In this document: positions 1 to 64,000 of the stretch, one piece after another
Layout: every line of letters starts with the position of its first letter
Position numbering within the stretch: position 1 is the first letter of the stretch
DNA from: Candidatus Tayloriibacteriota bacterium
GTDB taxonomy: Bacteria; Patescibacteriota; Minisyncoccia; Phycocordibacterales; PALSA-1337
Assembly: GCA_943350765.1 (NCBI GenBank)
Contig: CALRAJ010000003.1
Span: 65,456 to 129,455 of the forward strand
DNA length: 64,000 bases
Reading direction: 5' to 3'
The notes under the pieces: generated by a model
The model's input: only the letters and a program-made list of their open reading frames with translations
Database searches by the model: none
What the model was told of the DNA's origin: nothing
Position numbers and translations under genes: made by a program

Positions 1-424
1 TTTACTACAAACTTTTTAAAGTTCTCAAGTATCGCAGTCCAGCCAGCCCTCTGCATATCCTCGCTGTTTATTTCTTCAGGATAAAATGCTTCTTCTATTT
101 TTGTCGTACCATTTCCCAGATCAGTGAAAATGATTTCACATTCTCTGTGCTGATTTTCACCATCAGCCTTGTCCATAATGTATTTTATTTTATTAAACTC
201 TAAGATCTCAGTATATGTACCAGTAAAATCAAAAGAGACACTGCCATCTTTTGCGGACATTCTAGTCACAAATCTACCACCAACCTTTAAATCATTTTCA
301 GCATACGGACACTCCCAAGTGTCGCTAGCAAATGCCCAGCCTTTGATACTCTCGGTGTCATTCCAATGTTTCCAAACTTTTTTGATGTCAGCGTTTATTG
401 TGGTTTCTATGGTGATGATTTTCA
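1..424 (-). CDS. SRPBCC/AHSA1-like (Bet v1 fold) protein, partial (runs off window start)
   Basis: Not in the ORF track because there is no stop codon inside the window. Minus-strand ATG at 424-422. The reverse complement translates to MKIITIETTINADIKKVWKHWNDTESIKGWAFASDTWECPYAENDLKVGGRFVTRMSAKDGSVSFDFTGTYTEI..., which resembles activator-of-Hsp90-ATPase-homolog/SRPBCC proteins. The plus-strand ORF 169-441 looks spurious. Confidence 0.5.
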
Positions 425-626
425 TTTTATTTTTTACTTGAGTAGTTTACTATCTACTAGGTGATTGATTTTGCCATTTGGTTTAAAATTAACTATAAGT
501 AGTGACAGGGTATCACCCTTCAGATATTTTTCATCATCAGATCATTCTGCCTATGAAAAACAGGCAGTCACTATGACCTTGAATATTATTTAATAATATT
601 ATACCATAATAGAATAATATAAATAT

Positions 627-989
627 ATGAAAAAATATAAAATAATTTTTTGCATTACGACTAGTCTCATCTTTCTATTTGAAGGTGTGGTGCCAGCCCT
701 TACTTCTCAAAGCGAAATGTCCATTCAGGGGATAACACACCTAGGGTATCCTGTGTATTTTGTTACTTTACTTACACTTTTTAAAGTTTTGGGTGCATTT
801 GCTCTGATACTTCCACAAGTTTCAAAGTGTATAAAAGAGTGGGCATACGCGGGATTTGGTTTTGATTTTATTTTTGCTTTTATAAGTATTTGGATTGTCG
901 ATGGTTTTAGTGGTATCTTGCTAATACCCATCATAGCTATGATCACACTTGTACTTTCTTATAGGTCTTACCACGAATTAAATTCTTAG
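627..989 (+). CDS. DoxX-family small membrane protein
   Basis: 120 aa with 3-4 TM helices; the KEWAYAGFGFDF motif is typical of DoxX-like proteins. Confidence 0.5.
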   Translation: MKKYKIIFCITTSLIFLFEGVVPALTSQSEMSIQGITHLGYPVYFVTLLTLFKVLGAFALILPQVSKCIKEWAYAGFGFDFIFAFISIWIVDGFSGILLIPIIAMITLVLSYRSYHELNS

Positions 990-1051
990 TAGACAAGGGT
1001 ACTAGTATGGGCATTCTCATCAGAATATTTTGGTGATATAGTATAGTTTAT

Positions 1052-1378
1052 ATGAATACTATTATTTTACTGATTGTGGGAATCTTGATTGGGGTAGGCA
1101 TTTCGCGGTGGTGTCTTGCCAAGAAAAAAGGCGAAGAAAAAGATGGGTGTGGCACTCTGGTAAATACCAAACAAACCGATGAAAAAGAAAGGCGGAAAGC
1201 TGAGATTATGAAGCTGTTTGAGACACAGGAGGAGGTGCGAAACAGAGATGTCGAGACACTTTTTCAAGTGTCCGATGCGACCGCGACCAACTATTTGACC
1301 GAGCTTGAGACAGAAGGGAAAGTACGGCAAGTGGGGGTTTTTGGACCATTGGTATCGTATAAAAAAGTCATCGGCTAA
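1052..1378 (+). CDS. hypothetical protein, N-terminal TM helix plus C-terminal winged-helix-like segment
   Basis: 108 aa. N-terminal hydrophobic helix. The C-terminus DVETLFQVSDATATNYLTELETEGKVRQ looks like an HTH. Confidence 0.4.
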   Translation: MNTIILLIVGILIGVGISRWCLAKKKGEEKDGCGTLVNTKQTDEKERRKAEIMKLFETQEEVRNRDVETLFQVSDATATNYLTELETEGKVRQVGVFGPLVSYKKVIG

Positions 1379-1397
1379 ACCCCGTGTTTAGCCGATG
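1369..1397 (+). terminator. perfect hairpin catcggctaaac-cccgt-gtttagccgatg immediately after the stop codon
   Basis: Inverted repeat read directly. Member of the aaacggctaaacac...gtgtttagccgttt palindrome family (see also 21227, 34873). Confidence 0.5.
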
Positions 1398-1504
1398 AAA
1401 ATGGCTCTGTTGAGCCGTTTGTGTTTTTGGTCAGTTTTCTAATTTTAGCCATACTTATGAACCTTTACCAAAAACATATTTTACCAAAATTATTGAATTT
1501 TACG

Positions 1505-2068
1505 ATGCAGAGGTCGGAAATGGAGAAGCATCGACCTGATATTGTAGGGCAAGCCTCTGGGGTGGTGCTTGAAGTGGGTTTTGGCTCAGGGCTAAATCTG
1601 CCTTATTATAAAAATGTTAGTAAATTGTATGCTTTAGATCCATCACGGGAATTATACGACATAGCTAAGGATAGGGTAGAAAAGGCTTTATTTACGACAG
1701 AACATTTAGAAGCATCGGCAGAAAATATTCCACTTGCGAGCGGAACTATTGATTGTGTCGTTTCTACATGGAGTCTATGTAGTATTCCAAATCCAGAAAT
1801 AGCTCTCGGGGAGATTTTTAGGGTTTTGAAATCTGGTGGCAGGTTTATGTTTATTGAGCATGGTAAGTCACCGATAATCTTTGTTGGAAAAATACAGAAA
1901 TTATTTACACCTATTTCAAAATGTGTCGCTGGCGGTTGCCATATGGATAGGGATATAGAAAAAATGATAAAAAATGCTGGTTTTGAGATCCAAAAGCTTG
2001 AAAAGTTTCAGCAAAAGTTTAAACCTTTGGCTTTTATGTACAAAGGTGTGGCTGCGGTAAAAAAGTAG
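1505..2068 (+). CDS. class I SAM-dependent methyltransferase
   Basis: VLEVGFGSGLN is a glycine-rich motif I. The first in-frame ATG downstream of the terminator hairpin, at 1505, is chosen over the track start at 1421. Confidence 0.7.
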   Translation: MQRSEMEKHRPDIVGQASGVVLEVGFGSGLNLPYYKNVSKLYALDPSRELYDIAKDRVEKALFTTEHLEASAENIPLASGTIDCVVSTWSLCSIPNPEIALGEIFRVLKSGGRFMFIEHGKSPIIFVGKIQKLFTPISKCVAGGCHMDRDIEKMIKNAGFEIQKLEKFQQKFKPLAFMYKGVAAVKK

Positions 2069-2099
2069 CTATTTTATTGTAAACTATTTTAATTTTCTT

Positions 2100-2507
2100 A
2101 TGTTACAGTGGATAAAAACCAGAATAAGGGTAAGGCGAAGGAGATTAAAACCGACTAAAAGTGCTAGGAAAGCTGGGTTACTGAAACACGGGGAGGAAGC
2201 AAGAAATCTGGTACATGAAAAGCTGGTCTATTGGAATAAGTTTTATGGATACAAGTACAATCGTGTTTTTATAAGATTTCAGACTACTAGGTGGGGGAGT
2301 TGCTCGAGTAAAGGTAATTTAAATTTTAATTGCAAAATCGTGTTGCTTTCGCCAGCTCAGGCTGACTACCTTATTGTTCATGAACTTTGCCATTTGGGCG
2401 AGTTCAATCATTCATCTAAGTTCTGGGATTTGGTTGGAAAAACTATTCCAAACTACAAAGAGTTACGAGGGGAAATTAGGAAAGTTGACTTAAGACTTTT
2501 GGGTTGA
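2100..2507 (+). CDS. YgjP-like (DUF45/M48-family) metal-dependent hydrolase
   Basis: WGSCS...HELCHL..NHS..FW motif block. Confidence 0.65.
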   Translation: MLQWIKTRIRVRRRRLKPTKSARKAGLLKHGEEARNLVHEKLVYWNKFYGYKYNRVFIRFQTTRWGSCSSKGNLNFNCKIVLLSPAQADYLIVHELCHLGEFNHSSKFWDLVGKTIPNYKELRGEIRKVDLRLLG

Positions 2508-2580
2508 TGGGGGAGGGCTATGGGTGTACACAAAAGTTAGATCAGTAGTATACTAAGGATATTAGCTAAAATTACAAATA

Positions 2581-2692
2581 CCTTTCTTAGCATATCTTTT
2601 TGAAAGCACGAGTATTTCTTTGCTAAGAAATCTCTCAAGTCTCAGCTACCCGCTTCCGAAGTCTTTCAAAAAGATACGCCTGCGACGGTATT
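2581..2692 (+). repeat. MITE-like structured repeat, family F1 copy A
   Basis: Shares the core agcatatctttttgaaagcacgagtatttc...tctcaagtctcagctacccgcttccgaagtc...aaaagatacgcc with 27990-28112, 40420-40557(-), 47851-47991 and 53969-54050(-). Confidence 0.6.
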
Positions 2693-2730
2693 TTGTAATT
2701 TTGGGTATATTATTAATTATAAATACAATC

Positions 2731-3333
2731 ATGTCTAAAAAATATATTGCAGAATTTATTGGAACATTTACACTTTCGTTTATTGTTTTGGTTGCGGTGG
2801 CTCACAAAGGTGGTTTGCCTATGGCGATACCACTTATTGCTGGACTCACCCTGGCACTTTTTGTATATTCGATCGGGTCTATTTCCGGATGTCATATCAA
2901 TCCGTCAGTTACTATTGGACAGCTGTCGGTCGGCAAGATTTCTGGTAAAAATGCTTTAAATTATATTATCGCTCAGATTTTGGGTGCGGTAGGTGCTATA
3001 TTTGTGGCTAAAATGCTTTCGATTGCTAGTCCAATGTCAGCGAGTGATTTCAGTAGCAAGGCATTTTTGGCTGAGGCCCTTGGCGCCTTTTTCTTTAACT
3101 TTGGGATTGCCTCTGTGGTATATGGAAAAGCCAAGGAGCAGATGTCGGGTCTAGTGGTGGGAGGGTCATTACTTTTAGGAGTGCTTATTGCATCGCTTTC
3201 AGGCGCTTCGGGAATACTCAATCCTGCTGTAGCACTGGCACTAAACTCACTTTCAGTTGTATATATCCTTGCACCTATTGTTGGTGCGATACTTGGTTTT
3301 CAGGTGTACAGATTTGTGGCTGAGGAAAAATAA
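2731..3333 (+). CDS. MIP-family channel (aquaporin / glycerol facilitator)
   Basis: SGCHINPSVT and LNPAVALA are the two NPA-type boxes; 6 TM helices. ATG at 2731 follows the F1 repeat; the track start at 2620 lies inside the repeat. Confidence 0.8.
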   Translation: MSKKYIAEFIGTFTLSFIVLVAVAHKGGLPMAIPLIAGLTLALFVYSIGSISGCHINPSVTIGQLSVGKISGKNALNYIIAQILGAVGAIFVAKMLSIASPMSASDFSSKAFLAEALGAFFFNFGIASVVYGKAKEQMSGLVVGGSLLLGVLIASLSGASGILNPAVALALNSLSVVYILAPIVGAILGFQVYRFVAEEK

Positions 3334-3341
3334 AATAAAAA

Positions 3342-3366
3342 GCAGGCGGTCTTGTGGACGGCCTGC
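3342..3366. terminator. bidirectional hairpin between convergent genes
   Basis: gcaggcggtc ttgt ggacggcctgc inverted repeat. Confidence 0.4.
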
Positions 3367-3371
3367 GGGAG

Positions 3372-3689
3372 CTACTTAACCTGTTTTGGCTTTTGACCTG
3401 TGGATTTGGGACTCTTCCTTCGGACGAAGCGATACTTGAAGATTCCGTCTTCGTTGACTAGCAACTCTGCCGTCAAACCAAACAGCTCGGCGAACATACA
3501 GGACAGGTCGTTTATTTGACCGATAGTCGCCACCAAGTAGAATTTATCATCCCCGTCTACCTTGACGATTTTTCTACCAGCTCTGAAAAACGCAACTGTG
3601 TTTGCACCTGCATCCCATGTACAAGTATCCCCGTGTTTCAGACGAGTTCGGGTCAGCTTACCATTACCATTATTGCTTTCAAGATACAT
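3372..3689 (-). CDS. hypothetical protein with Lys-rich C-terminus
   Basis: 105 aa ORF flanked by terminators on both sides. No recognisable motif. Confidence 0.3.
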   Translation of the reverse strand: MYLESNNGNGKLTRTRLKHGDTCTWDAGANTVAFFRAGRKIVKVDGDDKFYLVATIGQINDLSCMFAELFGLTAELLVNEDGIFKYRFVRRKSPKSTGQKPKQVK

Positions 3690-3790
3690 TCCATACCCTT
3701 TCCTTTTGGTTGTTTCTTCTCAAAGACCTCACTGCTTAGTATAGCATTAAACACCATGGCTTGTCAAGTCTTTTGTTTGTAAAATAAAAA

Positions 3791-3812
3791 TCCCCACATA
3801 AAAAATAGGGGA
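3791..3812 (-). terminator. hairpin tccccacataaaaaatagggga plus T-tract on the minus strand
   Basis: Lies downstream of the minus-strand desaturase gene. Confidence 0.4.
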
Positions 3813-3833
3813 TATGTGTCACTTATGAAGGTT

Positions 3834-4766
3834 TTATACCGCATGTTTTTCTACCCTTACTCCTGCCATAACCTTGGCTATTTCTTCTCTGGTTGGGGCT
3901 TTTACATCCCATACTAGACCGAGTTTTTTAAGTAAGCAAATAAACCACCAGCTCGGGTCAATCTGCCACCAAAATAGACCTTGTTTTGCAGACCATTGCC
4001 ATTTGTGATGATTATTGTGCCAGCCTTCACCAAAAGCAAATATCGCACAAAGGAGATTGTTACGACTGTGGTCGCCCGTAGCAAAGGGTCGCGTTCCCCA
4101 GAGATGGCAAATGGAGTTGATGCTCCATGTGATATGGTGTACTAGGCATACCCTTACAAAAAACCCCCACAGAAGTCCGAGTACTGCCCCTTCCCACGAA
4201 AAGCTGGTGAGTACCCAGCCAAAGAGTGTTGGAAGTAATGCACTCAAGATAATCCAAGAGACAAAATGACGATCTAGAAAAACAGAAATAGGGTCATTTC
4301 GAAGTCGTTGTATGGCGTATCTTTCTTCAGGCTTACCGACACTAAATATCCAGCCAGTGTGAGAATGCCAAAGTCCTCGTAGACTATTCCAAAAACCTTT
4401 TCCCTGTAGATGGGGAGAATGGTCATCACCCTCCGTATCACTGTGTACATGGTGCTTTCGATGCCGAAAACACCACTCAAACAAGCTACCATTTAATGCC
4501 ATTCCACCTGCGATTCCGAGCAAAAGTCGTATAGTGGGGTAGGTTTTAAATGAGTTGTGTGTAAAGAGACGATGGTAACCCACCGTGATTCCACCTAGTC
4601 CTGTGATAATATAAAACAGGATAAGGTTGCTGAGTTCTACTCTAGTAATACCCCAGCCCCACATTCTGATCATTGCCACAAGTACTCCTAAGAGAGGTAG
4701 AAATACCGCAACAAAAACCATTATTTTTTCAAGCGAAACTGGCCGAGTTTTATTCAAGGTTTTCAT
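3834..4766 (-). CDS. acyl-CoA (stearoyl) delta-9 fatty-acid desaturase
   Basis: Three His boxes (HRLFTH, HRKHH, HNNHH) and four TM segments. Confidence 0.85.
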   Translation of the reverse strand: MKTLNKTRPVSLEKIMVFVAVFLPLLGVLVAMIRMWGWGITRVELSNLILFYIITGLGGITVGYHRLFTHNSFKTYPTIRLLLGIAGGMALNGSLFEWCFRHRKHHVHSDTEGDDHSPHLQGKGFWNSLRGLWHSHTGWIFSVGKPEERYAIQRLRNDPISVFLDRHFVSWIILSALLPTLFGWVLTSFSWEGAVLGLLWGFFVRVCLVHHITWSINSICHLWGTRPFATGDHSRNNLLCAIFAFGEGWHNNHHKWQWSAKQGLFWWQIDPSWWFICLLKKLGLVWDVKAPTREEIAKVMAGVRVEKHAV

Positions 4767-4844
4767 AGTCAGGTTTAGGTTTTGTCGATGAGCCGTCCGT
4801 CATAAGTATATCAAAGTTAGTGCGTATATACGATTATTATAAAT

Positions 4845-6155
4845 GTGTTGTATACTAAACATACAGTGGAAAAAAGTAAAAAAGATTTCAATGGACTAAT
4901 TGTCGCTAGTATTGTTGGAGGTGTTTTTGTGATTGCACTTGGAGTTTTTTATATTTTTCCAAACCAGATACTGTACGCATTAGTGGCAATCAAAGGGGCG
5001 GGTATTCAGCTGGCGTCTGTTGTCCTGAGGCATGATTTTAGGTCTGTGGCAGAAATTAAATCTAATTATGCTGATGCAATAAATACCAATAGCTCCCTAC
5101 AAACCCAAAAGAAGGTCCGTATACTTATAGTTCCTGGACATGAGCCAGGCTATGGTGGCTCAGAGTACGCCTCCCTAAAAGAGAGGGATATGACCGTAGA
5201 GCTGGGCATGTATTTGCGAAAGTTTTTGGAAAATGATTCTCATTACGAAGTCTTTATTACTCGTGATACAGAAGTCTGGCATCCAGACTTTACAATGTAT
5301 TTTAAAAATAATTGGACTGATATTGCGGAATGGACAAAGGCGTCTCGAGAGGAATTTTCTAGTTTGGTGTCATTGGGATCGGTGGCGAGAACAGTTTCGA
5401 CGGTCGTACATAACAACGCTCCTAAATCCGTCGCACTTCGTCTCTATGGTATTACCAAGTGGGCAAATGAGAATGCAATCGACATCACTATCCATATCCA
5501 TTTTAATGACAACCCTAGACGCAATACAAGTATAGCTGGTAAGTACTCTGGTTTTTCAATATATGTGCCAGCAAGCCAGTACGGCAATAGTTCGACCACA
5601 AGGGTTATTGCAAGTACGATTTTTAATCGTTTGGGAAAGTACAATTCAGTCAGCAATCTCAAGGGGGAATCAGTTGGAATTATCGATGAGCCAGATTTGA
5701 TCGCTATAGGGGCAAATAACACAGCCGATTCAGCGAGTATGTTGATTGAGTATAGTTATATTTATGAGCCACAATTTCAGGATTCACAAGTGAGTAGTTT
5801 GGCAATAAAAGATTTAGCATTTCAGACATACTTAGGTCTGCAGGACTTTTTTGACCCGAGTACTTCTGCTACACGGAGTCTACCTGACACATCTATTTTG
5901 CCTTATGAGTGGAGTGGTACTTTGTTGGATTATAATTCCTCAGGTCAAGAAGTGTATGCTTTGCAGACAGCAATGATGGGTGATGGCGTCTATCCTCCTC
6001 TCGGTAAAGATAAAAACGATTGTTCTCGAAGTGGTGGTTTTGGTCCTTGTACGCGAGCCTCGCTTGAAGCTTTTCAAAATAAGTACAAAATCACTGGTGA
6101 AACAGGGGTGGTAGGGAAGAAGACCTTGGTGGTGTTGAAGGGGTTGGATTTATAG
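4845..6155 (+). CDS. cell-wall amidase (N-acetylmuramoyl-L-alanine amidase-like) with C-terminal peptidoglycan-binding domain
   Basis: N-terminal TM anchor. Amidase_3-like IHIHFND motif. The C-terminal GQEVYALQTAMMGDG...LEAFQNKYKITGETGVVGKKTL resembles PG_binding_1. Confidence 0.55.
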   Translation: MLYTKHTVEKSKKDFNGLIVASIVGGVFVIALGVFYIFPNQILYALVAIKGAGIQLASVVLRHDFRSVAEIKSNYADAINTNSSLQTQKKVRILIVPGHEPGYGGSEYASLKERDMTVELGMYLRKFLENDSHYEVFITRDTEVWHPDFTMYFKNNWTDIAEWTKASREEFSSLVSLGSVARTVSTVVHNNAPKSVALRLYGITKWANENAIDITIHIHFNDNPRRNTSIAGKYSGFSIYVPASQYGNSSTTRVIASTIFNRLGKYNSVSNLKGESVGIIDEPDLIAIGANNTADSASMLIEYSYIYEPQFQDSQVSSLAIKDLAFQTYLGLQDFFDPSTSATRSLPDTSILPYEWSGTLLDYNSSGQEVYALQTAMMGDGVYPPLGKDKNDCSRSGGFGPCTRASLEAFQNKYKITGETGVVGKKTLVVLKGLDL

Positions 6156-6204
6156 GCATTTTTTTGTAGTTGCACTTTATTAATCAGAGTACTATAATAT
6201 CAGT

Positions 6205-6795
6205 ATGAAAGAATTCTTAAAGAAAAACTTTGCGATACTTCTAGCTTTTATACTGCCTATATTACTTATAATAATCGTGGCTTTGACAGCATATCTTCCG
6301 TCACTTTTTCTTTCCACAAATTATAATTTTGTCTATACCTCATGTACAGACGGTAGGGGCTACTACCCATATCCATGCGCCAACTATCTTCAGAAACGCT
6401 ATTCTGTAGTAGATAATAAATTAGTCACAAATCCTGTCGATACCACTCAAGATTCTGATAAAAATGGTGTGCCAGACTTTAGTGAAAAGTACTCTGACAG
6501 AATCTTTTTGCACGATACAAAAAAGAATGAAAGCAGAGAGATAACCCTAAAAGAGGCACAGCTACTCACCCTAAATGATCTTTTGACCTCAGCTGATGGA
6601 GTTACTGTTTCTAGTGCGTATGATAGGAGGGGTAATGACTTTTCATTTATTTTTGGTGGAGGATCCTCTACCTATGGTTACTATCTTACAAAAGGGAATA
6701 GCCGTAGTAAAATAAACCTCATAAACAGTAGTGATCAGTATTATTACCAAAACAATTTCCAATTTATGGGCTGGGTATTACCAGGTAGAAATTAA
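6205..6795 (+). CDS. hypothetical membrane-anchored protein
   Basis: N-terminal TM helix only. Confidence 0.35.
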   Translation: MKEFLKKNFAILLAFILPILLIIIVALTAYLPSLFLSTNYNFVYTSCTDGRGYYPYPCANYLQKRYSVVDNKLVTNPVDTTQDSDKNGVPDFSEKYSDRIFLHDTKKNESREITLKEAQLLTLNDLLTSADGVTVSSAYDRRGNDFSFIFGGGSSTYGYYLTKGNSRSKINLINSSDQYYYQNNFQFMGWVLPGRN

Positions 6796-6818
6796 TAGTA
6801 GTAAGCACTAAATTTATT

Positions 6819-7799
6819 ATGAATAAAGAAGAATTATTTCAAGAGCTTTCGAGTAAAATAAGTACAGGTGAGATACAGCGTGATGAGCTGGTTAGCCGTT
6901 TTGGATTTTCGTCAGTAATGCAAGGGGGGAGTAAAGCGGAAGTTTCTAGTAACTCCGCAACATTCTCCGTAACAAAAATGCTTTATTTTTTGGGTGCAGC
7001 TATTGCAGTTGTCGGTATTATTATTTTTGTTTCCCAAATCTGGTCTGACATAGGATCTTTTGGACGCATATCGGTTACATTAGGTCTCGGTTTTGTTATC
7101 ACAGCTGTAGGATCATTGCTTTTAAATCAAAAGCCAAATGACAATATTGGGTCAGTTTTTCATTTTATTGGTGGAATGTTGGTCCCTGGGGGCGCGATGG
7201 TTACTCTTACTGAGTTGAGTACAGGACAGGATACTTTGTGGCCGGTTGCCTTTACATTTGGAGTAGTATTTGTATTTTATTTGTTATTAAACTTTGTCCA
7301 CAAAACTGCTATTCTAACTTTCTTTGCTATAGCAAACGGCACCGCCTTTGTGTACTTGCTCGTGGGCGCTATTACTGATGGTTCAATTTATATGAATGGT
7401 GATTTGTACGCCTATCTTACTATGGTAATAGGTGTGAGTTATATCTTACTAGCATACGCTTTTCGTGAAGGTTGGAATAATAAGCTTGTTTGGATTCTTT
7501 ATAATTTTGGTATCACGGGTTTCCTGGGAGCAGCTTTTACCCAAGTATTTGATTCTGTTATATGGCAAATGCTCTATTTCCTCCTTATAATCCTAGGCTT
7601 TTTTATAGCCGTGTCTATGAAAAGTCGTGGTATTTTAACTATCAGCACACTTTTTCTTATTGGTCATGTTTCGTATATTACTAGCGAATATTTTGCTGAT
7701 TCTATTGGCTGGCCTATTTCCCTTGTTATACTGGGCTTTGTTTTTATAGCTCTCGGATACGCTTCTATCTCTATCAATAAAAATTATATTGCAAAATAG
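6819..7799 (+). CDS. hypothetical polytopic membrane protein
   Basis: 326 aa with about 8 hydrophobic helices. Confidence 0.4.
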   Translation: MNKEELFQELSSKISTGEIQRDELVSRFGFSSVMQGGSKAEVSSNSATFSVTKMLYFLGAAIAVVGIIIFVSQIWSDIGSFGRISVTLGLGFVITAVGSLLLNQKPNDNIGSVFHFIGGMLVPGGAMVTLTELSTGQDTLWPVAFTFGVVFVFYLLLNFVHKTAILTFFAIANGTAFVYLLVGAITDGSIYMNGDLYAYLTMVIGVSYILLAYAFREGWNNKLVWILYNFGITGFLGAAFTQVFDSVIWQMLYFLLIILGFFIAVSMKSRGILTISTLFLIGHVSYITSEYFADSIGWPISLVILGFVFIALGYASISINKNYIAK

Positions 7800-7837
7800 G
7801 TGCAAAAACTGTTTTTGCTTGTTTTTCCATTACAATT

Positions 7838-7873
7838 TGAACGGCTCAACAGCCCTGTTGAGCCGTTCAAATG
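7838..7873 (+). terminator. palindromic hairpin tttgaacggctcaacag-ccc-tgttgagccgttcaaa
   Basis: Perfect inverted repeat. Same family as 29885-29925. Confidence 0.5.
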
Positions 7874-7984
7874 GCTCCATATAGCCACTTTCTAGGAACC
7901 ACTGATCCATTAGACGCGAGTGACCTTTTTTCAGGTTGCGTTAGGTATTTTGTGTCATATTGACCGATGTGCTATAGTTTATGT

Positions 7985-8740
7985 ATGTTAGAAAAATACC
8001 TTCAAGAAATAGGGCTTAATGAAAAAGAGGCGAGCGTGTACCTAGCCTTACTCCAATACGAAAATGCTTCAGCGATTGATATTTCTGAAAAAACTAAGAT
8101 CAACCGTTCGACCACATACACAGTTTTGGAATCACTGGCAAAAAAGGGTCTAGTAAGTGAGACGACCGTAGGTGTAAAAACTCGATATCACGCAGAATCA
8201 CCAGAGCGTTTGGAGTCTTTTGTTGAAAGACAAAAAGTTATTCTAGAGGAACACTCAAAGCGCTTAAAGGACATTATTCCACAGATCAAGAGTGTGCAGA
8301 GAGAGAGCGGAGAAAAACCGATCGTTCAGTATTATGATGGAAGGGAGGGTATTATTACCTCAGCAGAAAGACTCTATGAGAAAAATGATGAGGGCGGGGA
8401 AGTCTATTTGATGTACTCACGCGACCTGATTACAGATATTTTTTCAGAAACTGAAAATAAAAAATATAGAAAAATAAGACTTGATAAGGGTATTAAGTCC
8501 AAGGTTCTGTACACATACAAAACAGGTGAGCTAAAATCCGATGAAATGGGCGACAGAGTAAAGATTGATGGCGAAAAGTACCCAATAAAATGTGATATTG
8601 CAATATATAAGGATAGAGTACGAATAAACACTCTCACAAAATCTTTATCTAGCGTTTTTATTAAGAGTCAGGATTTGGCGGATACTCTGCGAAGCCTATT
8701 CGACCTAGCACATGATTATATAAAAAAAAGTCGGCCATAG
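7985..8740 (+). CDS. TrmB-family transcriptional regulator
   Basis: N-terminal wHTH LNEKEASVYLALLQYENASAIDISEKTKINRSTTYTVLESLAKKGLV. Start taken at MLEKY. Confidence 0.7.
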   Translation: MLEKYLQEIGLNEKEASVYLALLQYENASAIDISEKTKINRSTTYTVLESLAKKGLVSETTVGVKTRYHAESPERLESFVERQKVILEEHSKRLKDIIPQIKSVQRESGEKPIVQYYDGREGIITSAERLYEKNDEGGEVYLMYSRDLITDIFSETENKKYRKIRLDKGIKSKVLYTYKTGELKSDEMGDRVKIDGEKYPIKCDIAIYKDRVRINTLTKSLSSVFIKSQDLADTLRSLFDLAHDYIKKSRP

Positions 8741-10220
8741 TTACCTATGACCGACTCGCGTACTAGCTTTTAGTATAAATCTATTTCCGATGCCCTTTTC
8801 GTGCTAATCAGAATGATTTTACTAACCAATGAGGTGATTTTTCCCCTAATCAGACTTCACCATAGACTTTACCTTGCCTGCTGGGGTTTTCCCCTTAATC
8901 GGACTCGCCGCTGTGCTGCATAATAGGCCTTTTGGCTTGTTGTTTGTGGTGTGCCTGAGAGAACTCGACTGGAGTGGGCTTCCAATACCGTGTTCTAGTG
9001 CCAATGAGGTCCACTAGAACACGGTACTTTCTGCCTAGCTTAGTCGCTCATTGTGTCCTCCTTTGGCTACAGGTGGCTAGTATTGCCGGCGTCTCATGAC
9101 ACCACCACCCTACATCCAAAAGACAGTATATACTATCTGCGGTACATTTGTCAAGTATTACTAACATTTTTCATGACTAAGGCTATATTACTAGCCATAT
9201 TTTCATATAAATCAACGATTAATAGCCATTTTAAGTGTTTTTAATAAATGACAGAATTATTTTATTAAGAATTATAAAAATAATATGTCAAAGAAATACT
9301 AATAATGTTATATCTCAATAACACTTATATATGTATAAATAGCTTTAAATAAGGATATCATGGTATTTAAAAACGAGAAGTGTCAAAAAGGCTTGACAAA
9401 AATACTGTATCGTGTATACTCATGCACAGATTGATTTTTGATTGCGTTGGGTACTTCTTTGTGTTTCTTTAAAAAACTTCTCGGCCTCCCAGTAATACAG
9501 TGGGGTTTTAAAGAGAACATTTTTGAGAAGCACAAAGAAGTATCCAATTTTATACCAAAATGCACATCATGAGTGATGGCACAACCATGACCCACGCTGA
9601 GTGGCTCGCATGGTTGCGCGGGGAGTAGAAGTACTTCCTATGCTGCGATTGCAGAAATGTGATACGCGGGGTTTGGGTGTCTACCTGGCAAAATAAGGAC
9701 ACAGCAGATCAGAAACAATCAACGGAGAATTTTAAGATTCTCCACTTCATTGGGTTTACAACATTGTGTTGCAAATCCATAGAGTTTAGCTCTTTGAATA
9801 AAAACATTAGGTGTCTGCACTAAATTGTGTTTATGAGAAATGAGAAAGTATAAACATAGCTTAGTGCAGATACTTTGCATGTATCCGAGCACCAGTATCA
9901 CTGATGTGGTGATACGAAGGAAAGTAGGTATATCGTTTGTCGATCCAACAAACTCGCAGGGGGAAATCCTCGGAGTATTGATGGTTGATAAACGAGCCTG
10001 ACGGTACAGAGAACGGCTCTGATTACCGGACTTACTGAGCCCTAAACAGTTATTAGGCTGTTATGGGGGAGGGTAATAACTCCCGCTGACGAAAAGCTAT
10101 CGTCAGTACTTGGTGGATGAATGATCCCAGTGGATCGTTCGGAGGTTGTAGATAGGTCGCGACCTGTCTAGCCTCCACTGCATATAGTTTATTTCGATGC
10201 CCCCAGACACATGGTCTGGG

Positions 10221-10296
10221 TTCTGTCCGAGAGTATTTGCTCTCGCTGATGAGTCCGACCTATAGCGTAAAACGCTTGGCCATGAGGACGAAACAG
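10221..10296 (+). ncRNA. hammerhead ribozyme motif HHR1 (type-III-like topology)
   Basis: cuGUC | stem I cgagaguauuugcucucg | CUGAUGA | stem II gucc...ggac | GAAAC | ag. Predicted cleavage after C10227. Confidence 0.6.
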
Positions 10297-10621
10297 AATG
10301 TTCTTTAAAATAAGTACATCTACGCAAATAGTGTTTGAAATATCGATCACTGCTTGCGCAGATGTACATAGAAGACATCAAAGCGCCCACGGGCGACCGT
10401 GAGCACTTGATATTTGGAGCAAAATAAGGGCGTTGACCTTTATTTTGGAACCATGCAACTTCCGATTCATTTCGGAAGGCTTTTTTCAAGTTAAATCAGC
10501 TTCATTGCTGGATGTTGGATGATCACCGACAGGTAACCACTCGAATATTATTTGAGTGAACCACTTCTAGACTTCCTCCTTCGTAAATCCTGCCTAACTT
10601 CGGGTATAGGTTGAAGGGGGT

Positions 10622-10696
10622 TTCTGTCCACGAATATCATTCGTGCTGATGAGCTAGTCTAATACCGCATGGAGGTTGATGACAATAGCGAAACAG
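10622..10696 (+). ncRNA. hammerhead ribozyme motif HHR2
   Basis: cuGUC | stem I cacgaauaucauucgug | CUGAUGA | stem II cuag..uag with large loop | CGAAAC | ag. Cleavage after C10628. Confidence 0.5.
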
Positions 10697-10847
10697 AATG
10701 TTCTTTGAATAATTCGTCATAGCAGAAAGTGGCTCAAGTCTTGGGCTATTCTCCGCTATGACGAAACCTGTCGGTTACGTATAGCAAACGCACCCAAACC
10801 TTTTAAATAAGGGTTGTTTAGCGATAACGTTACCGCCTTGTAATATT

Positions 10848-11465
10848 ATGAATAACAATAAATTCAGCCTCGGTCGTAGTTCAGAAAATCTGGTGGTTCT
10901 CAAGAACGGTCAACCGTTCTTCACCAGTCCCATTGCAAACGCTTGCATGGGTTCCCTGGAAGTTGGACTTCAACTTCCTAATCTCCCTGTGACCAAGAAA
11001 GACGACAGCGTCTGCACTGGTTACATGGAGCCTTACTGGGGTAATGCCCATACCGAAATTCTCGTTGCTGGAGGGAGTTGCTGTGATGGTTACTTGATGG
11101 GCGTAAGTCCTGACGGTAAACTCACAAAAATTCTTGCCATCGACTTCAACATTCGATGCATCGCACCATTTATCTACACCATTCCTGCAAAGGAAGCTGG
11201 GAAAGATGAGCATGTGATGCTCGGGTTGTTGGTTTCGGGATCAGGCTGTTCGGGTTGCGGTGTCAGGTTTGTGGATTTCAATAGGCCAACACCTATTTCC
11301 ATGCCTGTCATTTCAACCGAGGAAGCGGCGAAGCGTTCCAACTTCTGGCTTAACGGCGGTGACCCATTCAGCGTTGCTGATATTTGGGACCGTTTGGCTA
11401 AACTCGGCATCACTGCTGACAAGGAGAGGACCGCAATGGCTTCAAAAGCCTTCGTCGCCTTCTAA
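10848..11465 (+). CDS. hypothetical protein (cassette ORF A)
   Basis: 205 aa, Cys/Gly-rich. No recognisable domain. Confidence 0.45.
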   Translation: MNNNKFSLGRSSENLVVLKNGQPFFTSPIANACMGSLEVGLQLPNLPVTKKDDSVCTGYMEPYWGNAHTEILVAGGSCCDGYLMGVSPDGKLTKILAIDFNIRCIAPFIYTIPAKEAGKDEHVMLGLLVSGSGCSGCGVRFVDFNRPTPISMPVISTEEAAKRSNFWLNGGDPFSVADIWDRLAKLGITADKERTAMASKAFVAF

Positions 11466-11556
11466 CGAACAGAGGGACTGCGGCATCGGCACGCGGGCTA
11501 TGCATACTAGCTGGCAACAGAATAGTATGAACCGGGATTAGTAATTTACTAATCAA

Positions 11557-11607
11557 TACTGTCCGAGAGTGCGTACTCTCGCTGAAGAGCTCAAAAGAGC
11601 GAAACAG
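11557..11607 (+). ncRNA. hammerhead ribozyme motif HHR3 (minimal)
   Basis: cuGUC | cgagagugcguacucucg | CUGAAGA | g cuc aaaa gag c | GAAAC | ag. Cleavage after C11563. Confidence 0.6.
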
Positions 11608-11924
11608 AATGTTCTTAAAACCAAAAATCTTTAACCTCCGCTTTATTTATTTTATTCCGAAATAGAATGCATAAAGCGGAGGTGTAAAGAACGCCACTCC
11701 GACTTCACCGAAGGGAAGGGCGGTGGTCGTAACCACTGTCAGCAACTAAACCGCACTCAAACATTGGCAGGTTGAAAACTGTCTTGGGTAATTCCAGATA
11801 ATGAGCAGTCATTATTATTTGAGAGGTGTAGTTGCAAGCTATAAATCATAAGCCAAGGGTGGCAAATTACCACCCTGTTGATTTATAGAAGGAGAATGCT
11901 CAGTAATTCAATACCCAGCCTTCT

Positions 11925-11982
11925 CCACTTTATTGAGTTCATAAAGAAATTTGTGGATTCATAGAGTTCTTTGAATTTTATG
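11925..11982 (+). promoter_or_regulatory. conserved leader hairpin motif, copy 1
   Basis: ctttattgagttcata...tgtggattcatagagttctttgaattttATG. Stem tgagttcata/tgtggattca holds only if GU wobbles are allowed. Homologous to 13051-13124 and 15818-15886. Confidence 0.5.
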
Positions 11983-12228
11983 TGGTATGACTGGGAATGG
12001 ATACAGTGGGCCAAGGAAGAGTGGTGGTATCTGGAAGTTAAACCTGAGAGTCCTCTCGGGAGGAAAATCAGATGGAAACTTCTGGTGAAAGCCGCTCTTG
12101 CTTATCTGCGTTCCGGAAAAGTCCAAGAAGAAAACTCAACCATCAGGGATGCCGTCAGGCTGGCACACGGGTGGGTGCAGAGTAATTTTCAGGGAATCGG
12201 AGTGTGGTTGGGCACTGGTCAACACTAA
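11980..12228 (+). CDS. hypothetical small Trp-rich protein (cassette ORF B)
   Basis: ATG at 11980 (MWYDWEW...), directly after the leader motif. Short, so low confidence. Confidence 0.3.
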   Translation: MWYDWEWIQWAKEEWWYLEVKPESPLGRKIRWKLLVKAALAYLRSGKVQEENSTIRDAVRLAHGWVQSNFQGIGVWLGTGQH

Positions 12229-12314
12229 CCATTTAAAACTGCCATATAAGTATGGCGGAGCACGGGTCACGGCTTGGCAACAGAATTGTGACAAATAAAT
12301 CTTGGTGTGCAGAA

Positions 12315-12397
12315 ACATGTGATGATACAGCATTATAAATGTATCCGTAATTCCTCGGTGAAGTTCCGAGGCGCCTGACGAGCGGAAATTGTTGGGG
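12315..12397 (+). repeat. composite intergenic repeat, blocks X plus Y, copy 1, continuous with HHR4
   Basis: acatgtgatgatacagcattataaatgtatccgtaat followed by hairpin ccucggugaaguuccgagg and cgccugacgagcggaaauuguugg. The same blocks recur at 16278-16384 and partly at 12854-12907. Confidence 0.55.
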
Positions 12398-12411
12398 ATC
12401 GCAAGATTCTC

Positions 12412-12466
12412 CTCTGTCTCGGAATGTGTTATTCCGACTGATGATGACTCAAAAGAGTCGAAACAG
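12412..12466 (+). ncRNA. hammerhead ribozyme motif HHR4 (minimal)
   Basis: cuGUC | ucggaauguguuauuccga | CUGAUGA | ug acuc aaaa gagu c | GAAAC | ag. Cleavage after C12418. Confidence 0.6.
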
Positions 12467-12538
12467 AGTGTTCTTTAAAATATATTTCATAGCACAGTCT
12501 CATTAAAGGGTCGATTTTCGATTTGATGGGAGTGTGCT

Positions 12539-12769
12539 ATGAAATATAAAACAAATTGGAAGCCGATTGTAGGAAGTCTCGATGAGTTACCTGTGCTAAG
12601 GAGCGCAACAACCCTAAGTGGGGTTGTTGAGTCAGCTTCTCGGACAGGGTCACTCGTTGTCCTTCTCGACGATGGAAGCAAGGTTGGAGTTTCAGGTGGA
12701 AAATATGCCCAAAAAGGACAAAGGGTCATACTCACTGATGGGGCTGATGGAGGTTATGTTGTGGCCTAA
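12539..12769 (+). CDS. hypothetical small protein (cassette ORF C)
   Basis: 76 aa, Gly/Val-rich. Confidence 0.35.
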   Translation: MKYKTNWKPIVGSLDELPVLRSATTLSGVVESASRTGSLVVLLDDGSKVGVSGGKYAQKGQRVILTDGADGGYVVA

Positions 12770-12853
12770 AAATCCAAGGTAATCCTAGCGGAGGCTAGTA
12801 CAACACTCACCACTCCCGCACATTCTCGGTGGGACAAAAAGTGGTCAAATCAT

Positions 12854-12907
12854 GGGACGTAATTCTTCGGGGAAGCTCCGAAGCGCCTAGCGAGCGGAAA
12901 TTGTTGG
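12854..12907 (+). repeat. partial X'-Y repeat without hammerhead
   Basis: gacgtaattcttcggggaagctccgaagcgcctagcgagcggaaattgttgg, homologous to 12340-12397. Confidence 0.5.
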
Positions 12908-13050
12908 TTTGGTAGTTGCTCCACAGCATACTTTATGGCACTTGCGTGTTAACTACTCAAGTGCAAAGGATCTACTCGTAGGCTTGATGGGTGAACCCGT
13001 CGGCATAAGAAAGAGTTGGCAAAAGATCCTGCTTGAGAACCACCTATTCT

Positions 13051-13124
13051 CGAGCACTTTATTGAGTCCATACAGTGAAATATTCTTATGGACTCATTGA
13101 GTGATTGTTTTTTGTGAATAAAAT
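13051..13124 (+). promoter_or_regulatory. conserved leader hairpin motif, copy 2
   Basis: gagcactttattgagtccata cagtgaaatattct tatggactcaa, a perfect 11-bp stem. The ATG of ORF D lies 27 nt downstream. Track ORF 12909-13100 overlaps it and is probably non-coding. Confidence 0.55.
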
Positions 13125-13574
13125 ATGAAAAAAAGAGGCGACACGGTTAGGTTCAACGACGTACACTTCGTTGTGTATCAGATTGTCAGGCCGATAGCCA
13201 TTGAGGGGGTCTTTGTGCTTCCTCTGGTGTTTGCTACGATGCCACTCACAACATCTGAACTTTTGGTAACCACCCCGAGAGGTCAGATGATAGCTCAGTG
13301 TTGGAATATGCGGAATGTCTCTGAAAAAGCTTTTGGACGGCTTGGAGATTCTGAGATAGGCATACTTTCCTTGGGGGAGATGGATCGCGTCCGGTTCGTT
13401 GTAAGGAATTTTTGGTCTGGATCCGATATTCCTCCTCATGTCGCGGAGTACTACGGGATTCATCCGATTGGCGATGACCACCCCGATCTTGAGCAGTACC
13501 TCAGAAGCTGGACTCGGAAAGTTGATCCGATTCAGGTGGATATCCGTGCCGAACTTTTTGGAAGGGGCATGTGA
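13125..13574 (+). CDS. hypothetical protein (cassette ORF D)
   Basis: 149 aa; GC noticeably higher than the flanking housekeeping genes. Confidence 0.4.
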   Translation: MKKRGDTVRFNDVHFVVYQIVRPIAIEGVFVLPLVFATMPLTTSELLVTTPRGQMIAQCWNMRNVSEKAFGRLGDSEIGILSLGEMDRVRFVVRNFWSGSDIPPHVAEYYGIHPIGDDHPDLEQYLRSWTRKVDPIQVDIRAELFGRGM

Positions 13575-13592
13575 GTTTTTCGGAATCAATAA

Positions 13593-14021
13593 GTGGACGA
13601 TGTAACGTTCACTTTCTTATCAAGTCCATCAACGATGGTGGGCTTGTTGGAAAAACGACAGAATTTCGAATTATCTATGAGCACAAATTTTCAGTCGGCA
13701 ATGGTCGAATGGGTTCTGACGGGAAACAATACGGAGGAAGACCCTTTTGAGTTTGAGTTCCATGCGATAACCAGCGATGAGGAGAGTAAGTTTCTTAGGC
13801 CGTTTGTCGTCGCTACAGTGTGGGTGGCCGGTGACGATTATGGTTTAATCGGGCCGTGCCTAGATAGATTGTTTGAAGAGAGTCGGTTTGCAGGCATGGC
13901 CCGTTACGGAAATGTTCGGCTGTCAACCATCGGTCTCGTTGTTTTTGATGGTATTGGAAAACTAACCTTCGCTTTGACTGATGAAGGTCAGTATGTGTGT
14001 TGTTTCGATAGTTTCACTTGA
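13593..14021 (+). CDS. hypothetical protein (cassette ORF E)
   Basis: 142 aa. Its first 25 codons are duplicated at 15250-15318. Confidence 0.4.
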   Translation: MDDVTFTFLSSPSTMVGLLEKRQNFELSMSTNFQSAMVEWVLTGNNTEEDPFEFEFHAITSDEESKFLRPFVVATVWVAGDDYGLIGPCLDRLFEESRFAGMARYGNVRLSTIGLVVFDGIGKLTFALTDEGQYVCCFDSFT

Positions 14022-14281
14022 TGGACCGCCGATCTCCATGGTACATGATCGGCAATTTATCAAGCTCGGCATTTTCCACACTGTAAAGTTGGAAAAATGA
14101 TGAGCTTGTAGATTTGATTTCAGTTCTTTGAAATCTCGTAACACATTTCATGTTCGACAGGTGAATGGGGACAGTCTAGACCCCCGTTCACTTGTTGAAA
14201 AATCCAAATAGGCATATCTGGAAGTTGCAAAAAAGCGACAGGATATGAGGGGTAGAGATTGCATCAATATTTCTATTTTTT

Positions 14282-15187
14282 GTGATGAGTGAACTTGTTA
14301 TGAAAATCACAATCTTGGTGAAGTGTGTCCAACTCGACCCCCGCCCTCAAGGCGCGGGAGGCAACGAGGAGTTTTTCCGCGGTAACCGCGTTCTCGGCAT
14401 CGAAGTCACGATTCCGAGCCTTGCGGCCCGCTGTATCGCTAACCTCGACCACCATGGCGAACATGACACAGCGGAAACGCCAAGTGCCTGTGAGCAAGCT
14501 CTCACCAAGAGCCTCGGCAATACTGGCGTAATCATGGCGACGGTTCGGCCTGATGCTGACTCGGTGACCGCCATGGCGGTTTTGGCACGGCAGCTCGAAG
14601 GCCTGTCAGTGGATGAAGACCTCATCCGCGCGGTCGGAGCCTTCGACCGGCTGGGGCCAGCTGCCGGGCGTCCGGAAGATCGCGTCATTGCGATCGCTCG
14701 GAAGGCGATGGACTTCAAGATCCTCCTGTGTGATCGGGTGATCTGGGTGGCTGACCTTATCGGGGGTGAGGACAAGTCGGCCGAGGTCGCGACTTTGGTG
14801 GCGTCTCACGATGCCGACATCGCCGCGGCTCGGCAGGCATCGCAAATCAGCACCCGCTCTTCCAAAGGGGTGATGATCGCATCGGTCACCTCTACTCACC
14901 GCAACGCCACCCTGCTCGGCTACGAGGCTGGACAGGTGGTGGTGGCGTTTAACCCCACCATGGCGGTGGACCCGAAGTCGCCCTCTGCCGGTACCTACGA
15001 GAAGTTCACGGTCTGCAGGTACGACTCCCATGTCAGGTGCGATTTGCCCTCAGCTCTCAAAGAACTTCAAGCTCTCGAAGTTGGGTGGGGTGGTCGCGGC
15101 GACATCTTCGGGTCCCCTCAGGGTGTCAGTTCGACCTTAGTGACGGCACAGGTGTTGGAAGTGGTTGCTCGCCACTGCTACGAATAA
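14282..15187 (+). CDS. hypothetical protein, markedly GC-rich (cassette ORF F)
   Basis: 301 aa, Ala/Arg/Gly-rich. Several antisense ORFs overlap it, as expected for high GC. Composition differs from the host genes. Confidence 0.4.
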   Translation: MMSELVMKITILVKCVQLDPRPQGAGGNEEFFRGNRVLGIEVTIPSLAARCIANLDHHGEHDTAETPSACEQALTKSLGNTGVIMATVRPDADSVTAMAVLARQLEGLSVDEDLIRAVGAFDRLGPAAGRPEDRVIAIARKAMDFKILLCDRVIWVADLIGGEDKSAEVATLVASHDADIAAARQASQISTRSSKGVMIASVTSTHRNATLLGYEAGQVVVAFNPTMAVDPKSPSAGTYEKFTVCRYDSHVRCDLPSALKELQALEVGWGGRGDIFGSPQGVSSTLVTAQVLEVVARHCYE

Positions 15188-15249
15188 GTTTTGACGGCGT
15201 TTGAGCAACGCCATCACATACCGCAATATGTGATTTCGAATCAACATGT

Positions 15250-15318
15250 AAATCAACAAGTGGACGATGCGGCGTTCACTTTCTTATCAAGTCCATCAAC
15301 GATGGTGGGCTTGTTGGA
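15250..15318 (+). repeat. direct repeat of the 5' end of ORF E
   Basis: caacaagtggacgatgcggcgttcactttcttatcaagtccatcaacgatggtgggcttgttggaaag is near-identical to 13585-13655. It encodes MDDAAFTFLSSPSTMVGLLERRGYQ and then a stop. Confidence 0.6.
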
Positions 15319-15406
15319 AAGAAGGGGATATCAATGATCCCGAAGTGGTTATTGAGAGGGCTAGACGGCAGATGGCCGAGAATTATGAAGGATTAGATTG
15401 AAAATT

Positions 15407-15570
15407 ATGGGAAAAGGTACGAAGTCCTTCAAGGTGTCAGGCGGTTCGGGAGGAAAGCGTGGTCACTCTAACATGTGCCATTGGACAGTTACTGCTGAAA
15501 TCAAGGCAGTTTCCAAGAGGGCGCGTCGTCTGGAAACCAAGCGTCTCATCGCTACTGAACGCCAAGACTA
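15407..15570 (+). CDS. possible small basic protein (54 aa)
   Basis: MGKGTKSFKVSGGSGGKRGHSNMCHWTVTAEIKAVSKRARRLETKRLIATERQD. Below the ORF-track size cutoff and speculative. Confidence 0.2.
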
Positions 15571-15817
15571 GAAGGCAATAACACCTTGCAAAAGGTTGCC
15601 ACAAAATCCGGTGGTGTAAATCAAGGTAAACAGTTTTGTCCCCGTTTTTTCTGAAAAAAATGGATGAGCCTAGAGGAAGCAGAGCCTCAAATGTTTTGTT
15701 CTTAAGGGGATCAATTTTTGCTAGCAAGAATTGATAAAGGATCTATCCCATAGCGTGATGAGAAATCATCGGCGTAAGGGGTGGCACAGATCCATGCTCA
15801 AAGAAAGGACCTAATCT

Positions 15818-15886
15818 TGAGCACTTTATTGAGTCCGTGCAGTGAAATACATTCGCGGATTCATAGAGTTCTTTACAAATTATGTT
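15818..15886 (+). promoter_or_regulatory. conserved leader hairpin motif, copy 3
   Basis: cttgagcactttattgagtccgtg cagtgaaatacatt cgcggattca tagagttctttacaaattatg. The stem is kept by compensatory and wobble changes relative to copies 1 and 2. Confidence 0.55.
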
Positions 15887-16219
15887 ATGAGTATGAAAAC
15901 CAACTCAGTTATCGGGGCTGTCATTTTGGTAGTCGTAATCTTCCTAACCACTGGTTGTGAGGAGGCTGACAAGAGTCAGTTCAACCTCACATCGTTTCCG
16001 ACTAACCACTGGAAAGTGGTCGGTCAGGGAACGAATGGGCAAGTCGTCGTCGAGACGACATCCACTAACCTGTTGCAGTACTTTCGGGTACACCTAGCGA
16101 CAGCTGTGGTTCCCTTGACTAACGGGCAATCGGCCCGACTCGAGGTAACCACAAGGTGGAATCCCAGGAAAGGGGTGCGGGAGATTATCTCCTCCATGGC
16201 TTATCCAGCGATGGAGTGA
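15887..16219 (+). CDS. hypothetical lipoprotein (cassette ORF G)
   Basis: MSMKTNSVIGAVILVVVIFLTTGCEE is a signal peptide plus lipobox Cys. First in-frame ATG after the leader motif. Confidence 0.4.
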   Translation: MSMKTNSVIGAVILVVVIFLTTGCEEADKSQFNLTSFPTNHWKVVGQGTNGQVVVETTSTNLLQYFRVHLATAVVPLTNGQSARLEVTTRWNPRKGVREIISSMAYPAME

Positions 16220-16277
16220 TGAAGTAAGGTTGAAATTGAACCTCTAAAATTCTCCTCTCCTGCAGAGTGCGCAGGGA

Positions 16278-16384
16278 ACATGTGATGGTACAGCATTATA
16301 AATGTATCCGTAATGTGATTTGGCTAATACCAAATCCGACTCTGGGGAAGCTCCGGGGCGCTTGACGAGCGGAAACTGTTGGGG
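16278..16384 (+). repeat. composite intergenic repeat, blocks X plus Y, copy 2, continuous with HHR5
   Basis: acatgtgatggtacagcattataaatgtatccgtaat, then a 30-nt insert, then ctctggggaagctccggggcgcttgacgagcggaaactgttgggg. Confidence 0.55.
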
Positions 16385-16398
16385 ATCATAAGATCCTC

Positions 16399-16453
16399 CC
16401 CTGTCTCGGAATGTGTTATTCCGACTGATGATGGCTCAAAAGAGCCGAAACAG
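16399..16453 (+). ncRNA. hammerhead ribozyme motif HHR5 (minimal)
   Basis: cuGUC | ucggaauguguuauuccga | CUGAUGA | ug gcuc aaaa gagc c | GAAAC | ag. Cleavage after C16405. The stem II changes a-u to g-c relative to HHR4 and so are compensatory. Confidence 0.6.
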
Positions 16454-16499
16454 AATGCTGGTGTGCTTGTTGGAAAAATTACGGTATTCGTATTTCCCT

Positions 16500-16835
16500 A
16501 TGAAGACATTTCAAGACGAAGTCTGTGGCGATCTGGTGGCCTCGGTGATATCTGGCTACACATCCCTGAATCATTCGGATGTTAAGGCGTGGATTATGAA
16601 GTGGGGGTTGATGCCCGTTGAATTCCCTCAAGACCTCTGTCTTTCGTTGATTGAGATAGACGAGGATCATGAGACTGATGGCGGCTTGGTTATAAACCTC
16701 GGAAAGATTGATGGTACCAGGAAATGGTATGCAAACAAACCCAAAGATGTCATCGAAAAAGTTCGACGGGATATTGCCGACGCACTACGGGATCTAGGAG
16801 CTGTTACCAAAGAATCTTCTCGGGCGACGGACTGA
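16500..16835 (+). CDS. hypothetical protein (cassette ORF H)
   Basis: Track ORF 16413 overlaps HHR5, so start is moved to ATG 16500 (MKTFQDE...). Confidence 0.35.
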   Translation: MKTFQDEVCGDLVASVISGYTSLNHSDVKAWIMKWGLMPVEFPQDLCLSLIEIDEDHETDGGLVINLGKIDGTRKWYANKPKDVIEKVRRDIADALRDLGAVTKESSRATD

Positions 16836-16938
16836 TCCATGCGATAGGCGGTCATAAAAGTTTTCAAAGTGCCTGACCAGCACTTTTTTATTTTGTAATA
16901 CATCTCTTAAAATGCTAGTATGAGGGCTATATAATAAT

Positions 16939-19900
16939 ATGACAGATGAAACTAAAAATAAGCTGATACAGCCTTTAATTCCAGTACAGAAAAGCTTGGT
17001 TGCTCAAAAAGAGGAGGAAATTCTCGCTTTTTGGCAGAAAAATAATATTTTCAAAAAGACTATCGAAAAGCCTGCACCAAAAGGTGATTTTGTGTTTTAT
17101 GATGGACCACCTTTTGCTACGGGTCTGCCACATTTTGGGCATCTTTTGCCAACCTCGATCAAAGACGCTATTCCTCGTTATAAAACCATGCAGGGCTTTC
17201 GGGTAGCTCGTCGCTGGGGCTGGGACTGTCACGGTTTACCTATAGAAAATCTGGTGGAAAAAGAGCTTGGACTGAAAACCAAGCAGGACATTGAAAGCTT
17301 CGGTGTAGGAAATTTTAATAAGGCCGCACGGGATACTGTATTGCGATACGCCTCGCAATGGAAAGAAATCATTCCCCGCATCGGGCGTTTTGTGGATATG
17401 GAGGACGATTATCGTACTATGGATGCTTCCTATACCGAGTCCGTCTGGTGGGTATTTAAAACACTTCATGAAAAGGGCCTCGTACATCAGGGCTTCAAGT
17501 CCATGCAACTCTGTCCGAGATGTGAGACCACACTATCAAACTTCGAAGTCAATCTAGGGTATAAAGACATTACTGATATTTCAGTATTTGTAACCTTTCC
17601 ACTTCTAGAGGATCCTAGTATTTCACTTATTGCATGGACCACAACACCATGGACTTTGCCCGGTAATGTAGCTCTCGCGGTGGGGGCGGATATTGTGTAT
17701 GTACAGATTGCGCTTGAAGGTAAAAAGTATATTGTAGCAAAGGAGCGAGTGGGGCAGGTGGCAAAGGATAAGGCGTATACGATCGAGAAGGAATTTAATG
17801 GCACTGATTTGGTAGGTAAAAAATATGTACCGATTTTTGATTATTATATAAATGATACGGCACTCGCAAATAGAGAAAATGGCTGGAAAATAGTAGTAGG
17901 AGATTTTGTGACTACGACTGATGGCTCAGGTATTGTGCATATTGCTCCAGCTTTCGGGGAAGACGATTATGAGCTCTCAAAGCGAGAAAAATTGCCTTTT
18001 GTGCAACATGTTACAACAGGTGGATTATTTAAAAAAGAGGTTACGGATTTTGCTGGACAGTCAGTAAAGCCAAAAGAAGACCCTACTCAGACCAAGTCTG
18101 ACGGGCAAGTCCATCAGAAGGCTGATATCGAAATTATCAAACATCTCGCTCACGCGGGACGACTTTTTGGTAAAGAAAAAATTATTCACTCGTACCCGCA
18201 CTGTTGGCGTTGTGAGACCCCACTTTTAAATTACGCTTCTTCGTCGTGGTTTGTAAATGTACCAAAGATCAAAGACCGACTGGTAGCAGAAAATAAAAAG
18301 ATTGGCTGGACGCCAGAGTTTGTGGGAGAGGGAAGGTTTGGCAACTGGCTGTCTGGAGCGAGGGAGTGGGCGATTTCTCGCTCGAGATACTGGGGTGCAC
18401 CACTGCCAGTCTGGAAATGTAGTGAATGTGACAAAAAAGAATTCATAGGCTCAGTAGAAGAGCTCAAAAAGCATCTCAAGCCGAGAAACACCTATTATGT
18501 GATGAGACATGGTCAGTATCCGGGGAACGCAGAAGGTTTCTTGTGTTCAGGGCTCGACTGCGCAGGATTGACAGATGTTGGTCGTGGTGAAGCGATTAAA
18601 GCTACTAAAACTCTTTCTGACACAAAGATTGATTTGATCATAACCTCACCTCTTGCGAGAACAAAGGAGACCGCATATATCGTTGCAGAAAATTTGGGTA
18701 TTACAAAAGAAAAGATTGTTGAGGATGAGCGACTTCAGGAAATAAAGTTTGGTATTTTTAACGGTAAGCCTGCTGGGGAATACCATAAACAATTTGAAGG
18801 TGGAGGTGATGGCTGGTTCACAAAAGGTCCTGTGGATGCAGAAAGTCATTTGCAAGTAAAACACCGAATGGGGGATGCTCTTTATGACCTAGAACAGAAA
18901 TATCAAGGTAAAAAGATTTTGATTGTGACACACGATACTCCAGCGTGGCTTTTGATAGCCGCTTCTTTGGGGCTTAATCAAAAAGATACTATCGATCTTC
19001 ATCCTGGTGGGGATTTTATGAAAAATGCTGAAGTCAAAGAAATGCCTTTTGTAACAATTCCACATAATGCTGACTACGAGCTCGACCTCCACCGGCCGTA
19101 TATCGACGAGGTGACTTTTACCTGCTCATGTGGAGGAATAATGAAGCGAGTGCCAGAGGTTTTTGATTGTTGGTTTGAGTCTGGCGCAATGCCTTATGGT
19201 CAAAATAAGTATCAAGGTACAGCACTTTCTGGATTTGATCCAAAAAGTGCTATGGGTTTCCCTGCTGACTTTATTGCAGAAGGACTAGATCAAACTCGTG
19301 GCTGGTTTTACTCGATGCTCGTCCTAGGTGTAGCTTTGTTTGATAAAACTCCTTATAAAAATGTTATCGTAAACGGAGTGATTTTGGCAGAGGACGGACG
19401 AAAGATGTCAAAATCACTTAAAAATTATCCAGACCTGATGCTCACGGTAGATAAATACGGTGCAGACGCTTTGAGGTACTATTTGCTCGCATCACCATCG
19501 GTGCGAGCCGAAGACGCTTGTTTTTTTGAAAAAGGTGTAGATGAAGTAGTAAAAAAGCACATCGGTCGTCTGAACAATGTCTACACATTCTATGCTCTAT
19601 ATTCCCAAGGCGAAAACGCACTATCTGCGAGTGCGGACTCTAAAAACATTCTCGATATATGGATACTTGCGAGACTAGCCGAGCTGGTAGAGACGGTAGA
19701 AGCCTCGATGGAAAAATACGAGCTAGACCGAGCATCTCGACCGATTGCCGATTTTATAGACGATCTTTCCACTTGGTATATTCGTCGTTCAAGAGACCGT
19801 TTCAAATCAGAAGATATTGCGGATAAAAAATCTGCACTACAAACTACGAGGTTTGTGCTGGAACATTTATCAAAAGTGATCGCACCTTTTATGCCGTTTT

Positions 19901-20499
19901 TGGCAGAAGATATATATCAAAAAGTGAAAGGTTCAAACGGGTTTGAAAGTGTCCATTTGGCAGAGTGGCCTCAGGTGGATTTTGTAGATAAAGCACAACA
20001 GCTAAAAGTAATCACCAGCATGCAAGAAGTTCGAAAGATCGTAACACTAGGTCTTGAAGCTAGGATGCGAACAAAAATAAATGTGAGGCAGCCACTTTCG
20101 GTACTAAAAATAAAGCTACCCGTATCAATATCTATTGCTGAAAAAGAAATGATTGCTTTGATAGCTGATGAGGTAAATGTTAAGCGGATTGTATCAGATG
20201 AAACAATAAATACTGAAGTGGAACTGGATACCCTGATCACCCTAGAGCTAAAAGCCGAAGGGCAGGTCAGAGAGCTTATTCGAGCTATTCAGGATTTACG
20301 AAAGAAACAAGGTCTGACCGTTACGGATAGACCTGTGCTTTCTGTGGCGACAAGTGATATTGGTAAAAAACTCTTGACCGATTTTAAAAAAGAAATCAGT
20401 AGAGCGACTCAGCTAAGAGAACTTTTGATTTTAGATACTGGGGTGGGGGAAAGGGTGGTTTTGGACGAAGTTATTTTCGAGCTTGTTCTCGTTATGTAG
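16939..20499 (+). CDS. ileS: isoleucyl-tRNA synthetase with an inserted histidine-phosphatase (PGAM-like) domain
   Basis: HIGH-type motif PHFGHLL, WTTTPWTLPGN in the editing domain, KMSKS, and anticodon-binding C-terminus. At 1186 aa it is over-long because of a domain at about 18487-19010 (YYVMRHGQ...IVTHDT). Confidence 0.9.
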   Translation: MTDETKNKLIQPLIPVQKSLVAQKEEEILAFWQKNNIFKKTIEKPAPKGDFVFYDGPPFATGLPHFGHLLPTSIKDAIPRYKTMQGFRVARRWGWDCHGLPIENLVEKELGLKTKQDIESFGVGNFNKAARDTVLRYASQWKEIIPRIGRFVDMEDDYRTMDASYTESVWWVFKTLHEKGLVHQGFKSMQLCPRCETTLSNFEVNLGYKDITDISVFVTFPLLEDPSISLIAWTTTPWTLPGNVALAVGADIVYVQIALEGKKYIVAKERVGQVAKDKAYTIEKEFNGTDLVGKKYVPIFDYYINDTALANRENGWKIVVGDFVTTTDGSGIVHIAPAFGEDDYELSKREKLPFVQHVTTGGLFKKEVTDFAGQSVKPKEDPTQTKSDGQVHQKADIEIIKHLAHAGRLFGKEKIIHSYPHCWRCETPLLNYASSSWFVNVPKIKDRLVAENKKIGWTPEFVGEGRFGNWLSGAREWAISRSRYWGAPLPVWKCSECDKKEFIGSVEELKKHLKPRNTYYVMRHGQYPGNAEGFLCSGLDCAGLTDVGRGEAIKATKTLSDTKIDLIITSPLARTKETAYIVAENLGITKEKIVEDERLQEIKFGIFNGKPAGEYHKQFEGGGDGWFTKGPVDAESHLQVKHRMGDALYDLEQKYQGKKILIVTHDTPAWLLIAASLGLNQKDTIDLHPGGDFMKNAEVKEMPFVTIPHNADYELDLHRPYIDEVTFTCSCGGIMKRVPEVFDCWFESGAMPYGQNKYQGTALSGFDPKSAMGFPADFIAEGLDQTRGWFYSMLVLGVALFDKTPYKNVIVNGVILAEDGRKMSKSLKNYPDLMLTVDKYGADALRYYLLASPSVRAEDACFFEKGVDEVVKKHIGRLNNVYTFYALYSQGENALSASADSKNILDIWILARLAELVETVEASMEKYELDRASRPIADFIDDLSTWYIRRSRDRFKSEDIADKKSALQTTRFVLEHLSKVIAPFMPFLAEDIYQKVKGSNGFESVHLAEWPQVDFVDKAQQLKVITSMQEVRKIVTLGLEARMRTKINVRQPLSVLKIKLPVSISIAEKEMIALIADEVNVKRIVSDETINTEVELDTLITLELKAEGQVRELIRAIQDLRKKQGLTVTDRPVLSVATSDIGKKLLTDFKKEISRATQLRELLILDTGVGERVVLDEVIFELVLVM

Positions 20500-20535
20500 C
20501 GAAGAGAGTTGTGGCGGTGTGATGTTTTATTAGAT

Positions 20536-20565
20536 TTGACATAAGGTATGGTTGTATGCTATGTT
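20536..20565 (+). promoter_or_regulatory. candidate sigma70-like promoter
   Basis: TTGACA, an 18-nt spacer, then TATGTT; upstream of 20620. Confidence 0.25.
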
Positions 20566-20619
20566 TTGTCTTGGGAATTTGGTAGCAATTTAGCGTGCGG
20601 ACAAAACGAAAGGAAAATT

Positions 20620-21030
20620 ATGAGCAAGTCAGTTTTGGAGGTTTTGACGCCTGTTTTGGCGTCCAGTAATTTCGATGATTTATTTGAGCAAGTAGCGGAA
20701 GTGCAGGTTCCTGAAGTTGGGATCGTGGCACTTTTCCGTTCGAGGATAGACGCGTTTGCTGACCTCATTGGTTATCAAATTGTTGATTTTCTCCACGTTC
20801 TATTTTCAGAATATACCTTGGTGTCAGGACAGGATTCTCTGAGTAGGGTTTGTTATCTGATTCCAGAGCATTTCTCGGAGATGCCACTGTTGCCACTCGG
20901 AGATATGGAAAAAGGAGCATCTTTTCATCAGGGTAGCTTCAAGTTTGTTTACTATGGTGGACACCTCATTTCTTCTACTGTGGATGATATTGCCAATGGC
21001 TCTTTCCTGGTGGCGGTGCTTTTGAAATAA
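20620..21030 (+). CDS. hypothetical protein
   Basis: ATG preceded by aaaggaaaatt (RBS-like). No recognisable motif. Confidence 0.35.
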   Translation: MSKSVLEVLTPVLASSNFDDLFEQVAEVQVPEVGIVALFRSRIDAFADLIGYQIVDFLHVLFSEYTLVSGQDSLSRVCYLIPEHFSEMPLLPLGDMEKGASFHQGSFKFVYYGGHLISSTVDDIANGSFLVAVLLK

Positions 21031-21048
21031 GATTTGACTTTTACCAAT

Positions 21049-21082
21049 GCTGACACAGGATTTTCTCCTGAGTCAGCTTTTT
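21049..21082 (+). terminator. rho-independent terminator
   Basis: gctgacacagga ttttc tcctgagtcagc followed by ttttt. Confidence 0.55.
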
Positions 21083-21226
21083 AATTTACACAAAGATACA
21101 AAATACGACTGTGACGGTCGATCGTTTGTGATCGATCGTCCACAGATGTCTATCCCTAATCGATAGACCAACTGTAGACGGCATTTCGTAATTTGGGGTA
21201 TTTATCACCTTAGCATATCCCATATC

Positions 21227-21263
21227 TAAACGGCTAAACACTAGTGTTTAGCCGTTTAGCCTT
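21227..21263. repeat. palindromic REP-like element taaacggctaaacactagtgtttagccgtttag
   Basis: Same family as 1369-1397 and 34873-34908. Confidence 0.5.
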
Positions 21264-21385
21264 TGGTTTATATATGGCTCGGCTGTAGGCTACATTGGTG
21301 TTTTTGGGTAGATTTAGCTCAAAAGTGCTTTCTGTCTAAAACCTGTGTTAAAATAGGGTTAAATACTAGAGTACTAGACCCCAAA

Positions 21386-21979
21386 ATGTCTCATCATATC
21401 TACAATACCGAAGGTTTTGTTTTATCAAGTAATGCATCTCAAGAGGCCAGTAAGGTGTTGTGTGTTTTTACCAAAGAGCTCGGGGTGGTAAATGCTATTG
21501 CTCAGGGTGTGAGATTACTAAAATCTAAACTTCGCTATTCCTTGCAGGACTTTTCGTATACCAATATCTCTTTGATCAGAGGTAAAGAGATCTGGAGAGT
21601 TACCAGTGCCTCGCCAGTCGCTACGCGTTTCCCTTTAATACAAAGCCACTCAGAATACTACATAGTTTATATTAAAATCCTCAGTCTACTAAAGCGACTT
21701 TTAAACGGTGAAGAAAAGAACGAATCTCTGTTTATATCTGTCACCGAAGCTTTTGATTTCTTGGAAAATACCACACTGAGCAGTTCAGAGCTACTTTCTT
21801 TTGAATGTATTTTGGTTTTAAAAATACTGCATAACCTCGGCTATGGGGCAAAAAACCAAGTTCTGGATAAGTACGCATCACCCCTGACTTGGGACAAGGA
21901 TAAGTTGGGGGATTTTGATCAGTATCGTGTTCAGGCACTGACCACAATCAACACAGCTTTGAGAGAGAGTCAGTTGTAA
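21386..21979 (+). CDS. recO: DNA repair protein RecO
   Basis: N-terminal YNTEGFVLSSNASQEASKVLCVFTKELGVVNAIAQG matches the RecO OB-fold region. Start taken at MSHHIY. Confidence 0.6.
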   Translation: MSHHIYNTEGFVLSSNASQEASKVLCVFTKELGVVNAIAQGVRLLKSKLRYSLQDFSYTNISLIRGKEIWRVTSASPVATRFPLIQSHSEYYIVYIKILSLLKRLLNGEEKNESLFISVTEAFDFLENTTLSSSELLSFECILVLKILHNLGYGAKNQVLDKYASPLTWDKDKLGDFDQYRVQALTTINTALRESQL

Positions 21980-22007
21980 AATAATTTTGGGCAGGATATA
22001 GAGCTTT

Positions 22008-23972
22008 GTGCTACAATATACCCATATGAACCCAAATGGTAATAGTGGTCTCAAGGACAGTAGAATAGAAGAGTTGAAAAAAGGCTTATATTCTAGAACA
22101 GCTTCCGTGAGCGGTATGATTCGTCGAGCTAGGCTTTCTAGGGACGGTGAGCAGGTTCAGGTTGATTGGGGCAGTCAGGACAATCTAGGTGTAAAAGACG
22201 AGGTGGTTTTATTAAAAGATATGTCTTCTAAAAAAACATCAATTGTAGGAAAGATATTTTGGAGCTCGTTTGTCTTCTTTGTTCTGGCTATCGGTACGGC
22301 TGTGTTTATATTTTATGGTGGTAACAACCTGATTTCAGCAAACAATGTTGATATTTTAGTAGATGGACCAATATCAGTAGCTGGAGGGGAGCCACTTACG
22401 CTAGACATATCTGTAGTTAATAAAAATGATGTAAAGCTCGAGCTGGTAGACCTGGTAGTAGAATACCCAAAAGGCACAGCGAGTGCAGATGATACTACAA
22501 AAGAGTTAAACAGATTCCGAGAGCTCATCGGTGATATCGAATCTCAAAAAGATGGCCATAAAAATGTCACAGCAGTATTTTTTGGCGAGGCGAACGAAAA
22601 AAAGGATTTAAAAATAACCGCCGAATACCGAGTCCAAGGATCAAACGCCACTTTTTATAAAGAAAAGATATACTCGATTTTTATAAGCTCAGCACCTATC
22701 TCGATTACCACCAGCTCTTTCAAAGAGGTAAACGCAGGTCAGGAATTTACCATGGCTTTTACGGTTACTTCAAATTCGTCCAAATTACTAAAGAACATTG
22801 TTTTCCAAGTCGAATATCCTTTTGGTTTTAACTTTAAAAAGGCGGTTCCAGTTGCGAGTTTCGATAATATGTTATGGAAAATCGGTGATTTGGCTCCTGG
22901 TGTAAAAAGGGTGATTTCGGTGACAGGGACTATCGACGGGCAAAATGATGATGAGAGGGTGTTTCGGCTGAACGTCGGGGTACAGAGTACAAAAGACAAT
23001 AAAAAGATTGGTATTGCACTCCTCAGTACCCAGCAGTCTATTATGGTTAAAAAACCATTTATCACATCCTCGCTCGCGCTTGATGGCAATATCTCAAACG
23101 GCGATTATGCTGGAGAGGCTGGACGAAGTATCCGCGCGGATGTTACTTGGACCAACAATCTACCCACCAATATCATCGACGCTGAGATATTTGTCAAGAT
23201 AAACGGCACCGCATTAGATAAGTCATCGGTTTTGGTGGATCAGGGCTTTTATGATTCAGCAAACGGGGTGATTCGTTGGGATAAAAGCAATACCTCTGAG
23301 CTAGGTCTTTTAAACCCTGGTGGTAGTGGAAGTGTTAGTTTTAGTTTTACTCCGACTAGTCAAAATACATCCTCAGGTCAGAAAAATCCCGGTGTAACTC
23401 TCGAGGTAAGTGTGCGTGGCAAGAGAGTTTCCGAAAATCAGGTGCCAGAGCAAATTATTTCTTCAGTACTCCGAACCGTCCGTGTTGCCTCGAGGATCAG
23501 ATTGCTTCCTAGGCTTATTTATTCTATTGGACCATTTGTAAATACTGGTCCTATCCCACCAAAGGCCGAAAAAGAAACAAAATACACTGTGGTCTGGACA
23601 GTCACCAATACCACCAATGCTATTTCAAATGCTCAAGTTCGAGCAAGCCTACCGTCCTACATAAAATGGCTGGGTGTGACTACTGATAATTCCAAAATAT
23701 CCTACAACCCTGTGGGTGGTGAGCTGGTCTGGGATATTGGTTCGATTGCCGCTAATACAGACGGCAACGCTTCAAAGGAAATTGCTTTTCAGGTTGCTTT
23801 TATACCGAGTGTAAGTCAGGTCGGCAGTGTTCCTATAGTAGTCAACGAAGCAGTGCTTTCTGGGGAGGACGACTTTACCGGGTTGACCTTGCGTGATAGC
23901 CGTAGTAGTCTAAATATTCGACTTAGCACCGATCCAAACTTCAGTAACATTGAGGACAAAGTAGCCCCTTAG
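22008..23972 (+). CDS. hypothetical membrane-anchored protein with large extracytoplasmic beta-rich region
   Basis: One TM helix near residue 85, then about 550 aa that are Thr/Ser/Val-rich. Possibly CARDB/DUF11-like repeats (weak). Confidence 0.45.
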   Translation: MLQYTHMNPNGNSGLKDSRIEELKKGLYSRTASVSGMIRRARLSRDGEQVQVDWGSQDNLGVKDEVVLLKDMSSKKTSIVGKIFWSSFVFFVLAIGTAVFIFYGGNNLISANNVDILVDGPISVAGGEPLTLDISVVNKNDVKLELVDLVVEYPKGTASADDTTKELNRFRELIGDIESQKDGHKNVTAVFFGEANEKKDLKITAEYRVQGSNATFYKEKIYSIFISSAPISITTSSFKEVNAGQEFTMAFTVTSNSSKLLKNIVFQVEYPFGFNFKKAVPVASFDNMLWKIGDLAPGVKRVISVTGTIDGQNDDERVFRLNVGVQSTKDNKKIGIALLSTQQSIMVKKPFITSSLALDGNISNGDYAGEAGRSIRADVTWTNNLPTNIIDAEIFVKINGTALDKSSVLVDQGFYDSANGVIRWDKSNTSELGLLNPGGSGSVSFSFTPTSQNTSSGQKNPGVTLEVSVRGKRVSENQVPEQIISSVLRTVRVASRIRLLPRLIYSIGPFVNTGPIPPKAEKETKYTVVWTVTNTTNAISNAQVRASLPSYIKWLGVTTDNSKISYNPVGGELVWDIGSIAANTDGNASKEIAFQVAFIPSVSQVGSVPIVVNEAVLSGEDDFTGLTLRDSRSSLNIRLSTDPNFSNIEDKVAP

Positions 23973-24023
23973 TCTGAGAAGCTAATTTATTTAAATAGTA
24001 TGAAAAGAAAAGAAGAAGATGTA

Positions 24024-25394
24024 ATGGAAAAGATAATTTCTCTCTGTAAAAGACGCGGTTTTATATTTCAGGGCTCAGAGATTTACGGTGGATTGGCTGG
24101 TACTTGGGACTACGGTCCATACGGTGTAGCACTACGCAATACCATCAAGCATCTTTGGTGGAAGCGTTTTGTAGATGATAGAAATGATATTTTTGGCGTA
24201 GATGCTGCGATTTTGATGAATCAAAATGTGTGGAAAGCCAGTGGTCATGTGGGAGGTTTTTCTGACCCATTGGTGGAGGATTTAAAGACAAAAAAGAGAT
24301 TCCGTGCAGACCATCTCCTCGAAGAACAGGGTATTGACCCAAAAGGTATGACTCTCGCTCAGATGGACGCGCTTATCAAAGAAAAGAAGCTCAAGAGCCC
24401 AGACGGTAACGCGCTCGGCGAAGTACGCCAGTTCAACATGATGTTTAAGACGCATGTCGGCGCTATCCAAGACGACACTTCTATTTCATATCTCCGACCG
24501 GAGACTGCACAGGGGATGTTTGTGAATTTTAAAAATATTATAGATACTTTTCATCCAAAATTACCATTTGGTCTCGCACAGATAGGGAAGGCATTTCGTA
24601 ATGAGATCGCCCCACGGGATTTTATTTTTCGTCTTCGTGAAATGGAACAAATGGAGGTTGAGTACTTTGTCGATCCTCGTGATGAGAAGTCTATAATGGC
24701 AGAGTTTGATAAGCTTTTTGATGAACAGATGAATTTTCTTGCAGATCTAGGGTTAACGAAGTCAAAAATCCACAAGGTGGAAATTGCCCCAGCCGATCGC
24801 GCGCATTACTCAAAGCGAAGTGTCGATACTGAGTTTGATTTCCCTTTTGGACAGAAAGAGCTCGGAGGACTTGCATACCGCACCGATTACGATTTAAAAG
24901 CACATACCGAAAAGAGTGGTGTTGACCTTTCGTACTTCGATGAAGAGACCAAGACCCGTTTTATTCCACATTGTATCGAGCCAACCTTCGGTGTCGATCG
25001 TCTCACACTCGCGATACTTGCTGACGCATATAGAGAGGATGAGCTTGGCGGAGAGAAGCGTGAGTATTTGAAGTTGTCTCCAAAGGTAGCACCAATACTC
25101 GTGGCTGTATTTCCACTTTTGAAAAATAAGCCGATTTTGGTGGAAAAAGCCAAAGAGGTGTACTCTGAACTAAAGAAGGTTTTTGGTGCCAGAGTAACTT
25201 TTGATGATAATGGCAATATCGGCAAAAGGTACCGTAGACAAGATGAGATAGGTACCCCATACTGTGTTACTGTCGATTTTGATACTGTAGAAAAGGAGGC
25301 TGGAGTGACTGTGCGAAATAGGGATACGGGTGAACAGGAGAGGATGCCGATAAGTGACCTGGCGAGTTATTTGCTGGGCAAAATAAGCTCATAA
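24024..25394 (+). CDS. glyQS: glycyl-tRNA synthetase (dimeric alpha2 type)
   Basis: N-terminus MEKIISLCKRRGFIFQGSEIYGGLAGTWDYGPYG; class II motifs; length about 457 aa. Confidence 0.85.
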   Translation: MEKIISLCKRRGFIFQGSEIYGGLAGTWDYGPYGVALRNTIKHLWWKRFVDDRNDIFGVDAAILMNQNVWKASGHVGGFSDPLVEDLKTKKRFRADHLLEEQGIDPKGMTLAQMDALIKEKKLKSPDGNALGEVRQFNMMFKTHVGAIQDDTSISYLRPETAQGMFVNFKNIIDTFHPKLPFGLAQIGKAFRNEIAPRDFIFRLREMEQMEVEYFVDPRDEKSIMAEFDKLFDEQMNFLADLGLTKSKIHKVEIAPADRAHYSKRSVDTEFDFPFGQKELGGLAYRTDYDLKAHTEKSGVDLSYFDEETKTRFIPHCIEPTFGVDRLTLAILADAYREDELGGEKREYLKLSPKVAPILVAVFPLLKNKPILVEKAKEVYSELKKVFGARVTFDDNGNIGKRYRRQDEIGTPYCVTVDFDTVEKEAGVTVRNRDTGEQERMPISDLASYLLGKISS

Positions 25395-25553
25395 TTTCAA
25401 CGGCCGCGAGGAGCGGAGGCGACCAAGATACAGGAGTCATACTGGTGGCGGGAGTACTGAGCTCACCAGAGCGAATGTGCCGGTTTAGCAAAACTCGTTA
25501 CGAACAAAGTAGTGAGCCGTTAAAACCTCTCTGTAGAGCCATATACTAAAAAC

Positions 25554-26822
25554 ATGAAATACTACAGAAAAGTGCTAAAAAATGGTCTAAGGATCATCAC
25601 AATACCGATGAAGGACAACCCGACCGTTACTGTACTGGTCATGGTTTCGGCTGGTTCAAAATATGAGCAAAAAGCACAGGCAGGCATCTCGCATTTTCTC
25701 GAACATATGTGTTTCAAAGGTACCGAAAAGAGACCTCAGGCGATCAATATTAGTGAGGAGCTAGATAGTATTGGCGCGGAGCACAATGCATTTACTGGTC
25801 AGGAGTACACAGGCTATTATGCCAAGTCACATCCAAAACATTTAGACAGTATTCTCGATGTTGTTTCTGATATTTATCTCAATCCAAAACTTGATGTAAC
25901 AGAAATCAATAAAGAAAAGGGTGTGATCATTGAGGAGATAAATATGTATCTAGACATGCCACAGCATCATGTGCATAGTCTTATGATGCGATTACTTTAC
26001 GGAGAACAGCCAGCTGGGCGAGATATTGCAGGGACAAAAGAAAGTGTTTCTAAAATGAGCAGGGAAGACTTTTTAAAATACAGAGCGGAACATTATGTTG
26101 CAACAGCTACTACGGTGATAGTGAGTGGAAACATCCAAAATACTCAAGCTATAAAATCAATCGAACGGGCGTTCAAAAATATCTCAGATCATAAAAAAGC
26201 AGACAAGGAAAAAGTGTTAGAAAATCAGACCGCACCACAAGTACTGGTTCATAATAAAAAAGGTGAGCAAACCCATTTGGTGCTGGCTTGTAGGGGTTAC
26301 AATGCCTATGACAAAAGATTGCCAGCACTCAAGGTTTTGCGTACCGTTTTGGGTGGAGGAATGAGTTCTCGACTTTTTCATAAACTCCGAAATGAAATGG
26401 GTGTTTGCTACTATGTTTCGGCACATCAAAACTCTTTTACTGACCACGGATTTTTTGATATCTCAATCGGTGTTGATAATGCTAGGGTTCACGAAGTGAT
26501 CAAGGTGGTTTTGGAAGAATGTAAAAAGCTAACCGAGATTTTGGTGGGTAAGGTGGAATTACAAAAAGCCAAAGAGTGTATTGCTGGCGGGCTGTATCTC
26601 GGACTCGAGTCTTCAGATTCGCTCGCGGAATACTACGGATTTCAGGAAATAATGAAAAAGGAACTAAAAAGGCCAGAGGATATTTTGGATGCTATGAAAA
26701 AGGTTACCGCAAAAGATGTACAAAGAGTAGCAAGGGAGATTTTTCAAGATAAAAATCTCAACCTGGCTATTATTGGAGACTTTCAGACAGATGAGACCTT
26801 CAGGGACATTTTGAAATTTTAG
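25554..26822 (+). CDS. M16-family (insulinase/pitrilysin-like) zinc peptidase
   Basis: Inverted zinc motif HFLEHMCFKGT (HxxEH). Confidence 0.75.
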   Translation: MKYYRKVLKNGLRIITIPMKDNPTVTVLVMVSAGSKYEQKAQAGISHFLEHMCFKGTEKRPQAINISEELDSIGAEHNAFTGQEYTGYYAKSHPKHLDSILDVVSDIYLNPKLDVTEINKEKGVIIEEINMYLDMPQHHVHSLMMRLLYGEQPAGRDIAGTKESVSKMSREDFLKYRAEHYVATATTVIVSGNIQNTQAIKSIERAFKNISDHKKADKEKVLENQTAPQVLVHNKKGEQTHLVLACRGYNAYDKRLPALKVLRTVLGGGMSSRLFHKLRNEMGVCYYVSAHQNSFTDHGFFDISIGVDNARVHEVIKVVLEECKKLTEILVGKVELQKAKECIAGGLYLGLESSDSLAEYYGFQEIMKKELKRPEDILDAMKKVTAKDVQRVAREIFQDKNLNLAIIGDFQTDETFRDILKF

Positions 26823-26878
26823 TTCTGATAAATCAAAAAGTACTTTCTCTGGATAAACTTTTGTGGTATTATTATTGT

Positions 26879-27964
26879 ATGAATATTTCAGGTGGAATAG
26901 AGACTACGAGTATAAGTACGGGGACGATCATTCGGGTATTTCTCGTAGCATTATTTTTTGTAGTGCTGTATGTGGTGCGGGATCTTGTGTTGGTAGTGCT
27001 TACTGCAATAGTTTTGGCTTCCTCTATAGAGCCAGTGATAAAATGGTGTCGCAAGTTTCGTATCCCCAGATTGATGACTGTGATTGGAGTCTATATAGGG
27101 CTAGTGCTTACGATACTTGGCCTTTTTTACTATTTTGTCCCCATCTTGCTATCAGATGTGCTTTTATATCTGAAAGATTTGCCACACAGCGTCAGTATTT
27201 CTGATTTGCTAGGTCCTCTAAAGGATAGTAATTTTTTCAGTGCTTCTCAGTCAGTAGGTATTCCGCAGGAGTTTTCTATCAAAGAGCTTGCCGACAGTAC
27301 TCAAAAAGTTCTCGCCAGCTCGTCTCAAGGTTTCGTAAAGGTCGCGGGGACATTTTTCGGCGGTTTGATAAACTTTATCCTTATTATGGTCATCTCTTTT
27401 TACTTGGCAGCTCAGGAAGATGGGGTGGTCGATTTTCTAAGGATTATTGTACCAGTCAAAAATCAAAAATATGTCCTAGATCTTTGGAAGAGGTCTCAGC
27501 TCAAGATCGGATATTGGATGCAGGGGCAGTTTTTCCTAGCATTTTTCATCGGACTTTTAGTGTGGCTTTTTCTGGCTATATTTGTGGGTGTTAAATATGC
27601 GTTTACCCTCGCTGTTTTGGCGGCGGTGTGTGAGCTGATCCCTATTTTTGGACCACTTATCGCTGCTATACCAGGAGTGCTTGTGGTGGGAGGGGAAGGT
27701 GGAACACAAATGGGGGTCATTGTGGCACTTATATATTTACTCATACAGCAGTTTGAAAACCACCTTATTTATCCTATGGTGGTGAGGAAAATCGTGGGTG
27801 TGTCGCCGATACTGGTCATTGTGTCTCTTGTTATCGGGCTCAAGCTGGCGGGCTTTCTCGGCGTAATCCTCTCAGTACCACTCGCGGCGGTGTTTATGGA
27901 GTATGTCCATGATGTGGAGCTGGATAAGAGAGCGGAGCACGAGCGTTTGGCTCAGATTGGGTAG
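26879..27964 (+). CDS. AI-2E family transporter (PerM/UPF0118)
   Basis: 8 TM helices with IPIFGPLIAAIPGVLV. Confidence 0.7.
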   Translation: MNISGGIETTSISTGTIIRVFLVALFFVVLYVVRDLVLVVLTAIVLASSIEPVIKWCRKFRIPRLMTVIGVYIGLVLTILGLFYYFVPILLSDVLLYLKDLPHSVSISDLLGPLKDSNFFSASQSVGIPQEFSIKELADSTQKVLASSSQGFVKVAGTFFGGLINFILIMVISFYLAAQEDGVVDFLRIIVPVKNQKYVLDLWKRSQLKIGYWMQGQFFLAFFIGLLVWLFLAIFVGVKYAFTLAVLAAVCELIPIFGPLIAAIPGVLVVGGEGGTQMGVIVALIYLLIQQFENHLIYPMVVRKIVGVSPILVIVSLVIGLKLAGFLGVILSVPLAAVFMEYVHDVELDKRAEHERLAQIG

Positions 27965-27989
27965 ATGGGGGTATTACTTATACTGAGAG

Positions 27990-28112
27990 CCATAAAATTC
28001 TTTCTCGGCATATCTTTTAAAAGGCACGAATATTTTCTTGGTAGAAAATTTCTCAGTCTCGGCTACCCGCCTTGCGAAGTCCTTTTAAAAGATACGCCTT
28101 CAACGAATTTTA
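27990..28112 (+). repeat. MITE-like structured repeat, family F1 copy B
   Basis: Terminal inverted repeats ccataaaattc...gaattttatgg flank the conserved core. Sits in the metG leader. Confidence 0.6.
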
Positions 28113-28137
28113 TGGCATGGCGAAAGATTTGCTTTAT

Positions 28138-29574
28138 ATGAAAAAACAAAATACATTTTACATTACGACCCCGATTTTTTACCCTAATGCTGAGTTGCAT
28201 ATGGGCAATGTGTACCCAGTGATACTCTGTGATATTTTAGCTCGATATCATAGGCTTATTGGCGATACCACATACTTTTTGACTGGTTCAGATGAACATT
28301 CGACCAAGGTAGTAAAAATGGCTGAAAAAGCTGGTAAAACTACAGAAGACTTTTTAAAGGTTACTGTTGGAGGTTTTAAAACTCTTTTTGCTTCGCTTGA
28401 TATTTCCCATGATCAGTTTATTCGTACTTCGGATCGTGAGATACATTGGCCTGGAGCTATTTTGATGTGGAATAAGCTAGTGGAGGCGGGGGACATTTAT
28501 AAGAAAAGCTACAAAGGTCTGTACTGTATTGGTTGTGAAGCTTTTGTGACCGAAAAGGATTTGGTGGGTGGTAAATGTCAGTACCATGACACTGTACCAG
28601 AGCTTCTTGAGGAGGAAAACTACTTCTTTAGACTTTCAAAGTATACCGAAAAGGTAAAGGAAAAGATTGTCTCGGGCGAGCTCAATGTTATGCCAGATTC
28701 TCGCAAGGCGGAAATCCTCGCACTACTAGATCGTGGGCTAGAGGATGTCAGCTTTTCCCGTCCAGCAAGCAAGAATCCATGGGCGATACCAGTACCAAAC
28801 GATCCCACTCAGACTATGTATGTCTGGTGTGATGCACTTGTAAACTATATCTCGGCTATTGGCTACGGACGGGACGATAAAATGTTCGAGATTTACTGGC
28901 CGGTAGATTTTCATGTTATCGGCAAGGATATTTTGCGTTTCCATACGGCTTTTTGGCCAGCGATGCTTATGTCTGCGGGTCTTCCTTTACCAAAAAATAT
29001 CCTCGTGCACGGTATGATTCTCTCTGGCGGACGAAAAATGTCAAAAACTCTTGGTAATGTGATAGATCCACAAGTGCACATCGCAGAATATGGCAAGGAC
29101 GCTTTTCGATATTTTATCGCTCGACACCTTTCTACATTTGAGGACAGTGAAATAACCCCTGAGTCGTACAAAGATGCCTACAATGCCAACCTCGCCAACG
29201 GCATTGGAAACCTCGTCTCTCGAGTAATGAAAATGGTGGTCTCATACGATATATCGTACGAAATAGTAATGGGGGAGAATAAGCTGATTAAAGAATATTC
29301 AGCACATCTCGACCGTTTTGAAATAAATAAAGCGATTGATATTGTCTTTGCAAAAGTTGGTGAGCTAGATGCATTTATCCAGACCAGTCAGCCGTTTAAG
29401 ACTATCAAAACTGATTCTAAAAAGGCCCATGCGGATATCGCGTATCTCGCACAGGAGCTGTATGTGGTAGGAGAGGCTCTTGCACCATTTATGCCAGAAA
29501 CTTCAGCGACGATCATGTCACTCGTGGCTTCAAAGAAGTCCCCAGAGAAACCTTTGTTTGAGAGGAGGATGTAA
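28138..29574 (+). CDS. metG: methionyl-tRNA synthetase
   Basis: TPIFYPNAELHMGNVY (HIGH-type) and KMSKTLGN. Start taken at MKKQNTFYITTPIFY, after the repeat. Confidence 0.85.
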   Translation: MKKQNTFYITTPIFYPNAELHMGNVYPVILCDILARYHRLIGDTTYFLTGSDEHSTKVVKMAEKAGKTTEDFLKVTVGGFKTLFASLDISHDQFIRTSDREIHWPGAILMWNKLVEAGDIYKKSYKGLYCIGCEAFVTEKDLVGGKCQYHDTVPELLEEENYFFRLSKYTEKVKEKIVSGELNVMPDSRKAEILALLDRGLEDVSFSRPASKNPWAIPVPNDPTQTMYVWCDALVNYISAIGYGRDDKMFEIYWPVDFHVIGKDILRFHTAFWPAMLMSAGLPLPKNILVHGMILSGGRKMSKTLGNVIDPQVHIAEYGKDAFRYFIARHLSTFEDSEITPESYKDAYNANLANGIGNLVSRVMKMVVSYDISYEIVMGENKLIKEYSAHLDRFEINKAIDIVFAKVGELDAFIQTSQPFKTIKTDSKKAHADIAYLAQELYVVGEALAPFMPETSATIMSLVASKKSPEKPLFERRM

Positions 29575-29588
29575 TAAACGAAAAGATA

Positions 29589-29870
29589 ATGGATGTTAAA
29601 AAAATTAAGGAACAATTAGAAAGAGAAAGTTTCAAGCATGTTTTTGAGTGGGAAGATGCACCTGATATTGAGTATCAAAAGCACTCTCATAAAGACAAGG
29701 TGGTTTTCTATATAGTTTATGGCGGTGTGACTATGTATTTCGGAGACAAGACACTTGAGTTTAAAAAAGGCGATCGTTTTGATGTTCCGGTTGGGATTGA
29801 ACATACAGCAAAAGTAGGGAATCAGGGTTGTAAATGGGTGGTAGGAGAGATGATTGAGGGTGACGCTTAG
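29589..29870 (+). CDS. cupin-domain protein
   Basis: 93 aa with GDKTLEFKKGDRFDVPVGIEHTAK, a cupin_2-like beta-barrel signature. Confidence 0.5.
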   Translation: MDVKKIKEQLERESFKHVFEWEDAPDIEYQKHSHKDKVVFYIVYGGVTMYFGDKTLEFKKGDRFDVPVGIEHTAKVGNQGCKWVVGEMIEGDA

Positions 29871-29884
29871 TCGCTCAACCAAGC

Positions 29885-29925
29885 CATTTGAACGGCTCAA
29901 CAGGCGTGTTGAGCCGTTCAAATTC
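29885..29925 (+). terminator. palindromic hairpin catttgaacggctcaacag-gcg-tgttgagccgttcaaattc
   Basis: Perfect inverted repeat. Same family as 7838-7873. Confidence 0.5.
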
Positions 29926-30172
29926 AGATAAATTCTAAAATAAGAGCTTCTATCCTATTGACAGATAGTTAAGACTGGTATATAATGTATATAGAATTTT
30001 GAGTCATTGAAAATATGCAAATTCGCCACAGCTTTGGCCTCGAAAGGGCTTTTGAGTCGAAAGCTGTGGCGAAACATCATCTTTTTCGGAACACTCTTCT
30101 TGGTGGGTTTGGTAGTAAACCAAGGCACGCGAAGACTCCAGAAAAAATGGTGCAATAGCCGGCAAAAACACA

Positions 30173-30823
30173 ATGAGCAATCAAAACAATCAGACCGCAG
30201 CTGCTATCGGGGCTATCACAAACGCGGTGGACTGGGAAGCCCAAGGTCTCAACCTCCAGGCTATCGTCGAGGCTGGAAACCAAGGCAAGCTTGGTGGCCC
30301 GCTCACGAAGTGGTTCATCGAGTATGGCTGGCTTACCCCGGCGCAAGCGATGAAAGTCGAAGTCCTGCCGAAAGACGCAGAGCTTCCCAATGGCATCATC
30401 TCCATCAACCGCACCACTCCGCTTCGGCATCCCGAATGGGTGAAAGAACCTCTCTACGACGAGAGCATGGGTCCGGCCGAGATCGACCCATCGAAAGCCG
30501 AGCAGTGGCTCCACGACAGCCAGAAAACTGGTGTCGTCACCGGCACGGTAATCCACGATTATCTTGTCGAGAAAAAGATGATCGAGAGTTGCTATGGCCT
30601 CCGCGAATTGCTCGCCATCCAGGCCAAAGGCATCGCCTACTTCCGCAAGCATTTCAAAGGCATGGCCGTCTTCGGCTGGAAGGGCACGGTGCGGCATCGC
30701 GACGACAACCTTCACGTCCCGTATCTCGTCGATGACGGCGGCAAGGTCATCCTGCACTGGTACTGGCTCGACAACGACTGGAGTTCCCGCAACCCCGCCC
30801 TTCGCGTCGCAAGTGGCTCTTGA
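30173..30823 (+). CDS. hypothetical protein in GC-rich islet
   Basis: 216 aa. The GC-rich segment starts abruptly near 30000. Overlapping antisense ORFs are probably artefacts. The 3' end is duplicated at 31204-31331. Confidence 0.4.
   Translation: MSNQNNQTAAAIGAITNAVDWEAQGLNLQAIVEAGNQGKLGGPLTKWFIEYGWLTPAQAMKVEVLPKDAELPNGIISINRTTPLRHPEWVKEPLYDESMGPAEIDPSKAEQWLHDSQKTGVVTGTVIHDYLVEKKMIESCYGLRELLAIQAKGIAYFRKHFKGMAVFGWKGTVRHRDDNLHVPYLVDDGGKVILHWYWLDNDWSSRNPALRVASGS
30686..30812 (+). repeat. direct repeat DR1 (3' end of ORF 30173-30823)
   Basis: About 127 bp, near-identical to 31204-31331. Confidence 0.6.
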
Positions 30824-30872
30824 GCCCTTGGATACTCGGGCACTTCGGGTCCTTGGACCCTTTGTGCTTTGA

Positions 30873-30910
30873 CCCTCCGCACTGAAAAGTGTGTGAGGGT
30901 TTTCTTTTTA
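30873..30910 (+). terminator. rho-independent terminator
   Basis: ccctccgcac tgaaaa gtgtgtgaggg followed by ttttcttttt. Confidence 0.45.
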
Positions 30911-31203
30911 TACTGAAGACAATATGCTAAAATTCTTAGTGGTAGTAGGTGAATATGCGGGCGGTCAAGGCTTCCCGCTACCGAACCCAGTATCCATGAG
31001 CTGAGAGCGTCTGCGGTCACGGCTTCAGACGGAGGGCTCATGCCGTCTACAGGTGCCTATCATGGACTTGTAGGCTAGACACTTCAAAAAAAGAAGTTAC
31101 TTGGTGAAGAGGACTGGTGCATTATGATGCAAAATACGATTCAACTCTGAGATCGCTACGGGGCTTCGAGGGGTGGTGTTACAGATGGTCTTCTTCACAA
31201 TAC

Positions 31204-31331
31204 GACGGTGCGGCATCGCGACGACAACCTTCACGTCCCGTATCTCTACGATGACGGCGACAAGGTCATCCTGAACTGGAACTGGCTCGACAACGACTGG
31301 AGTTCCCGCAACCCCGCCCTTCGCGTCGCAA
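31204..31331 (+). repeat. direct repeat DR2 (truncated second copy of the ORF 3' end)
   Basis: Encodes TVRHRDDNLHVPYLYDDGDKVILNWNWLDNDWSSRNPALRVA. There are 4 nonsynonymous differences from DR1. Confidence 0.6.
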
Positions 31332-31392
31332 CTCACTTCATTTCCCAGTGCCACAAAATGTGGCGCTGGGTTTTTTATGTTATTATTTTATT

Positions 31393-32193
31393 ATGTCTTT
31401 TAAATACCTCGATATTCACTCCCACCTCCAAATGTCAGAGTATGATGCTGATCGGGAAGCCGTACTTGCACGGATGAAAGAGGCTGGGGTGGGGACTATT
31501 GTAGTGGGAGTAGACTACGAGAGTTCTAAACGGGCGGTGGAGCTCGCAGAAAAACATGCTGAAATATACTCTTGTATTGGCTTACACCCAAAAGATAATC
31601 TAGCGGAGGTATTTGATGTTGAAGCATATAGAAAACTCACTCAAAATCCAAAGGTCGTAGCGATAGGGGAATGCGGGCTCGACTTTTTCCGCATGGAGGG
31701 CGACTCAGGAAAAGTCGAAGAAACAAAGTCTCGTCAGAAGCAACTTTTTATACAACAAATCGAGCTGGCGATAGCGGTAGGTATACCCCTCATGCTTCAC
31801 TGTCGTGACGCCTACCGAGAAGTGCTGGATATACTTATTCCTTATAAAAAAGAGGCGGGGGAGAGACTGTATGGCGATGTACACTTTTTCGCTGGCGATA
31901 CAGAGACAGCGCGAGAGTTTATCGAGCTTGGTTTTTCTTTGTCTTTTACTGGGGTAATCACTTTTGCTCGCAATTATGACGAGGTTATTCGTTCTATACC
32001 ACTCGAAAGCATTCTTTCCGAGACAGACGCACCTTTTGTGGCACCAATACCATATCGAGGCAAGCGGAATGAGCCTGCCTATGTGGTTGAGGTGGTAAGA
32101 AAGCTTGCCGAGATACGCGGGGAAGATTTTGAGAAAGTCCGTACTCAGCTCCTTGAGAACACAAGACGAGTGTTTGGTCTATCACTCCTATAG
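31393..32193 (+). CDS. tatD: TatD-family metal-dependent deoxyribonuclease/hydrolase
   Basis: YLDIHSHL and AIGECGLDF motifs. Start taken at MSFKYLD. Confidence 0.75.
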   Translation: MSFKYLDIHSHLQMSEYDADREAVLARMKEAGVGTIVVGVDYESSKRAVELAEKHAEIYSCIGLHPKDNLAEVFDVEAYRKLTQNPKVVAIGECGLDFFRMEGDSGKVEETKSRQKQLFIQQIELAIAVGIPLMLHCRDAYREVLDILIPYKKEAGERLYGDVHFFAGDTETAREFIELGFSLSFTGVITFARNYDEVIRSIPLESILSETDAPFVAPIPYRGKRNEPAYVVEVVRKLAEIRGEDFEKVRTQLLENTRRVFGLSLL

Positions 32194-32252
32194 TCTTATC
32201 TATCGCCAAGGAGCTCTTGTATTTATGAACTCACTGTGTTAGTCTATATTCT

Positions 32253-32744
32253 ATGCAAAACAAAGAGAATATCGTGAGCGAAACAGAAATATACGAAGTC
32301 GGCTACCATATTATGCCATCTGTACTAGAGGAAAAGCTTCCGCTAGAGGTGTCTGCTATTGAGTCAGCTATTGTAGAAAAGAATGGCGGAGTAATCATCT
32401 CTAGTGAAACTCCATCAAAAATCGAGCTTGCCTACACCATGGCAAAGAAAGTTGGATCTACCCGATACAAGTGTGATGAGGCTTATTTTGGCTGGATCAA
32501 GTTTGAGATGCCGGCTTCAAATGTAAACACGCTCAAGACATTTCTCGATGCACAGGACAATATCCTTCGTTTTATTCTCATTAAAACTGTACGAGAAAAC
32601 ACTCTTGTGGGTGCAAAGTTGCTTGCAGATGAAAAGTCTGCACTTATTCCAAAGGAGGATGTAAAATCCGAGCTCAAGGTAGCTAAAACATCTGCAACTG
32701 AGGCTGAGATTGATAAAACTATCGATGAATTAGTAAAAGCATAA
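32253..32744 (+). CDS. rpsF: 30S ribosomal protein S6 with C-terminal extension
   Basis: YEVGYHIMPS...LAYTMAKK pattern, and position directly upstream of ssb and rpsR. Confidence 0.6.
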   Translation: MQNKENIVSETEIYEVGYHIMPSVLEEKLPLEVSAIESAIVEKNGGVIISSETPSKIELAYTMAKKVGSTRYKCDEAYFGWIKFEMPASNVNTLKTFLDAQDNILRFILIKTVRENTLVGAKLLADEKSALIPKEDVKSELKVAKTSATEAEIDKTIDELVKA

Positions 32745-32757
32745 CCATTATTTTATT

Positions 32758-33246
32758 ATGTTTCTAAATCACGCTATCGTTATAGGTAATTTGACAAGAG
32801 ACCCTGAGGTCAAGTCTTTACCATCTGGGATCAAGGTTACTACATTTTCTGTTGCCACAAACCGTGTCTGGAAAGATAAGGCTGGGGTCAAGCAGGAGAG
32901 TGCCGACTATCACAATGTTGTGGTGTTTGGACGATCGGCCGAGACCGCAGGGCAGTATTTAAAAAAGGGTCAGACGGCGATGGTGGAGGGACGCATGCAG
33001 ACTAGGAGCTGGGACGATGCTTCTGGGGTCAAGAAATACCGCACTGAGATTGTTGCTGACCGAGTGCAGTTTGGTCCAAAGGCTGTGGCAGGAGGAGGGA
33101 CGGGAGGAGGCTTTGCTCCACAGTCAGGCTCAGGTACTACTAGTAGTAGTGCAAAGGGTACCCCAGCAGATGATCAGAAAGCACCACCCTTGGACGCGAT
33201 CGAGTATCCAGAAGAAGAGATAAACCCAGACGACATTCCATTTTAA
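32758..33246 (+). CDS. ssb: single-stranded DNA-binding protein
   Basis: OB-fold NHAIVIGNLTRDPEV...; Gly-rich linker; acidic C-terminal tail DDIPF. Confidence 0.85.
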   Translation: MFLNHAIVIGNLTRDPEVKSLPSGIKVTTFSVATNRVWKDKAGVKQESADYHNVVVFGRSAETAGQYLKKGQTAMVEGRMQTRSWDDASGVKKYRTEIVADRVQFGPKAVAGGGTGGGFAPQSGSGTTSSSAKGTPADDQKAPPLDAIEYPEEEINPDDIPF

Positions 33247-33443
33247 GTGAATTGACCCAGATTTTGGAATGTAGCCGTGAACAAAAGATGGTAGTCAAAC
33301 CTTAACCCAGCACCATTTATCGGACTTTACTTTTAATCATAATCTTGCTATACTGCAGAAACAAATAATAAATAGAGTGAGGTCTACGAAAATGGTGCTG
33401 GGTCATTATTTTCAAAAACTCGCTCTACTCGTTAAGAAAATAT

Positions 33444-33644
33444 ATGAAACAGTGCTTTTTTTCTAAAAACAACATTAAACATATTGACTACAAGGACACC
33501 GAGATCTTGAAAAAGTTCTTGAATCCTCATGCTCGTATGCTAGCTCGAAAGAAGACAAGTGTGAGTGCAAAGAGCCAGAGACAGCTATCTGAGGCGGTAA
33601 AGAGAGCACGATTTATGGGACTTATTCCCTTCATCGCTAGATAA
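33444..33644 (+). CDS. rpsR: 30S ribosomal protein S18
   Basis: DYKDTEILKKFLNPHARMLARKKTSVSAKSQRQLSEAVKRARFMGLIPF. Confidence 0.8.
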   Translation: MKQCFFSKNNIKHIDYKDTEILKKFLNPHARMLARKKTSVSAKSQRQLSEAVKRARFMGLIPFIAR

Positions 33645-33686
33645 CAGACGAGACGGTAGACAGTAGTAGTCAGACATTAGACAAAC

Positions 33687-33716
33687 AAAAAACCGCCAAA
33701 TGGCGGTTTTTTGTTT
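33687..33716. terminator. bidirectional terminator aaaaaaccgccaaatggcggtttttt
   Basis: Hairpin with A-tract before and T-tract after. Confidence 0.6.
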
Positions 33717-33772
33717 TGACAAACCATATCATGGGTGTGGTATACTTAGGTAGTATTAGTTATAATTAAAAT

Positions 33773-34048
33773 ATGTATAATAACCAAGAAAGACCTGAGA
33801 AAAGTTTTGTTTTGAGTCGACAAACTGCAAAAACGGGAGAATTCGTAGTATCAGATGAGGTAGTTATATCAGGAACTCATCAAGATGGGGGAAAGTCAAT
33901 TGGTGTTTCCTTTCACAAAGATGAGGTTGTCACTATTGTGCATGAAGATGAGGCTGGGGTCGTAATCTCAGCTCCAAGATTTATGTTAAATGTATTGTTG
34001 AAATGGGAAGATCTTGAAGAATCCAATCTAAGTTTAAGGGAACAGTAA
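33773..34048 (+). CDS. hypothetical small protein
   Basis: 91 aa, isolated between two strong terminators. Confidence 0.3.
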   Translation: MYNNQERPEKSFVLSRQTAKTGEFVVSDEVVISGTHQDGGKSIGVSFHKDEVVTIVHEDEAGVVISAPRFMLNVLLKWEDLEESNLSLREQ

Positions 34049-34053
34049 TAACA

Positions 34054-34083
34054 AAAAAACCGCCTATGGCGGTTTTTTTTGTT
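34054..34083. terminator. bidirectional terminator aaaaaaaccgcctatggcgguuuuuuuu
   Basis: Hairpin flanked by A- and T-tracts. Serves the convergent efp gene as well. Confidence 0.6.
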
Positions 34084-34122
34084 TGTCTAATGTCTAATTA
34101 CTAAAATCTAGTGTCTATTTTG

Positions 34123-34695
34123 CTACTTCCCAACTCGTTCACTATACTCCTCGGTTTCAGTATTTATTTTAATCACATCGCCCTGGTTTACAAACATCGG
34201 TACATTGATTTCAGCACCAGTTTCTAGGGTAACTCGCTTACTGCCTCCTGAGATGGTATTGCCTTTGACTGCGTCTACTGCTTCGGTTACTTTGAGCTCG
34301 ACTGAAATAGGGAACTTGAAGCCAATAATCTTTTCCTCAAAAGTCATCAGGTCGATGACACTATTAGCCTTGAGAAACTTGGCTCGAGTGCCAGCCACCT
34401 CCTCTGTCACAGAAAATCTCTTGCTAGCATCTCTTTCTTCACAGAACCAATATTCGCCACGGTTTTTGTAGAGAAACTTTACCTGTCGCGTATCTATTTC
34501 GGCTTCCGCAATCTTTTCAGATACATGGAAAGAATGCTCTGTTACCTTACCTGTCAGAAGGTTTCTGATTTTCGTTGCATTGACAGGTTTTCGTTGTTGT
34601 TTGCGAAAAACATGCGAGGTGATTACTTCGTAGGGAGCACCTTCAAAAACAATGTATTTCTTTTCTACTACTTCGCTATAATCGAGCATTGCCAT
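34123..34695 (-). CDS. efp: translation elongation factor P
   Basis: MAMLDYSEV...RKQQRKPVNATKIRNLLTGKV is the KOW-like N-domain carrying the modified-Lys loop region. Length about 190 aa. Confidence 0.85.
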   Translation of the reverse strand: MAMLDYSEVVEKKYIVFEGAPYEVITSHVFRKQQRKPVNATKIRNLLTGKVTEHSFHVSEKIAEAEIDTRQVKFLYKNRGEYWFCEERDASKRFSVTEEVAGTRAKFLKANSVIDLMTFEEKIIGFKFPISVELKVTEAVDAVKGNTISGGSKRVTLETGAEINVPMFVNQGDVIKINTETEEYSERVGK

Positions 34696-34872
34696 AGGGA
34701 TCTTGGATAATTGAGTAATGAGGCTTCATTCTATAGGAGTAAATGAAAAAAGTCCAATCTTTGGAAGTAAAATACCCCCCACGGCGTACTCGCCGTGGGG
34801 GGTATTTTAGCTTTTTAACCTCCCAAAAACACGAAAATCGTTAAAAAACCAAAACGGCTCTGTAGAGCCACA

Positions 34873-34908
34873 CTAAACGGCTAAACACTCGTGTTTAGCC
34901 GTTTAAAT
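34873..34908. repeat. palindromic REP-like element ctaaacggctaaacactcgtgtttagccgtttaaa
   Basis: Same family as 1369 and 21227. Lies downstream of recA, so it is a likely terminator. Confidence 0.5.
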
Positions 34909-34917
34909 TTAACCTTT

Positions 34918-35967
34918 TTATTCCTCACTAGCCCCTGGAATCGGCAAACCACCGTCCTTGAGCTTTTCGCGTATTTTACTCAAGATTTCTTCTGCCACTT
35001 CCTTATTTTCTTTTAGGAACTGTCGAGTGGCATCATAGCCTCGGCCTAGCTTGACCTCGCCATAGCTGTAGCTGTTACCAGTTTTGTTTACAAGCTCCAT
35101 TTTTTCACCCAGAGCAATAATTTCACCCTCCCTAGATATACCCTCGTTGTACATGAGGTCAAATTCAGTTTGCTTAAAAGGTGCCGCTACTTTATTTTTT
35201 ACTACCTTCACTCTGATACGACCTCCCATTATCTCCTCACCTTTTTTGATTTGGGCAATACGACGAATGTCGAGACGGATAGAAGTATAAAACTTGAGGG
35301 CTTTGCCACCTGGGGTAGTTTCTGGATTGCCAAACATAACACCGATTTGCATACGGATTTGGTTGATAAAAATCACCAAGGTTTTACTCTTTGCGACTAT
35401 GGCAGTGAGTTTTCGGAGTGCCTGTGACATGAGACGAGCTTGTTTACCGACATGATGCGCTCCCATATCTCCCTCAATTTCATCTTTTGGAGTGAGGGCA
35501 GCGACTGAGTCGATCACGATCACATCCATTTTACCTGATCGGACGAGACTTTCCACTATTTCTAGTGCTTGCTCGCCGTTGTCTGGCTGGGATATTAGTA
35601 ATTCGTTTATTTTTACACCAAGTCGTCCAGCATAGTCAGGGTCCATAGCATGTTCAGCATCTATGAAAGCACAGATACCACCTGTCTTTTGGGCTTCTGC
35701 TATTATGTGGAGCGATAGGGTAGTCTTGCCGGATGACTCTGGTCCAAATATCTCGGCTATTCTACCGCGAGGCATTCCACCGACCCCGAGCGCTGCGTCT
35801 AGTCCGATAGATCCAGTAGGTATTGCATTCACATCTACTTTTGGCTTTGCACCGAGCATCATTATGGAGTCATCTCCAAATTTACTTCGTATCGCGTCAA
35901 GTGTATCATCGATATTGGCGGTGGTTGCTTTTAATTCTTTTTCTTTTTTAGGTTTACTGAAGGCCAT
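34918..35967 (-). CDS. recA: recombinase RecA
   Basis: [10 protein letters not shown] Walker A, and L1/L2 loop regions. Confidence 0.92.
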
Positions 35968-35991
35968 TTTTATATGTATTAGTTTATAAAC

Positions 35992-36594
35992 TTATTTATT
36001 TTTTACCACAACCTCATCTTCAAAGCGAAGATTTAGACTTCTAATCTCATTTTCCATAGTCTCGGACATTGACACAATAGATGGTAATGTTTTTTCAATT
36101 TTATCTAATCTGATATTTGTTTCTCGTGCGTGATTATCCATATTGAAAAGTGTGGTATCAGTTCTTTTTTTAAAGTCGGTCATTTCCTCTTTAAACTCAA
36201 TCATTTCATCTTTGAATTCAGTGAATTCTTTTTTTGAAACTGTATTATCAAAGCCTTTCTTGGTAGATATAGCAAGATTATCGACTATTTCTGATAAATC
36301 ACTAATCGATTTAGTTACTTTTACCAAATCAGCTTTCGTCGCCATATTTTCAAGTACTTTGGCTAGATCAACCTTTGTCGCCATGCCACTAAGATCAGCT
36401 TTCGTCGCCATATTTTCAAGTACTTTGGCTAGATAAACCTTTGTTGCCATACCACTAAGGTCTGCTTTACTTGCCATACCCTTGATGTCAGCTTTTGTTG
36501 CCATACCCTTGATGTCAGCTTTTGTTGCCATACCTTTAAGAGATTTGGCGATTGTCTCAAGCGTTATTTTTTTCTTTTCCATTTTTTTATTCAT
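35992..36594 (-). CDS. hypothetical coiled-coil protein with tandem (K/S)GMATKADL repeats
   Basis: KGMATKADI appears six or more times, alternating with AKVLENMATKADL. Confidence 0.5.
   Translation of the reverse strand: MNKKMEKKKITLETIAKSLKGMATKADIKGMATKADIKGMASKADLSGMATKVYLAKVLENMATKADLSGMATKVDLAKVLENMATKADLVKVTKSISDLSEIVDNLAISTKKGFDNTVSKKEFTEFKDEMIEFKEEMTDFKKRTDTTLFNMDNHARETNIRLDKIEKTLPSIVSMSETMENEIRSLNLRFEDEVVVKNK
36300..36560. repeat. in-frame tandem DNA repeats (about 27-bp and 57-bp units)
   Basis: gccataccctt gatgtcagcttttgtt occurs twice; gtcgccatattttcaagtactttggctagat.aacctttgt.gccat.ccactaag.tc.gctttc occurs twice. Confidence 0.6.
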
Positions 36595-36606
36595 ACGGAT
36601 AGTATA

Positions 36607-36990
36607 TCACACACTTGGTGATGTAGAACTCGCCACACCTTCTTTCCTTACCAGCTCTAGTCTCTTGACCACCTCCCGTCCAAATCGATCTTTTGCCCGT
36701 ATTGTAAGTACGGTATAGCCTGGAGCAAGGAGTAATTTTTCCGAAAAACGCCCAGACTGATCTATAAAAATAGGGCGGTCATTGAAGCTGATAGAGTTTA
36801 TCTTTTTTGTTGTACCCTGAATAAGTACCAAGGAACCTACTACGACAGAGCCGTTTTCAGGAGATTCGATGTTTACTTGTGGTCCTAAAATTAGGTCGCG
36901 AGAGGCAAAAAAAGCGTAAGTAACAATAGTTATCACTGCTATACTGATAATAAACCACTTAAGAATAAATTTTGTTGCTCTTCTTTCCAT
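36607..36990 (-). CDS. hypothetical membrane-anchored protein
   Basis: N-terminal TM helix. Confidence 0.35.
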   Translation of the reverse strand: MERRATKFILKWFIISIAVITIVTYAFFASRDLILGPQVNIESPENGSVVVGSLVLIQGTTKKINSISFNDRPIFIDQSGRFSEKLLLAPGYTVLTIRAKDRFGREVVKRLELVRKEGVASSTSPSV

Positions 36991-37002
36991 ACATAGTGGT
37001 TA

Positions 37003-39267
37003 TTATTTTGAAAGTATGTCTTCTGTTGCGACATGGTCCCCTTGGGGTGCAGGGTCGCCCGACATAGCTGATGGATCACCTATCGCTTGCAGTACCTCCC
37101 TAGGCTTTGCCCCATCTCCTGGTCCTATTACACCTCTTTCCTCCAGCATATCGACAAGTCTGGCGGCTCTAGCATATCCCACCCTCAGTTTCCTTTGGAT
37201 ATATGAAGTCGAGGCCTTGCCCGCCTCTAGTACTACTCTGCGAGCCTCGTCATACATATCATCATCGTCATCTAGACTTTCACTATCTAGATTACTATCA
37301 AAAAGCACATTTTTATCGTTTTCTGCTGTGGCGAGATTTATTTCGTGAGGGATCTCGTTCTCGTATGTCTCGGCTAGGTACTTTACCACGCGTTTTAGCT
37401 CTACTTCAGAGATATAAGAGGACTGGATTCTTTGTGGTTTGGACATTTCCCCACCGAGATAGAGCATATCTCCAGCACCTAGAAGCTTTTCCGCTCCACC
37501 AGTATCTAGGATAGTCCGAGAGTCTATCTGAGATGATACCTGTAGAGCTAGCCGAGACGGCACATTGGCTTTGATTAGTCCTGTGATGACATTTACCGAT
37601 GGTCGTTGGGTAGATAACATGAGGTGAATACCGATAGCACGACTCATTTGGGCTAGTCGGACGATAGCACTTTCGAGTTCCCTGGGAAAAGTTTGCATAA
37701 TATCCGCCAGCTCGTCTATGACTACTACTATATACGGCATAGTTTCTGGTATTTCGGCTGCTGTAGGGGGTGTATCCGTCTGGTTTTCAGAAAGTTTTTT
37801 CAGGGCAGGGGTGAGTATGTTTTTATGGTACGACTCAATATCTCGTACAGAGTGGGACTCTAGGATGTCGTATCGGCGATCCATCTCTTTTGCTGCCCAT
37901 TTTAAAGCCAGGATGGCTTTTTTAGCATCGGTTATGACGGGTGTGAGTAGATGGGGTATTTTATTGTACAAAGTGAGCTCGACGCGTTTTGGGTCGATCA
38001 TGATAAATTTGAGATTGGCTGGGGAGTTTCTAAAGAGTAGGGAAGTGATGATCGAGTGAATAGTCACAGATTTACCCGAGCCAGTGGCACCTGCGATAAG
38101 GAGGTGTGGCATCTTGGCTAGGTTTGCAAAGTGTGATTTTCCAGAAATGCCTTTACCTAGGGAAATGAGTAGTGGCTTTTCAGACTGCTGGTATTCTTCT
38201 GAGGCGAGAATAGTGCCGAGTCCGACAGTGGTTTTGGTGCTGTTTGGTATTTCGATACCCACAAGTGATTTGCCAGGGATGGGTGCCTCGATACGGATAG
38301 GGTGAGCTGCCAGAGCTAGGGCAAGGTCATTGTTGAGAGATATTATTTTAGAAAGTTTTACACCCTCAGCTGGCTTTAGGGAATAGCGTGTTACCGAAGG
38401 TCCGATAGATATTTCGTCCATCTCCACATCAATGCCAAAGTTCATCAGTGTTCGCTTTATAATGTTTGCGTTTGCTTTTATGTCTCCTACTTCTGGTTTA
38501 CCTCTGTCTCGTTCGAGTAGGGAAAGTGGTGGGGGAGTGAAAGTGGTGTTTGAATACGACAGTCTGGAGCCAATAGAAAACTCACTCTCGTCCTTACCCA
38601 GATTGACCAGCTCCTTTGCACGAGTTGGTTTTTTGTCTTCCTTTTTTTCTGCGAGAGCGGGTTCCTCTTTCGGTAGGATTATTTTTGTTTCGGTTACTGG
38701 TTCATACTCCTTTTTCCCATCAGTTTCTTTTGACAGAGTCTTTTTATCCTCCGAAGCTTTGTTTTTGGAGAGCTTTCTCCAGAAAAAAAGATACTCTATA
38801 TTGAGCCGAGTATCGAGTGTTACTAGTACCGATATGATAAGGAGTGCTACTAGGAAAATCCCACTCGCAGGCTTTTCAAAAAGACTGATCAGTGGGGCAG
38901 AGATATAATGACCAATAGACCCTCCTTTACCAGCACTCGCGAGGTCGATAAGACCGAGCCCAGAGATTAAAAATAGAATGGATCCAATGATGCGTAGTAG
39001 ATCAAACTTTCTTTCTAGGCTTTCAAAAAATGAAACACCAAGCATGGTAAAAAGAGCCGGGAAAAGATAGTAGCCTAGACCAAATAATCTTGAGAGATGT
39101 GTGTATACATAGTTTCCAACATGACCTGATTTTCCAAAAGCCGCTAGTATAAAAAGAATAGCAAATACAAAAAATATAATTGCGTAAATCCCTTGCAGCG
39201 TTTCATCTTTTAATTTTTTAAAAACACTCACTCCATCAGAATCTTTTTTATTCTTTTTTGTACCCAT
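37003..39267 (-). CDS. ftsK: DNA translocase FtsK/SpoIIIE
   Basis: N-terminal TM segments, IAGATGSGKSV Walker A, C-terminal gamma winged helix YDEARRVVLEAGKASTSYIQRKLRVGYARAARLVD. Confidence 0.85.
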   Translation of the reverse strand: MGTKKNKKDSDGVSVFKKLKDETLQGIYAIIFFVFAILFILAAFGKSGHVGNYVYTHLSRLFGLGYYLFPALFTMLGVSFFESLERKFDLLRIIGSILFLISGLGLIDLASAGKGGSIGHYISAPLISLFEKPASGIFLVALLIISVLVTLDTRLNIEYLFFWRKLSKNKASEDKKTLSKETDGKKEYEPVTETKIILPKEEPALAEKKEDKKPTRAKELVNLGKDESEFSIGSRLSYSNTTFTPPPLSLLERDRGKPEVGDIKANANIIKRTLMNFGIDVEMDEISIGPSVTRYSLKPAEGVKLSKIISLNNDLALALAAHPIRIEAPIPGKSLVGIEIPNSTKTTVGLGTILASEEYQQSEKPLLISLGKGISGKSHFANLAKMPHLLIAGATGSGKSVTIHSIITSLLFRNSPANLKFIMIDPKRVELTLYNKIPHLLTPVITDAKKAILALKWAAKEMDRRYDILESHSVRDIESYHKNILTPALKKLSENQTDTPPTAAEIPETMPYIVVVIDELADIMQTFPRELESAIVRLAQMSRAIGIHLMLSTQRPSVNVITGLIKANVPSRLALQVSSQIDSRTILDTGGAEKLLGAGDMLYLGGEMSKPQRIQSSYISEVELKRVVKYLAETYENEIPHEINLATAENDKNVLFDSNLDSESLDDDDDMYDEARRVVLEAGKASTSYIQRKLRVGYARAARLVDMLEERGVIGPGDGAKPREVLQAIGDPSAMSGDPAPQGDHVATEDILSK

Positions 39268-39559
39268 AAAATTATTATTTTGTTTCTATAGTATACCGTA
39301 TATTTGGAATAATGTATCTGTGTAAATTGTTTACTTTGTCCTTCGACACGCCACAGTCTATTTAGAAAGGCTGTACTCTACTCGCAGACTTGCTTTTTAC
39401 TTATGTCCGATATATCATGGACATAAAGTAAGTTCTAAAAGATTTAGTTTATAAGAGACAAATAAGTATAGGACTATACGCTGGCTGTATCAGACATAAG
39501 TACTGTGGTACCATACATACCCCATACATTTATAGCTAGATCAATAAAGCTTTAAAACA

Positions 39560-40414
39560 ATGATATTATCAAACAATACAGAACAAAATAATCAAACTAG
39601 TGAGATAAAAGACATAGCAATCTTTAAGGATAAAAGATTCTGTCTTTTTGTTTACAAAAAGACAGGCAGACTGTCTGCTGGTGTGTATGTAGTAACCAAT
39701 CTCCTATCGGACAGTGAGCCATTAAAATGGGAACTCAGAAAGTGTACACAAAAGCTCGTTACTAGCTCGACAGACGAAAGACTTTTTCACACATCATCTT
39801 TGCATACAGTGGTTACTACTTTACATACTCATTCGCTCGCGATACTTTCTCTTCTTGAGGTGGCATTCTACGCAGGACTGATAACTGAGATGAACTATTC
39901 AATACTTAGGCAAGAATTTATGATTTTTATTTCCTCAATCGAAGAAAAGCTCGATGGCTTTTATGGGACTGTTGATGTACTCGATTCTCGTTTCTTTGAA
40001 CTTGGAAAAGAGTATCGACTTTCAAGGAATGATTTTGATCGAGAGAATAAGTCCAGAAGCAATGAGCGGTTACAATATGCGTCTAAAGGACAGCATATAG
40101 GACAGAAGAAAGATAAGGATTTTAATATTACATCAAATCAAAATAGTGACCCCAAAGCCCTATCTATATCTAAAGGACAGACTAACACGGCTGAACAAAA
40201 GAAATATCTAAAAAACTCAAGAAAGGAAAGTATTTTGAATCTTTTAAAAAACAAAGAATCATTGACCATTAGAGACTTTTCAAACAACATAAAGGACTGT
40301 AGTGAAAAGACTATCCAGAGAGAGTTACTCAGTCTGGTTACTTTGGGTGTCCTAAAGAAGGAGGGTGAAAGGCGTTGGAGCAGGTATGCAGTGGCGACAA
40401 ATATTATAGAGTAA
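39560..40414 (+). CDS. hypothetical protein with C-terminal winged-helix-like domain
   Basis: C-terminus TIRDFSNNIKDCSEKTIQRELLSLVTLGVLKKEGERRWSRYAV. Confidence 0.4.
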   Translation: MILSNNTEQNNQTSEIKDIAIFKDKRFCLFVYKKTGRLSAGVYVVTNLLSDSEPLKWELRKCTQKLVTSSTDERLFHTSSLHTVVTTLHTHSLAILSLLEVAFYAGLITEMNYSILRQEFMIFISSIEEKLDGFYGTVDVLDSRFFELGKEYRLSRNDFDRENKSRSNERLQYASKGQHIGQKKDKDFNITSNQNSDPKALSISKGQTNTAEQKKYLKNSRKESILNLLKNKESLTIRDFSNNIKDCSEKTIQRELLSLVTLGVLKKEGERRWSRYAVATNIIE

Positions 40415-40419
40415 GTGCT

Positions 40420-40557
40420 CAAATTACGAAATGCGTTGAAGGCGTATCTTTTTGAAAGACTTCGGAGACGGGCAGTCGAGACTTGAGAGATTTTCTACCA
40501 AGAAAATACTCGTGCTTTCAAAAAGATATGCCGAGAAAGCATTTCGTAATTTGGGGA
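40420..40557 (-). repeat. MITE-like structured repeat, family F1 copy C (inverted orientation)
   Basis: Terminal inverted repeats caaattacgaaatgc...gcatttcgtaatttg flank the conserved core. Confidence 0.6.
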
Positions 40558-40636
40558 ATATACCACCTATAGACGCTATTTCGTAATAGGGTGTACCTAC
40601 CTAAACATGCTTTACTCAGCCTCCCCACTTTTTTCC

Positions 40637-40665
40637 TTGACTTTTGCATTTGTAGGGTATACTAT
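40637..40665 (+). promoter_or_regulatory. candidate sigma70-like promoter
   Basis: TTGACT, a 17-nt spacer, then TACTAT. It sits about 450 nt upstream of 41113, which implies a long leader. Confidence 0.3.
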
Positions 40666-41112
40666 TGTCTAGTGGCTAATTTTAGCCCTATACCATATTT
40701 AGTATGGTAGCCAGCATCCTTTTTATTACGCTAAAAGTGCGTATGTTTAGGTGTTCAGGCTTAGTTATCCACATATGCCGTTTTGCAGTAGTTTGGGTAA
40801 GGATATATAATATCCTGAGGTCAGCTAAATAGCTTTTTTGCTACGCTGATTTATTACCGAGAAGCTACTGAAAAGAATCAGAACTTTGACAACAAAATAG
40901 CTCGCATTTAAAAGTTTTCCGAAACTCCTTTTTCAGTTATGTCTGCACGGCTTTTTCAGACACCATTTATCAACTACCTTCAGAGGCTTGAGTCGATACT
41001 ATAAGTCCTGAGGGATAGTAGTGTAGAAGTTTACGATAGTTTCTGTTCCCATTATTAGATTATTAGTAACCACGAAGCAGAGACTGTTTACATTATTAGA
41101 AATAAAAAAATT

Positions 41113-44100
41113 ATGAATTCATCAATATCTAAAACAAAGAAATTTGTTGCAGGATTTGTTGGAGGTGTGATTGCACTTAGCTTGGTTCTTGGAGCAGCTG
41201 CTCCAGCTCAGGCTTATACGATCGCAGAGCTCACAGCACTTATTGCACAATTACAAGCACAGCTAAACACAGCAGGTACTACATCAGTACCAGGAAATTA
41301 CACTTTTGCTCGAAGCCTCACAGTAGGTGCTACGGGTACAGATGTAAAGAACCTTCAGATCTTGCTCAACTCAAACCCAGCTACACGAGTGTCGGTTTCA
41401 GGAGCAGGTTCTCCAGGTAACGAAACTTCATACTTCGGTCCTGCAACACGGGCTGCAGTTATCAAGTTCCAAGTATTAAATAGTATTACACCAGCAGTTG
41501 GATATTTTGGTCCAAAGACTCGAGCAGCCGCTGAGCTCATTTCTACAGGTCCAGTAGTAGTTGTTCCACCAGGAACAGTTATTCCTCCAGTTATTGTTCC
41601 AACAGGTTCAGGACTACGAGTTAGTCTTGCAGCCGATTCTGCTAACACAGCATTGGTAGCAGGTCAGGCTATTGGTGAGCTTGGTAAGTTTACTTTTGTA
41701 AACCCAACAGCTTCTTCAATCACAATCACCAACCTCGCTTTCAAGCGAACAGGTGCTTCGTCTGACTCTACTCTTTCAAACATTTACCTCTATCAGGGTG
41801 CAAATCGTTTGACTGATGCAGCAGGTCTTAGTAACAGTGCTTTCAACTTCAATAGTAGTGCAGGTCTCGTAACTATCCCAGCAGGTTCATCAGTTTCAGT
41901 ATCAGTTCGTGCTGATATTGCAGCGGGTACCTCAGGACAGTTGGTAGGTGTACAGCTTGTATCAGTAGGCTCAAACGGCTCACTAGAATCAAGTGTAGTA
42001 TTCCCAATCAATAGTTATCAGCAGACAATCTCATCTGCTACTATCGGAACAGCAGCGTTCACATACACTGGTCCAACAAGCGCAAGTGAGAATCCAACAA
42101 GTGATGTTCGAGTGTTCGAATCATCTGTTGTTATATCAACACACGCAGCTAGACTTGAGTCTATCGCGTTTGAGAACCGAGGTTCATCAAATGACGCTGA
42201 CTTCACCAACTTCCGACTCTTTGTAGACGGAGTACAAGTAGGTAACACAGTTGCATCTCTCGTAAATGATCGAGCAACATTTGACCTTTCTGCAAACCCA
42301 CTTCGACTTGAGACAGGTACACGAATCTTCAAGGTACTTGCAAACATCATCGGTGGATCTGGTGAGACATACGATATCCAAGTTCGACGAACAGCAGATG
42401 TACGAATCGTTGATGCAGAAATCGGACAGCCTATCCTAGCGACAGACGCTGGTGGTAGCTTCCCAGTATCTGCTGCAGCAGCAAACACAGTTTCTGCTGC
42501 TAGTCTTTCAGTTACTCGAGCTGCAAACTCACCTTCAACAAACATTTCAGTGGGTGCAACAAATGTTAAGCTCGCTTCATTCGAATTCCGAGCATCTGGT
42601 GAGAATGTAAAGATCGAAACTATCACAGTTGATGCTGATTCATCACTTCAGACAACAGGTGGTTTTGACAACGGTAAAGTATTCCTAAACGGAGTACAGG
42701 TAGGTTCTACTCTTGATATCTCTTCTTCAGGTACAGACTTTGACTTTGGCTCATCTTTCATCCTCCAGCAGGGTCAGGTGGCTGTTGTTGATATCTATGC
42801 AGATGCAAAGACTTCAACTAGTACAAACTACGCAGACAGTACTACACTTGATGTAGGTGTTTCAGTAGTAGCTGCCGACACCGAAGGTGTTGATTCAGGA
42901 GACTCTGTATCAGATATCTCAGAAGTTGAAGGCTTTACTCGAACAGTTAGTGCGGCGTCAGTAACACTCACAAAGTTCTCTGGTTACGGTAACCAGACTA
43001 TGATTGCTGGTACTAACAATGCAAAGCTTGGTGCATTTACACTTTCAGCAGGTTCTACCGAAGGTGTCAACATCAACACATTGACAGTTACTCTTTCTTC
43101 AGACGAATCAGCATCTATCACTGACCTTGTACTCAAGGATAGTGTTACTGGTACTGTACTCGCTACAGCAAAGCCAACCCCTTCAACAAGTAACTCATAC
43201 TCTGTAAACTTTGTTGTTCCTATGAGTTCAACAAAGACCATTGACCTATTTGGTAATATCAAATCAGGTGCAAACTCAGGTGCATGGATTGCTGCTGTTG
43301 ACGGATCAGGTACAGGTGCTAGTACTGCCACTTCAGTAACATTGTCTAGTGCAAACCTCCAGACTATCACAGTTGGATCAGGCACACTCACTGTTGCCGT
43401 AAATACTGGTAGTACTCCAGACACAAAGACAGTGGTGGCAGGTTCTACAATGCAGAAAGTTGGTTCATTCCGATTTACTGCACAGAACTCACCTTTCACT
43501 GTTCAGGAAGTAAAGGTTAAGGTTCCTGCAAACGCAGCGACATCAGTTTCAAATGTTGTACTCAAGTACAAGGATGCTTCTGGTGCAGAACAGACTGCTT
43601 CTCAGGCACTTACACTTTCTTCAGGTGCTCAGACTTATGCAACAGCTACATACACAGGTCTATCAGCTTTTGTTCCACAGAACACTGATCGAGATATCGA
43701 TGTATATGTAGATGTTTCTACTATCGAGTCTGGTGCAAGTACAGGTGCCGCTGTGACAGTTACTCTTGACGCTAACGAAGGCTTCAAGGCTATTGACTCA
43801 GCTGGTACTTCAGATACCTCACTTAATGCTTCTGATCTAGGATCAGCAGACACAAGTGGAAAAGGTACTCTATATGTACGAAAGTCAGTTCCTACACTTG
43901 AGGCAGTTGCTCTTGACTCAACCACACTTTTGGCTGGTTCAAACGTAGCTATTGGCCGAGTAAAGATAACTGCAAATAGCTCAGGAGACATTGGTTGGAA
44001 GAAACTTTCTTTCACTGTAAACAAGACAGCGGCTATCACTCTTGGTGCAACCACCACGATGAAGCTTTACAACCTTGCTTCAAACACTGAAATTGCTGGT

Positions 44101-44493
44101 ACATTTGGAACAACTACAGGCGCACTTCTTGGAGGTCTTGATTCACTTCAAAACTCTACAAGTGGTAACCTAACATTCGTTGCTACAAGTGAAGAGCAGA
44201 TCGCTATGGGTTCATCTATCACTTACGAACTTCGAACAACTGTTGGAGGTCTCGCATCTGGTAGTAACTCAGTGAGTGTAAGTATTGCTAACCCATCGAC
44301 ATCAATCTCAACTGACACAGCGTCAGCAGTTGGTATCACGGTAGCATCTACTCCATCATTCACATGGACAGATCGATCAGCTTCAGCAGTTTCAGGAGGC
44401 ACTGTACACAGCGAGTCTACGTCTGATTGGACAAATGACTATCTTGTGAAGACTCTCCCTCTAACAGTAGGAAGCAAGTCAAACAACTTCTAA
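41113..44493 (+). CDS. large secreted surface protein: signal peptide, peptidoglycan-binding-like domain, long Ser/Thr/Ala-rich repetitive region
   Basis: Signal peptide VAGFVGGVIALSLVLGAAAPAQA. PG_binding_1-like segment YFGPATRAAVIKFQ. About 950 aa of low complexity follow. Confidence 0.55.
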   Translation: MNSSISKTKKFVAGFVGGVIALSLVLGAAAPAQAYTIAELTALIAQLQAQLNTAGTTSVPGNYTFARSLTVGATGTDVKNLQILLNSNPATRVSVSGAGSPGNETSYFGPATRAAVIKFQVLNSITPAVGYFGPKTRAAAELISTGPVVVVPPGTVIPPVIVPTGSGLRVSLAADSANTALVAGQAIGELGKFTFVNPTASSITITNLAFKRTGASSDSTLSNIYLYQGANRLTDAAGLSNSAFNFNSSAGLVTIPAGSSVSVSVRADIAAGTSGQLVGVQLVSVGSNGSLESSVVFPINSYQQTISSATIGTAAFTYTGPTSASENPTSDVRVFESSVVISTHAARLESIAFENRGSSNDADFTNFRLFVDGVQVGNTVASLVNDRATFDLSANPLRLETGTRIFKVLANIIGGSGETYDIQVRRTADVRIVDAEIGQPILATDAGGSFPVSAAAANTVSAASLSVTRAANSPSTNISVGATNVKLASFEFRASGENVKIETITVDADSSLQTTGGFDNGKVFLNGVQVGSTLDISSSGTDFDFGSSFILQQGQVAVVDIYADAKTSTSTNYADSTTLDVGVSVVAADTEGVDSGDSVSDISEVEGFTRTVSAASVTLTKFSGYGNQTMIAGTNNAKLGAFTLSAGSTEGVNINTLTVTLSSDESASITDLVLKDSVTGTVLATAKPTPSTSNSYSVNFVVPMSSTKTIDLFGNIKSGANSGAWIAAVDGSGTGASTATSVTLSSANLQTITVGSGTLTVAVNTGSTPDTKTVVAGSTMQKVGSFRFTAQNSPFTVQEVKVKVPANAATSVSNVVLKYKDASGAEQTASQALTLSSGAQTYATATYTGLSAFVPQNTDRDIDVYVDVSTIESGASTGAAVTVTLDANEGFKAIDSAGTSDTSLNASDLGSADTSGKGTLYVRKSVPTLEAVALDSTTLLAGSNVAIGRVKITANSSGDIGWKKLSFTVNKTAAITLGATTTMKLYNLASNTEIAGTFGTTTGALLGGLDSLQNSTSGNLTFVATSEEQIAMGSSITYELRTTVGGLASGSNSVSVSIANPSTSISTDTASAVGITVASTPSFTWTDRSASAVSGGTVHSESTSDWTNDYLVKTLPLTVGSKSNNF

Positions 44494-44603
44494 CTCTCGC
44501 GAGTTTTGAAGACAGGTTTACGAAGCATCGCTTCGCATACCTCTAGTCGAGAATTTAGCTCGACATGAGCGAACGCTTTGGGTAACCAAAGTCTAGCTCA
44601 GCA

Positions 44604-44634
44604 AAAAAACCACCCACCCGGGTGGTTTTTTTGC
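44604..44634 (+). terminator. rho-independent terminator aaaaaaccacccacccggguggttttttt
   Basis: Hairpin followed by a T-tract. Confidence 0.6.
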
Positions 44635-44682
44635 GTCTCTGTGTTACACTTTCATGCATGATGGGATATATGTACTCGGCCC

Positions 44683-44733
44683 CATTCTCCCTTTGTAAAG
44701 GGAGCAGGCTCCAGGCCGAGGGATTTTAAATAC
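44683..44733 (+). repeat. about 50-nt module shared with a 23S rRNA insertion (60978-61030)
   Basis: ttctccctttgtaaagggagcaggctccaggccgagggatttt compared with ttctccctttttaaagggagcaggctccatgccgagggattt. Confidence 0.5.
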
Positions 44734-44808
44734 TCCGTCTGTAGTACCAGCAACCTCCTTTAGAAAAGGAGGAATAAATGCTAGTGACTTGACCAAAAAC
44801 CTTCATAT

Positions 44809-47031
44809 ATGAAAACATTCAACGACAGTCTCGCTAAGATTTTCAAATGGCTACTACTTTTGCCCGCCTTTATACCACTTCTCTATATAGACGGCATGCT
44901 TTATCCGTACCTTGCTCCAAAGACCTTTATCTTTCGGGCAGTAGGGATTCTGGCAACAGCACTATTTGTATATCTCAGTGCCTCTGGTTACCCATTTTAT
45001 TTTAAAAGGCTAAAGAATAAACTTTCATGGCTTCCTGCCGGATTGCTCGTAGTAGCGTATGCCACATCTCTTGCCGGAGTGAATTTCTATCATAGTTTTT
45101 GGTCTACTTTTGACCGTGGGGATGGTCTTCTAACCATATCGATTGTCGTTATTTTTTTCTACCTTATTTTACTTTACGCGGGAAAAGATTTTTTGAATAG
45201 GTTTTTAAAACTTACTGCTTTTGTTGGAAGCTTGGTCGCGGTACATGCATTTTTGCAATGGATCGAGATTGTTTCGGGGGTCAATCTCCCGTTTATCGAC
45301 TTGACTCGAGGTCGTCTAGGAGGAACTCTCGGTAACGCAGCTTTTCTCGCTTCATATCTCGGTATGACCGCTTTCGCCACTCTTGCTGTCACAAGGACCG
45401 TCCTTGCGAGCATGAAGTGGAAAAAGATTGCCTATGCCTCAACTACTCTGCAGCTCATTATTATTTTTCTGACCGCTACTCGAGGAAGTATTATTTCTCT
45501 CATTGTTATTGGATTTATTTTTCTAGTACATCAATCATGGAAGGGGGGTGGAAGAGTAAAAAATCTATCCAGAACTGCTCTTGCGGGTGTGATTTTGCTA
45601 GGCATTATTTTTATTATATTTCGAGTCCAGCTTTCGCAAAGCTCATTTGAGCCGATACGCCGTGTCGCTTCTATTTCTTTGCAAGACGAAACCGTTTCGA
45701 GTCGACTATTTCTAGCCAAACATCTCGGTGGAGCGGTATTAGATCATCCGCTTGCTGGCTACGGTGCTGAGCATGTTGTCACTGTTTTCAATAGGGAATA
45801 TGACCCGAGTGCTATACTCGAACAGTGGTTTGACCGTTCACACAATGCTTTTATAGATTATTTTTTACAGTATGGCCTCGTCGGTGGATTGCTCTATATT
45901 TTGATCATACTTTCAGGACTGATGTACGCACGACGAATGCATAAAAATGGAGATTCTCGAGGTATATATATCGGTGCTATCGTACTCATCTATGCACTAC
46001 AAAATCTTTTTGTGTTTGATACTGCAGTGACTCTTTGGCTTCTGTTTGTGCTAATTGCTTTGACTATCGCGACGGATGATGACACCTCATCCATTTCATT
46101 TCCGACAAATTCTACAAAAAGTTCTTTGGCAGGCGTGCTGGCAATAGGCATTCTATACCTCATTATTCCTGTTTCTATCCAACCGCTGCGGGCCAATCTT
46201 TTGTTGGCTGACGGCTACCTCTATCACATTGCTGATGTAAAAAGAGCCAATATTTCTATGGAAAAGGGTCTTGCTCTCGGTACATATGCCGACCTAGAAT
46301 ATGGCTATCAGGCATATAGTATGTACACCGACAGGCAGGTAAGTATGCTAAAGGGAGATGAGCGAGTACAAGCGTATCGCTACACGGAAAATTTACTTGA
46401 AAAAAACTTTGCGAAATACCCCTACGATGCTCGCACGGCAGTATATTTTGCCCATGTACTCGAGATCGCTCCACCTGAGATTACACCCAATGAAGATTTG
46501 ATAAATAAAGTGCTTGACCGAGCGATTGAGCTATCCCCACATCGTATTCAGCCGTGGTATTTGCGTGCCAATATTTTCCTGCGAAAGGGTGATACTGCTA
46601 AAAAGCTGTTGGATAAAAAAGCTTGGTATTTGCAAGGGGTAACTGTGATTGAGCAGTATGCAAAACAAGAACCGCGTCTCTCAGAGCCAAGATATATTCT
46701 CGCAAACCTCTATCTGTCTATAGGAGATCGCCTAATAGCTGAGAAGTGGGCGAGTGAAGGGTTGAGCCTATACAAAAACAACGAGGATACAGCTAGGCGA
46801 GCCATGAGATACTATCTGGCGGTAGAGGACTGGATAAACACTGCTCGTTTTATGGAGGATGTGATCTCGGCAAAGCCTGATGACCTCGATACTACCTACG
46901 ACCTTGCCAAGGTGAGCTTTATGGCTGGCAACAAGGCTCGTACTATGGAGCTTGTAGAGTATCTACGGCGTGTCAAACCAGGGCTAGTGGAGACAGACCA
47001 GGCTTTTGTGGAGGCGATATCAAAGCCGTAG
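44809..47031 (+). CDS. O-antigen ligase (Wzy_C)-like polytopic membrane protein with C-terminal TPR repeats
   Basis: About 12 TM helices. SHNAFIDYFLQYGLVGGLLYI matches the Wzy_C signature region. The C-terminal 300 aa look TPR-like. Confidence 0.55.
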   Translation: MKTFNDSLAKIFKWLLLLPAFIPLLYIDGMLYPYLAPKTFIFRAVGILATALFVYLSASGYPFYFKRLKNKLSWLPAGLLVVAYATSLAGVNFYHSFWSTFDRGDGLLTISIVVIFFYLILLYAGKDFLNRFLKLTAFVGSLVAVHAFLQWIEIVSGVNLPFIDLTRGRLGGTLGNAAFLASYLGMTAFATLAVTRTVLASMKWKKIAYASTTLQLIIIFLTATRGSIISLIVIGFIFLVHQSWKGGGRVKNLSRTALAGVILLGIIFIIFRVQLSQSSFEPIRRVASISLQDETVSSRLFLAKHLGGAVLDHPLAGYGAEHVVTVFNREYDPSAILEQWFDRSHNAFIDYFLQYGLVGGLLYILIILSGLMYARRMHKNGDSRGIYIGAIVLIYALQNLFVFDTAVTLWLLFVLIALTIATDDDTSSISFPTNSTKSSLAGVLAIGILYLIIPVSIQPLRANLLLADGYLYHIADVKRANISMEKGLALGTYADLEYGYQAYSMYTDRQVSMLKGDERVQAYRYTENLLEKNFAKYPYDARTAVYFAHVLEIAPPEITPNEDLINKVLDRAIELSPHRIQPWYLRANIFLRKGDTAKKLLDKKAWYLQGVTVIEQYAKQEPRLSEPRYILANLYLSIGDRLIAEKWASEGLSLYKNNEDTARRAMRYYLAVEDWINTARFMEDVISAKPDDLDTTYDLAKVSFMAGNKARTMELVEYLRRVKPGLVETDQAFVEAISKP

Positions 47032-47080
47032 GAAATAAATGATGTATTGACAATGTCATTACATCGTATATACTTGTAGT

Positions 47081-47347
47081 ATGACCACATTACAAATCCG
47101 TATAGACGAGAAGACAAAGAGAAAAGCAAAGAAGACCCTCGAAAGCCTTGGGCTAGACATATCCTCTGGGGTCAAGCTTTTTCTGGAACAAGTGATCACC
47201 ACCCAGTCGATCCCTTTTTCCCCAGTCACGCCTAGTGGGTATAAGCTTCGGCGCGGAAGGGAATATTTAAAGGAGCTTGATGAAATAAAGAAAAATGGTA
47301 AAAGCTTTTCTTCTGTCGATGAAATGTTTGTGGATATTTTAAAGTAA
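47081..47347 (+). CDS. dinJ: DinJ/RelB-family antitoxin
   Basis: IRIDEKTKRKAKKTLESLGLDISSGVKLFLEQV is a RHH fold. Its stop overlaps the start of the toxin gene. Confidence 0.7.
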   Translation: MTTLQIRIDEKTKRKAKKTLESLGLDISSGVKLFLEQVITTQSIPFSPVTPSGYKLRRGREYLKELDEIKKNGKSFSSVDEMFVDILK

Positions 47348-47348
47348 G

Positions 47349-47627
47349 ATGAGATCACTTTCTTACTCAAAAAGATTTAAAAAGTCTCTTAAAAGATATA
47401 TTAGATCAGGAAACTTTAATCTCAATGAGCTTCAAGTTTTAATTCAGAAGGTTTGGCGTGGAGAACGGTTAGAGGAAAGGTATCAAAATCATAAGTTGTC
47501 AGGTGTATTCGAAGGCTACAGCGAGTGTCATATTAGGCCTGATTTGCTTTTAATCTATCATATCGATATGCAAGCGAGCCGATTAACCATTTTTGATATC
47601 GGTAGTCACTCCGAGCTATTTGGGTAG
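47349..47627 (+). CDS. yafQ: YafQ-type (RelE/ParE superfamily) mRNA-interferase toxin
   Basis: YQNHKLSGVFEGYSECHIRPDLLLIYH...GSHSELFG parallels E. coli YafQ (YKDHPLQGSWKGYRDAHVEPDWILIYK...GTHAALFG). Confidence 0.7.
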   Translation: MRSLSYSKRFKKSLKRYIRSGNFNLNELQVLIQKVWRGERLEERYQNHKLSGVFEGYSECHIRPDLLLIYHIDMQASRLTIFDIGSHSELFG

Positions 47628-47850
47628 GAATGTACTTGCGAAAATAGTACAAAAAAAGTTATACACAGCACAGGAAAATAATGGGCATGCTATACTCTTT
47701 GGGTAATGAATTTTTACAAAAAAGAATATTTCTTTACCGTTGTCTGTGTTTATTAATAATTAACTTTTAAAAAAGTAGCTTTTTGTAAGCTACTTTTTTG
47801 TTTTAATCTATGAAAAAGTCTGTATATTTATCTACTTTCGTGTCTAAGGT

Positions 47851-47991
47851 ACCCCAAATTACTAAATGCTTTCTCGGCACATCTTTTAAATGGCACGAGT
47901 ATTTTTCTACTGAAAAATTTCTCAAGTCTCAGCTACCCGCTTCCGAAGTCCATTTAAAAGATATGCCTTCAACGCATTTCGTAATTTGGGG
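47851..47991 (+). repeat. MITE-like structured repeat, family F1 copy D
   Basis: 18-bp terminal inverted repeats ccccaaattactaaatgc...gcatttcgtaatttgggg. Confidence 0.6.
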
Positions 47992-49555
47992 TAAGGTAGT
48001 ATGTCTGGTATTTTTATTTACCTCCTGTTTTGCTTTTCAAAGCACTCTGGTGTCTGCATCAGTCGCAAACATCACTCAAACCGCTTTTACGACTTCGGCA
48101 CAGACAGTCGCTACGAGTGCGGTCTCAGAAAAGCTCACCATACAAACTCAAAATACCGGTGGTACCGAGGAACAGCTCGATGAGACAGCCGACCTCACTC
48201 TCGGTTCCTCCTCTGCGACAGGGGAGTTTTCCTCGAGTGCCACTACTTGGAATCCAGATACTGTAATCACAATGAGTAAAAATTCTGCCAATCGTTCATT
48301 TTATTATAAAGATTCTGTAGACGGCACATACACCATTACAGCTACGCTTTTGACGCGTACTACTCAAAAAAGTTGGACGACTACTCAGACTATTATTGTG
48401 GGTACCGGGGGATCGGGAGGAGGTACTACTAGCACAACTACCGACACGACCACAGCGACGACCACCGATAGCACTATAGCTACTTCCACAGCATCTATTG
48501 TTGGCAGTACATCGTCTCATTCTAGTGGTAGCTCTATAGCTAGAGATCCTGAGCCGATAGAATTTGAGATTTTTGGAGGGAGGGACAGACTAGCTATGGT
48601 TGGTGCACCTGTTACTTTTCAGGCCAAAATCGTGATTATTAAAAATGTTTCAAGTCCATCGAGGTATCTATGGTCGTTTGGTGACGGCTCAGCTCATGAT
48701 GGAGCAAAAGTTGATCATACCTACCTAATTCCTGGTGAGTATGCAGTGGTACTCAATGCAGACGCTTATGAAAGCAATGCTGTGTGGCGAGGTAGGGTTA
48801 CGGTAGTATCTCCAGATTTTTCTATTAGTACCTCAACCCCAGAATATATAGAGGTGTGGAACAAATCAGCATTTGAAAGCAATTTAAACGGCTGGAAAAT
48901 ACAAAACGGCAAAGAATCTTTTACTTTTCCTCTAGATACTATTATTCCCGCTCATAAAAAAGTGGCTTTTCCATATCAGGTTACCAAAGTGTCTTCCGGA
49001 CCAGATTTTTCACTAGAATTGTATAATCCGTCCTTAAGAGTGGTTACAAGCTGGAAAGCCCCAGTGTTGGCGAATGTTCCCGTCGCAATATCCACTAATC
49101 TTGCTTTAACAAACATCATATCTGGCTCAGCTTTGCTCACCAGTGCATCATCTGCTGAGGACATTGATATCCTATACAAAAAAGCTATTGCTATGAGAGA
49201 TGAGTGGGAAGCTGTGAATAGTCCTGATGTTAAGGTAAGTGAAAATGAGAATGAAGTCGTTTTGCCGAGACAAGCTTCACTAGCACTAGTTGAGTCAAGT
49301 GTCCAAAAACAAGCAAAAACGGTAGTCGAGATTGAGCCAGAAGAAGTAAAGACCGAAAAGCTAGCAAAGGTCTTGGTGGAGGAGGCTATCCCAGAAAAAG
49401 TTAAAAATATCGAGCCTGTCTCAAAAGGTAAAGGCCAAACTGCTTCAGCGATCACTATTTTGCCAGAAAGTAGTGAGACGACACGGGGATTTTTTGGTAC
49501 AATTATGTCATGGCCAGGTCGAAGCTTTCGTTTTGTGAGAGATTTAGTATTTTAA
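47961..49555 (+). CDS. secreted Ser/Thr-rich surface protein with PKD domain
   Basis: Candidate signal peptide VVCLVFLFTSCFAFQSTLVSASVA; PKD motif WSFGDGS...HTY. Start is uncertain: the track start 47810 reads through the repeat, and ATG 47961 lies in its last 30 nt. Confidence 0.5.
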
Positions 49556-49736
49556 TTAAATAATATGAGCATATTGCAACTATTCGATAAGAAGTTTTTC
49601 AAGACTGCGATAGGTTTTGGGGCTATTTTGGCTGTAGCAGGTATTGTTTTGAGTGTGGCTGGATACTACTACGAAAGTAATCTAAATATAGACAAAGCCA
49701 CAGAAGCCAATGTAATAAGTAGCACCAAATAATATA

Positions 49737-50324
49737 ATGAAAAAAGATATTTTACGCGTCATTGTGGGAGTTTTTATTTTTGCAACTTTGGTGGTAGTCG
49801 GACTGTATTTTTATGGTTTGTATTTACCTGATATAAATAGCTATTTTGCAAAGAGGGAGGAAGCGATAATTTTACAGAGAATGGAGGCAGAAAAGCAGGC
49901 TTTCAACGAGCTACATAAAAAAGATATTGAGGGTGGGGTAACACCTGAGGAAACATTTGACCTACTTATCACTGCTCTAAAGGCTGGTAATGTCGAGCTT
50001 GCGAGCAAGTATTATGTACCGATTTATCAAGAGGAGGCTAGGAAGGGGTTTGAGGAGGAGATTAAAAAGAATGGTGGGTTGGGGAGGAGTATCGAATCTT
50101 TTGTTGGAGTTAGGATGAATGCAAAAAAAGAGTGTGCAAATAGTGCAGGTGAATTGGGTGGATGTACTTTTGAATATATTTATACTGTAGATAAAGATGA
50201 AGTCGCTGATGTTGCAGGGAGACCAGAAAAGCTATTTTTTCCTAAAGGAAGTAAAGCATCACAAACTGTAAGTTTCTGGCTAAATCCATATACTAAAAAA
50301 TGGAAAATAAAAGATCAACCATAG
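49737..50324 (+). CDS. hypothetical membrane-anchored protein
   Basis: N-terminal TM helix and charged coiled segment. Confidence 0.35.
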   Translation: MKKDILRVIVGVFIFATLVVVGLYFYGLYLPDINSYFAKREEAIILQRMEAEKQAFNELHKKDIEGGVTPEETFDLLITALKAGNVELASKYYVPIYQEEARKGFEEEIKKNGGLGRSIESFVGVRMNAKKECANSAGELGGCTFEYIYTVDKDEVADVAGRPEKLFFPKGSKASQTVSFWLNPYTKKWKIKDQP

Positions 50325-50325
50325 A

Positions 50326-53300
50326 ATGAAGTTTTTTCAAATACTTTTGGTTTTTTGTATTTCATTCCTCACACCTTTTGTCGCATCTGCTTATCAGCCA
50401 CGCACTACTCATGCAGGACTCACTGAGCAGATGATAGAGTTTTATAACTCTTCCAACTCAAAACCTATTGGTACCCCAGATATGGAGCTAATAGTGCAAG
50501 CATCTGTCGACGAGGATTTCCTCACTCGTCCACTCAATCATTTTTATGATCCTATTCGCAATATCGGTATCAACAACGCTCGTTCGTCAAAAGTCTGGGC
50601 AATAGATGGAAGTATTGTCGAGAATGACTATTCGTGGCCAAAGGCAATCCGTGCCTATGCCGAGGGTAAGGACAGGCAGGCTCTGATCGGTCTCGGGCAT
50701 ATTTTACACCTCATCGAGGATTTATCTGTCCCTGATCATACTCGTAATGATCCCCACAAGGGTGATGGGCTAGAAAACGGCTTTACAGGAGAAAGTCCGT
50801 ATGAAAAGTGGACAAATGATACAAAAAATAGGGAGACTCTCAAGGGGCTTGCTCGTTGGTACCTGGTAGATGGGAGTAAGGCCTACCATTTCAATGATCT
50901 AGCTCAGGCTTTTGACTTTCTTGCTGGCTACTCTAACTATAACTTTTTTAGTCGGGATACTATTGTTAATAAGATTTATCAGTATTCCAACCCACTATTA
51001 AATGACGGAGATGGACTGTATCTGTATTCATTTGATAGTATAAATAAAGATAGACATAAACTACTAAAAATAAATAGAGACAAGGTTACAGGAAAGATAG
51101 AATATGTACTAGTAACAGACAACGACAAATCCGTCCTCTCCTCCTATTTCGATCGTCTTGCTAAACAAGCAATACTCACTGGTGTAGGAGTTATTGAGCT
51201 TTTCTTTAGAGAGGGCGAAAAAGCTCGTGCCGAGTACAAAATCGAGCAAGTAAAAGCAGAACAGGAGAAGATTGCCAAAGACGAGGCTATAGCAAAGGCT
51301 CAAGCAGATAAAAGCTACCTAGGAAAAGTAGTAGCTAGTATCGGCACTACTTTTAGTAACTACATTACAGAGCCTATAGTAAACACATCCAGACAGCTTG
51401 CCACGACTGTGTCGGGTGGAGCGACAGGTATCAGCCAAGCTTCCGGACACTACAGTGCTTTTTTGTTTTCAAGCAGTGCTTTGGCTGTACAAGAGGGTAA
51501 AGAGGCGGTAGTAGTAGAAGCCAATAAAGTCAAAGCTACCATAGCTCTCGCGACCGCTCAGGTAGCTACGATTATTCGACAAACCATAAATCAAAATATC
51601 GATACTAGTTCCCAAGTCGCTTCAGCATCTGAAATTGTCTCCCCACCAGCTAAAAATATAGCTTTGGCGACACCTACTTCCGAGATAAAATCCGTAACTA
51701 TTCCAACACCGCCTATTGTTGAAAAAGTTATCAAGGAAATTTCCACCATTATCCCGTCATTTTTTTATAACGGCGGTGGGGGAGGTGGTTCAAGTCAGAC
51801 TGCCAGAGTCATACAGCCCGAAGTAGTCATCGAGGATACTGCTACCAGTACCGCCACGACCAGCACACCTACTTTACCAGCTTCATCACTACTCTCATTT
51901 AATGTTACCGAATGCTCGCATTCATTAGTCGTGGGTATCTGTGCTGTAGCTACTAGTACCATCAGACTTTCTTGGCAGGCAAGCACCACTCCAGACTATT
52001 TCCAGGTCGCTATGAGTGGCACTCAAGATGAAATAGCCACAACCACAGAAAATCAAGCTGAAGTACTACTTTCTGGGGCGGGAACATATACTTTTTTGGT
52101 GGAGGCTTATGCTAGCACAACCTCATCTACCGCCTACGCCTCATCTACACAAACCGTAGTTGTTCTGGAAAATCCAGTAGTGATAAACGAAATAGCATGG
52201 TCAGGCACTAGTGCTACGACGACTGATCAGTGGCTCGAGCTTTATAATAATTCTACCTATAGTATCGACCTTTCAGCCTTAAAAATCACCTCACTAGATT
52301 CAAACTTTTCTATAAACCTTGGTGGAGTTATTTCCTCACACGGATACGCTTTGCTCGAGCGGGGAAGTGATCAGGTGGTGCAAAATATCTCCGCCGATAT
52401 GGTCTACGAAGTCATAGAAACCTCCCTACTTCCTGATACAGGTACCGCGCTTTCGCTACTTTGGAGCGACACAATCATAGACCAAATTCCCGACAGCACT
52501 TTCTTTGGTTGGACAGCAGGAAATGAAAATGTTTCGATGGAACGCTTCAGTACTACAGTTTCCGGTAAAGATGCTGACAATTGGAGTTCAAACCTCGTCT
52601 ATGTTTCTACAGGAAATGATTCTTTGGATAGTCCAATCTTCGGTACACCTCGGCAGAAAAATAGTATTTCCTATTTGATTAACAAAGGGCAGATCATTGA
52701 AAGCCCTGTCACGCTTACGATTGAAGATAGTCCATATATTATAGAGGGTGATTACGATATGTCAGTGATAGCTTCGACAGGTAGTCTTGTTGTAGATCCT
52801 GGAGTGGTTATCAAAGTATATAATTCATACCCTGTATATTCCAATGGGCAATTAAATATTCACGGTACAGTTTCAAATCCAGTCATTTTTACAAGTGTAT
52901 TAGATACAAGTGTGGGAGCTGGTATTCCAATACGCACAGAACAGGTCGTGGGTGGAAATACTTTTGCTGGCATCACACTTTATGATGGTTCCGAGGGGTC
53001 GGTTATCAATAATTTACAAATAAAGTCAGTAAAGAAAGGTATTACTTTTAATAAAACCAATGCAAAAGTGGACGGTCTCTCTATTTCAAATTCAGACAAT
53101 GGTATTACTATAAAAGACGGATATATTACTCTAAACAATATACAGCTCGAGAATATCCAAGAAGATGCGATAAGTGTGTATGGGGGTGAAATGATTATAT
53201 CGAGCAGTACTATTTCGGGGGTGTATGATGGAGATGCTATTGCTCTATACACCGCATCGTCATCTATCACTGGCGTTTCGATTTCTGGATTGGATGATGG

Positions 53301-53787
53301 TGACGCCTTCGGTCTTTATGATTCATTTGCAACACTCGACAATGTATCTACTTTAGATAGTATGGGTGGCTCCGCACTTGGTATGTACAGTAGTTTTGCA
53401 ACCACCACTAGAAGTGTCTTTAAAAATGGTTTGTTTGGTATCGAGCTGTATTCATCTGCTCTACATATATCGACCAGCACTGTATCTGGATTTGAGCGTA
53501 CGGGGATTTCTGGGTATTCAAGTAATCTAGTTATATCAGGAGTAACTGTTTCGAGTAATGCTACGGGTATCGATGCTTATGGAGATTTTATGTCCATTGA
53601 CTACAGTAATATTTTTGGCAATACCGACTACGGTCTTTATTATGCTGGGTCGGGCATACTACAGGTTATGCATAGCTGGTGGGGTGATATGACAGGACCA
53701 TATCATGAGACGGATAACCCAGCGGGTCTAGGAAATGGAGTTTATGGGTCGGCGGACTTCTCAGGGTGGCTTTTGGAAGCTATCTAA
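50326..53787 (+). CDS. large secreted multidomain protein: lamin-tail domain plus right-handed beta-helix repeats
   Basis: Signal peptide. VVINEIAWSGTSATTTDQWLELYN...ALLERGSD matches the LTD fold. C-terminal repeated G-rich beta-helix units (NSDNGITIKDG...). Confidence 0.55.
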   Translation: MKFFQILLVFCISFLTPFVASAYQPRTTHAGLTEQMIEFYNSSNSKPIGTPDMELIVQASVDEDFLTRPLNHFYDPIRNIGINNARSSKVWAIDGSIVENDYSWPKAIRAYAEGKDRQALIGLGHILHLIEDLSVPDHTRNDPHKGDGLENGFTGESPYEKWTNDTKNRETLKGLARWYLVDGSKAYHFNDLAQAFDFLAGYSNYNFFSRDTIVNKIYQYSNPLLNDGDGLYLYSFDSINKDRHKLLKINRDKVTGKIEYVLVTDNDKSVLSSYFDRLAKQAILTGVGVIELFFREGEKARAEYKIEQVKAEQEKIAKDEAIAKAQADKSYLGKVVASIGTTFSNYITEPIVNTSRQLATTVSGGATGISQASGHYSAFLFSSSALAVQEGKEAVVVEANKVKATIALATAQVATIIRQTINQNIDTSSQVASASEIVSPPAKNIALATPTSEIKSVTIPTPPIVEKVIKEISTIIPSFFYNGGGGGGSSQTARVIQPEVVIEDTATSTATTSTPTLPASSLLSFNVTECSHSLVVGICAVATSTIRLSWQASTTPDYFQVAMSGTQDEIATTTENQAEVLLSGAGTYTFLVEAYASTTSSTAYASSTQTVVVLENPVVINEIAWSGTSATTTDQWLELYNNSTYSIDLSALKITSLDSNFSINLGGVISSHGYALLERGSDQVVQNISADMVYEVIETSLLPDTGTALSLLWSDTIIDQIPDSTFFGWTAGNENVSMERFSTTVSGKDADNWSSNLVYVSTGNDSLDSPIFGTPRQKNSISYLINKGQIIESPVTLTIEDSPYIIEGDYDMSVIASTGSLVVDPGVVIKVYNSYPVYSNGQLNIHGTVSNPVIFTSVLDTSVGAGIPIRTEQVVGGNTFAGITLYDGSEGSVINNLQIKSVKKGITFNKTNAKVDGLSISNSDNGITIKDGYITLNNIQLENIQEDAISVYGGEMIISSSTISGVYDGDAIALYTASSSITGVSISGLDDGDAFGLYDSFATLDNVSTLDSMGGSALGMYSSFATTTRSVFKNGLFGIELYSSALHISTSTVSGFERTGISGYSSNLVISGVTVSSNATGIDAYGDFMSIDYSNIFGNTDYGLYYAGSGILQVMHSWWGDMTGPYHETDNPAGLGNGVYGSADFSGWLLEAI

Positions 53788-53862
53788 AAATCATCTATGA
53801 GCAGAGGTGTTTTATGAGAGCTTATTTGCACAATCCACGAAATTTTTTACTAAAAATTTCGT

Positions 53863-53968
53863 GGTCGCGTAGCGATTAGTCCTAAAAAGGTGGTTCGGAA
53901 CGCGTCGGCTGAGACTTCAGGTTTTGACGGGCTAGCCCGTCCGTACCCTTCCGGGGCGGAGTAGTAAT
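53863..53968 (+). repeat. repeat family F2 copy 1 (upstream of the r-protein operon)
   Basis: aaaaatttcgtggtcgcgtagcgattagtcctaaaaaggtggttcgga...gagacttcaggt...ccgtaccc, homologous to 59611-59740. Confidence 0.5.
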
Positions 53969-54050
53969 AGCAAAAAAGAGACTTCGGAAGCGGGTAGCTG
54001 AGACTTGAGAGATTTCTTACCAAAGAAATACTCGTGCTCTTTTTTGGTAT
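53969..54050 (-). repeat. family F1 copy E (core only, inverted), inside or adjacent to F2 copy 1
   Basis: aaaaaagagacttcggaagcgggtagctgagacttgagagatttcttaccaaagaaatactcgtgctctttttt is the reverse complement of the F1 core. Confidence 0.5.
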
Positions 54051-54128
54051 TACTGCGAAGCCGTTGACTTTATTTTCCTATCTGCTATGATAGTACGCAC
54101 TGGCTCATAGAGCTTGTTTTATTTCATA

Positions 54129-54470
54129 ATGACACGGTCACTTAAAAAGGGTCCATATGTTGATGAGAAACTGCTAAAGAAAATAGCAGGTAAGAAACCT
54201 ATTGAAACTGGGGTTATTAAAACATGGGCACGCCGAAGTCAGATCGCTCCAGAAATGGTTGGCTTTGCCTTTGGTGTACACAACGGCAAGCAACATCTCG
54301 AGGTACTTGTTACCGAAGATATGGTGGGTCATAGACTAGGTGAATTTTCACACACAAAGAAATTCTTCCGACACGGAGGTAAAATGCAGAAAGAGCTCGA
54401 GCTCAAAAAGAAAGAGGCTGAAATCACCGCAGCCAAGTCCGCAAAGGCTGAAACTCCAGCTAAAAAGTAA
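54129..54470 (+). CDS. rpsS: 30S ribosomal protein S19
   Basis: [18 protein letters not shown]...GHRLGEF. Confidence 0.9.
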
Positions 54471-54479
54471 TATATTCCC

Positions 54480-54908
54480 ATGGTTACAGCATCACTCAAC
54501 AACTATCGTCAGTCTCCTAGAAAAGTTCGCCTCGTGGCGACACTGCTTTGTGGTAAGACAGTTACCGATGCACTCGTTGCACTTCAGTTTGTAGGCAAGC
54601 GGGCTTCTGGTCCTATCGCCACCCTTATTCAGTCTGCGGTGGCAAATGCCAAGAACAACTTCAGTCTCGATGTGCAAAACCTTTTTATAAAAGAATTACG
54701 AGTAGATTCTGGTCCGGTACTAAAACGACGAATGCCTAGAGCACGAGGCAGAGCTTTTCCTATCCACAAGCGTACCAGCCATGTGAGACTTGTGTTGGCT
54801 GAGAAAATTGGAGGAGACAAAAAGTCTATGAAAGCTTTAAAATCACCGGTAAAAAGTTTACAGGCCCCAAAAGTAGTAAAAGCCAAAAAAGTCACAACTA
54901 AAAAATAA
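54480..54908 (+). CDS. rplV: 50S ribosomal protein L22
   Basis: SPRKVRLVATLLCGKTVTDALVALQF...; lysine-rich C-terminal extension. Confidence 0.9.
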   Translation: MVTASLNNYRQSPRKVRLVATLLCGKTVTDALVALQFVGKRASGPIATLIQSAVANAKNNFSLDVQNLFIKELRVDSGPVLKRRMPRARGRAFPIHKRTSHVRLVLAEKIGGDKKSMKALKSPVKSLQAPKVVKAKKVTTKK

Positions 54909-54913
54909 CCACC

Positions 54914-55576
54914 ATGTCACATTCAGTACATCCATACGCACATAGATTGGGTATTATCAGAGACTGGAAGTCTCGCTGGTTTGGTGTAAAAGGTCAGTAC
55001 AAAAATTTCCTACTCTGCGATATCACTATTCGAGAATACTTGGAAAAGAAGCTAAGAGGGTACTATGTTGCTGGTATTGATATTGAACGAAGTCAAAAGT
55101 CCCTCCGTGTTATTATAAAAACCTCACGACCGGGTATGATTATTGGACGAGCTGGTGATGGTGTTGCAAAGCTCCGAGATGCGGTAGTAAAACACCTTGA
55201 GAAAAAAGGTCTACCTCAGACACAAGAAATCAAAATGGACATAGAGGAGGTGCGAAGTCCAGAGTCTAGCGCTGCGATTGTAAGCTTTATGATTGCCGAA
55301 GGTCTCGAAAAACGACTACCTTTTCGCCGAGTAATGAAGCAGACTGTGGAAAAGGTAATGGCAAACCGTGATGTTCAGGGTGTTAAAATCCGCCTCGGAG
55401 GTCGCCTCGGAGGTGCTGATATGGCTCGGGTAGAAGACCTAAAAAAGGGTCGTATTCCACTGCAGACATTCCGTGCCAATATTGATTTTCACCGAGAAAA
55501 GGCACACATGACCTACGGTGATATCGGTATCAAGGTCTGGATATATAAAGGCAATATTTTTGCCAAAACCAAATAA
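54914..55576 (+). CDS. rpsC: 30S ribosomal protein S3
   Basis: HPYAHRLGII..WKSRWF, then KH domain. Confidence 0.9.
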   Translation: MSHSVHPYAHRLGIIRDWKSRWFGVKGQYKNFLLCDITIREYLEKKLRGYYVAGIDIERSQKSLRVIIKTSRPGMIIGRAGDGVAKLRDAVVKHLEKKGLPQTQEIKMDIEEVRSPESSAAIVSFMIAEGLEKRLPFRRVMKQTVEKVMANRDVQGVKIRLGGRLGGADMARVEDLKKGRIPLQTFRANIDFHREKAHMTYGDIGIKVWIYKGNIFAKTK

Positions 55577-55584
55577 ATACTTCC

Positions 55585-56013
55585 ATGTTATTCCCTAAAA
55601 AAGTAAAATTTAGAAAGTGGCATACCGGCCGAGAGAATCCAAAAAAGGTAACCCCTGAAACAAGAGGTATTACTTTGTCTTTTGGATCATTTGGTCTAAA
55701 GTCACTCGGTTATGCTCGAATGACCTCTAATCAGATCGAGTCAGCTCGAAAGGTGATGGCGAGATATGCTACAAAGTCTGGAAAAGTCTGGGTACGGATT
55801 TTCCCAGACCGACCATTTACGGTAAAGCCTGCCGAAGTAAAGATGGGTAAGGGAAAGGGAGACCCGGTCGGTTTCGTTTTCCCAGTATACGCTGGCAGAG
55901 TACTCTTTGAGATCGATGGCGTTGATGAAAAAGTAGCAAAAGAGGCACTTCGCAAGGCGGGTACAAAGTTGCCAGTCAAAACACGCATCATAAGTCGAGC
56001 TATTCTCGGATAA
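55585..56013 (+). CDS. rplP: 50S ribosomal protein L16
   Basis: MLFPKKVKFRKWHTGRE... Confidence 0.9.
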   Translation: MLFPKKVKFRKWHTGRENPKKVTPETRGITLSFGSFGLKSLGYARMTSNQIESARKVMARYATKSGKVWVRIFPDRPFTVKPAEVKMGKGKGDPVGFVFPVYAGRVLFEIDGVDEKVAKEALRKAGTKLPVKTRIISRAILG

Positions 56014-56033
56014 CTTGCAATAATATCAAAAAT

Positions 56034-56219
56034 ATGTCAGATTTTAAGAAAATGAATGATGTAGACCTAGTAAAGACCCTCAAAGATAAGAGGGAGGCAC
56101 TTCGGGTATTTCGTTTTGGGGTTGCGGGGAGCAAGACTCGGAATGTAAAAGAAGCCAGTGTGCTTAGACGAGATATTGCTCGAGTGATGACCGAAATAGG
56201 TAGCAAGAAAAATAAATAG
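56034..56219 (+). CDS. rpmC: 50S ribosomal protein L29
   Basis: LVKTLKDKREALRVFRF. Confidence 0.8.
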   Translation: MSDFKKMNDVDLVKTLKDKREALRVFRFGVAGSKTRNVKEASVLRRDIARVMTEIGSKKNK

Positions 56220-56221
56220 CC

Positions 56222-56485
56222 ATGAATACACAAACAACACAAAATAATACAGAATTAGTAGGAAAGAAAAAAGTTCTTTCTGGTGTTGTGGTGTCTGATA
56301 AGATGAAGGATACTATTGTGGTACTCGTGGAACGATATGTAAAGCACCCAAAATACCAAAAGTTTTTGAACCTTAGAAAGAAGTACAAGGTACACGATGC
56401 TGGTAACATAAAGAAGATAGGGGATAAGGTAGATATCGAGGAGACTCGACCTATTTCAAAGACAAAGCATTTTCGAGTACTCTAA
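56222..56485 (+). CDS. rpsQ: 30S ribosomal protein S17
   Basis: VLSGVVVSDKMKDTIVVLVERYVKHPKYQKF. Confidence 0.85.
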   Translation: MNTQTTQNNTELVGKKKVLSGVVVSDKMKDTIVVLVERYVKHPKYQKFLNLRKKYKVHDAGNIKKIGDKVDIEETRPISKTKHFRVL

Positions 56486-56500
56486 TTTTTATATACTTAT

Positions 56501-56872
56501 ATGATTCAACCAAGATCAATTGTACGAATAACAGACAACTCAGGCGCAAAAGTCGGCCGAATTTTCAAGGTACTTGGTAGTGCTGGTAAGCGTTGGGCAT
56601 GTATTGGTGAGACTGTAGTGCTTTCAGTACAGCGCGCAGAGCCTAGAAAAGCTATCAAAAAGAAAGATGTTCTTCAGGCAGTGGTGGTACGACAAACCAA
56701 GCCATTTAGACGCTCTGATGGCTCATATATTCGATTTGATGAAAACGCAGTGGTGATTATTGAAAAGGGCAAGAAAGATCCTGTAGCTGGTCGCGTATTC
56801 GGTCCTATTCCACGAGAGTTGGCAGAAAAGGGGTATCAGAAAATCGCCTCATTAGCTCCAGAAATAGTATAA
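56501..56872 (+). CDS. rplN: 50S ribosomal protein L14
   Basis: MIQPRSIVRITDNSGAK. Confidence 0.9.
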   Translation: MIQPRSIVRITDNSGAKVGRIFKVLGSAGKRWACIGETVVLSVQRAEPRKAIKKKDVLQAVVVRQTKPFRRSDGSYIRFDENAVVIIEKGKKDPVAGRVFGPIPRELAEKGYQKIASLAPEIV

Positions 56873-56877
56873 ATACC

Positions 56878-57147
56878 ATGAAGATACATAAAAATGACAA
56901 TGTAATAGTGATTGCTGGAAAGGATAAGGGTAAAACCGGAAAAGTGGTAAAGGCAATACCAAAAGAAAACAAGATTATTGTCGAAGGTGTTGGTATGGTT
57001 AAAAAGCATCAGCGACCCACCAAAGGTGGTCAAAAGGGACAGGTAATTCAAAAGGCTATGCCGATAGATGTTTCAAATGTGAGGATAGCGGGTGTACAAA
57101 AGCCAAAGAAGGAGAAGGTGGTAAAAAAGGTGATTAAAAAAGCATAA
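56878..57147 (+). CDS. rplX: 50S ribosomal protein L24
   Basis: MKIHKNDNVIVIAGKDKGKTGKV (KOW). Confidence 0.85.
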   Translation: MKIHKNDNVIVIAGKDKGKTGKVVKAIPKENKIIVEGVGMVKKHQRPTKGGQKGQVIQKAMPIDVSNVRIAGVQKPKKEKVVKKVIKKA

Positions 57148-57165
57148 AGACAGAATATTACTACT

Positions 57166-57714
57166 ATGAAAACACTAAGAGAAAAAGAAGCTGGCGCGTT
57201 TGAGGCACTAAAGGTAGCTTTTGCATATAAAAATAAAATGCAGGCACCTCGCCTTGTAAAGGTGGCTATTTCGAGTGGTATCGGATCAATAAAAGATAAG
57301 AAAAAAGCAGAGCTTGTGGGTGATAGACTTGGAAAGATAACTGGTCAAAAGCCAGCTAAAAAAGGCTCAAAGAAATCAATCGCCGCTTTCAAGATTCGCG
57401 AGGGTGACCTTGTGGGTTATCAGATTACCTTGAGAGGTCAGAGAATGTATGATTTTCTCGAGAAGTTGGTAAATGTGGCATTGCCAAGAACTCGAGACTT
57501 TCGAGGTATTTCACCAAAGGCGGTGGACGAGATGGGTAACTACACTGTAGGTATGCGAGAACACACTATTTTTCCTGAGACAGCGGACGAAGATTTAAAG
57601 GATGTGTTTGGACTTTCGGCTACTATTGTGACTACCTCAAATAACAAAAAGGAAACACTAGCTTTCTTGGAGCTTTTAGGTTTTCCATTTAAAAAAGAGG
57701 TTGCGGTAAAGTAA
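57166..57714 (+). CDS. rplE: 50S ribosomal protein L5
   Basis: PRLVKVAISSGIG...; position after rplX. Confidence 0.9.
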   Translation: MKTLREKEAGAFEALKVAFAYKNKMQAPRLVKVAISSGIGSIKDKKKAELVGDRLGKITGQKPAKKGSKKSIAAFKIREGDLVGYQITLRGQRMYDFLEKLVNVALPRTRDFRGISPKAVDEMGNYTVGMREHTIFPETADEDLKDVFGLSATIVTTSNNKKETLAFLELLGFPFKKEVAVK

Positions 57715-57730
57715 ATATAAATAATCTAAC

Positions 57731-57772
57731 ACAAAATTCGCCGTTCACCCGAAGTGAACGGCGAATTTTGTG
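57731..57772 (+). terminator. perfect hairpin acaaaattcgccgttcac-ccgaa-gtgaacggcgaattttgt ending the r-protein block
   Basis: 19-bp inverted repeat immediately after the rplE stop. Confidence 0.6.
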
Positions 57773-57854
57773 TTTAAGAATGCTATATCTGACAACATAT
57801 TTTGATTTTGGTAAGTTGTTGGTAGCGATTGGTTTGATGTATAATTGTATAATT

Positions 57855-58478
57855 ATGGAAATACTGGAAAAACTATTCGGTTCACAGTCAAGGGTCAAAA
57901 TGATGCGTCTTTTCTTGTTTAATCCTGAGCAGGCATACGGTGTTGATGATATTGTTTTGCGTGCAAAAGTTATAGCCAAAGAGGTCAAAGAACAAATCGC
58001 TGTTTTTGAAAAAATCGGGTTGGTTAAGAGTAGGCAACTCACTCAGGAAATTTCAAAGAAAAAAGGTAAAAAGATAGTGATCAAAAAGCTTCGGGTTCAG
58101 GGTTGGTTTCTTGATGATAGTTTCCTTTATATGGTGGCACTAAAAAATCTTTTGATTACTGTCAGTATGAAGACACACGAAGATATTGCAAAGCATTTTG
58201 GTCCAGTGGGTAAAATCAGGGCGTTGATAGTGTCCGGTATTTTTATTCAGGACTGGGAGAGTCGGGTAGATTTGTTGATTGTTGCAGATAATCTAAAACC
58301 TGCATCGCTTGAGCGTGCTGTAAAGTCCCTCGAAGCAGAAATAGGTAGGGAGATACGATATGCGGCATTTGAAACTTCTGATTTTCAGTACAGACTTGAT
58401 ATATATGACAAATTGATAAGAGATATCCTAGATTTTCCTCATAAAAAGGTTGTGGATAAGATAGGTATTGTGCACTAG
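57855..58478 (+). CDS. hypothetical protein
   Basis: Start taken at MEILEKLFG. No recognisable motif. Confidence 0.4.
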   Translation: MEILEKLFGSQSRVKMMRLFLFNPEQAYGVDDIVLRAKVIAKEVKEQIAVFEKIGLVKSRQLTQEISKKKGKKIVIKKLRVQGWFLDDSFLYMVALKNLLITVSMKTHEDIAKHFGPVGKIRALIVSGIFIQDWESRVDLLIVADNLKPASLERAVKSLEAEIGREIRYAAFETSDFQYRLDIYDKLIRDILDFPHKKVVDKIGIVH

Positions 58479-58507
58479 GGATTGATTTATTTTTGTGGTA
58501 TTATTTA

Positions 58508-58702
58508 TGTGTATTTAGAGCCTGTTCAAAATCTAATGCCTAGGTCAAACCCTCAAATTTTGAGCGAAAATCAAACAGTTCGAGGAAACATATCGAGATA
58601 CGCTGACGAGAAATGGATGATTTGTAGCCAAAATTTGAGGGTTTGGGCAGGCAAGCCATCTTTTACAAGAGATTAGTGCGGTTAGATTTTGAACAGGCTC
58701 TT
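58508..58702. repeat. about 195-nt element with nested inverted repeats (MITE-like or structured RNA)
   Basis: Outer 20-bp TIR gagcctgttcaaaatctaa...ttagattttgaacaggctc. Inner IR gtcaaaccctcaaattttg...caaaatttgagggtttggg. Track ORF 58482-58676 is probably not coding. Confidence 0.5.
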
Positions 58703-58802
58703 AATGGTCGAATTTGTGCCTATTTTTTCATTATTACCATCAGTCTCTTGCACTTAAACTGATTGCAGTAGACTTAATAACAGATAATTTTATAATATTA
58801 CT

Positions 58803-59492
58803 ATGTTTCAAAATCAAGTAGGTGACTTGTTTGCTGGTCCTTTAACAGGTATTTGGAGCGGGGTTTCGGAATTTATTCCACGATTTGTGTTTGCGTTGGT
58901 TATTTTTATAGTTGGTTGTATTGTTGCATCATTTATTAAAAAACTGATAGTTCATATCATAAGAATGATAAAGCTTGATCAGCTTTTGGCTACAGCTGGG
59001 GTGGATGTGGTTTTAAGACGAGCGGATATGAATTTGGATTCTGGTAAGTTTCTCGGTACTCTGGTGCAGTGGTTTGTGGTTATCGTTTTTTTGGTGGCTT
59101 CACTCAATGTTCTCGGGCTTGCACAGGTGAATGAGTTTTTCCTTGCAGTGGTTGTAAATTACCTACCGCGTGTGATAGTAGCTGTACTCATGCTCATTGT
59201 CGGAGTACTTGTTGCCGATTTTATGGGTAAGGTAGTGGTGGGAGGTGCAAAGGCAACCAATGTAATGCAAGCCAATCTTCTGGGTAGTATTACACGATGG
59301 GCTATTTGGATTTTTGCTCTTCTTGTAGCTCTACAGCAAGTAGGCATCGCAGGTCAGCTTATACAGACTATTTTCCTCGGCTTGGTGGTGGCAGTATCTC
59401 TCGCTGTAGGTCTAGCTTTTGGTCTTGGTGGACAAGAAGCAGCATCAAGGGCGATCGAGCGTATTCGACAGGAGATTGCATCTCGAAAGTAG
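58803..59492 (+). CDS. membrane protein with conserved-TM-helix repeats (MscS-related N-terminal type)
   Basis: Repeated hydrophobic helices with conserved G/A spacing. No cytoplasmic MscS beta domain. Confidence 0.45.
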   Translation: MFQNQVGDLFAGPLTGIWSGVSEFIPRFVFALVIFIVGCIVASFIKKLIVHIIRMIKLDQLLATAGVDVVLRRADMNLDSGKFLGTLVQWFVVIVFLVASLNVLGLAQVNEFFLAVVVNYLPRVIVAVLMLIVGVLVADFMGKVVVGGAKATNVMQANLLGSITRWAIWIFALLVALQQVGIAGQLIQTIFLGLVVAVSLAVGLAFGLGGQEAASRAIERIRQEIASRK

Positions 59493-59525
59493 TTTTCTTT
59501 CTAGAAAAACTTAAGTTTTCTAAAC

Positions 59526-59560
59526 AAAAAATCTTGCCATTAAAACGGCAAGATTTTTTG
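59526..59560 (+). terminator. rho-independent terminator aaaaaatcttgccattaaaacggcaagattttttg
   Basis: Hairpin plus T-tract. Confidence 0.6.
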
Positions 59561-59610
59561 TTTGGAAAAGTAACATTTTATTTACTTAAATCACAGGAAA
59601 TTTTTTGCCA

Positions 59611-59740
59611 AAAATTTCCTGGTGTCGTGTAGCAACTAGTCCTAAAAAGGGGGTTCGGAGGCTGACGAGCCGAGACTTCAGGTCTTGGCGAGCCAGCCAA
59701 AGGCCGTACCCTTTTTAGGACTAGTTGCGAAACCGTTGAC
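59611..59740 (+). repeat. repeat family F2 copy 2 (upstream of the 23S rRNA gene)
   Basis: gtgtagcaactagtcctaaaaaggg...ccctttttaggactagttgcgaaaccgttgac forms a long hairpin. Homologous to 53863-53968. Confidence 0.5.
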
Positions 59741-60836
59741 AATAAAAACGCCCTAGTATATACTATCCGTTACCTGAATATGTTGAAGAATCACTTTAAA
59801 AAGCGCTAAAGATAACGGATATTTTTCTGTTGTTTTTAGAACCGCTTAAAAAAGCGGATTTTTGTTTCCAAAAAGGAAACACCCAACCGAATGGTGCGAG
59901 GTTTAGGGCTAAATCATTCACGAAGGCGAATGATCGCCCGACTCCACGAAATGGAGTTTAGGGTCCAGAAACGACCGTCACTTTGAAAAATAAATCCTAT
60001 CGTCGTATCAACTTGCGGTGTACTCTTTTGGGTATACGCGTGGGTCTTTTCGGTACGATAGATAGCTGTACTGCGGAAACGCAGTACAAAACCTTTATCA
60101 GGTTTTCAATCAGGATCTGGTAAAGCGAATTGGTAAGTCTGTGGGGAGAAATCTTCACAGACAATTGTAAGTAAATAATTGTGGTTTTTAAATTTCCTAA
60201 TAGGAAATTAAGAGCATATGGTGGATGCCTTGACTTGAAGAGGCGATGAAGGACGCGGTCTGGCTGCGATAAGCTTCGGGGAGGTGCCTAGCAACCTTTG
60301 ATCCGAAGATTTCCGAATGGGGAAACCCCTCGTGCTTGACACGAGACTCTGTAGCAATACAGAGAGCATACCCAGGGAAGTAAAACATTTCATTACCTGG
60401 TGGAAAAGAAAACAATGTCCGCAAGGACAATATTTCCTAAGTAGCGGCGAGCGAAAAGGAAAGAGCCCAAACCGAAGCATCACGGTGAGTGTGATAGATG
60501 AGGCGAAAGTCGAAAGTACGAAGTCTAAGGTCGATTCAAAATGCAAACACTATGCATTTGAGTTCACTTTTGACTTTTAGGCTTAGGACTTTCGACTTGT
60601 GCATCGTACCCAGCGTGATGCTTCGGGGTTGTAAGGTGAGAGCGTTCTATTTATAGAAGTAGAGTTAAAAAATAGTGTATTAGCTTAAATATCTGAAAAG
60701 ATATACCCTAGAAGGTTATAGTCCCGTAAGCGAAAATATACTATCTCTATTGTTCTCATTCTTGAGTACCTCGAGACACGAATGGCTCGGGGGAATCTGC
60801 CGGAACTAACCGGTAAGGCTAAATACTCTTCAAGAT

Positions 60837-60875
<39 letters not shown>

Positions 60876-61630
60876 GCCCGTCAAGGGCGGTGAAATAGAC
60901 CTGAAACCATATGCTTACAAGGAGTAGAAGCGGTGTCTCGCTTGTGCGAGGAAAAATAAAGAATGTATGTATTGAATTATTCTCCCTTTTTTAAAGGGAG
61001 CAGGCTCCATGCCGAGGGATTTAAATTTCAAATCCCTCCGCGCCAGAGTACTGTCGGTGCTCCCTTTAAAAAAGGGAGAATTTAATACAACAGCTTTTGA
61101 TTTTTATTCGTAAAAGTGAGACACCGTGACTGCGTGCCTATTGAAGAATGAGCCAACGAGTTAATGTATGCTGCAAGCTAAGTCCTTTACCGGATGGAGC
61201 TTCAGGGAAACCGAGTGTTAATAGCGCGTCTGTAGTATACATTAGACCCGAAGCCAGGTGAGCTTGTCATGCGCAGGGTGAACTCTCGAGAAATCGAGAG
61301 GGAGGCCCGAACCGGTGAGCCGTTCAATACTCTCGGATGACGTGTGATAAGGAGTGATAAGCTAATCGAACCTGGTAATAGCTGGTTCTCTCCGAAATAG
61401 CTTTTGGGCTAGCGTCGGAATTACCTTTGAGGGGTAGAGCACTGGAAGGTCTTGACAGGTCGAAAGATCCCGAGACCTATCAAACTCCGAATACTCAGAG
61501 TAAATTTTCCGGCAGTTAGACTGTGGGGGCTAAGCTCCATTGGTCAAAAGGGAAACAGCCCGGATCTCCATTTAAGGTCCCTAAATCTATGTTAAGTACG
61601 CTTAAGGTGGTAAGTTTTCTCAAACAATGA

Positions 61631-61662
<32 letters not shown>

Positions 61663-62610
61663 GAAAGCGTAACAGCTCACTCATCGAGAGAATTTGCGCC
61701 GCAGATAATCGGGGTTAAACATAGTACCGAAACTGAGGATTGCATATGTCTTCGGACGTATGCACTGGTAGGAGAGTATTCGCAACTGCACTGAAGGTAA
61801 AGGGGTGACCCATACTGGAGCGTTGCGAAGTAAGAATGTTGGCACAAGTAACCACAATGCAGGTGAGATACCTGCACGCCGAAAGACCAAGGATTCCTTG
61901 GCTATGTAAATCAGCCAAGGGTTAGTCGGGCCTAAGGGAATGGCGAAAGCCGTACTCGATGGACACATGGTTAATATTCCATGACGTATTTTGTGTGCGA
62001 CGGGATGACGAAGAGTAGTATGTATAGCGCATTATTGGATTTGCGTTTGTGTCGTCAGGGTGATTTCCAGGAAAATCCGGAAGTCTGTGTTTAATCACGC
62101 TCCAAGCGATATGAAGATGCTCGGGTTCGCTCGGGTAAATTGTACAAAGCACACTTTCAAGAAAAATCTCTAAGCATAACGCAAAGTACACCGTACCGCA
62201 AACCGACACAGGTGGTCAGCTCGAGTAGAGTAAGGCGAACGAGTGATTTTTCTCCAAGGAACTCGGCAAAAAAGCAGCCGTAACTTCGGAATATGGCTTG
62301 CCCGAGCATCACATGGGGTGTGATGCAGGCAAAAGTCGAAAGGTCGTAAGTCTGAAAGTCGGGATCCCGACTTTATGGACTCTATACTTTTAACTTTTGA
62401 CTCGTGCATCGCGCTTCGCGCGATGCTCGGGCCGCAGCGAAAGTATCCCTGGCAACTGTTTATCAAAAACACAGCTCCCTGCGAACTCGTAAGAGGATGT
62501 ATAGGGGGTGACACTTGACCAATGCCAGAAGGTCAAACGACGGCGGTGCTATGGTCGCAAGATTGTAGTGCTGGATGTTGTAAGCCCTGGTGAATGTCGG
62601 CCGTAACTAT

Positions 62611-63438
62611 AGACATGACCGTTGTAGTTACGCAAATAAATCTTGCCATATGCTGGAAACTCTGGCTTCACCTTCAATTTGGAGATGAAGAAAAAAGTGT
62701 TTATTACTACTCGCTTTGTCGAAAAGCAGTGACAATGTAATAACGCAGACAATCAGCAGGAAAGACTTCTTCTGTAATCAAAAATAAAATGGATTGGCTA
62801 CGCCAAATCAAACCGGATATGGGAAACTATATCGCAGGGTTCACGGATGGTGAAGGAAGTTTCAACATTTCAGTGAAAAAGAGAATTGATTACAAAGATC
62901 ATTGGAAGTTGACAGCCTCATTTAATATCTCTCAAAAAGACCGTGTTATCCTTGCTCTCATAAAAAAGGAGCTTGGGTGCGGGACTCTGCGAGAGAGAAA
63001 AGACGGAGTTGTTTACTACGAAGTGACTAACATCACTTCATTGAAAGAAAGAATTATTCCGTTTTTTAAACGGTTTGGTTTTCTTTCAGCACGGAAAAAA
63101 ACAAATTTCTCCATCTTTTCGACAATTGTCGAAAAGATGGAGAAAGGAGAACATCTGACAGATGAAGGTTTTCTGAAAATTCTAGAATTGAGAGAAACTC
63201 TCAATGAAGGAAGGGGAAGAAAACGTAAGTATAATTTATCAGATTGTATATCAAAAGAAGAATCCTCAGAGACTATACGCAAGACGGTTTCAAATCAATT
63301 GGAAGTCGACGATTTGAGAACGATGATATAGTCCGACCTTTGTGGCGACACAAAGATTAACAAAAAAGCAGAATCTTTGATAAACAGAGACTAGTTAAAT
63401 AAGTCGAAATAGTATGAGTGCATTGCTACTACATTATG
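62611..63438 (+). mobile_element. group I intron in 23S rRNA (domain IV, near E. coli positions 1915-1917)
   Basis: Exon junction ccgtaactat|...|aacggtcctaaggtagcgaaattcc reconstitutes the conserved AACUAUAACGGUCC. The exon ends in U, the intron ends in G, and the intron carries a LAGLIDADG ORF. Confidence 0.75.
62789..63331 (+). CDS. LAGLIDADG homing endonuclease (single-motif type)
   Basis: IAGFTDGEGSFNISV motif; 180 aa; sits inside the intron. Confidence 0.8.
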   Translation: MDWLRQIKPDMGNYIAGFTDGEGSFNISVKKRIDYKDHWKLTASFNISQKDRVILALIKKELGCGTLRERKDGVVYYEVTNITSLKERIIPFFKRFGFLSARKKTNFSIFSTIVEKMEKGEHLTDEGFLKILELRETLNEGRGRKRKYNLSDCISKEESSETIRKTVSNQLEVDDLRTMI

Positions 63439-64000
63439 AACGGTCCTAAGGTAGCGAAATTCCTTGTCAGGTAAGTTCTGACGTGCACGAATAGTGTAAT
63501 GACTGGGGAACTGTCTCGGAGAATAGCTCGGTGAAAATACAGTACCGGTGAAGATGCCGGTTACCTGCAGTTAGACGAAAAGACCCTAGAAGCTTTACTG
63601 CAGCTTGATATTGAGCATATGTTTTTGATGCGTAGCGTAGATGGGAGGATTTGAAGTGTATCTCTCGGGGTGCATGGATCCGCAAGTGAAATACCATTCT
63701 TTAAAAATATATGTTCTAACCTGTACGGCAAAAACGCACAGGGACATTATCTGGTGGGCAGTTTTAGTGGGGCGCTATCCTCCTAAAGAGTAACGGAGGA
63801 GTTTATTAAGGTCAGCTAGGCGCGAATGGAAACCGTGCCGATAGTGTAATGGCATAAGCTGGCTTAACTGTGAGGCGTACTTGCCAAGCAGATGCGAAAG
63901 CAGAACATAGTGAACCGACCATTCGCATTAGACGCGGTGGAAGATTATCGGATAAAAGCTACTCTAGGGATAACAGGCTGGTTGTGCCTAAGAGTTCATA

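Follow-up and report, generated by a model that had tools for sequence, protein, structure and literature searches.

A conserved three-way-junction hairpin family of Patescibacteria with dispersed and promoter-abutting copies

Introduction

Patescibacteria have genomes of about 1 Mb that are thought to be nearly repeat-free and poor in regulators. One would therefore not expect them to contain a structured repeat about once every 10 kb. Such a repeat, here called F1, recurs in a 64,000-nt stretch of a Candidatus Tayloriibacteriota genome, the whole of which we refer to as the window, and it raises the question of what kind of element it is. An earlier note on this DNA reported five copies, described each as a simple long hairpin, and favoured a MITE-like or REP-like repeat over a classical cis-regulatory leader.

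Results

Copies of F1 in the window

We located all five copies in the window. A string of 30 nt from the core is found there exactly three times, where chance would predict none. Scored with filters off by a covariance model (R1) trained on 27 distinct copies, the five gave 95-106 bits on one strand versus 14-21 bits on the opposite strand. Each copy was assigned to its better-folding, purine-loop strand, which is the reverse complement of the core orientation used in the earlier note. Every copy is intergenic and either orientation occurs, as that note had it, but its count fell short by a sixth, diverged copy (P1 and junction 59634-59726, plus strand) and by a half copy (53873-53950, plus strand).

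Four copies, c1 to c4, belong to what we call class A, in which the junction and its closing stem P1 are followed outwards by a purine-rich 6x6 internal loop and outer arms. c1 (2566-2705, minus strand, 105.1 bits) stands between a YgjP-like gene and a MIP (aquaporin) gene; its P1 and junction (2589-2680) are flanked by a 6x6 internal loop (GUCGCA/AAGAAA) and by arms at 2566-2582 and 2687-2705, and it folds at -43.8 kcal/mol (z = -6.3) on the minus strand versus -33.6 kcal/mol on the plus strand. c2 (27989-28116, minus strand, 95 bits; P1 and junction 28007-28098) has the arms GCCATAAAATTC/GAATTTTATGGC and occupies the spacer between an AI-2E transporter gene and metG. c3 (40417-40556, plus strand, 106.5 bits; arms 40417-40434 and 40539-40556, P1 and junction 40441-40532) begins 3 nt past the stop codon of the ORF at 39560-40414 and folds at -62.3 kcal/mol (z = -9.3); 16 nt beyond it lies a degenerate arm-like motif, GCTATTTCGTAATAGGGT (40573-40590, plus strand), a weak candidate recognised from sequence only. 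c4 (47852-47991, minus strand, 99.6 bits; P1 and junction 47876-47967) has the arms CCCCAAATTAC[T/G]AAATGC and is flanked by a direct repeat, TAAGGTA (47845-47851 and 47992-47998), and the ATG of a PKD/LTD protein lies 10 nt past its end. The solo arm noticed earlier at 21181-21198 (minus strand) matches the 5' arm CCCCAAATTACGAAATGC exactly and is followed only by the GTC of the internal loop, which marks it as the remnant of a class A copy that has been truncated.

c5 (53956-54063, plus strand, 100.2 bits), which had been taken for a bare core, instead represents a second architecture, class B. It has a type 1 junction, and its P1 and junction (53963-54054) are followed by a small GGA/GAA internal loop and a 3' foot, GCGAAGCCG, that touches a -35 hexamer. 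The half copy, found by inspection in tandem just upstream of c5, has a type 2 junction and retains the 5' P1 arm, P2, P3 and CGUACCC without the 3' P1 arm; it can be aligned with copy 6 up to CGTACCCTT, and the related locus L003 holds an analogous half copy (6305-6363, 30.5 bits). Copy 6 itself (59624-59735, plus strand, 55.5 bits, E between 1e-11 and 1e-13) is of class B with a type 2 junction, a UGUA/GAAA internal loop and a 3' foot, GCGAAACCG, that also touches a -35 hexamer.

As had been proposed, several ORF starts are over-extended through the element (the ORFs from 2620, 28072, 47810 and 54114), and a public gene call of 581 aa is extended likewise, so that the error is present in the public annotation of this genome. 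Separately, the same genome carries a hammerhead ribozyme array at 10.2-12.5 kb.

F1 folds as a three-way junction

F1 elements measure about 95-145 nt and consist of a long, sequence-variable stem, P1, around a conserved centre, which is about 55 nt long and contains two hairpins; the fold is a three-way junction in place of the simple long hairpin first described. P2 is a composite arm that combines UC/GA pairs with tandem G.A, a 3-bp stem that covaries and a loop of sequence GGGYA, P3 is a 10-bp hairpin with one bulged A, and the joiners of the junction are short and purine-rich. Pairing of the element's ends with each other, claimed earlier, was borne out by the folds and by P1, in which pairing reaches 97.8% and 17 of 20 pairs are doubly changed; P2 and P3 are 100% and 99.3% paired. 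Slid controls gave 40-46% pairing, and none of 500 shuffles reached the observed values. The top 26 places of a mutual-information ranking are all proposed pairs, and RNAalifold independently arrived at this junction (covariation term -11.2). Because 27 of the 38 distinct copies were found via an exact core pattern, the 5' half of the junction looks too invariant, with the conservation of P3 and CGUGC unaffected.

Diverged type 3 copies have UG/CA where others have UC/GA, and C20-G46 becomes G20-C46 between junction types, a single two-state contrast of 33 copies versus 4. One strand folds better in every copy and carries the purine-rich loops and joiners, and G.U exceeds A.C by 35:9, a ratio that rests largely on a few recurrent states (e.g. 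G4.U92 in 12 copies). Conservation peaks in the internal part of the element, not at its termini. A terminator scanner flagged none of the copies. Class A has no U tract; in class B, U5-6 forms the 3' strand of P1, 5 nt past P3, and does so likewise on the complementary strand, which by its sequence would be at best an atypical bidirectional terminator.

F1 spans several lineages of Patescibacteria

By the comparisons made here, F1 is an undescribed family that is specific to Patescibacteria (CPR) and spans several lineages. Relatives of these copies are found in several MAGs of Patescibacteria, which bear the labels Taylorbacteria, Saccharibacteria or "Patescibacteria group". Exact-pattern scans returned 8 genome loci (all from Patescibacteria MAGs), 12 metagenome loci and no viral contig with F1, and the covariance model added further diverged copies in L022, L029 and L030, loci not chosen for the element; about 0.4 Mb of sequence was examined for copies in total. 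The junction sequence is extremely conserved between lineages whose flanking proteins are at most 60% identical.

Rfam 15 (4227 models, gathering level) matched only 23S in the window and not F1, and at E <= 10 the queries c3, c5 and copy 6 drew only chance microRNA-like hairpin matches and no ribozyme family. There was no F1 match in phages or plasmids or, by blastn, in 5,426 complete E. coli genomes, and in the literature we found no paper describing a matching element. This spread over lineages, the three-way junction and the promoter-abutting class had all been overlooked in the earlier note.

Class A copies turn over between close relatives

We compared four syntenic sites between the window and its 88-90% relatives and found presence, absence or inversion. 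The AI-2E/metG spacer, which holds c2 on the minus strand in the window, holds a copy on the plus strand in L022 and is empty in L021 and L023; the TatD/rpsF and EFP/recA sites lack the element in the window and have it in L022, and the c3 site has no element in L022. In more distant syntenic relatives AI-2E and metG abut with no spacer. Confinement to five places in perfect synteny, which the earlier note had associated with a non-mobile element, is clearly not what these loose copies display. On a Taylorbacteria-like contig (L030), two copies 9 kb apart are identical at 127 of 130 positions (97.7%), and their identity stops exactly at the hairpin ends (AATTACG...CGTAAT). F1 also breaks short-read assemblies, two contigs of other assemblies terminating inside c4. 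Class A copies and neighbouring genes occur in all four combinations of orientation. Class A behaves as non-autonomous mobile, or at least very dynamic, DNA that is gained, lost, duplicated and inverted between close relatives. Unstable-palindrome deletion or gene conversion, instead of transposition, could partly account for gain and loss.

Folds and arm comparison confirmed that the outer arms vary between copies yet stay complementary. Arm length (8-26 bp) and terminal bases vary within one genome or contig (the window; L015/L020), and over their inner 12-14 nt the arms share homology among copies and genomes (AATTNCRAAAWTYC). The target-site duplications that might be sought at copy boundaries were not consistent: a direct repeat flanks c4 alone, and neither the roughly 20 further class A copies nor the L030 pair has one. 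No consistent target motif was found among the class A copies compared, several of which have a left flank ending in TA. In the window and about 330 kb of related loci, no transposase or other mobilising enzyme lies near any copy, the neighbours being housekeeping genes, no autonomous insertion sequence sharing the ends of F1 was found, and the IS110 and rve genes of L030 have no element arms nearby. The genes downstream of class A are unrelated (aquaporin, metG, the PKD protein, murD, dnaA, DHFR and others).

Class B copies abut promoter-like sites of translation and other genes

Class B comprises 13 copies (c5, copy 6 and 11 from other loci), every one of which has the orientation of its downstream gene. 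In 11 of them P1 ends 7-10 nt ahead of a -35-like hexamer, which lies no more than about 3 nt past the closing helix; it is TTGAC in nine, with TTGCAA and TTTACT in two. The exceptions are the rny copy, with a gap of 19 nt, and the gatA copy, without a clear -35. The genes that follow are those for 23S, 16S (twice), rpsS (twice), rpsP (twice), rpsF, pheS, a gatA-like gene, rny, a PKD protein and one 70-aa ORF. Directly 3' of c5, a promoter-like site of the rpsS operon (TTGACT-16-TATGAT with TG, 54064-54091, plus strand, 10 of 12 matches) precedes the rpsS ATG at 54129, whose product has an S19 Pfam match, and this site is conserved in L003. The corresponding promoter-like site in the region of copy 6 (TTGACA-17-TATACT, 59736-59764, plus strand, 11 of 12 matches) stands about 430 nt upstream of the 23S rRNA 5' end at 60198.

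On their upstream side, class B copies are preceded by AU-rich hairpins: CCACGAAAUUUUUU-ACU-AAAAAUUUCGUGG (53835-53864, plus strand) ahead of the module of half copy and c5, and CAGGAAAUUUUUU-GCC-AAAAAUUUCCUG (59594-59621, plus strand) upstream of copy 6. The same hairpin precedes class B copies in L002 and L019, with a variant, GAUUUUU...AAAAAUC, in L006, and its outer pairs covary (CCACG/CGUGG, CAGG/CCUG, CUAG/CUAG, CCGG/CCGG). Class B sits between an upstream terminator-like hairpin and a downstream promoter. The upstream gene is divergent at 2 of 11 class B sites, and insulation from read-through can therefore not be the whole story. P1 beside the junction is rich in A-tract/T-tract, and GUAG or GAAG occurs in the small foot internal loop of class B, on the 5' side in some copies and the 3' side in others, and is absent from class A.

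An ortholog of c5 stands upstream of rpsS in FW305_bin.8 (L003 6185-6276), in synteny. Between the two the 60-nt junction is identical and the promoter about 85% identical, and the P1 arms are unrelated in sequence, each paired at 17 of 18 positions. Since orthologous copies keep their pairing despite complete replacement of the stem sequence, class B copies such as c5 and copy 6, which are syntenic and fixed in orientation, were probably co-opted by the host.

Discussion

We put it at about an even chance that F1 is a family of Patescibacteria non-coding hairpin elements whose class A copies are mobile-like DNA moved in trans and whose class B copies have been co-opted. Under this proposal an enzyme acting in trans would move class A, recognising the invariant junction on a single-stranded hairpin intermediate and not the termini, much as REP/REPIN-RAYT or IS200/IS605-type systems do. 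Complementarity of the arms may be kept by selection or by palindrome-correcting template switching, and inversion may arise by recombination between the arms. For class B, the likeliest roles would be those of a transcription insulator or back-up bidirectional terminator, or of a protein-binding platform upstream of strong promoters. A bolder version, which we advance tentatively and think doubtful, is that the junction is the recognition or catalytic core of a new nucleic-acid system confined to Patescibacteria, either as a novel ribozyme or as the partner of an undescribed protein, propagated as a hairpin and recruited against the -35 of rRNA and ribosomal-protein promoters. If true, it would mean a phylum-specific control or insulation of the translation-apparatus regulon in bacteria without most classical regulators.

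The dispersal of F1 in both orientations agrees with the earlier preference for a mobile repeat over a leader. It is also possible, though we would not expect it, that F1 is a host-encoded functional RNA module and not selfish: its junction would bind a conserved Patescibacteria RNA-binding protein or RNase and set mRNA stability, processing or termination, and copies placed in 5' UTRs, 3' ends and operon spacers would multiply and persist through usefulness. The extreme conservation of the junction across lineages with flanking proteins at most 60% identical is consistent with such a module, as are helix covariation like that of functional RNA, the purine-rich internal loops, a conserved G.U pair and the retention of class B at orthologous sites. 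Copies lie 3-30 nt from stop or start codons, so that most are probably transcribed, and promoter-like sites upstream of c1 and c4 would put both in 5' UTRs. However, class A is found in either orientation, and in three of the four window copies the transcript would be the complement of the better-folding strand, and the AI-2E/metG spacer, with opposite orientations in two relatives and nothing in two others, does not look like the site of a needed cis-module. Class B, upstream of a promoter and downstream of a terminator, would be expected to be poorly transcribed.

Another reading has F1 act as double-stranded or cruciform DNA, either as a supercoil-sensitive palindrome or as a site for a nucleoid- or topoisomerase-type protein beside the -35, much as gyrase and IHF are bound by REP/BIME elements; this would tune strong promoters while dispersed copies organise supercoil domains. 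In its favour, the foot of class B lies at a fixed distance from the -35 of rRNA and ribosomal-protein promoters, between terminator and promoter, P1 is rich in A-tracts and T-tracts beside the junction, and class A is independent of orientation. We nevertheless consider this unlikely: in a cruciform both strands have to fold, but the wobble pairs are biased towards one of them by 35:9; extrusion would be costly with a non-palindromic centre of about 55 nt; and the conserved joiners are asymmetric in sequence, while duplex DNA would not readily account for the way in which P2 and P3, as small hairpins within what would be the loop, covary.

A classical MITE, derived by deletion from an IS and moved by a DDE transposase (e.g. 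IS630/Tc1-like, with TA targets) that recognises terminal inverted repeats, would explain why each class A copy ends in inverted repeats with homologous inner 12-14 nt (AATTNCRAAAWTYC), why a direct repeat flanks c4 and TA stands at the end of several left flanks, and why small, non-coding elements of 95-145 nt are polymorphic in insertion and number 6 in 64 kb. It is nonetheless quite unlikely, as copies of a single genome or contig vary in their terminal bases and in arm length (8-26 bp), target-site duplication is inconsistent and lacking even in the near-identical L030 pair, the best-conserved part is internal, and the window and related loci hold no element-flanked transposase, L030 IS110 and rve having no arms nearby. 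The earlier suggestion of a MITE-like or REP-like repeat is largely borne out, but not for a classical TIR-MITE.

There is a parallel in the hammerhead and twister ribozymes, which move with repeats, and a new catalytic or small-RNA gene, such as an undescribed self-cleaving ribozyme on a retro- or DNA-mobile unit, would suit a compact, multi-copy three-way junction with invariant joiners, variable closing stems and an apparent tertiary pair (C20-G46 to G20-C46); the hammerhead array shows that ribozyme-bearing repeats exist in this organism. We judge it very unlikely given that no Rfam ribozyme family is similar at E <= 10, no reverse transcriptase lies nearby and the C-G to G-C change is one two-state contrast (33 versus 4 copies). 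That F1 is simply a cis-regulatory leader or riboswitch of the genes that follow it, the alternative named in the earlier note, might be suggested by c1, c2 and c4 just upstream of start codons and by the constant co-orientation of class B; it is highly improbable, being contradicted by orientation and synteny: class A stands in both orientations before unrelated genes and is present, absent or inverted at orthologous leaders, and class B lies upstream of the predicted promoter.

F1 combines sequence conservation across lineages, turnover between close relatives and a fixed sub-class at rRNA and ribosomal-protein promoters. RNA family libraries stand to gain from it a new structured motif that is well supported, and F1 also provides a concrete handle on the organisation of transcription in an uncultured phylum and a marker of a putative mobilising activity.

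Comparison with known systems

The mobile-like elements that we propose resemble REP/BIME/REPIN sequences of Proteobacteria, which are mobilised by RAYT, an IS200/IS605-like Y1 transposase. Like F1, these are extragenic, palindromic and present in many copies per genome in either orientation, carry no internal transposase or gene and make no target duplication; as is proposed for F1, they work in the form of single-stranded hairpins, and hosts can co-opt them. E. coli has about one REP per 8-10 kb, a density comparable to that of F1 (6 copies in 64 kb). However, a REP is a simple hairpin of 20-40 nt and a REPIN two inverted REPs, whereas F1 is built around a conserved three-way junction, asymmetric and about 55 nt long, and has a purine 6x6 internal loop. 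F1 also belongs to a different phylum, and no RAYT was identified for it in the 64-kb window or in related loci of at most 21 kb each. The REP foot carries a tetranucleotide (GTAG in E. coli), and in F1 GUAG stands beside the stem foot only in class B flanks, on either side.

ERIC/IRU elements are long imperfect palindromes (about 127 bp) of similar size to F1, with a conserved centre; they too are intergenic, occur in both orientations, are probably transcribed and are present or absent between related species. They share no sequence similarity with F1 by blastn against the 5,426 E. coli genomes, and no three-way junction or promoter-abutting class has been reported for them. The Correia/NEMIS elements of Neisseria and RUP and BOX of Streptococcus are likewise small structured intergenic repeats, which change where transcripts end, supply or adjoin promoters, and give rise to artefacts in annotation and assembly. 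In Correia and RUP the terminal inverted repeats are conserved, TA is duplicated and an IS is the presumed partner, in contrast to the variable termini, inconsistent duplication and internal conservation of F1.

RNAs of mobile DNA (hammerhead, twister, HEARO/omega RNAs and IS605-orfB motifs) differ from F1 in that F1 has no Rfam match and no associated protein gene in the loci examined, and the 5' and 3' ends of F1 are both locked in a long stem, leaving no guide-like free end. With F1 they have in common a conserved junction, covarying helices, several copies per genome and a variable closing stem.

A hairpin-element family with a conserved three-way junction

The five copies of the hairpin repeat F1 claimed in an earlier note are real: all five stretches (c1, 2566-2705(-); c2, 27989-28116(-); c3, 40417-40556(+); c4, 47852-47991(-); c5, 53956-54063(+)) have a common core, and a 30-nt core string occurs exactly three times in the window and is never expected in shuffled sequence. 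Relatives were gathered by two exact-pattern scans, of genome collections and of metagenomes, which returned 8 genome-collection loci, all in Patescibacteria MAGs (FW305_bin.8, Candidatus Taylorbacteria AH-24oct19-230, an 'uncultured Ca. Saccharibacteria' MAG and ADI_H3L2 bin016), and 12 metagenome loci. Viral contigs gave no match to the pattern, and phages, plasmids and E. coli genomes no match to F1. We then built a covariance model, R1, from 27 distinct copies (92 positions, 33 base pairs) and found exactly six copies when scanning the window with filters off, namely the original five at 95-106 bits and a diverged copy 6 (59634-59726(+)) at 55.5 bits. The remaining hits (≤27.5 bits) were generic hairpins with roughly equal scores on either strand, the best of them being copy 6's own reverse strand. 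A half copy (53873-53950), which aligns with copy 6 and lacks the 3' stem arm, stands in tandem before c5.

All copies fold far better than shuffled sequence (z between -3.9 and -9.3), and the better-folding strand is always opposite to the 'core' orientation first assigned. On that strand the element runs from a 5' arm and an internal loop into P1 (a long, variable stem of ~18-20 bp), then GAC-UUCG-GARRC-GGGYA-GYY-GAGAC-UUGAG, which is followed by the P3 hairpin with a bulged A, CGUGC, P1', an internal loop and the 3' arm. In the MAFFT alignment, 97.8% of P1 cells are paired, with both sides changed in 17 of 20 pairs; pairing reaches 100% in P2 and 99.3% in P3, where 8 of 10 pairs covary. Slid registers gave 40-46% as a control, none of 500 shuffles matched the observed values, and proposed pairs fill all top 26 ranks by mutual information. 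RNAalifold returned the same three-way junction, with P2 lengthened by two invariant pairs (UC with GA) that become UG/CA in the diverged type 3 copies. Type 2 junctions (copy 6, the half copy, L014, L017 and L022) depart from type 1 by four linked changes of position, among them C20-G46 to G20-C46. Since 27 of the 38 distinct copies came via an exact pattern in the junction's 5' half, invariance there is partly ascertainment; conservation of P3 and CGUGC is unaffected by this retrieval, and copies found by the model alone agree. These data show that F1 hairpin elements form one Patescibacteria-wide family, in which the three-way junction is conserved.

NCBI GCA_943354485.1 (CALRBY010000009.1) and one ENA contig match the window at 100% identity. 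Two short contigs of other assemblies break off within c4, as a repeat would lead one to expect. ORF starts at 2620, 28072, 47810 and 54114 are over-extended into the repeat, and the public PKD/LTD gene call (581 aa; L024 6462-8207) starts inside c4, the likely start being ATG 48002.

Rfam scans, at gathering level and by E-value, found no family that matches F1, on which grounds known ribozymes, riboswitches, SRP, 6S and leaders were rejected. A hammerhead or K-turn junction was rejected by inspection, as the joiners misfit both CUGANGA/GAAA and a 3-nt-bulge K-turn. The junction's complement resembles the SRP Alu-domain motif 'AGUCCCAGCUACUCGGG'; no SRP model scored, the bases in common sit in different structural contexts, and we regard the likeness as chance. 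Pairing of the P2 loop (GGGYA) with the P3 loop (ACCA) was rejected too, as the two show no covariation. A promoter scanner reported TTGAGA-16-AATACT inside the junction of four copies, but the -35 part is missing from several variants (GAC-TGAG, GACGGAG, TTCAG) and what would be the spacer forms a covarying hairpin; an internal promoter was discounted on these grounds. No canonical terminator was flagged by the scanner at any copy. GC skew is positive over the whole window and copies lie on both strands, which makes replication-strand bias uninformative. Literature searches, including by the sequence strings themselves, found no description of F1.

Class B copies abut promoters

Thirteen copies (c5, copy 6 and 11 in other loci) make up class B, which is orientation-fixed, promoter-abutting and structurally maintained. 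Beside the junction, the 5' strand of their P1 has an A-tract and the 3' strand a U-tract, and the internal loop is small and GA-rich (3x3 or 4x4). In 11 of the 13, a strong promoter-like site follows the 3' foot, with its -35-like hexamer (nine with TTGAC, the other two with TTGCAA and TTTACT) 7-10 nt past P1; the exceptions are the rny copy, with a gap of 19 nt, and the gatA copy, without a clear -35. Every copy has the orientation of its downstream gene. These genes encode rRNA (23S in the window, 16S in L006 and L020), ribosomal proteins (rpsS in the window and L003, which is FW305_bin.8; rpsP in L002 and L019; rpsF in L022), PheS, a GatA-like amidase, RNase Y, one PKD protein and one uncharacterised 70-aa ORF. 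On the 5' side a terminator-like hairpin is usual. At five loci this hairpin is AU-rich and its outer pairs covary; four have GAAAUUUUU...AAAAAUUUC, and L006 has the variant GAUUUUU...AAAAAUC. Class B is thus placed between a terminator and a promoter.

At the orthologous site of c5 and the L003 copy, junctions are identical and promoters ~85% identical, and the P1 arms show no sequence relationship but still pair at 17 of 18 positions in each. Such retention at orthologous sites is the mark of a structure that has long been under selection or is actively maintained.

Two Taylorbacteria-like contigs (L006 1180-3500 and L020 10483-12798) have a 16S rRNA gene bracketed by F1 copies, with class B before the promoter and class A, in opposite orientation, just past the 3' end. 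At window 50326-54470, rpsS lies behind the gene of a 1153-aa LTD-domain protein and leads a separate transcription unit; it does not follow rplB, unlike in the usual S10 operon. The window's 23S gene (60198-64000) has a promoter of its own, and the window contains no 16S gene upstream of it. The 23S gene carries insertions, among them a long hairpin of ~100 nt (60979-61081) with an A/U-rich stem, P1-like in style, which R1 scores at just 22 bits, as it would a generic hairpin.

Turnover, duplication and inversion of class A copies

Besides c1-c4, class A takes in the majority of the other copies. Its internal loop is a conserved purine 6x6 (GUYGAA opposite GAGAAA), and its outer arms have a homologous inner part (AATTNCRAAAWTYC) with outer ends and lengths (8-26 bp) that vary even inside one contig. 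Comparison with close relatives, found through MetRS homologs (88-90% identity), shows turnover and inversion. The AI-2E/metG spacer holds c2 on the - strand in the window and a copy on the + strand in L022, and is empty in L021 and L023 (65- and 62-nt spacers). The whole inner unit of the L022 copy, internal loop included, is inverted while the homologous arms stay put, and the two copies have rare junction variants in common, which suggests one ancestral insertion that was subsequently flipped. In syntenic relatives at 60% identity, AI-2E directly adjoins metG with no spacer. L022 also has a class B copy at TatD/rpsF and a class A copy at EFP/recA, where the window has none, and is empty at the c3 site. 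L030 carries two class A copies of type 3, separated by 9 kb, that agree at 127/130 positions; identity ends exactly at AATTACG...CGTAAT, and flanking bases are not duplicated. A truncated F1 relic persists at 21181.

Copies adjoin housekeeping genes; none has a transposase, reverse transcriptase or recombinase gene beside it, and 40 flanking proteins from the window and related loci included no transposase by Pfam. The Taylorbacteria-like contig L030 encodes an IS110-family transposase (DEDD_Tnp_IS110 + Transposase_20) and an rve_3 integrase (546-1604 and 5181-6488), neither flanked by F1 arms.

Other repeats in the window

Type III hammerhead ribozymes form an array, at 400-900 nt spacing, in an ORF-poor stretch of ~4.4 kb (8740-13100) that is unrelated to F1 in sequence. 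Hammerheads at 10222-10298, 10623-10698 and 12413-12468, all on the + strand, have all core nucleotides (UCUGUC...CUGAUGA...CGAAACAGA), and variant cores lie near 10063 and at 11559-11612; for one hammerhead RF00008 gave 41 bits (E 1.2e-6), slightly below the gathering score. The stretch also contains long inverted repeats (9447-9547, 9811-9873, 10713-10765, 11634-11683 and 12481-12548) and a 50-nt direct repeat (12346 and 12858). The window has another small palindromic repeat, AAACGGCTAAACACTNGTGTTTAGCCGTTT, with copies at 21228-21257 and 34875-34904; the one in the EFP/recA spacer is kept in L022.

Discussion

We infer that class A copies spread in trans, probably via a single-stranded hairpin intermediate that would be recognised by its junction and not by the element ends, and that class B copies have probably been co-opted to serve, upstream of strong promoters, as an insulator, back-up terminator or protein platform. 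The earlier reading of F1 as mobile or REP-like, and not a regulatory leader, largely holds for the loose copies; it missed the promoter-abutting class and the conserved junction.

That F1 is instead a host RNA module is unlikely, and that it is a DNA-level or cruciform element is improbable, though both readings deserve weighing. Wobble counts are 35 G.U versus 9 A.C, and a few recurrent states supply much of this excess, so the strand assigned here is tentative, as is any decision between RNA and single-stranded DNA. A classical TIR-MITE is distinctly improbable: in the strict sense the label 'MITE' fails because the outer ends vary between copies and neither a target-site duplication nor a target motif is consistent across copies, the near-identical L030 pair having no duplication at its boundaries. 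We give very little weight to a new ribozyme or sRNA in the junction. An ordinary leader is scarcely credible, being contradicted by orientation and synteny.

F1 belongs among structured intergenic repeats and is notable for its phylum, the strength of its structure and its promoter association. The spread in trans that we propose for class A would be like that of REPINs and IS200/605 elements in its logic.

Follow-up and report, generated by a model that had tools for sequence, protein, structure and literature searches.

Results

The array described here lies in a 64-kb window, the whole stretch of DNA that was analysed, from a Patescibacteria (CPR) bacterium. Its conserved head is a gene for a TrmB-family HTH regulator (7967-8740, plus strand; Pfam PF01978, E 2e-18), which has more than 627 homologs in Patescibacteria at 60-80% identity. 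An earlier reading of the DNA letters (hereafter the sequence-only reading) had described a 2.1-kb ORF-free stretch at the start of the island, which is confirmed. On the minus strand, a divergent promoter (9154-9125; 11/12 match) precedes a putative non-coding RNA of about 400 nt, which ends in the best-scoring intrinsic terminator of the region (8757-8728), the whole unit spanning 8722-9154. This RNA carries AGGAGG-N6-AUG AGC GAC UAA and a long covarying hairpin, and its first ~190 nt are kept in seven loci (alignment A5); no Rfam match was obtained on either strand of the region. On the plus strand stands the array promoter, TTGACA-16-TATACT (9393-9420; 11/12 match), and CTTGACAAAA...TATACT recurs 650-1500 nt after TrmB in the related loci L008 and L145-L150.

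Just past the predicted transcription start lies a long leader hairpin (9440-9554, +), which was scored solely as a generic hairpin (mir-1 model) and has a structural counterpart in L008. It is followed by a conserved 22-aa micro-ORF, MHIMSDGTTMTHAEWLAWLRGE (9560-9628, +), which reads MIHIMPDGTTMTHKEWLAYIQGK with synonymous changes in L008 and has 82% nucleotide identity in L150. Motif comparison places a variant of the 'GGCAACAGAA' pseudoknot motif, with loop CUGGCAAAAUAA, at 9647-9708 (+). A 'CAUAGAG' hairpin module of repeat family D9, ending in the BoxA-like GCUCUUUGAAU (9789-9799), occupies 9738-9799 (+); L145, L146 and L147 have conserved, repeated copies of this block. At the far end, a predicted intrinsic terminator (16866-16895, +) closes the array, which is thus bracketed by a single strong promoter and a single terminal terminator.

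Exactly five type III hammerheads were found in the window by both a strict descriptor and a family covariance model, all of them on the plus strand and inside the array. The descriptor, composed of a UH cleavage triplet, closed stem I, CUGANGA, closed stem II, GAAA and open stem III, matched 10220-10299, 10622-10698, 11559-11607, 12412-12468 and 16401-16453, with predicted cleavage after 10227, 10628, 11563, 12418 and 16405, respectively, and gave no site in five shuffles (~380 kb). The covariance model (R1), trained on 120 relatives among which hammerhead 3 is the sole member from the window, recovered the same five with E values of 1e-17 to 8e-10; its next match had E=2. The canonical three-way junction is the minimum-energy fold of hammerheads 1, 2 and 4; in hammerheads 3 and 5, stem III has just 4 bp and is not formed in that fold. 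At the level of sequence, the five motifs are confirmed, as are the strand and the cleavage positions given for them in the sequence-only reading. The Rfam search suggested there as a check agreed in part: four of the five loci scored with Hammerhead_3 (41, 35, 30.2 and 29 bits), all under the gathering score of 48.5, and hammerhead 2 had no match to this model. The common ACAGAAUGYU tail claimed in that reading has to be replaced, since the conserved tail is GUUCUUU(R)AAA and hammerhead 5 has none.

Together with its tail GUUCUUUAAAA, hammerhead 1 spans 10220-10310 (+) and scores 41 bits (E 2.4e-6) with the Rfam model and 60.2 bits (E 1e-13) with R1. Hammerhead 2, with tail GUUCUUUGAAU (10622-10710, +), reaches 47.7 bits (E 3e-10) with R1. 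For hammerhead 3, which has the core CUGAAGA and the tail GUUCUUAAAAC (11559-11621, +), the R1 score of 75 bits is that of a member of the training set; its Rfam score is 29 bits (E 7.5e-4). The other two belong to composite modules. The first (12314-12480, +; repeats D1, D2 and D10) consists of a D10 repeat, a D2 motif (12346-12395), a small hairpin, hammerhead 4 and the tail GUUCUUUAAAA. Hammerhead 4 has an additional U after A9 and scores 55.5 bits (E 2e-12) with R1 and 35 bits with Rfam, and the D2 and hammerhead unit is 79-82% identical to L146 12078-12216. The second (16277-16453, +), related to the first through repeat D1 (89% to 12357-12470), consists of D10, D2 (16333-16382), a hairpin and hammerhead 5 (Rfam 30.2 bits; R1 46.1 bits, E 8e-10), and the AUG of ORF I directly abuts stem III of this ribozyme. 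Repeat analysis placed another D2 copy, without a hammerhead, at 12858-12907 (+).

These composites raise the question of whether the hammerheads serve mainly as switches or destabilisers that lower or conditionally control each gene, with D2 as the sensor at hammerheads 4 and 5. The D2 stems covary, D2 and a hammerhead with the additional U form a conserved composite of ~135 nt (two in the window, also in L146), and a BoxA near the ribosome-binding site is able to repress translation and promote Rho termination, cf. suhB (PMC5725501, PMC12360218). However, the appended domain is absent from most hammerheads of the family and has no ligand or gene-function link. Natural allosteric hammerheads are, to our knowledge, not established. 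We regard such a role as very unlikely.

The 120 non-identical relatives share a single geometry and an invariant catalytic core, and contain 490 doubly changed base-pair cells, a number reached by none of 500 shuffles. A same-strand ORF begins within 400 nt after 183 of 207 related hammerheads (median distance 57 nt), and the ribozymes within a locus are all on one strand, with one exception. Compared with control 5'UTRs, those that follow the ribozymes have more structure (z -2.7 vs -1.0, p 7e-4). The tail follows 27% (exact) to 52% (near) of hammerheads that were unselected for it, against a background of 0.8%, and its positions 8-11, which were not part of the selection, read R-A-A-A. Independent assemblies from at least four samples show the same arrangement, so the array is not a chimera, a possibility that the sequence-only reading had wanted excluded.

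In 42 of 47 metagenome loci, the array has a TrmB homolog immediately upstream, though counts from these loci are biased by the selection pattern, which itself contained the hammerhead and GTTCTTT. In the reciprocal test, six loci were chosen by TrmB homology only; five have 2-4 hammerheads downstream, and the array promoter and other modules are present in all six. The association is positional, and TrmB may control the array. What had been taken for a flanking TrmB-like gene beside an accessory island between housekeeping genes is thus part of the system, a conserved TrmB-headed locus type with variable cargo that occurs across Patescibacteria and is not a one-off. The common architecture runs from the TrmB gene through the divergent ~400-nt non-coding RNA and the strong promoter with its structured leader to repeated units, each made of a ribozyme or conserved hairpin, the tail G(U/C)UCUUURAAA, a structured 5'UTR and a small ORF. 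The L148-L150 loci are syntenic, with RNase Y, ClpP, HU and RsmE as common neighbours.

Nine ORFs, all on the plus strand, make up the cargo. The Cys-rich ORF A (10848-11465; 205 aa, no family) carries the 'GGCAACAGAA' motif in its 3'UTR (11473-11534, +), directly upstream of hammerhead 3, and the motif recurs in the 3'UTR of ORF B (12236-12297, +). ORF B (11981-12228; ~82 aa, Trp-rich) was missed by the public gene caller; its start codon is directly 3' of a 'CAUAGAG' module (ACUUUAUUGAGUU-hairpin-GGAUUCAUAGAG) with the BoxA-like GUUCUUUGAAU (11921-11976, +), which sits where a hammerhead stands elsewhere. After ORF C (12539-12769; 76 aa), a degenerate 'CAUAGAG' module (13042-13102, +; repeat D6) lies upstream of ORF D (13125-13574; 149 aa). 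ORF E (13593-14021; 142 aa) is followed by an orphan BoxA-like tail, GUUCUUUGAAA (14123-14133, +), recognised by tail scan and from the sequence; the preceding AUGAUGAG...GAUUUCAG looks, by eye, like a decayed hammerhead 3' half. Beyond ORF F (14300-15187), a 94% copy of the ORF E start region (13584-13653) ends in a truncated ORF (15251-15320, +; repeat D3), a putative pseudo-cassette start. ORF G (15407-15571; 54 aa, basic) has 65% identity to a small ORF of the L149 array. Another 'CAUAGAG' module, with BoxA-like GUUCUUUACAA (15809-15878, +), precedes ORF H (15887-16219), a probable lipoprotein judging from the signal ...FLTTGC, with 44% identity to an ORF of the L150 array. The N-terminus of ORF I (16455-16835; 126 aa), MLVCLLEK, resembles MVGLLEK at an internal start of ORF E (repeat D8). 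The recurring intergenic modules of the sequence-only reading thus correspond to repeat families (e.g., D1, D2, D6, D9, D10), and its small ORFs, at least eight, without recognisable function likewise stood, as the eight called small genes had no Pfam, PHROGs or PADLOC match.

ORF F is the recurring exception in a cargo that otherwise differs completely between genomes, and the sole cargo family common to the arrays. It has 181 homologs, the named ones from Patescibacteria, and an invariant DHH motif. Its AF2 model (pLDDT 96) matches PAP phosphatase, NrnA and RecJ in Foldseek at probability ~1, and on this predicted structure ORF F is a phosphoesterase of the DHH/DHHA1 fold. Its GC content, 0.60, exceeds that of the host by 3-25 points in all full-length loci (>=10 in most). 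ORF D, also described as GC-rich in the sequence-only reading, is at 0.49 no richer than its neighbours.

Foreign composition extends to the array as a whole: GC3 of its ORFs is 0.35-0.69 (8/9 at 0.47 or above) vs 0.35-0.37 in TrmB and ileS, and in 18 of 20 loci the array has a higher GC content than its surroundings. Such composition and the changing cargo would suit a decayed prophage or integrated mobile element, in which the hammerheads were remnants of phage transcript processing. Bacterial hammerheads were first described in prophage contexts, and as a rule their clusters lie close to integrases and prophages (PMC3088659); in L006, an rve transposase adjoins ORF F, and a DUF87/TraG-like ATPase is present in L005. 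However, annotation, Pfam and PHROGs bear out the sequence-only reading as regards integrase, phage and reverse transcriptase genes: the 10 kb flanking the array on each side lack any gene for an integrase, terminase, capsid, tail or RT, and the nine ORFs have only weak PHROGs matches, none significant (best E 0.0035). The hammerhead and tail pattern, with more than 120 matches in metagenomes, has 0 in 2.9 million IMG/VR contigs. A conserved, host-like TrmB gene anchors the array, which is syntenic in related genomes, and where the loci contain XerC/D-type genes, these are kilobases distant and inconsistently placed. A prophage origin is therefore improbable.

The same data bear on an integron-like capture platform, in which the resident regulator, promoter and leader would gather and shuffle foreign cassettes, recombining at the repeated RNA modules (hammerhead, BoxA-like tail, CAUAGAG hairpin), with cleavage being secondary. 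The platform is host-like (TrmB GC 0.38) and the cargo GC-rich, as expected, in the case of ORF F, of an often-moving gene. Recurrent cargo families (ORF F, a Zn-ribbon-like 95-aa family, a receiver-like 230-aa family and a 77-aa membrane protein) turn up in different arrays and in varying order, each behind a module; modules inside one array are 80-97% identical (D1, D3, D10); and the truncated cassette start at 15251-15320 is a duplicate. Against this, neither a dedicated recombinase (window annotation; related loci) nor attC-like sites were identified, and recombination between modules is itself conjectural. We judge capture unlikely as the primary explanation, somewhat less so than a prophage, and it could hold in addition to transcript processing.

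Discussion

We consider it fairly probable that 7967-16895 forms a single system, an operon headed by TrmB and punctuated by ribozymes, with a polycistron processed at the hammerheads. Two divergent strong promoters would adjoin the TrmB gene, the minus-strand one making the non-coding RNA and that at 9393-9420 driving a transcript of ~7.5 kb. This transcript would open with ~800 nt of structured leader, including the long hairpin and the micro-ORF, and continue across nine small genes to the terminator. During transcription, the five hammerheads would fold and self-cut at their predicted sites. Because the cleavage site is at the 5' edge of the ribozyme, a compactly folded ribozyme bearing a 5'-OH would head the downstream RNA, with the tail, a structured 5'UTR and the ORF behind it. 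The upstream RNA would end in a 2',3'-cyclic phosphate, often right after one of the conserved pseudoknots or D2 elements. Such processing would probably break up a polycistron whose unrelated genes have been exchanged horizontally into individual mRNAs, their ends defined and protected, and every gene could then be expressed independently of its neighbours. Synthetic RiboJ insulators use the same principle.

Four of the nine cistrons have no preceding hammerhead, and ribozyme processing therefore cannot be the whole story. The simple model also leaves unexplained the non-coding interval between hammerheads 1 and 2, which contains a predicted terminator-like hairpin with a U-run (10459-10485, +). 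This 400-nt interval without an ORF, and similar ones in L118, would fit the other proposal of the sequence-only reading, mobile or satellite-like units, taken here as retrozyme-like, with hammerhead pairs that release small RNAs able to circularise; hammerhead-flanked RNAs with 5'-OH and 2',3'-cyclic phosphate ends are ligation substrates, and circular products were raised as a possibility by Perreault et al. (PMC3088659). However, circular or spliced products were not detectable in that study, neither a reverse transcriptase nor target-site duplications are present, most intervals contain ORFs, and the five copies in 64 kb all lie in one array rather than being dispersed. This proposal is without direct support and has very little chance of being correct.

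Processing of a polycistron, the reading that we prefer, is supported by the downstream ORFs, the strand uniformity and the promoter and terminator bracket. The sequence-only reading had suggested it as well, with a 5' end of its own for every cassette transcript, but the array is not a sporadic island and the idea is not new, as Perreault et al. 2011 (PMC3088659) already described clustered bacterial hammerheads that flank genes and cleave in vitro, and proposed the processing of polycistronic RNA. Since the TrmB-headed design recurs, the so far unexplained role of ribozyme clusters in bacteria becomes open to testing.

The tail also has a possible counterpart in a known system. The window's own 23S leader reads GUCACUUUGAAAAA, which is not the tail sequence and counts against a BoxA identity; a nusB gene was not seen in the sequence examined, which is uninformative either way. 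G(U/C)UCUUURAAA agrees with the published consensus of BoxA, GYTCTTTAANA, which loads NusB/NusE (PMC5725501), and the tails of hammerheads 1 and 4 are perfect matches. This 11-nt resemblance suggests that the tail is a BoxA element, which would reload NusB/NusE-type antitermination factors after every cut and thereby keep RNA polymerase moving through long untranslated structured RNA.

Five hammerheads on one strand of the island

At curated thresholds, Rfam reports no ribozyme in the window. With reporting by E-value, its Hammerhead_3 model (RF00008) scores 41 bits (E 2.4e-6) at 10220-10299 and 30.2 bits at 16398-16456, and on a shorter stretch 35 bits at 12411-12469 and 29 bits at 11559-11607. 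A descriptor that requires a UH triplet, a closed stem I, CUGANGA, a closed stem II, GAAA and an open stem III found exactly five sites in the 64 kb, all on the + strand and all within the island of small ORFs: HH1 (10220-10299), HH2 (10622-10698), HH3 (11559-11607), HH4 (12412-12468) and HH5 (16401-16453). It found no site in five shuffles (about 380 kb). The covariance model R1, built from 120 relatives of which HH3 is the sole window member, gave scores of 46-75 bits at every one of the five (E 8e-10 to 1e-17), and the next match in the window had an E-value of 2. The earlier, sequence-only reading had looked to the Rfam covariance models for significant hits at all five loci. Four of them do score, at 29-41 bits, but none of the five reaches the gathering score of 48.5 bits and HH2 has no Hammerhead_3 match at all; it is R1 that finds all five.

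The core elements of RF00008, namely CUGA(U/A)GA, GAAA and the GUC triplet, are present in all five sites, with one extra U after A9 in each of HH4 and HH5, and the topology found by the descriptor scan is that of RF00008, in which stems I and II are closed and stem III is open. The minimum-energy folds of HH1, HH2 and HH4 form the canonical three-way junction. In HH3 and HH5, stems I and II are formed, but the 4-bp stem III, being too weak, is missing from the fold. The density amounts to five hammerheads per 6.2 kb on the coding strand, and the proposed cleavage positions (10227, 10628, 11563, 12418 and 16405) have correct coordinates as predicted sites.

A uniform subfamily in related loci

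Scanning metagenome contigs with the pattern CTGATGAG...CGAAACAG-N1-5-GTTCTTT gave at least 120 matching stretches, a sample of loci that is biased by its hammerhead-plus-GTTCTTT search pattern. A descriptor-type scanner placed at least 197 hammerheads in at least 116 of the metagenome loci listed. They share one strand within each listed locus, with a single exception, and number up to six per locus among the matches listed. A same-strand ORF of at least 45 aa lies within 400 nt 3' of 183 of 207 hammerheads, at a median distance of 57 nt.

The 120 non-identical members share one exact geometry, align without gaps and have invariant catalytic nucleotides. Double changes occur in 12 of the 14 base pairs (490 cells), a result reached by none of 500 shuffles; as the scanner demanded pairing, the figure of 99.9% paired holds by construction, which is not true of the diversity of pair types. 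The subfamily is very uniform: stem I has 6 bp and a loop of the UGUGUA type, and stem II has 4 bp and an AAAA or GAAA loop. Some members depart from this by long stem II insertions, such as HH1 and HH2, or by the extra U after A9, such as HH4 and HH5. Separately, hammerheads with CCGAUGAG for CUGAUGAG were seen in four related loci (L008 16477-16525 on the - strand, L030 1340, L102 2233 and L107 4727). They have C at the normally invariant U4, and the 3' strand of stem III is changed in all of them (GAAACGG or GAAAUGG). They may have lost activity, or the variant may be tolerated.

A BoxA-like tail behind the hammerheads

The tail said to follow all five hammerheads, ACAGAAUGYU, proved to be the wrong one: the conserved tail is GUUCUUU(R)AAA. 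Among 77 hammerheads of the same loci that do not match the search pattern, GTTCTT occurs within 16 nt in 27% and a one-off variant in 52%, against a background of 0.8% of random 16-mers. At the pattern-free positions after GUUCUUU, R is found in 86% and A in 75%, 74% and 69%. The tail is a real feature and no artefact of the search pattern.

The BoxA signal that loads NusB and NusE has the consensus GYTCTTTAANA (Baniulyte et al. 2017, PMC5725501). The G(U/C)UCUUURAAA tail fits this consensus, a match of 11 nt only and to a gamma-proteobacterial consensus, from another phylum than that of the host. The tails of HH1 and HH4 fit it perfectly, and one mismatch each is found in HH2 and in the copies at 11966, 14123, 15868 and 9789. 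The CAUAGAG modules described below end in the same tail; as it follows hammerhead and CAUAGAG module alike, it marks where a unit begins, regardless of the element in front. Taken together, the fit to the consensus and the presence of the tail on both module types lead us to propose that there is a BoxA in every unit, with GUUCUUUAAAA RNA as the putative target of NusB-S10. On this proposal, the ribozyme cut would sever the nascent RNA that tethers the upstream BoxA-Nus complex to the polymerase, and would at the same time expose untranslated RNA to Rho; a new BoxA directly 3' of each cut would restore protection. We infer such a reloading of Nus factors after cleavage from the arrangement of the elements.

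The 23S leader of the window contains GUCACUUUGAAAAA and AUCACUUUAAAAA, which are like the tail yet not identical to it. This leader (59736-59985) has a strong promoter (TTGACA..TATACT-like) and, twice, the element CACUUU(A/G)AAAA, which is similar both to BoxA and to the CAUAGAG module in its 5' half. No 16S start was found in 1.1 Mb of fragments, and a tblastn search of the same 1.1 Mb with an E. coli NusB query had no match and is uninformative. The 23S rRNA gene itself (60345-64000), with no 16S gene adjoining, is, by comparison with the bacterial model, interrupted by several large insertions, e.g., about 180 nt at 60937-61116, and a 180-aa ORF (62789-63331) lies inside it. Introns and homing-endonuclease genes have been reported in the 23S genes of Patescibacteria, and the insertions here may be introns or a homing-endonuclease gene.

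Companion RNA modules

It had also been claimed that a small set of intergenic modules recurs in the island, and they do. The GGCAACAGAA motif is built of a hairpin closed by CUG...CGG, an RG, and a second hairpin whose loop pairs with the bases directly 3' of an invariant YUGGCAACAGAA. There are about 27 instances, at 9647-9708, 11473-11534 and 12236-12297 in the window and some 24 in loci L008-L135. In fixed columns, the pairing between loop and downstream sequence reaches 63% versus 36.5% in shuffles (0 of 500), and in a register-free test the mean longest helix is 5.3 versus 4.2 +/- 0.2 with partners swapped. The subclass GGUGGAGAAAACCAUC lacks this pairing. The motif is found after stop codons, often immediately 5' of a hammerhead, where cleavage would leave it as the 3' terminus of the upstream product.

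The CAUAGAG module consists, in this order, of a variable hairpin, ACUUUAUUGAGUY, a variable covarying hairpin and GGAUUCAUAGAG; ACUUUA may pair with UAGAGU, and UGAGUYC with GGAUUCA. Its copies lie at 9738-9799, 11921-11976, 13042-13102 and 15809-15878 in the window and in L008, L014, L106, L129, L131 and L145-L150, and the looser variants GGUCCACAGAG and GAUCCAUAGAG are common in loci selected by their TrmB gene. The module occupies the place that the hammerhead has in other units and is then followed by the BoxA-like tail. It may serve as a site for an RNase, as a nut-like element or as a ribozyme.

In the repeat D2, a covarying hairpin whose loop reads GGAAGCU is joined by a helix of 3 bp that goes from CGC/GCG to GGC/GCC, and by GAAAYUGUUGG. 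It is found at 12346-12395, 12858-12907 and 16333-16382 in the window, and at L008 7413, L106 1423, L129 4759, in L131 and at L146 12113. In several places it is joined to an extra-U hammerhead, making up a composite of about 135 nt whose copies in the window and in L146 share 79-82% identity. Its CUGACGA...GAAA was considered as a hammerhead core and rejected, the heptamer being situated in a hairpin loop and varying (CUAGCGA, UUGACGA, CUGACAA).

Searched against Rfam at E<=10 with lax filters (1.1 kb), the pseudoknot, CAUAGAG and D2 motifs returned hairpin-like miRNA noise only. Three ribozyme classes were found by searching beside bacterial hammerheads (PMC6765202), a precedent that makes the companion motifs candidates for self-cleavage. 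The locus offers three conserved structured RNAs and a divergent ncRNA of about 400 nt, all without an Rfam family, in the classic neighbourhood for ribozyme discovery.

The TrmB gene as head of the system

The TrmB gene (7967-8740, +) encodes an N-terminal winged-helix domain (PF01978, 66.5 bits versus a cutoff of 25.6). When the ORFs of all listed loci were clustered, the TrmB-like family was the most widespread, in at least 48 loci. In 42 of 47 listed cases it lies upstream of the first hammerhead (23 co-directional, 19 divergent), at distances in the listed loci that range from some hundreds to some thousands of nt. As the metagenome loci had been chosen by an RNA motif, we made the reverse test on six long contigs picked solely by a TrmB homolog (64-74% identity; n=6). 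Five of the six have 2-4 hammerheads downstream of TrmB on a single strand, and all six have a CTTGACAAAA...TATACT promoter 650-1500 nt past the TrmB stop as well as other modules. Since both selections agree, TrmB is to be regarded as the head of the system rather than as a flank of the island, which is how the sequence-only reading had it; the island is a conserved locus type with varying cargo.

Tandem TGACAAAAA-like boxes (GTGTCAAAAAGGCTTGACAAAAATA) at 9330-9400 lie upstream of the array promoter and overlap its -35 element; such boxes also occur at L008 6730-6770. The boxes may serve the TrmB-like protein as operators.

Of the sigma-70-like promoters in the region, the best two stand back to back, at 9154-9125 (-) and 9393-9420 (+), each with 11 of 12 matches. 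They fall in the 2.1-kb stretch that had been described as free of ORFs and that indeed has no called gene inside. The minus-strand promoter belongs to the divergent ncRNA (8722-9154, -), about 400 nt long, which also ends at the region's best terminator (8757-8728, 13-bp) and matches nothing in Rfam. Its 5' part of about 190 nt is kept in seven loci and contains AGGAGG without variation, the mini-frame AUG-NGC-GAC-UAA and a long hairpin that shows compensatory changes. Pairing is possible between GCGACU and AGUCGU and between GGAGG and CCUCC; the apparent Shine-Dalgarno sequence of the ncRNA may thus be structural.

On the + strand, the first element of the predicted transcript is a leader hairpin of 115 nt (9440-9554). 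It is followed by the 22-codon micro-ORF MHIMSDGTTMTHAEWLAWLRGE (9560-9628), whose peptide is kept in L008 with synonymous changes and whose DNA is 82% identical in L150, by a variant GGCAACAGAA pseudoknot motif (9647-9708), and by the leader copy of the CAUAGAG hairpin module (9738-9799) with its BoxA-like GCUCUUUGAAU. The HH1-HH2 interval comprises about 400 nt of non-coding sequence with a terminator-like hairpin at 10459-10485, and a terminator at 16866-16895 (+) closes the array of nine ORFs. Every ORF stands behind a module. A hammerhead precedes ORFs A, C and I, with HH3 ahead of the ORF B region; a CAUAGAG module precedes ORFs B and H, and a degenerate copy of it ORF D. In front of ORF F there are an orphan tail and, by its look, a ribozyme in decay.

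The 5'UTRs of the array are significantly more structured overall than those of controls (126 array versus 150 control genes). Several post-tail hairpins, inspected by eye, hold the AUG within the 3' arm (UCAUAGC...GCUAUGA). Sequestration of the start codon by such hairpins was nevertheless rejected, as the AUG is paired in 55% of the same 126 array 5'UTRs versus 54% of the 150 controls (p 0.77).

Cargo genes

The eight called small genes match no family of Pfam, PHROGs or PADLOC, as the claim of no recognisable function had it. ORF F (14300-15187) has about 180 homologs, with 42-66% identity among the 120 listed, and where the source is named it is Patescibacteria (Paceibacteria, Uhrbacteria, Falkowbacteria, Saccharibacteria). 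The assignment of the locus to Patescibacteria is based on the names that homologs of ORF F and TrmB carry. Its predicted structure (pLDDT 96) has a DHH/DHHA1 phosphoesterase fold like that of NrnA, PAP phosphatase and RecJ. Foldseek gives a probability of about 1 for PAP phosphatase 8a8k, NrnA 4ls9 and RecJ2 7ykv, at TM scores of 0.3-0.4 that are low because of domain orientation. D50-H51-H52, D85 and D87 are invariant, and the Pfam DHH score is 16.6 bits, under the cutoff of 28.1. The model thus points with high confidence to a DHH/DHHA1-fold phosphoesterase. On the contigs of its homologs, ORF F stands among small unannotated ORFs with a TrmB-family gene adjoining. These islands are situated at differing chromosomal places, hold like hammerheads, and have nothing but ORF F and TrmB in common.

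Both ORF F and ORF D had been called much more GC-rich than their neighbours. This is right for ORF F (0.60) but not for ORF D, which at 0.49 resembles its neighbours. ORF F and its homologs in L005-L021 have a GC content of 47-64% in hosts of 32-58%, and they exceed their surroundings by 3-25 points in every locus and by at least 10 in most, which suggests frequent transfer or selection at the nucleotide level. A chimeric assembly was considered as the source of such contrasts; the same junctions occur in at least four independent assemblies from independent samples, which excludes it, and the high GC content of ORF F recurs in all hosts. The GC content of the array is above that of the flanks in 18 of 20 loci and above that of its own TrmB gene in 25 of 26, a pattern that fits horizontally exchanged cargo under a resident platform.

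Other arrays carry, among the loci listed, a family of Cys-rich proteins of 95 aa (10 loci), one of receiver-like proteins of 230 aa (9) and a 77-aa membrane protein (6); a CYTH protein and a glycosyltransferase-like protein are further cargo. In L148, a Ro60/TROVE gene (11975-13819) is the first large gene after a hammerhead in a TrmB-headed array; Ro60/TROVE binds Y RNAs and acts in RNA quality control. From its sequence, ORF H of the window resembles a lipoprotein. A 70-nt block with the start of ORF E (13584-13653) is duplicated at 15251-15320 with 94% identity, after which the frame is truncated, and the N-termini of ORF E and ORF I (16454-16508) are alike (M(V/L)(G/V)(L/C)LLEK). The duplicate block and this likeness look as if left by cassettes that were duplicated or recombined.

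A proposed expression platform

Readings of the island as a prophage, a defence system, an integron or a retrozyme each fail at a defining feature. For a phage origin, PHROGs gave no significant match, the best being weak (E 0.0035), and IMG/VR gave no match to the hammerhead-plus-tail pattern. IMG/VR did contain two GGATTCATAGAGTTCTTT matches; the rest of the module is missing from them, and they look like chance coding matches. The absence of integrase and phage genes, as the sequence-only reading had stated, holds in the window out to 10 kb from the array in both directions. An integron would call for IntI, and neither IntI nor another recombinase is present at the window locus; XerC/D-like genes do occur in seven loci, kilobases off, on either side and inconsistently. 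PADLOC had no match for any island ORF, and the TrmB-CARF/Csa3 matches that might recall a defence system reflect the shared HTH only. A retrozyme or viroid-like unit would find a non-coding interval in HH1-HH2 alone, and its copies are restricted to one array.

A more far-reaching reading, which we regard as rather unlikely to hold, is an undescribed expression platform shared across the Patescibacteria lineage, in which TrmB and the ncRNA control a transcript of interchangeable ribozyme or structured-RNA units, each with a Nus-reloading BoxA. All functional steps of this system are deduced from sequence. If true, the pairing of cleavage with Nus reloading would be the first mechanistic rationale for bacterial ribozyme clusters, and at least one of the CAUAGAG module, the GGCAACAGAA pseudoknot and D2 would represent a new class of self-cleaving or ribozyme-assisting RNA. 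The locus type is unusually regular, with regulator, promoter, leader and short tail fixed and alternative modules at the ribozyme position, and this regularity makes the idea of polycistron processing specific enough for experiments. For CPR biology, it would place hypervariable, compositionally foreign genes under one conserved regulator, and host-interaction or accessory functions are plausible for them.

Comparison with known systems

In bacteria, hundreds of ribozymes of the hammerhead, twister, pistol and hatchet classes lie close to each other and to certain genes, for a reason that reviews describe as unknown, and the function of the hammerhead clusters is still regarded as unresolved (PMC6765202). 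In prophages, groups of hammerheads often flank single genes or short gene blocks; three such arrays were cleaved in vitro, and processing of a long transcript was proposed (Perreault et al. 2011, PMC3088659). The hammerhead-processed cassette array of the sequence-only reading is therefore not a new idea, but this published hypothesis applied to a new case. As in those clusters, several hammerheads in one orientation flank genes of varying identity, singly or in short blocks. In contrast to them, the present locus is chromosomal DNA of Patescibacteria without phage or integrase genes, a TrmB-type regulator, a promoter, a leader and a divergent ncRNA stand at the head of the array, and there are a conserved BoxA-like tail and non-ribozyme modules at equivalent positions. 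No link of hammerheads to TrmB or Patescibacteria was found in the searchable literature, nor did that literature yield a description of a BoxA-like tail; a TrmB-like gene may be among the ribozyme-associated gene classes listed by Weinberg 2015 and Roth 2014.

The ribozymes share with RF00008 the catalytic core, the three-helix topology (I and II closed, III open) and the GUC/GUU triplet, but score under its gathering threshold and form a distinct uniform subfamily. Like the BoxA and nut sites of rRNA operons and lambdoid phages, the tail lies in untranslated RNA, here about 50 nt or less from the start codon, with an adjacent hairpin, as boxB in nut sites. It differs from them in being present in many copies per operon, one per cassette, directly after a ribozyme of a self-cleaving type. 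The resemblance to integron arrays lies in a resident platform with one promoter, variable, small, promoterless and often unknown genes, and structured repeats; the locus differs from them in that it has no IntI integrase and its repeats are coding-strand RNA modules 5' of the ORFs. RiboJ, finally, is an engineered insulator in which a hammerhead and a hairpin precede the RBS. By analogy, a hammerhead cut at the 5' edge of each unit, followed by a hairpin and an RBS, would give a context-independent 5'UTR, whereas the units of the present array are natural, occur in many copies and carry an additional conserved tail.

Follow-up and report, generated by a model that had tools for sequence, protein, structure and literature searches.

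Five hammerhead-like sequences lie between small genes in a 64 kb stretch of DNA (called the window, and analysed at its full length) from what is probably an uncultured CPR (Patescibacteria) bacterium, and they raise the question of whether they are genuine ribozymes and what they do there. We judge, with a probability of roughly 0.7, that the five are genuine type III hammerheads in an island operon of this bacterium, where they cut polycistronic RNA co-transcriptionally.

The island operon

Judged from its sequence features, the region is most likely a horizontally acquired, GC-rich operon of about 7.5 kb with nine small orphan genes (Table 1). Its GC content is 45–51% compared with about 40% in the flanks, it sits in a chromosomal setting between housekeeping genes, and its called genes are all on the + strand. 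One strong promoter-like site and one terminator-like site enclose it. No ORF lies between the promoter-like site at 9393 and HHR1. No Pfam hit is recorded for any called gene of the island, and searches of the nine ORFs against Pfam, PHROGs, PADLOC and NCBIfam gave nothing convincing; neither an integrase nor any gene recognisable as phage-derived is among the island ORFs searched. The five hammerheads all lie between genes and point in the same direction as the genes.

Table 1. Features of the island (window coordinates)
Feature	Position	Strand	Description
Promoter-like site	9393..9420	+	TTGACA-16-TATACT, 11/12 matches; likely operon start
Motif-c hairpin, copy 0	9745..9784	+	CUUCAU-U-GGGUUU...AAAUCC-AUAGAG, then UUUAGCUCUUUGAAUAAAA tail
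HHR1	10220-10299	+	Type III; predicted cut C10227/C10228; CUGAUGA core; stem I CGAGAG/CUCUCG; stem II GUCC/GGAC with insert; stem III GUUCUGU/ACAGAAU; RF00008 41 bits; family model 63.2 bits, E 2.8e-15
ORF-less 401-nt unit	10228..10628	+	Would be released by both HHR1 and HHR2 cuts
Hairpin in 401-nt unit	10313-10372		
HHR2	10622-10698	+	Type III; predicted cut after C10628; stem I CACGAAU/AUUCGUG; stem II GCUA/UAGC with insert; family model 52.7 bits, E 2.5e-12
Long hairpin 3′ of HHR2	10713..10765	+	Inverted repeat UUCGUCAUAGCAG...CUAUGACGAA
ORF, 205 aa	10848..11465	+	No family match; 60%-identity homolog upstream of PK motif in L137
PK motif, copy 1	11478..11529	+	12 nt past stop codon; P1 CUGCG..CGCGG; P2 GGCUA/UAGCU; invariant UGGCAACAGAAU at 11512-11523; loop CAUAC pairs with GUAUG (11525-11529)
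HHR3	11555-11610	+	Minimal type III; predicted cut after C11563; CUGAAGA core; stem I CGAGAG/CUCUCG; stem II GCUC/GAGC; family model 81.9 bits (in model seed)
Motif-c hairpin, copy 1	11928..11966	+	Followed by UUCUUUGAAU
ORF, 85 aa		+	Begins after motif-c copy 1 and UUCUUUGAAU
PK motif, copy 2	12239..12292	+	10 nt past stop codon; P1 CUGCCAUA/UAUGGCGG; invariant segment 12275-12286; loop GUCAC pairs with GUGAC (12288-12292)
HHR4	12412-12468	+	Minimal type III; predicted cut after C12418; extra U after A9; stem I UCGGAAU/AUUCCGA; stem II GACUC/GAGUC; family model 63.8 bits, E 1.9e-15
Long hairpin 3′ of HHR4	12481..12548	+	3′ arm holds GGGAG Shine-Dalgarno-like box and ATG 12539
ORF, 76 aa	ATG 12539	+	Start inside 3′ arm of long hairpin
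Motif-c hairpin, copy 2	13057..13101	+	Upstream of 149-aa ORF
ORF, 149 aa	from 13125	+	Downstream of motif-c copy 2
Motif-c hairpin, copy 3	15824..15868	+	Followed by UUCUUUACAAA
Lipoprotein-like ORF		+	After motif-c copy 3 and UUCUUUACAAA
HHR5	16401-16456	+	HHR4 paralog; predicted cut after C16405; extra U; standard tail replaced; stem I as HHR4; stem II GGCUC/GAGCC; stem III merely CUGU/ACAG; RF00008 30.2 bits; family model 42.7 bits, E 1.7e-9
Intrinsic-terminator-like hairpin + U run	16866..16886	+	Likely operon end
IleRS promoter-like site	16907-16935		3′ of terminator-like hairpin

Structure of the five copies

The positions that the first-pass annotation gave for the five hammerheads were confirmed, and each copy is of type III topology, with all three helices and a complete core. 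The stem I strings it listed for HHR1–HHR5 hold at the checked coordinates; its stem II strings do pair, but they omit the closing G10.1–C11.1 pair. The A-U to G-C change that it saw in stem II between HHR4 and HHR5 is real, and the stem II insertions of HHR1 and HHR2, which it put at about 30 nt, are 29 nt in each. Its description of the core as strictly invariant has to be relaxed, as HHR3 reads CUGAAGA; this is tolerated because core position 7 is a free position.

The additional U of HHR4 and HHR5 lies between A9 and G10.1, next to the core, and contiguous stem III pairing is limited to 4 pairs (CUGU/ACAG) in HHR3 and HHR5. Individual copies could therefore be slow or inactive, and the weak stem III may impair activity in HHR5 and, less so, in HHR3. 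HHR4 and HHR5 are recent duplicates within an intergenic repeat of about 190 nt (79% identity), and stem I is common to HHR1 and HHR3, so the five copies are not independent samples.

Conservation and covariation

If these were chance matches, or decayed relics without catalysis, poor scores against known families might be expected, and Rfam RF00008 indeed scores only HHR1 and HHR5, both below its gathering score of 48.5, while its search made no Hammerhead_3 report for HHR2, HHR3 or HHR4; all five are thus below the gathering score, and in HHR5 stem III spans 4 bp and the family tail is lost. Nevertheless, such an origin is extremely improbable. The core pattern CTGANGA-N6-36-CGAAAC has five matches where 0.19 are expected (0 of 100 shuffles reach five), and a covariance model whose seed held only HHR3 of the window copies finds exactly the five at E<=10 in a search of both strands of the 64 kb (E 1.4e-20 to 1.7e-9). 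Stems I and II are paired in every copy. The positions said to pair are complementary at the checked coordinates, with 92.9% of cells paired in the five-copy alignment (79.5 +/- 2.3 when shuffled; at most 51% when slid by 1–3 columns), and compensatory changes between copies have altered both sides of 8 of the 17 pairs (shuffle mean 3.7; 0 of 500 reach 8). The core is intact in every copy, conservation is family-wide in more than 160 copies, and relics would amount to one or two individual copies at most.

There are 30 further copies in genome contigs, mostly Patescibacteria (CPR) MAGs, which with the window copies make a family of 35. Across these 35, pairing reaches 98.6% in stem I, where all six pairs show double changes, and 98.5% in stem II, where three of four do; slid registers give at most 47.5%. 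The argument that a conserved core with covarying helices is the pattern of functional ribozymes and not of chance holds, and much more strongly so with the relatives included. The cleavage-site nucleotide H17 is C, U or A in the relatives and never G. Thirty-four of about 35 members tested are below the RF00008 gathering threshold.

The same design recurs in 134 copies in 80 IMG/VR phage contigs, often 3–4 per contig, and only 17% of these fall inside open frames of 100 aa or more, compared with 71% of random positions. In this compact phage-type design, loop 1 is UN3UA, stem II has 4–5 bp and is capped by AAAA, and stem III is CUGU/ACAG. The loop 1 sequences UGUGUA, UGCGUA, UAUUUG and UAUCA fit the UNmYN motif (UN3UA) and the AAAA of loop 2 in the three minimal copies (HHR3–5) fits RNnA; in natural hammerheads, the two loops dock through these motifs (PMC2632901). 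Stem III (CUGU/ACAG, usually UUCUGU/ACAGAA) is nearly invariant within and between clusters, with stems I and II free to vary, and the single-stranded 3′ tail GUUCUUUAAA is conserved, as GUUCUUU(A/G)AA in the CPR subfamily. A plain cis-cleavage role leaves near-invariance of stem III and tail across CPR phyla unexplained. In relatives the hammerhead 3′ end is often 8–20 nt upstream of a Shine-Dalgarno box and ATG.

Companion RNA elements

The PK motif, which has no match in Rfam, is followed by a hairpin and a hammerhead at eight loci, and at others by a hairpin and motif c (five) or by an intrinsic terminator (6–7). Motif c, a bulged hairpin that is likewise conserved, takes the position of the hammerhead; copy 0, read from the sequence, has the consensus of 16 motif-c copies. 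Because hammerhead, motif c and terminator alternate behind the PK motif, the hammerhead slot is that of a 3′-end-forming signal. A 6–8 bp hairpin ends 0–7 nt 5′ of stem III in all five copies, with a stability little above that of shuffled sequence (z -0.8 to -2.0; HHR4 +0.2). The long hairpin of the HHR2 type is also found 3′ of a hammerhead in L017 (4417-4506), and the HHR4 layout of hairpin and Shine-Dalgarno/ATG recurs in L002 and L007.

The unit between HHR1 and HHR2 has no ORF of at least 40 aa on the + strand, so separation of mRNAs alone fails to explain this pair. Within it, GGAACCAUGCAAC..UCAAGUUAA and GGUAACCAC..GUGAACCACU flank hairpins that covary. The unit is conserved in L004 (a Parcubacteria MAG), where it is also ORF-less and lies between two type III hammerheads, the length being about 390–400 nt in the two; L017 has two similar units.

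Comparison with known systems

Like the type III hammerheads of viroids, satellites and retrozymes in RF00008, the window family has a three-way junction with open stem III, the CUGANGA/GAA core, the A15.1–U16.1 pair, a GUH cleavage triplet, and a UNmYN loop 1 combined with a loop 2 of AAAA or GNRA, the combination described as docking in most natural hammerheads. Unlike those of RNA replicons or eukaryotic repeats, it is encoded in the DNA of bacteria and phages; it further differs in the CPR subfamily's tail and in the extra U of two copies. In plant and animal retrozymes, two directly oriented type III hammerheads enclose a few hundred nt of non-coding sequence, as they do around the 401-nt unit, but the window setting is bacterial and lacks long direct repeats, and its flanked units are mostly coding. 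In the RiboJ-type insulators of Lou et al. (2012), an sTRSV hammerhead and hairpin are reportedly placed before the ribosome-binding site; cleavage strips the upstream context and leaves a 5′-OH and a structured 5′ end. The window has the same order of type III hammerhead, hairpin and ribosome-binding site, but its copies occur naturally and recur between cistrons, and hairpin 12481-12548 buries the site instead of exposing it. In phage T7 early genes, RNase III hairpins are said (Dunn and Studier) to punctuate the polycistronic mRNA, so that the message upstream keeps a protective 3′ hairpin; motif c resembles such a site, whereas at the hammerheads the RNA itself, not a host enzyme, would make the cut.

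A further parallel is with the clustered prophage hammerheads of Clostridium scindens, Azorhizobium caulinodans and Agrobacterium tumefaciens (Perreault et al. 2011, PMC3088659), in which several co-oriented hammerheads within a few kb flank single genes or short blocks of mobile origin and are proposed to cut polycistronic RNA into gene-length pieces. Because that report describes gene-flanking clusters, the five in the window belong to a known kind. They differ in their probable CPR host, in an island without integrase or recognisable phage gene, in being all type III with one non-coding flanked unit, and in their fixed order with the PK motif, motif c, tail and long hairpins. New here are a probable CPR host for clustered hammerheads, a family nearly invisible at Rfam thresholds, its conserved 3′ tail, the pseudoknot motif UGGCAACAGAAU directly past stop codons, motif c in the hammerhead position and the conserved ORF-less unit; the conserved RNA elements accompanying the hammerheads are in no database description.

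Proposed role and alternatives

The likeliest role for the hammerheads is co-transcriptional cutting of one long transcript into separate messages. As the operon is transcribed, each would fold and cut after its GUC, giving an upstream piece that ends in a stable hairpin, 7–9 nt and a 2′,3′-cyclic phosphate (with the PK motif just 5′ of the terminal hairpin in two cases) and a downstream piece with a 5′-OH, the folded ribozyme body, the tail GUUCUUUAAA, often a long hairpin, and the next ORF. By cutting while transcription continues, a hammerhead would protect the new 3′ end and insulate the new 5′ end, and so stand in for an intrinsic terminator plus a new promoter; stability and translation would then be set separately for each cistron or non-coding unit. 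In vitro, polycistronic RNA was cleaved by tandem prophage hammerheads at every site expected, and a processing role for such clusters was proposed in 2011 (PMC3088659).

The ORF-less unit invites another explanation, a retrozyme- or viroid-like circular RNA, in which hammerhead pairs with the same stem III excise units; the 3′ end of a unit (..UUCUGUC>p) would pair with ACAGAAU of its own 5′ ribozyme body and be closed by the rebuilt hammerhead or an RtcB-type ligase. We consider this unlikely. The 401-nt unit is the clearest case, its counterparts in L004 and L017 and the constancy of stem III beside variable stems I and II fit it, and a Ro60/TROVE homolog adjoins the hammerheads in L014. 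Perreault et al. considered circular or spliced products possible, but sought them and found none (PMC3088659); moreover, in L004 the pairing between the 5′ strand of the 3′ hammerhead and the 5′ ribozyme body would be limited to 4 bp, ordinary ORFs make up most of the hammerhead-flanked units, and the window ORFs scanned include no RtcB or reverse transcriptase.

Conditional cleavage is quite unlikely. Here the PK motif, motif a, adjacent hairpins and stem II inserts would govern stem III formation, making the hammerheads switches rather than constitutive cutters, and cleavage would set access to ribosome-binding sites buried in long downstream hairpins, as with the box and ATG of ORF 12539. 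The PK motif does contain AACAGAAU, 8 nt of the stem III 3′ strand, 25–125 nt upstream of the 5′ strand, hairpins overlap or abut that strand, and HHR1 and HHR2 carry the inserts. However, the proposed pairing shows no covariation, since stem III has become UUACUGU/ACAGUAA in L117 and L137 but ACAGAAU is unchanged in their PK motif; the PK motif as often precedes a plain terminator without a hammerhead, and the docking loops are of the type of fast constitutive hammerheads.

It also seems unlikely that the hammerheads are selfish passengers, active hammerhead-tail modules that spread among CPR mobile islands by duplication and recombination and contribute nothing to island gene expression. The duplicated block with HHR4 and HHR5, tail and hairpin modules identical between distant MAGs, and the eight copies in 4.4 kb of L017 (including a tandem duplication, with a serine recombinase nearby) are consistent with such spread. 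Against it, terminal repeats and target-site duplications were not found, the orientation is always that of the genes, and the elements follow an ordered layout of stop codon, PK motif, hairpin, hammerhead, tail and ribosome-binding site, an order that random insertion would not predict.

Five type III hammerheads in the window

Five hammerhead motifs lie on the + strand between positions 10220 and 16456, in a GC-rich stretch of about 7.5 kb of orphan ORFs that we call the island; coordinates are collected in the table below. The pattern CTGANGA-N6-36-CGAAAC has five matches against an expectation of 0.19, and none of 100 dinucleotide shuffles reaches five. By reading and by folding, each copy has the type III order, in which the 5′ strand of stem III is followed by GUC, hairpin I, CUGA(U/A)GA, hairpin II, GAA and the 3′ strand of stem III; loops close stems I and II and stem III is open in all five. 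This canonical layout confirms the five hammerheads reported in the first-pass annotation. The strings quoted there for stems I and II are complementary once coordinates are checked (both stems 100% paired in the five copies) and correct, except that the closing G10.1-C11.1 pair of stem II had been left out.

The core had been called invariant, and all five copies do carry C3 U4 G5 A6 N7 G8 A9, G12 A13 A14, the A15.1-U16.1 pair and a nucleotide other than G at position 17, with GUC as the cleavage triplet throughout; this description passes over the CUGAAGA of HHR3, which is permitted because position 7 is free, and one additional U between A9 and G10.1, beside the core, in HHR4 and HHR5. The A10 of CChMVd may be a precedent for an extra nucleotide after A9. 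Loop 1 of the window copies (UAUUUG, UAUCA, UGCGUA, U-GUGU-U-A) conforms to UNmYN, and loop 2 is AAAA in HHR3-5, conforming to RNnA, and a 29-nt insert in HHR1 and HHR2; UNmYN and RNnA are the two motifs through which the loops of most natural hammerheads dock (PMC2632901). Stem III is weak in HHR3 and HHR5, with four contiguous pairs only, and HHR4 and HHR5 lie inside a duplicated block of ~190 nt with 79% identity.

Positions of the hammerheads and other features (window coordinates unless a locus is named; L numbers are loci of other genomes or metagenomes with related RNA modules)
Feature	Position	Remarks
HHR1	10220-10299	cleavage predicted after C10227
HHR2	10622-10698	cleavage predicted after C10628
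HHR3	11555-11610	cleavage predicted after C11563
HHR4	12412-12468	cleavage predicted after C12418
HHR5	16401-16456	cleavage predicted after C16405
Tail	10300-10311, 10699-10711, 11611-11622, 12469-12481	(A)AUGUUCUUU(A/G)AA; directly after stem III, single-stranded
PK motif	11478-11529, 12239-12292; also L001, L002, L007, L017, L114-L137	
Motif a	12340-12400, 12858-12907, 16320-16395; L001 (-) ~6150-6100	contains CUGACGAGCGGAAA (12340-12400 copy)
Motif b	13584-13653, 15251-15320 (94% identical); partial 16460-16480	two adjacent hairpins ending in GGGCUUGUUGGAAA
Motif c	9745-9784, 11928-11966, 13057-13101, 15824-15868; at least 13 copies in other loci	
401-nt unit	10228-10628; L004 (-) 1796-1410	between the HHR1 and HHR2 cleavage sites
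Hairpin after HHR4	12481-12548	similar layout in L002 (~80-130) and L007 (~1145-1195)
Island start	9393-9420	near-consensus promoter-like site
Island end	16866-16886	terminator-like hairpin; IleRS promoter-like site directly after
Candidate non-coding RNA	8728-9120 (-)	near-consensus promoter-like site 9154-9125; strong terminator-like hairpin 8757-8728
GC-rich insert	29960-31340	orphan 216-aa ORF 30173-30823; repeat 31208-31335
IleRS	16939-20499	
23S rRNA gene	60345-64000	LAGLIDADG ORF 62789-63331

Covariation and a subfamily largely missed by Rfam

Rfam finds few of the window hammerheads, and we therefore built our own covariance model from a seed of 13 minimal copies, of which HHR3 is the only one from the window. 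Run over both strands of the 64 kb at E≤10, this model returns exactly the five (E 1.4e-20 to 1.7e-9), and it finds 30 more elsewhere among the loci. Standard pairs fill 92.9% of cells in the five window copies (79.5% when shuffled) and 90.6% in 35 family members (68.9% when shuffled), with both sides changed at 8 of 17 and 14 of 17 pairs, respectively, and with stems I and II 98.6% and 98.5% paired among the 35; these figures are inflated by the fitting of the alignments to the model and by the relatedness of the sequences, but the contrast with registers slid by 1-3 columns, which pair at no more than 51% (window) and 47.5% (family), is still large. Covariation supports the three helices around the core. 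The sequence of stem III is nearly invariant over copies and phyla, and stems I and II drift. Position H17 is occupied by C, U or A in the 35 relatives, never by G, and family-wide loop 1 has the form UN3UA and loop 2 reads AAAA or GAAA. The hammerhead at ~6530-6590 of L130 / L134, with U opposite U at 10.1/11.1 (CUGAUGA-UUCC-GAAA-GGAU-GAAAC) and GUA at the cleavage site, is a further core-adjacent variant within the family.

Relatives were sought in one genome per species with the core plus the post-ribozyme sequence CGAAACAGARTGTTCT, which gave 17 loci, 13 of them Patescibacteria/CPR MAGs (Saccharibacteria, Taylorbacteria, Parcubacteria, Paceibacterota and unclassified Patescibacteria). Several of these loci hold clusters as well, with eight copies in 4.4 kb in L017, four in L004 and three in L014. 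A viral scan that demanded the CPR tail, the segment 3′ of the hammerhead, had no matches; the same scan without the tail requirement found 94 IMG/VR contigs with the same compact design, and the 80 that were fetched hold 134 model matches, often three or four per contig. Only 17% of the phage-contig hammerheads fall in long open frames, against 71% of random positions. The subfamily counts of ~35 (genome contigs, mostly CPR MAGs) and 134 (phage contigs) each come from one pattern.

At gathering thresholds Rfam reports no hammerhead in the window. At E≤10, RF00008 gives HHR1 41 bits and HHR5 30.2 bits, below its gathering threshold of 48.5, HHR3 has a partial Hammerhead_HH9 match only, and HHR2 and HHR4 go unreported, HHR4 even in a 1.8 kb scan; across the family, 1 of ~35 copies reaches the RF00008 gathering score. 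Because all the structural features of the class are in place, we read these low scores as a gap in the seed of the model, not as evidence against membership, and we conclude that the Rfam type III model largely misses this subfamily, a large one that is almost unseen by routine Rfam annotation. A search pattern with type I order gave only chance matches.

Given the model matches, the covariation, the identity of H17, the loops and the phage-contig copies, we conclude that the five elements are real members of a large phage/mobile-element hammerhead subfamily. The first-pass view that a conserved core with covarying helices marks functional ribozymes likewise gains support from covariation, relatives and loop motifs, and the five are probably functional. 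They are new members of the already known clustered type III hammerheads of mobile gene arrays; new here are the probable CPR host lineage, the annotation blindness, the ordered module architecture and the accompanying undescribed RNA motifs. We found no paper connecting hammerheads and CPR in the literature searched.

The island and its genomic setting

The window holds chromosomal genes (RecA, FtsK, IleRS, GlyRS and MetRS), and the hammerhead stretch has 45-51% GC against ~40% for the genome. The host is probably a CPR bacterium, as suggested indirectly by its rRNA introns and by the taxonomy of all close relatives of the RNA modules. All nine island ORFs are on the + strand, and for their proteins Pfam, PHROGs, PADLOC and NCBIfam gave no convincing match. 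The five hammerheads are intergenic and co-oriented with the genes, and five copies in 6.2 kb between one promoter-like and one terminator-like site make a cluster in the sense of Perreault 2011. No integrase lies near the island, and neither RtcB nor a reverse transcriptase is among the ORFs scanned near it. Several parts recur in other loci, the leader (9862-10388) in L004, the hairpin after HHR2 in L017 and the region before HHR3 in both L001 and L002, and island proteins have homologs in L004 (one) and L137 (another). A large serine recombinase is encoded 2.4 kb from the L017 hammerhead cluster (L017 6869-7900 (-)). Because of these colinear parts in CPR loci, the GC shift, the orphan ORFs and the L017 recombinase, the island looks like a horizontally moving set of modules rather than a recognisable prophage. 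As to a prophage context like that of the Perreault 2011 clusters, the island is foreign in composition, and IMG/VR phage contigs often carry this hammerhead design. Reduced-genome CPR bacteria appear to carry ribozyme-rich mobile islands.

We also note that in L014 a Ro60/TROVE plus vWA protein (34-1245) is encoded immediately upstream of the hammerhead cluster. Ro60 orthologs elsewhere in bacteria adjoin the RtcB ligase, an enzyme that seals precisely the kind of ends left by hammerhead cleavage.

RNA modules that accompany the hammerheads

The PK motif, a pseudoknot RNA found after stop codons, is predicted to be of H-type, with hairpin P1, hairpin P2, the 12-mer UGGCAACAGAAU and then 5-6 nt pairing with the P2 loop. 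The 12-mer is invariant in the two window copies (11512 and 12275) and in those of L001, L002, L007 and L017, and a metagenome scan added ~20 further copies of the motif. Over 18 aligned sequences 98.3% of cells pair (slid registers ≤48%), and both sides have changed at 4/4 pairs of P2 and 4/5 pairs of the pseudoknot; the subtype in L017 and L125 is without a visible pseudoknot. A 106-nt scan at E≤10 and scans of related loci at gathering thresholds gave no Rfam match to the motif. In nearly every copy the stop codon of the upstream ORF ends 0-14 nt before P1, and these ORFs are mostly unrelated to each other. What follows varies: a hairpin and hammerhead at 8 distinct loci, a hairpin and motif c at 5, and an intrinsic terminator at 6-7.

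Motif c is a bulged hairpin whose lower stem is conserved in sequence (CUUYAU-U-GAG / YUC-AUAGAG, the U-G pair being invariant) and whose top varies. Its stem arms pair in 94.2% of cells and covary at 8/15 pairs, a count in which an artificial loop stands in for the variable apical part. It occupies the slot of the hammerhead, and the same GUUCUUU tail then follows; Rfam at permissive thresholds gives no match. Motif c may serve as an RNase III-type site or be a self-cleaving motif of a new kind.

The tail, AAUGUUCUUU(A/G)AA, is nearly invariant after four of the five window hammerheads and after most CPR relatives, and is missing from phage copies of the same hammerhead design. Its sequence mimics the stem III 5′ strand (GUUCUGU), and no partner for pairing is conserved. 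We rejected a leader peptide (AUG UUC UUU AAA) because several copies have GUG, ACG or AAG for the AUG, the frames close within 4-35 codons, and after motif c the GUUCUUU comes without an AUG. A sigma-70 promoter in the tail or motif c fails on poor hexamers and varying spacing, and a lengthening of stem III through upstream pairing of the tail fails on an upstream flank that is not conserved.

In 5/5 copies a hairpin of 6-8 bp stands just upstream of stem III, ending 0-7 nt ahead of its 5′ strand; statistically, these hairpins are unexceptional. After the tail there is usually a long hairpin of ~60 nt, and such hairpins fall into families common to several MAGs. The one after HHR4 contains in its 3′ arm the Shine-Dalgarno-like box and ATG of the next small ORF, a layout found again in L002 and L007 (ORFs MKYK.., MNTK.., MTTK..), and such burial of the RBS/ATG suggests translational masking. 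In other relatives the ribozyme ends 8-20 nt upstream of the Shine-Dalgarno box and ATG.

Motif a consists of a covarying 6-bp hairpin (CCUCGG/CCGAGG, CUUCGG/CCGAAG, CUCUGG/CCGGGG) followed by CGC-YUNRCGAGCGGAAAYUGUUGG; it stands upstream of HHR4 and HHR5, and one occurrence is without a hammerhead. Although it resembles a hammerhead, a reading as a degenerate one was rejected: the other two copies have CUAGCGA and UUGACGA in place of the CUGANGA box, and a stem II is lacking. Motif b, found in this genome only, is placed before ORFs and folds with z of -5.0 and -3.3. Gene callers begin an ORF within it, and a conserved N-terminal peptide is not supported, the frame of copy 2 closing after 48 codons and the downstream gene lying in a different frame.

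A proposed punctuation mark in polycistronic RNA, and its alternatives

Sequence, structure and covariation of these modules, as well as their placement and interchangeability, can be read directly from the loci. The hammerhead replaces a terminator after the PK motif and hairpin and stands before the leader that also follows motif c, and we therefore read it as a punctuation mark. If the island is co-transcribed, as we infer from its layout, hammerhead cleavage would leave a 3′ end resembling that of a terminated transcript, with a hairpin, a few nucleotides and a cyclic phosphate, and an insulated 5′ end with a 5′-OH, both probably stabilising, while RNA polymerase would go on into the next gene. 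Such a role has parallels in the synthetic RiboJ insulator and in phage T7 with its RNase III sites. It is the same polycistronic processing as proposed for the prophage clusters of Perreault, where clustered hammerheads cut polycistronic RNA in vitro (PMC3088659); the purpose of bacterial and phage hammerheads was still described as undefined in a 2019 review (PMC6765202). The ordered context (after the PK motif that follows stop codons, in the terminator's place, before a conserved leader) yields specific predictions of 3′ protection and 5′ insulation, and it makes the old question of bacterial hammerhead purpose directly testable.

The punctuation reading does not explain four observations: the 401-nt interval between the HHR1 and HHR2 cleavage sites is without an ORF, stem III is nearly invariant, the tail mimics the stem III 5′ strand, and the PK motif holds the 8 nt AACAGAAU of the stem III 3′ strand. 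They therefore keep alive two other models, a retrozyme-like circularisation of the hammerhead-flanked unit and a gated cleavage controlled by neighbouring RNA elements. The 401-nt unit is conserved in L004, likewise flanked by two hammerheads, with covarying hairpins between the conserved blocks GGAACCAUGCAAC, UCAAGUUAA, GGUAACCAC and GUGAACCACU; a 13-aa peptide (MQ...SS) is possible in both copies, and the changes in its frame look compensatory for RNA pairing. Retrozymes are non-coding units that yield circular RNA and are flanked by type III hammerheads within long direct repeats, and there are no such repeats around the window ribozymes; Perreault et al. found no circles, and the L004 ends would pair through 4 bp only. 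The near-invariance of stem III, the tail mimicry and the AACAGAAU strand would suit circularisation or gating; gating, however, fits poorly with L117 and L137, where stem III has changed and the PK motif has not, and with the many PK motif copies that have no hammerhead nearby. Pairing of the PK motif's ACAGAAU with the hammerhead 5′ strand has support neither from covariation (L117, L137) nor from the terminator-only copies.

The most far-reaching version of the punctuation reading is unlikely, at roughly one chance in seven: the hammerheads would be an interchangeable part of an undescribed RNA punctuation system of CPR mobile islands, running from stop codon through a new H-type pseudoknot (UGGCAACAGAAU), hairpin, hammerhead/motif c/terminator and tail GUUCUUUAAA to the next gene, with motif c or the PK motif, at its boldest, a new self-cleaving RNA class, and alternatively or additionally with the 401-nt unit released as a bacterial circular ncRNA. 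New ribozyme classes were discovered earlier by searching near hammerheads, and the PK motif, motif c and the hammerhead-flanked non-coding RNA are all conserved and without a database entry.

Other features of the window

On the - strand, ~390 nt without an ORF lie between a promoter-like site and a terminator-like hairpin; this stretch folds far more stably than shuffled sequence does (z -5.95), Rfam gives no match at E≤1, and it is a candidate non-coding RNA that runs divergently from the island operon. A second insert is likewise rich in GC (51%); it has a structured leader, a promoter-like site near 29961 with a perfect TTGACA-17-TATAAT sequence, and an orphan ORF, the last ~125 nt of which are repeated just before the TatD gene; it has no match in Rfam (permissive thresholds) or Pfam. 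No tRNA gene was found in the 64 kb. IleRS has an inserted histidine-phosphatase (His_Phos_1) domain. The 23S rRNA gene carries several large insertions (3655 nt over 2504 model positions, 1599 bits) and an intron-type LAGLIDADG endonuclease ORF, which is typical of intron-bearing CPR rRNA genes.
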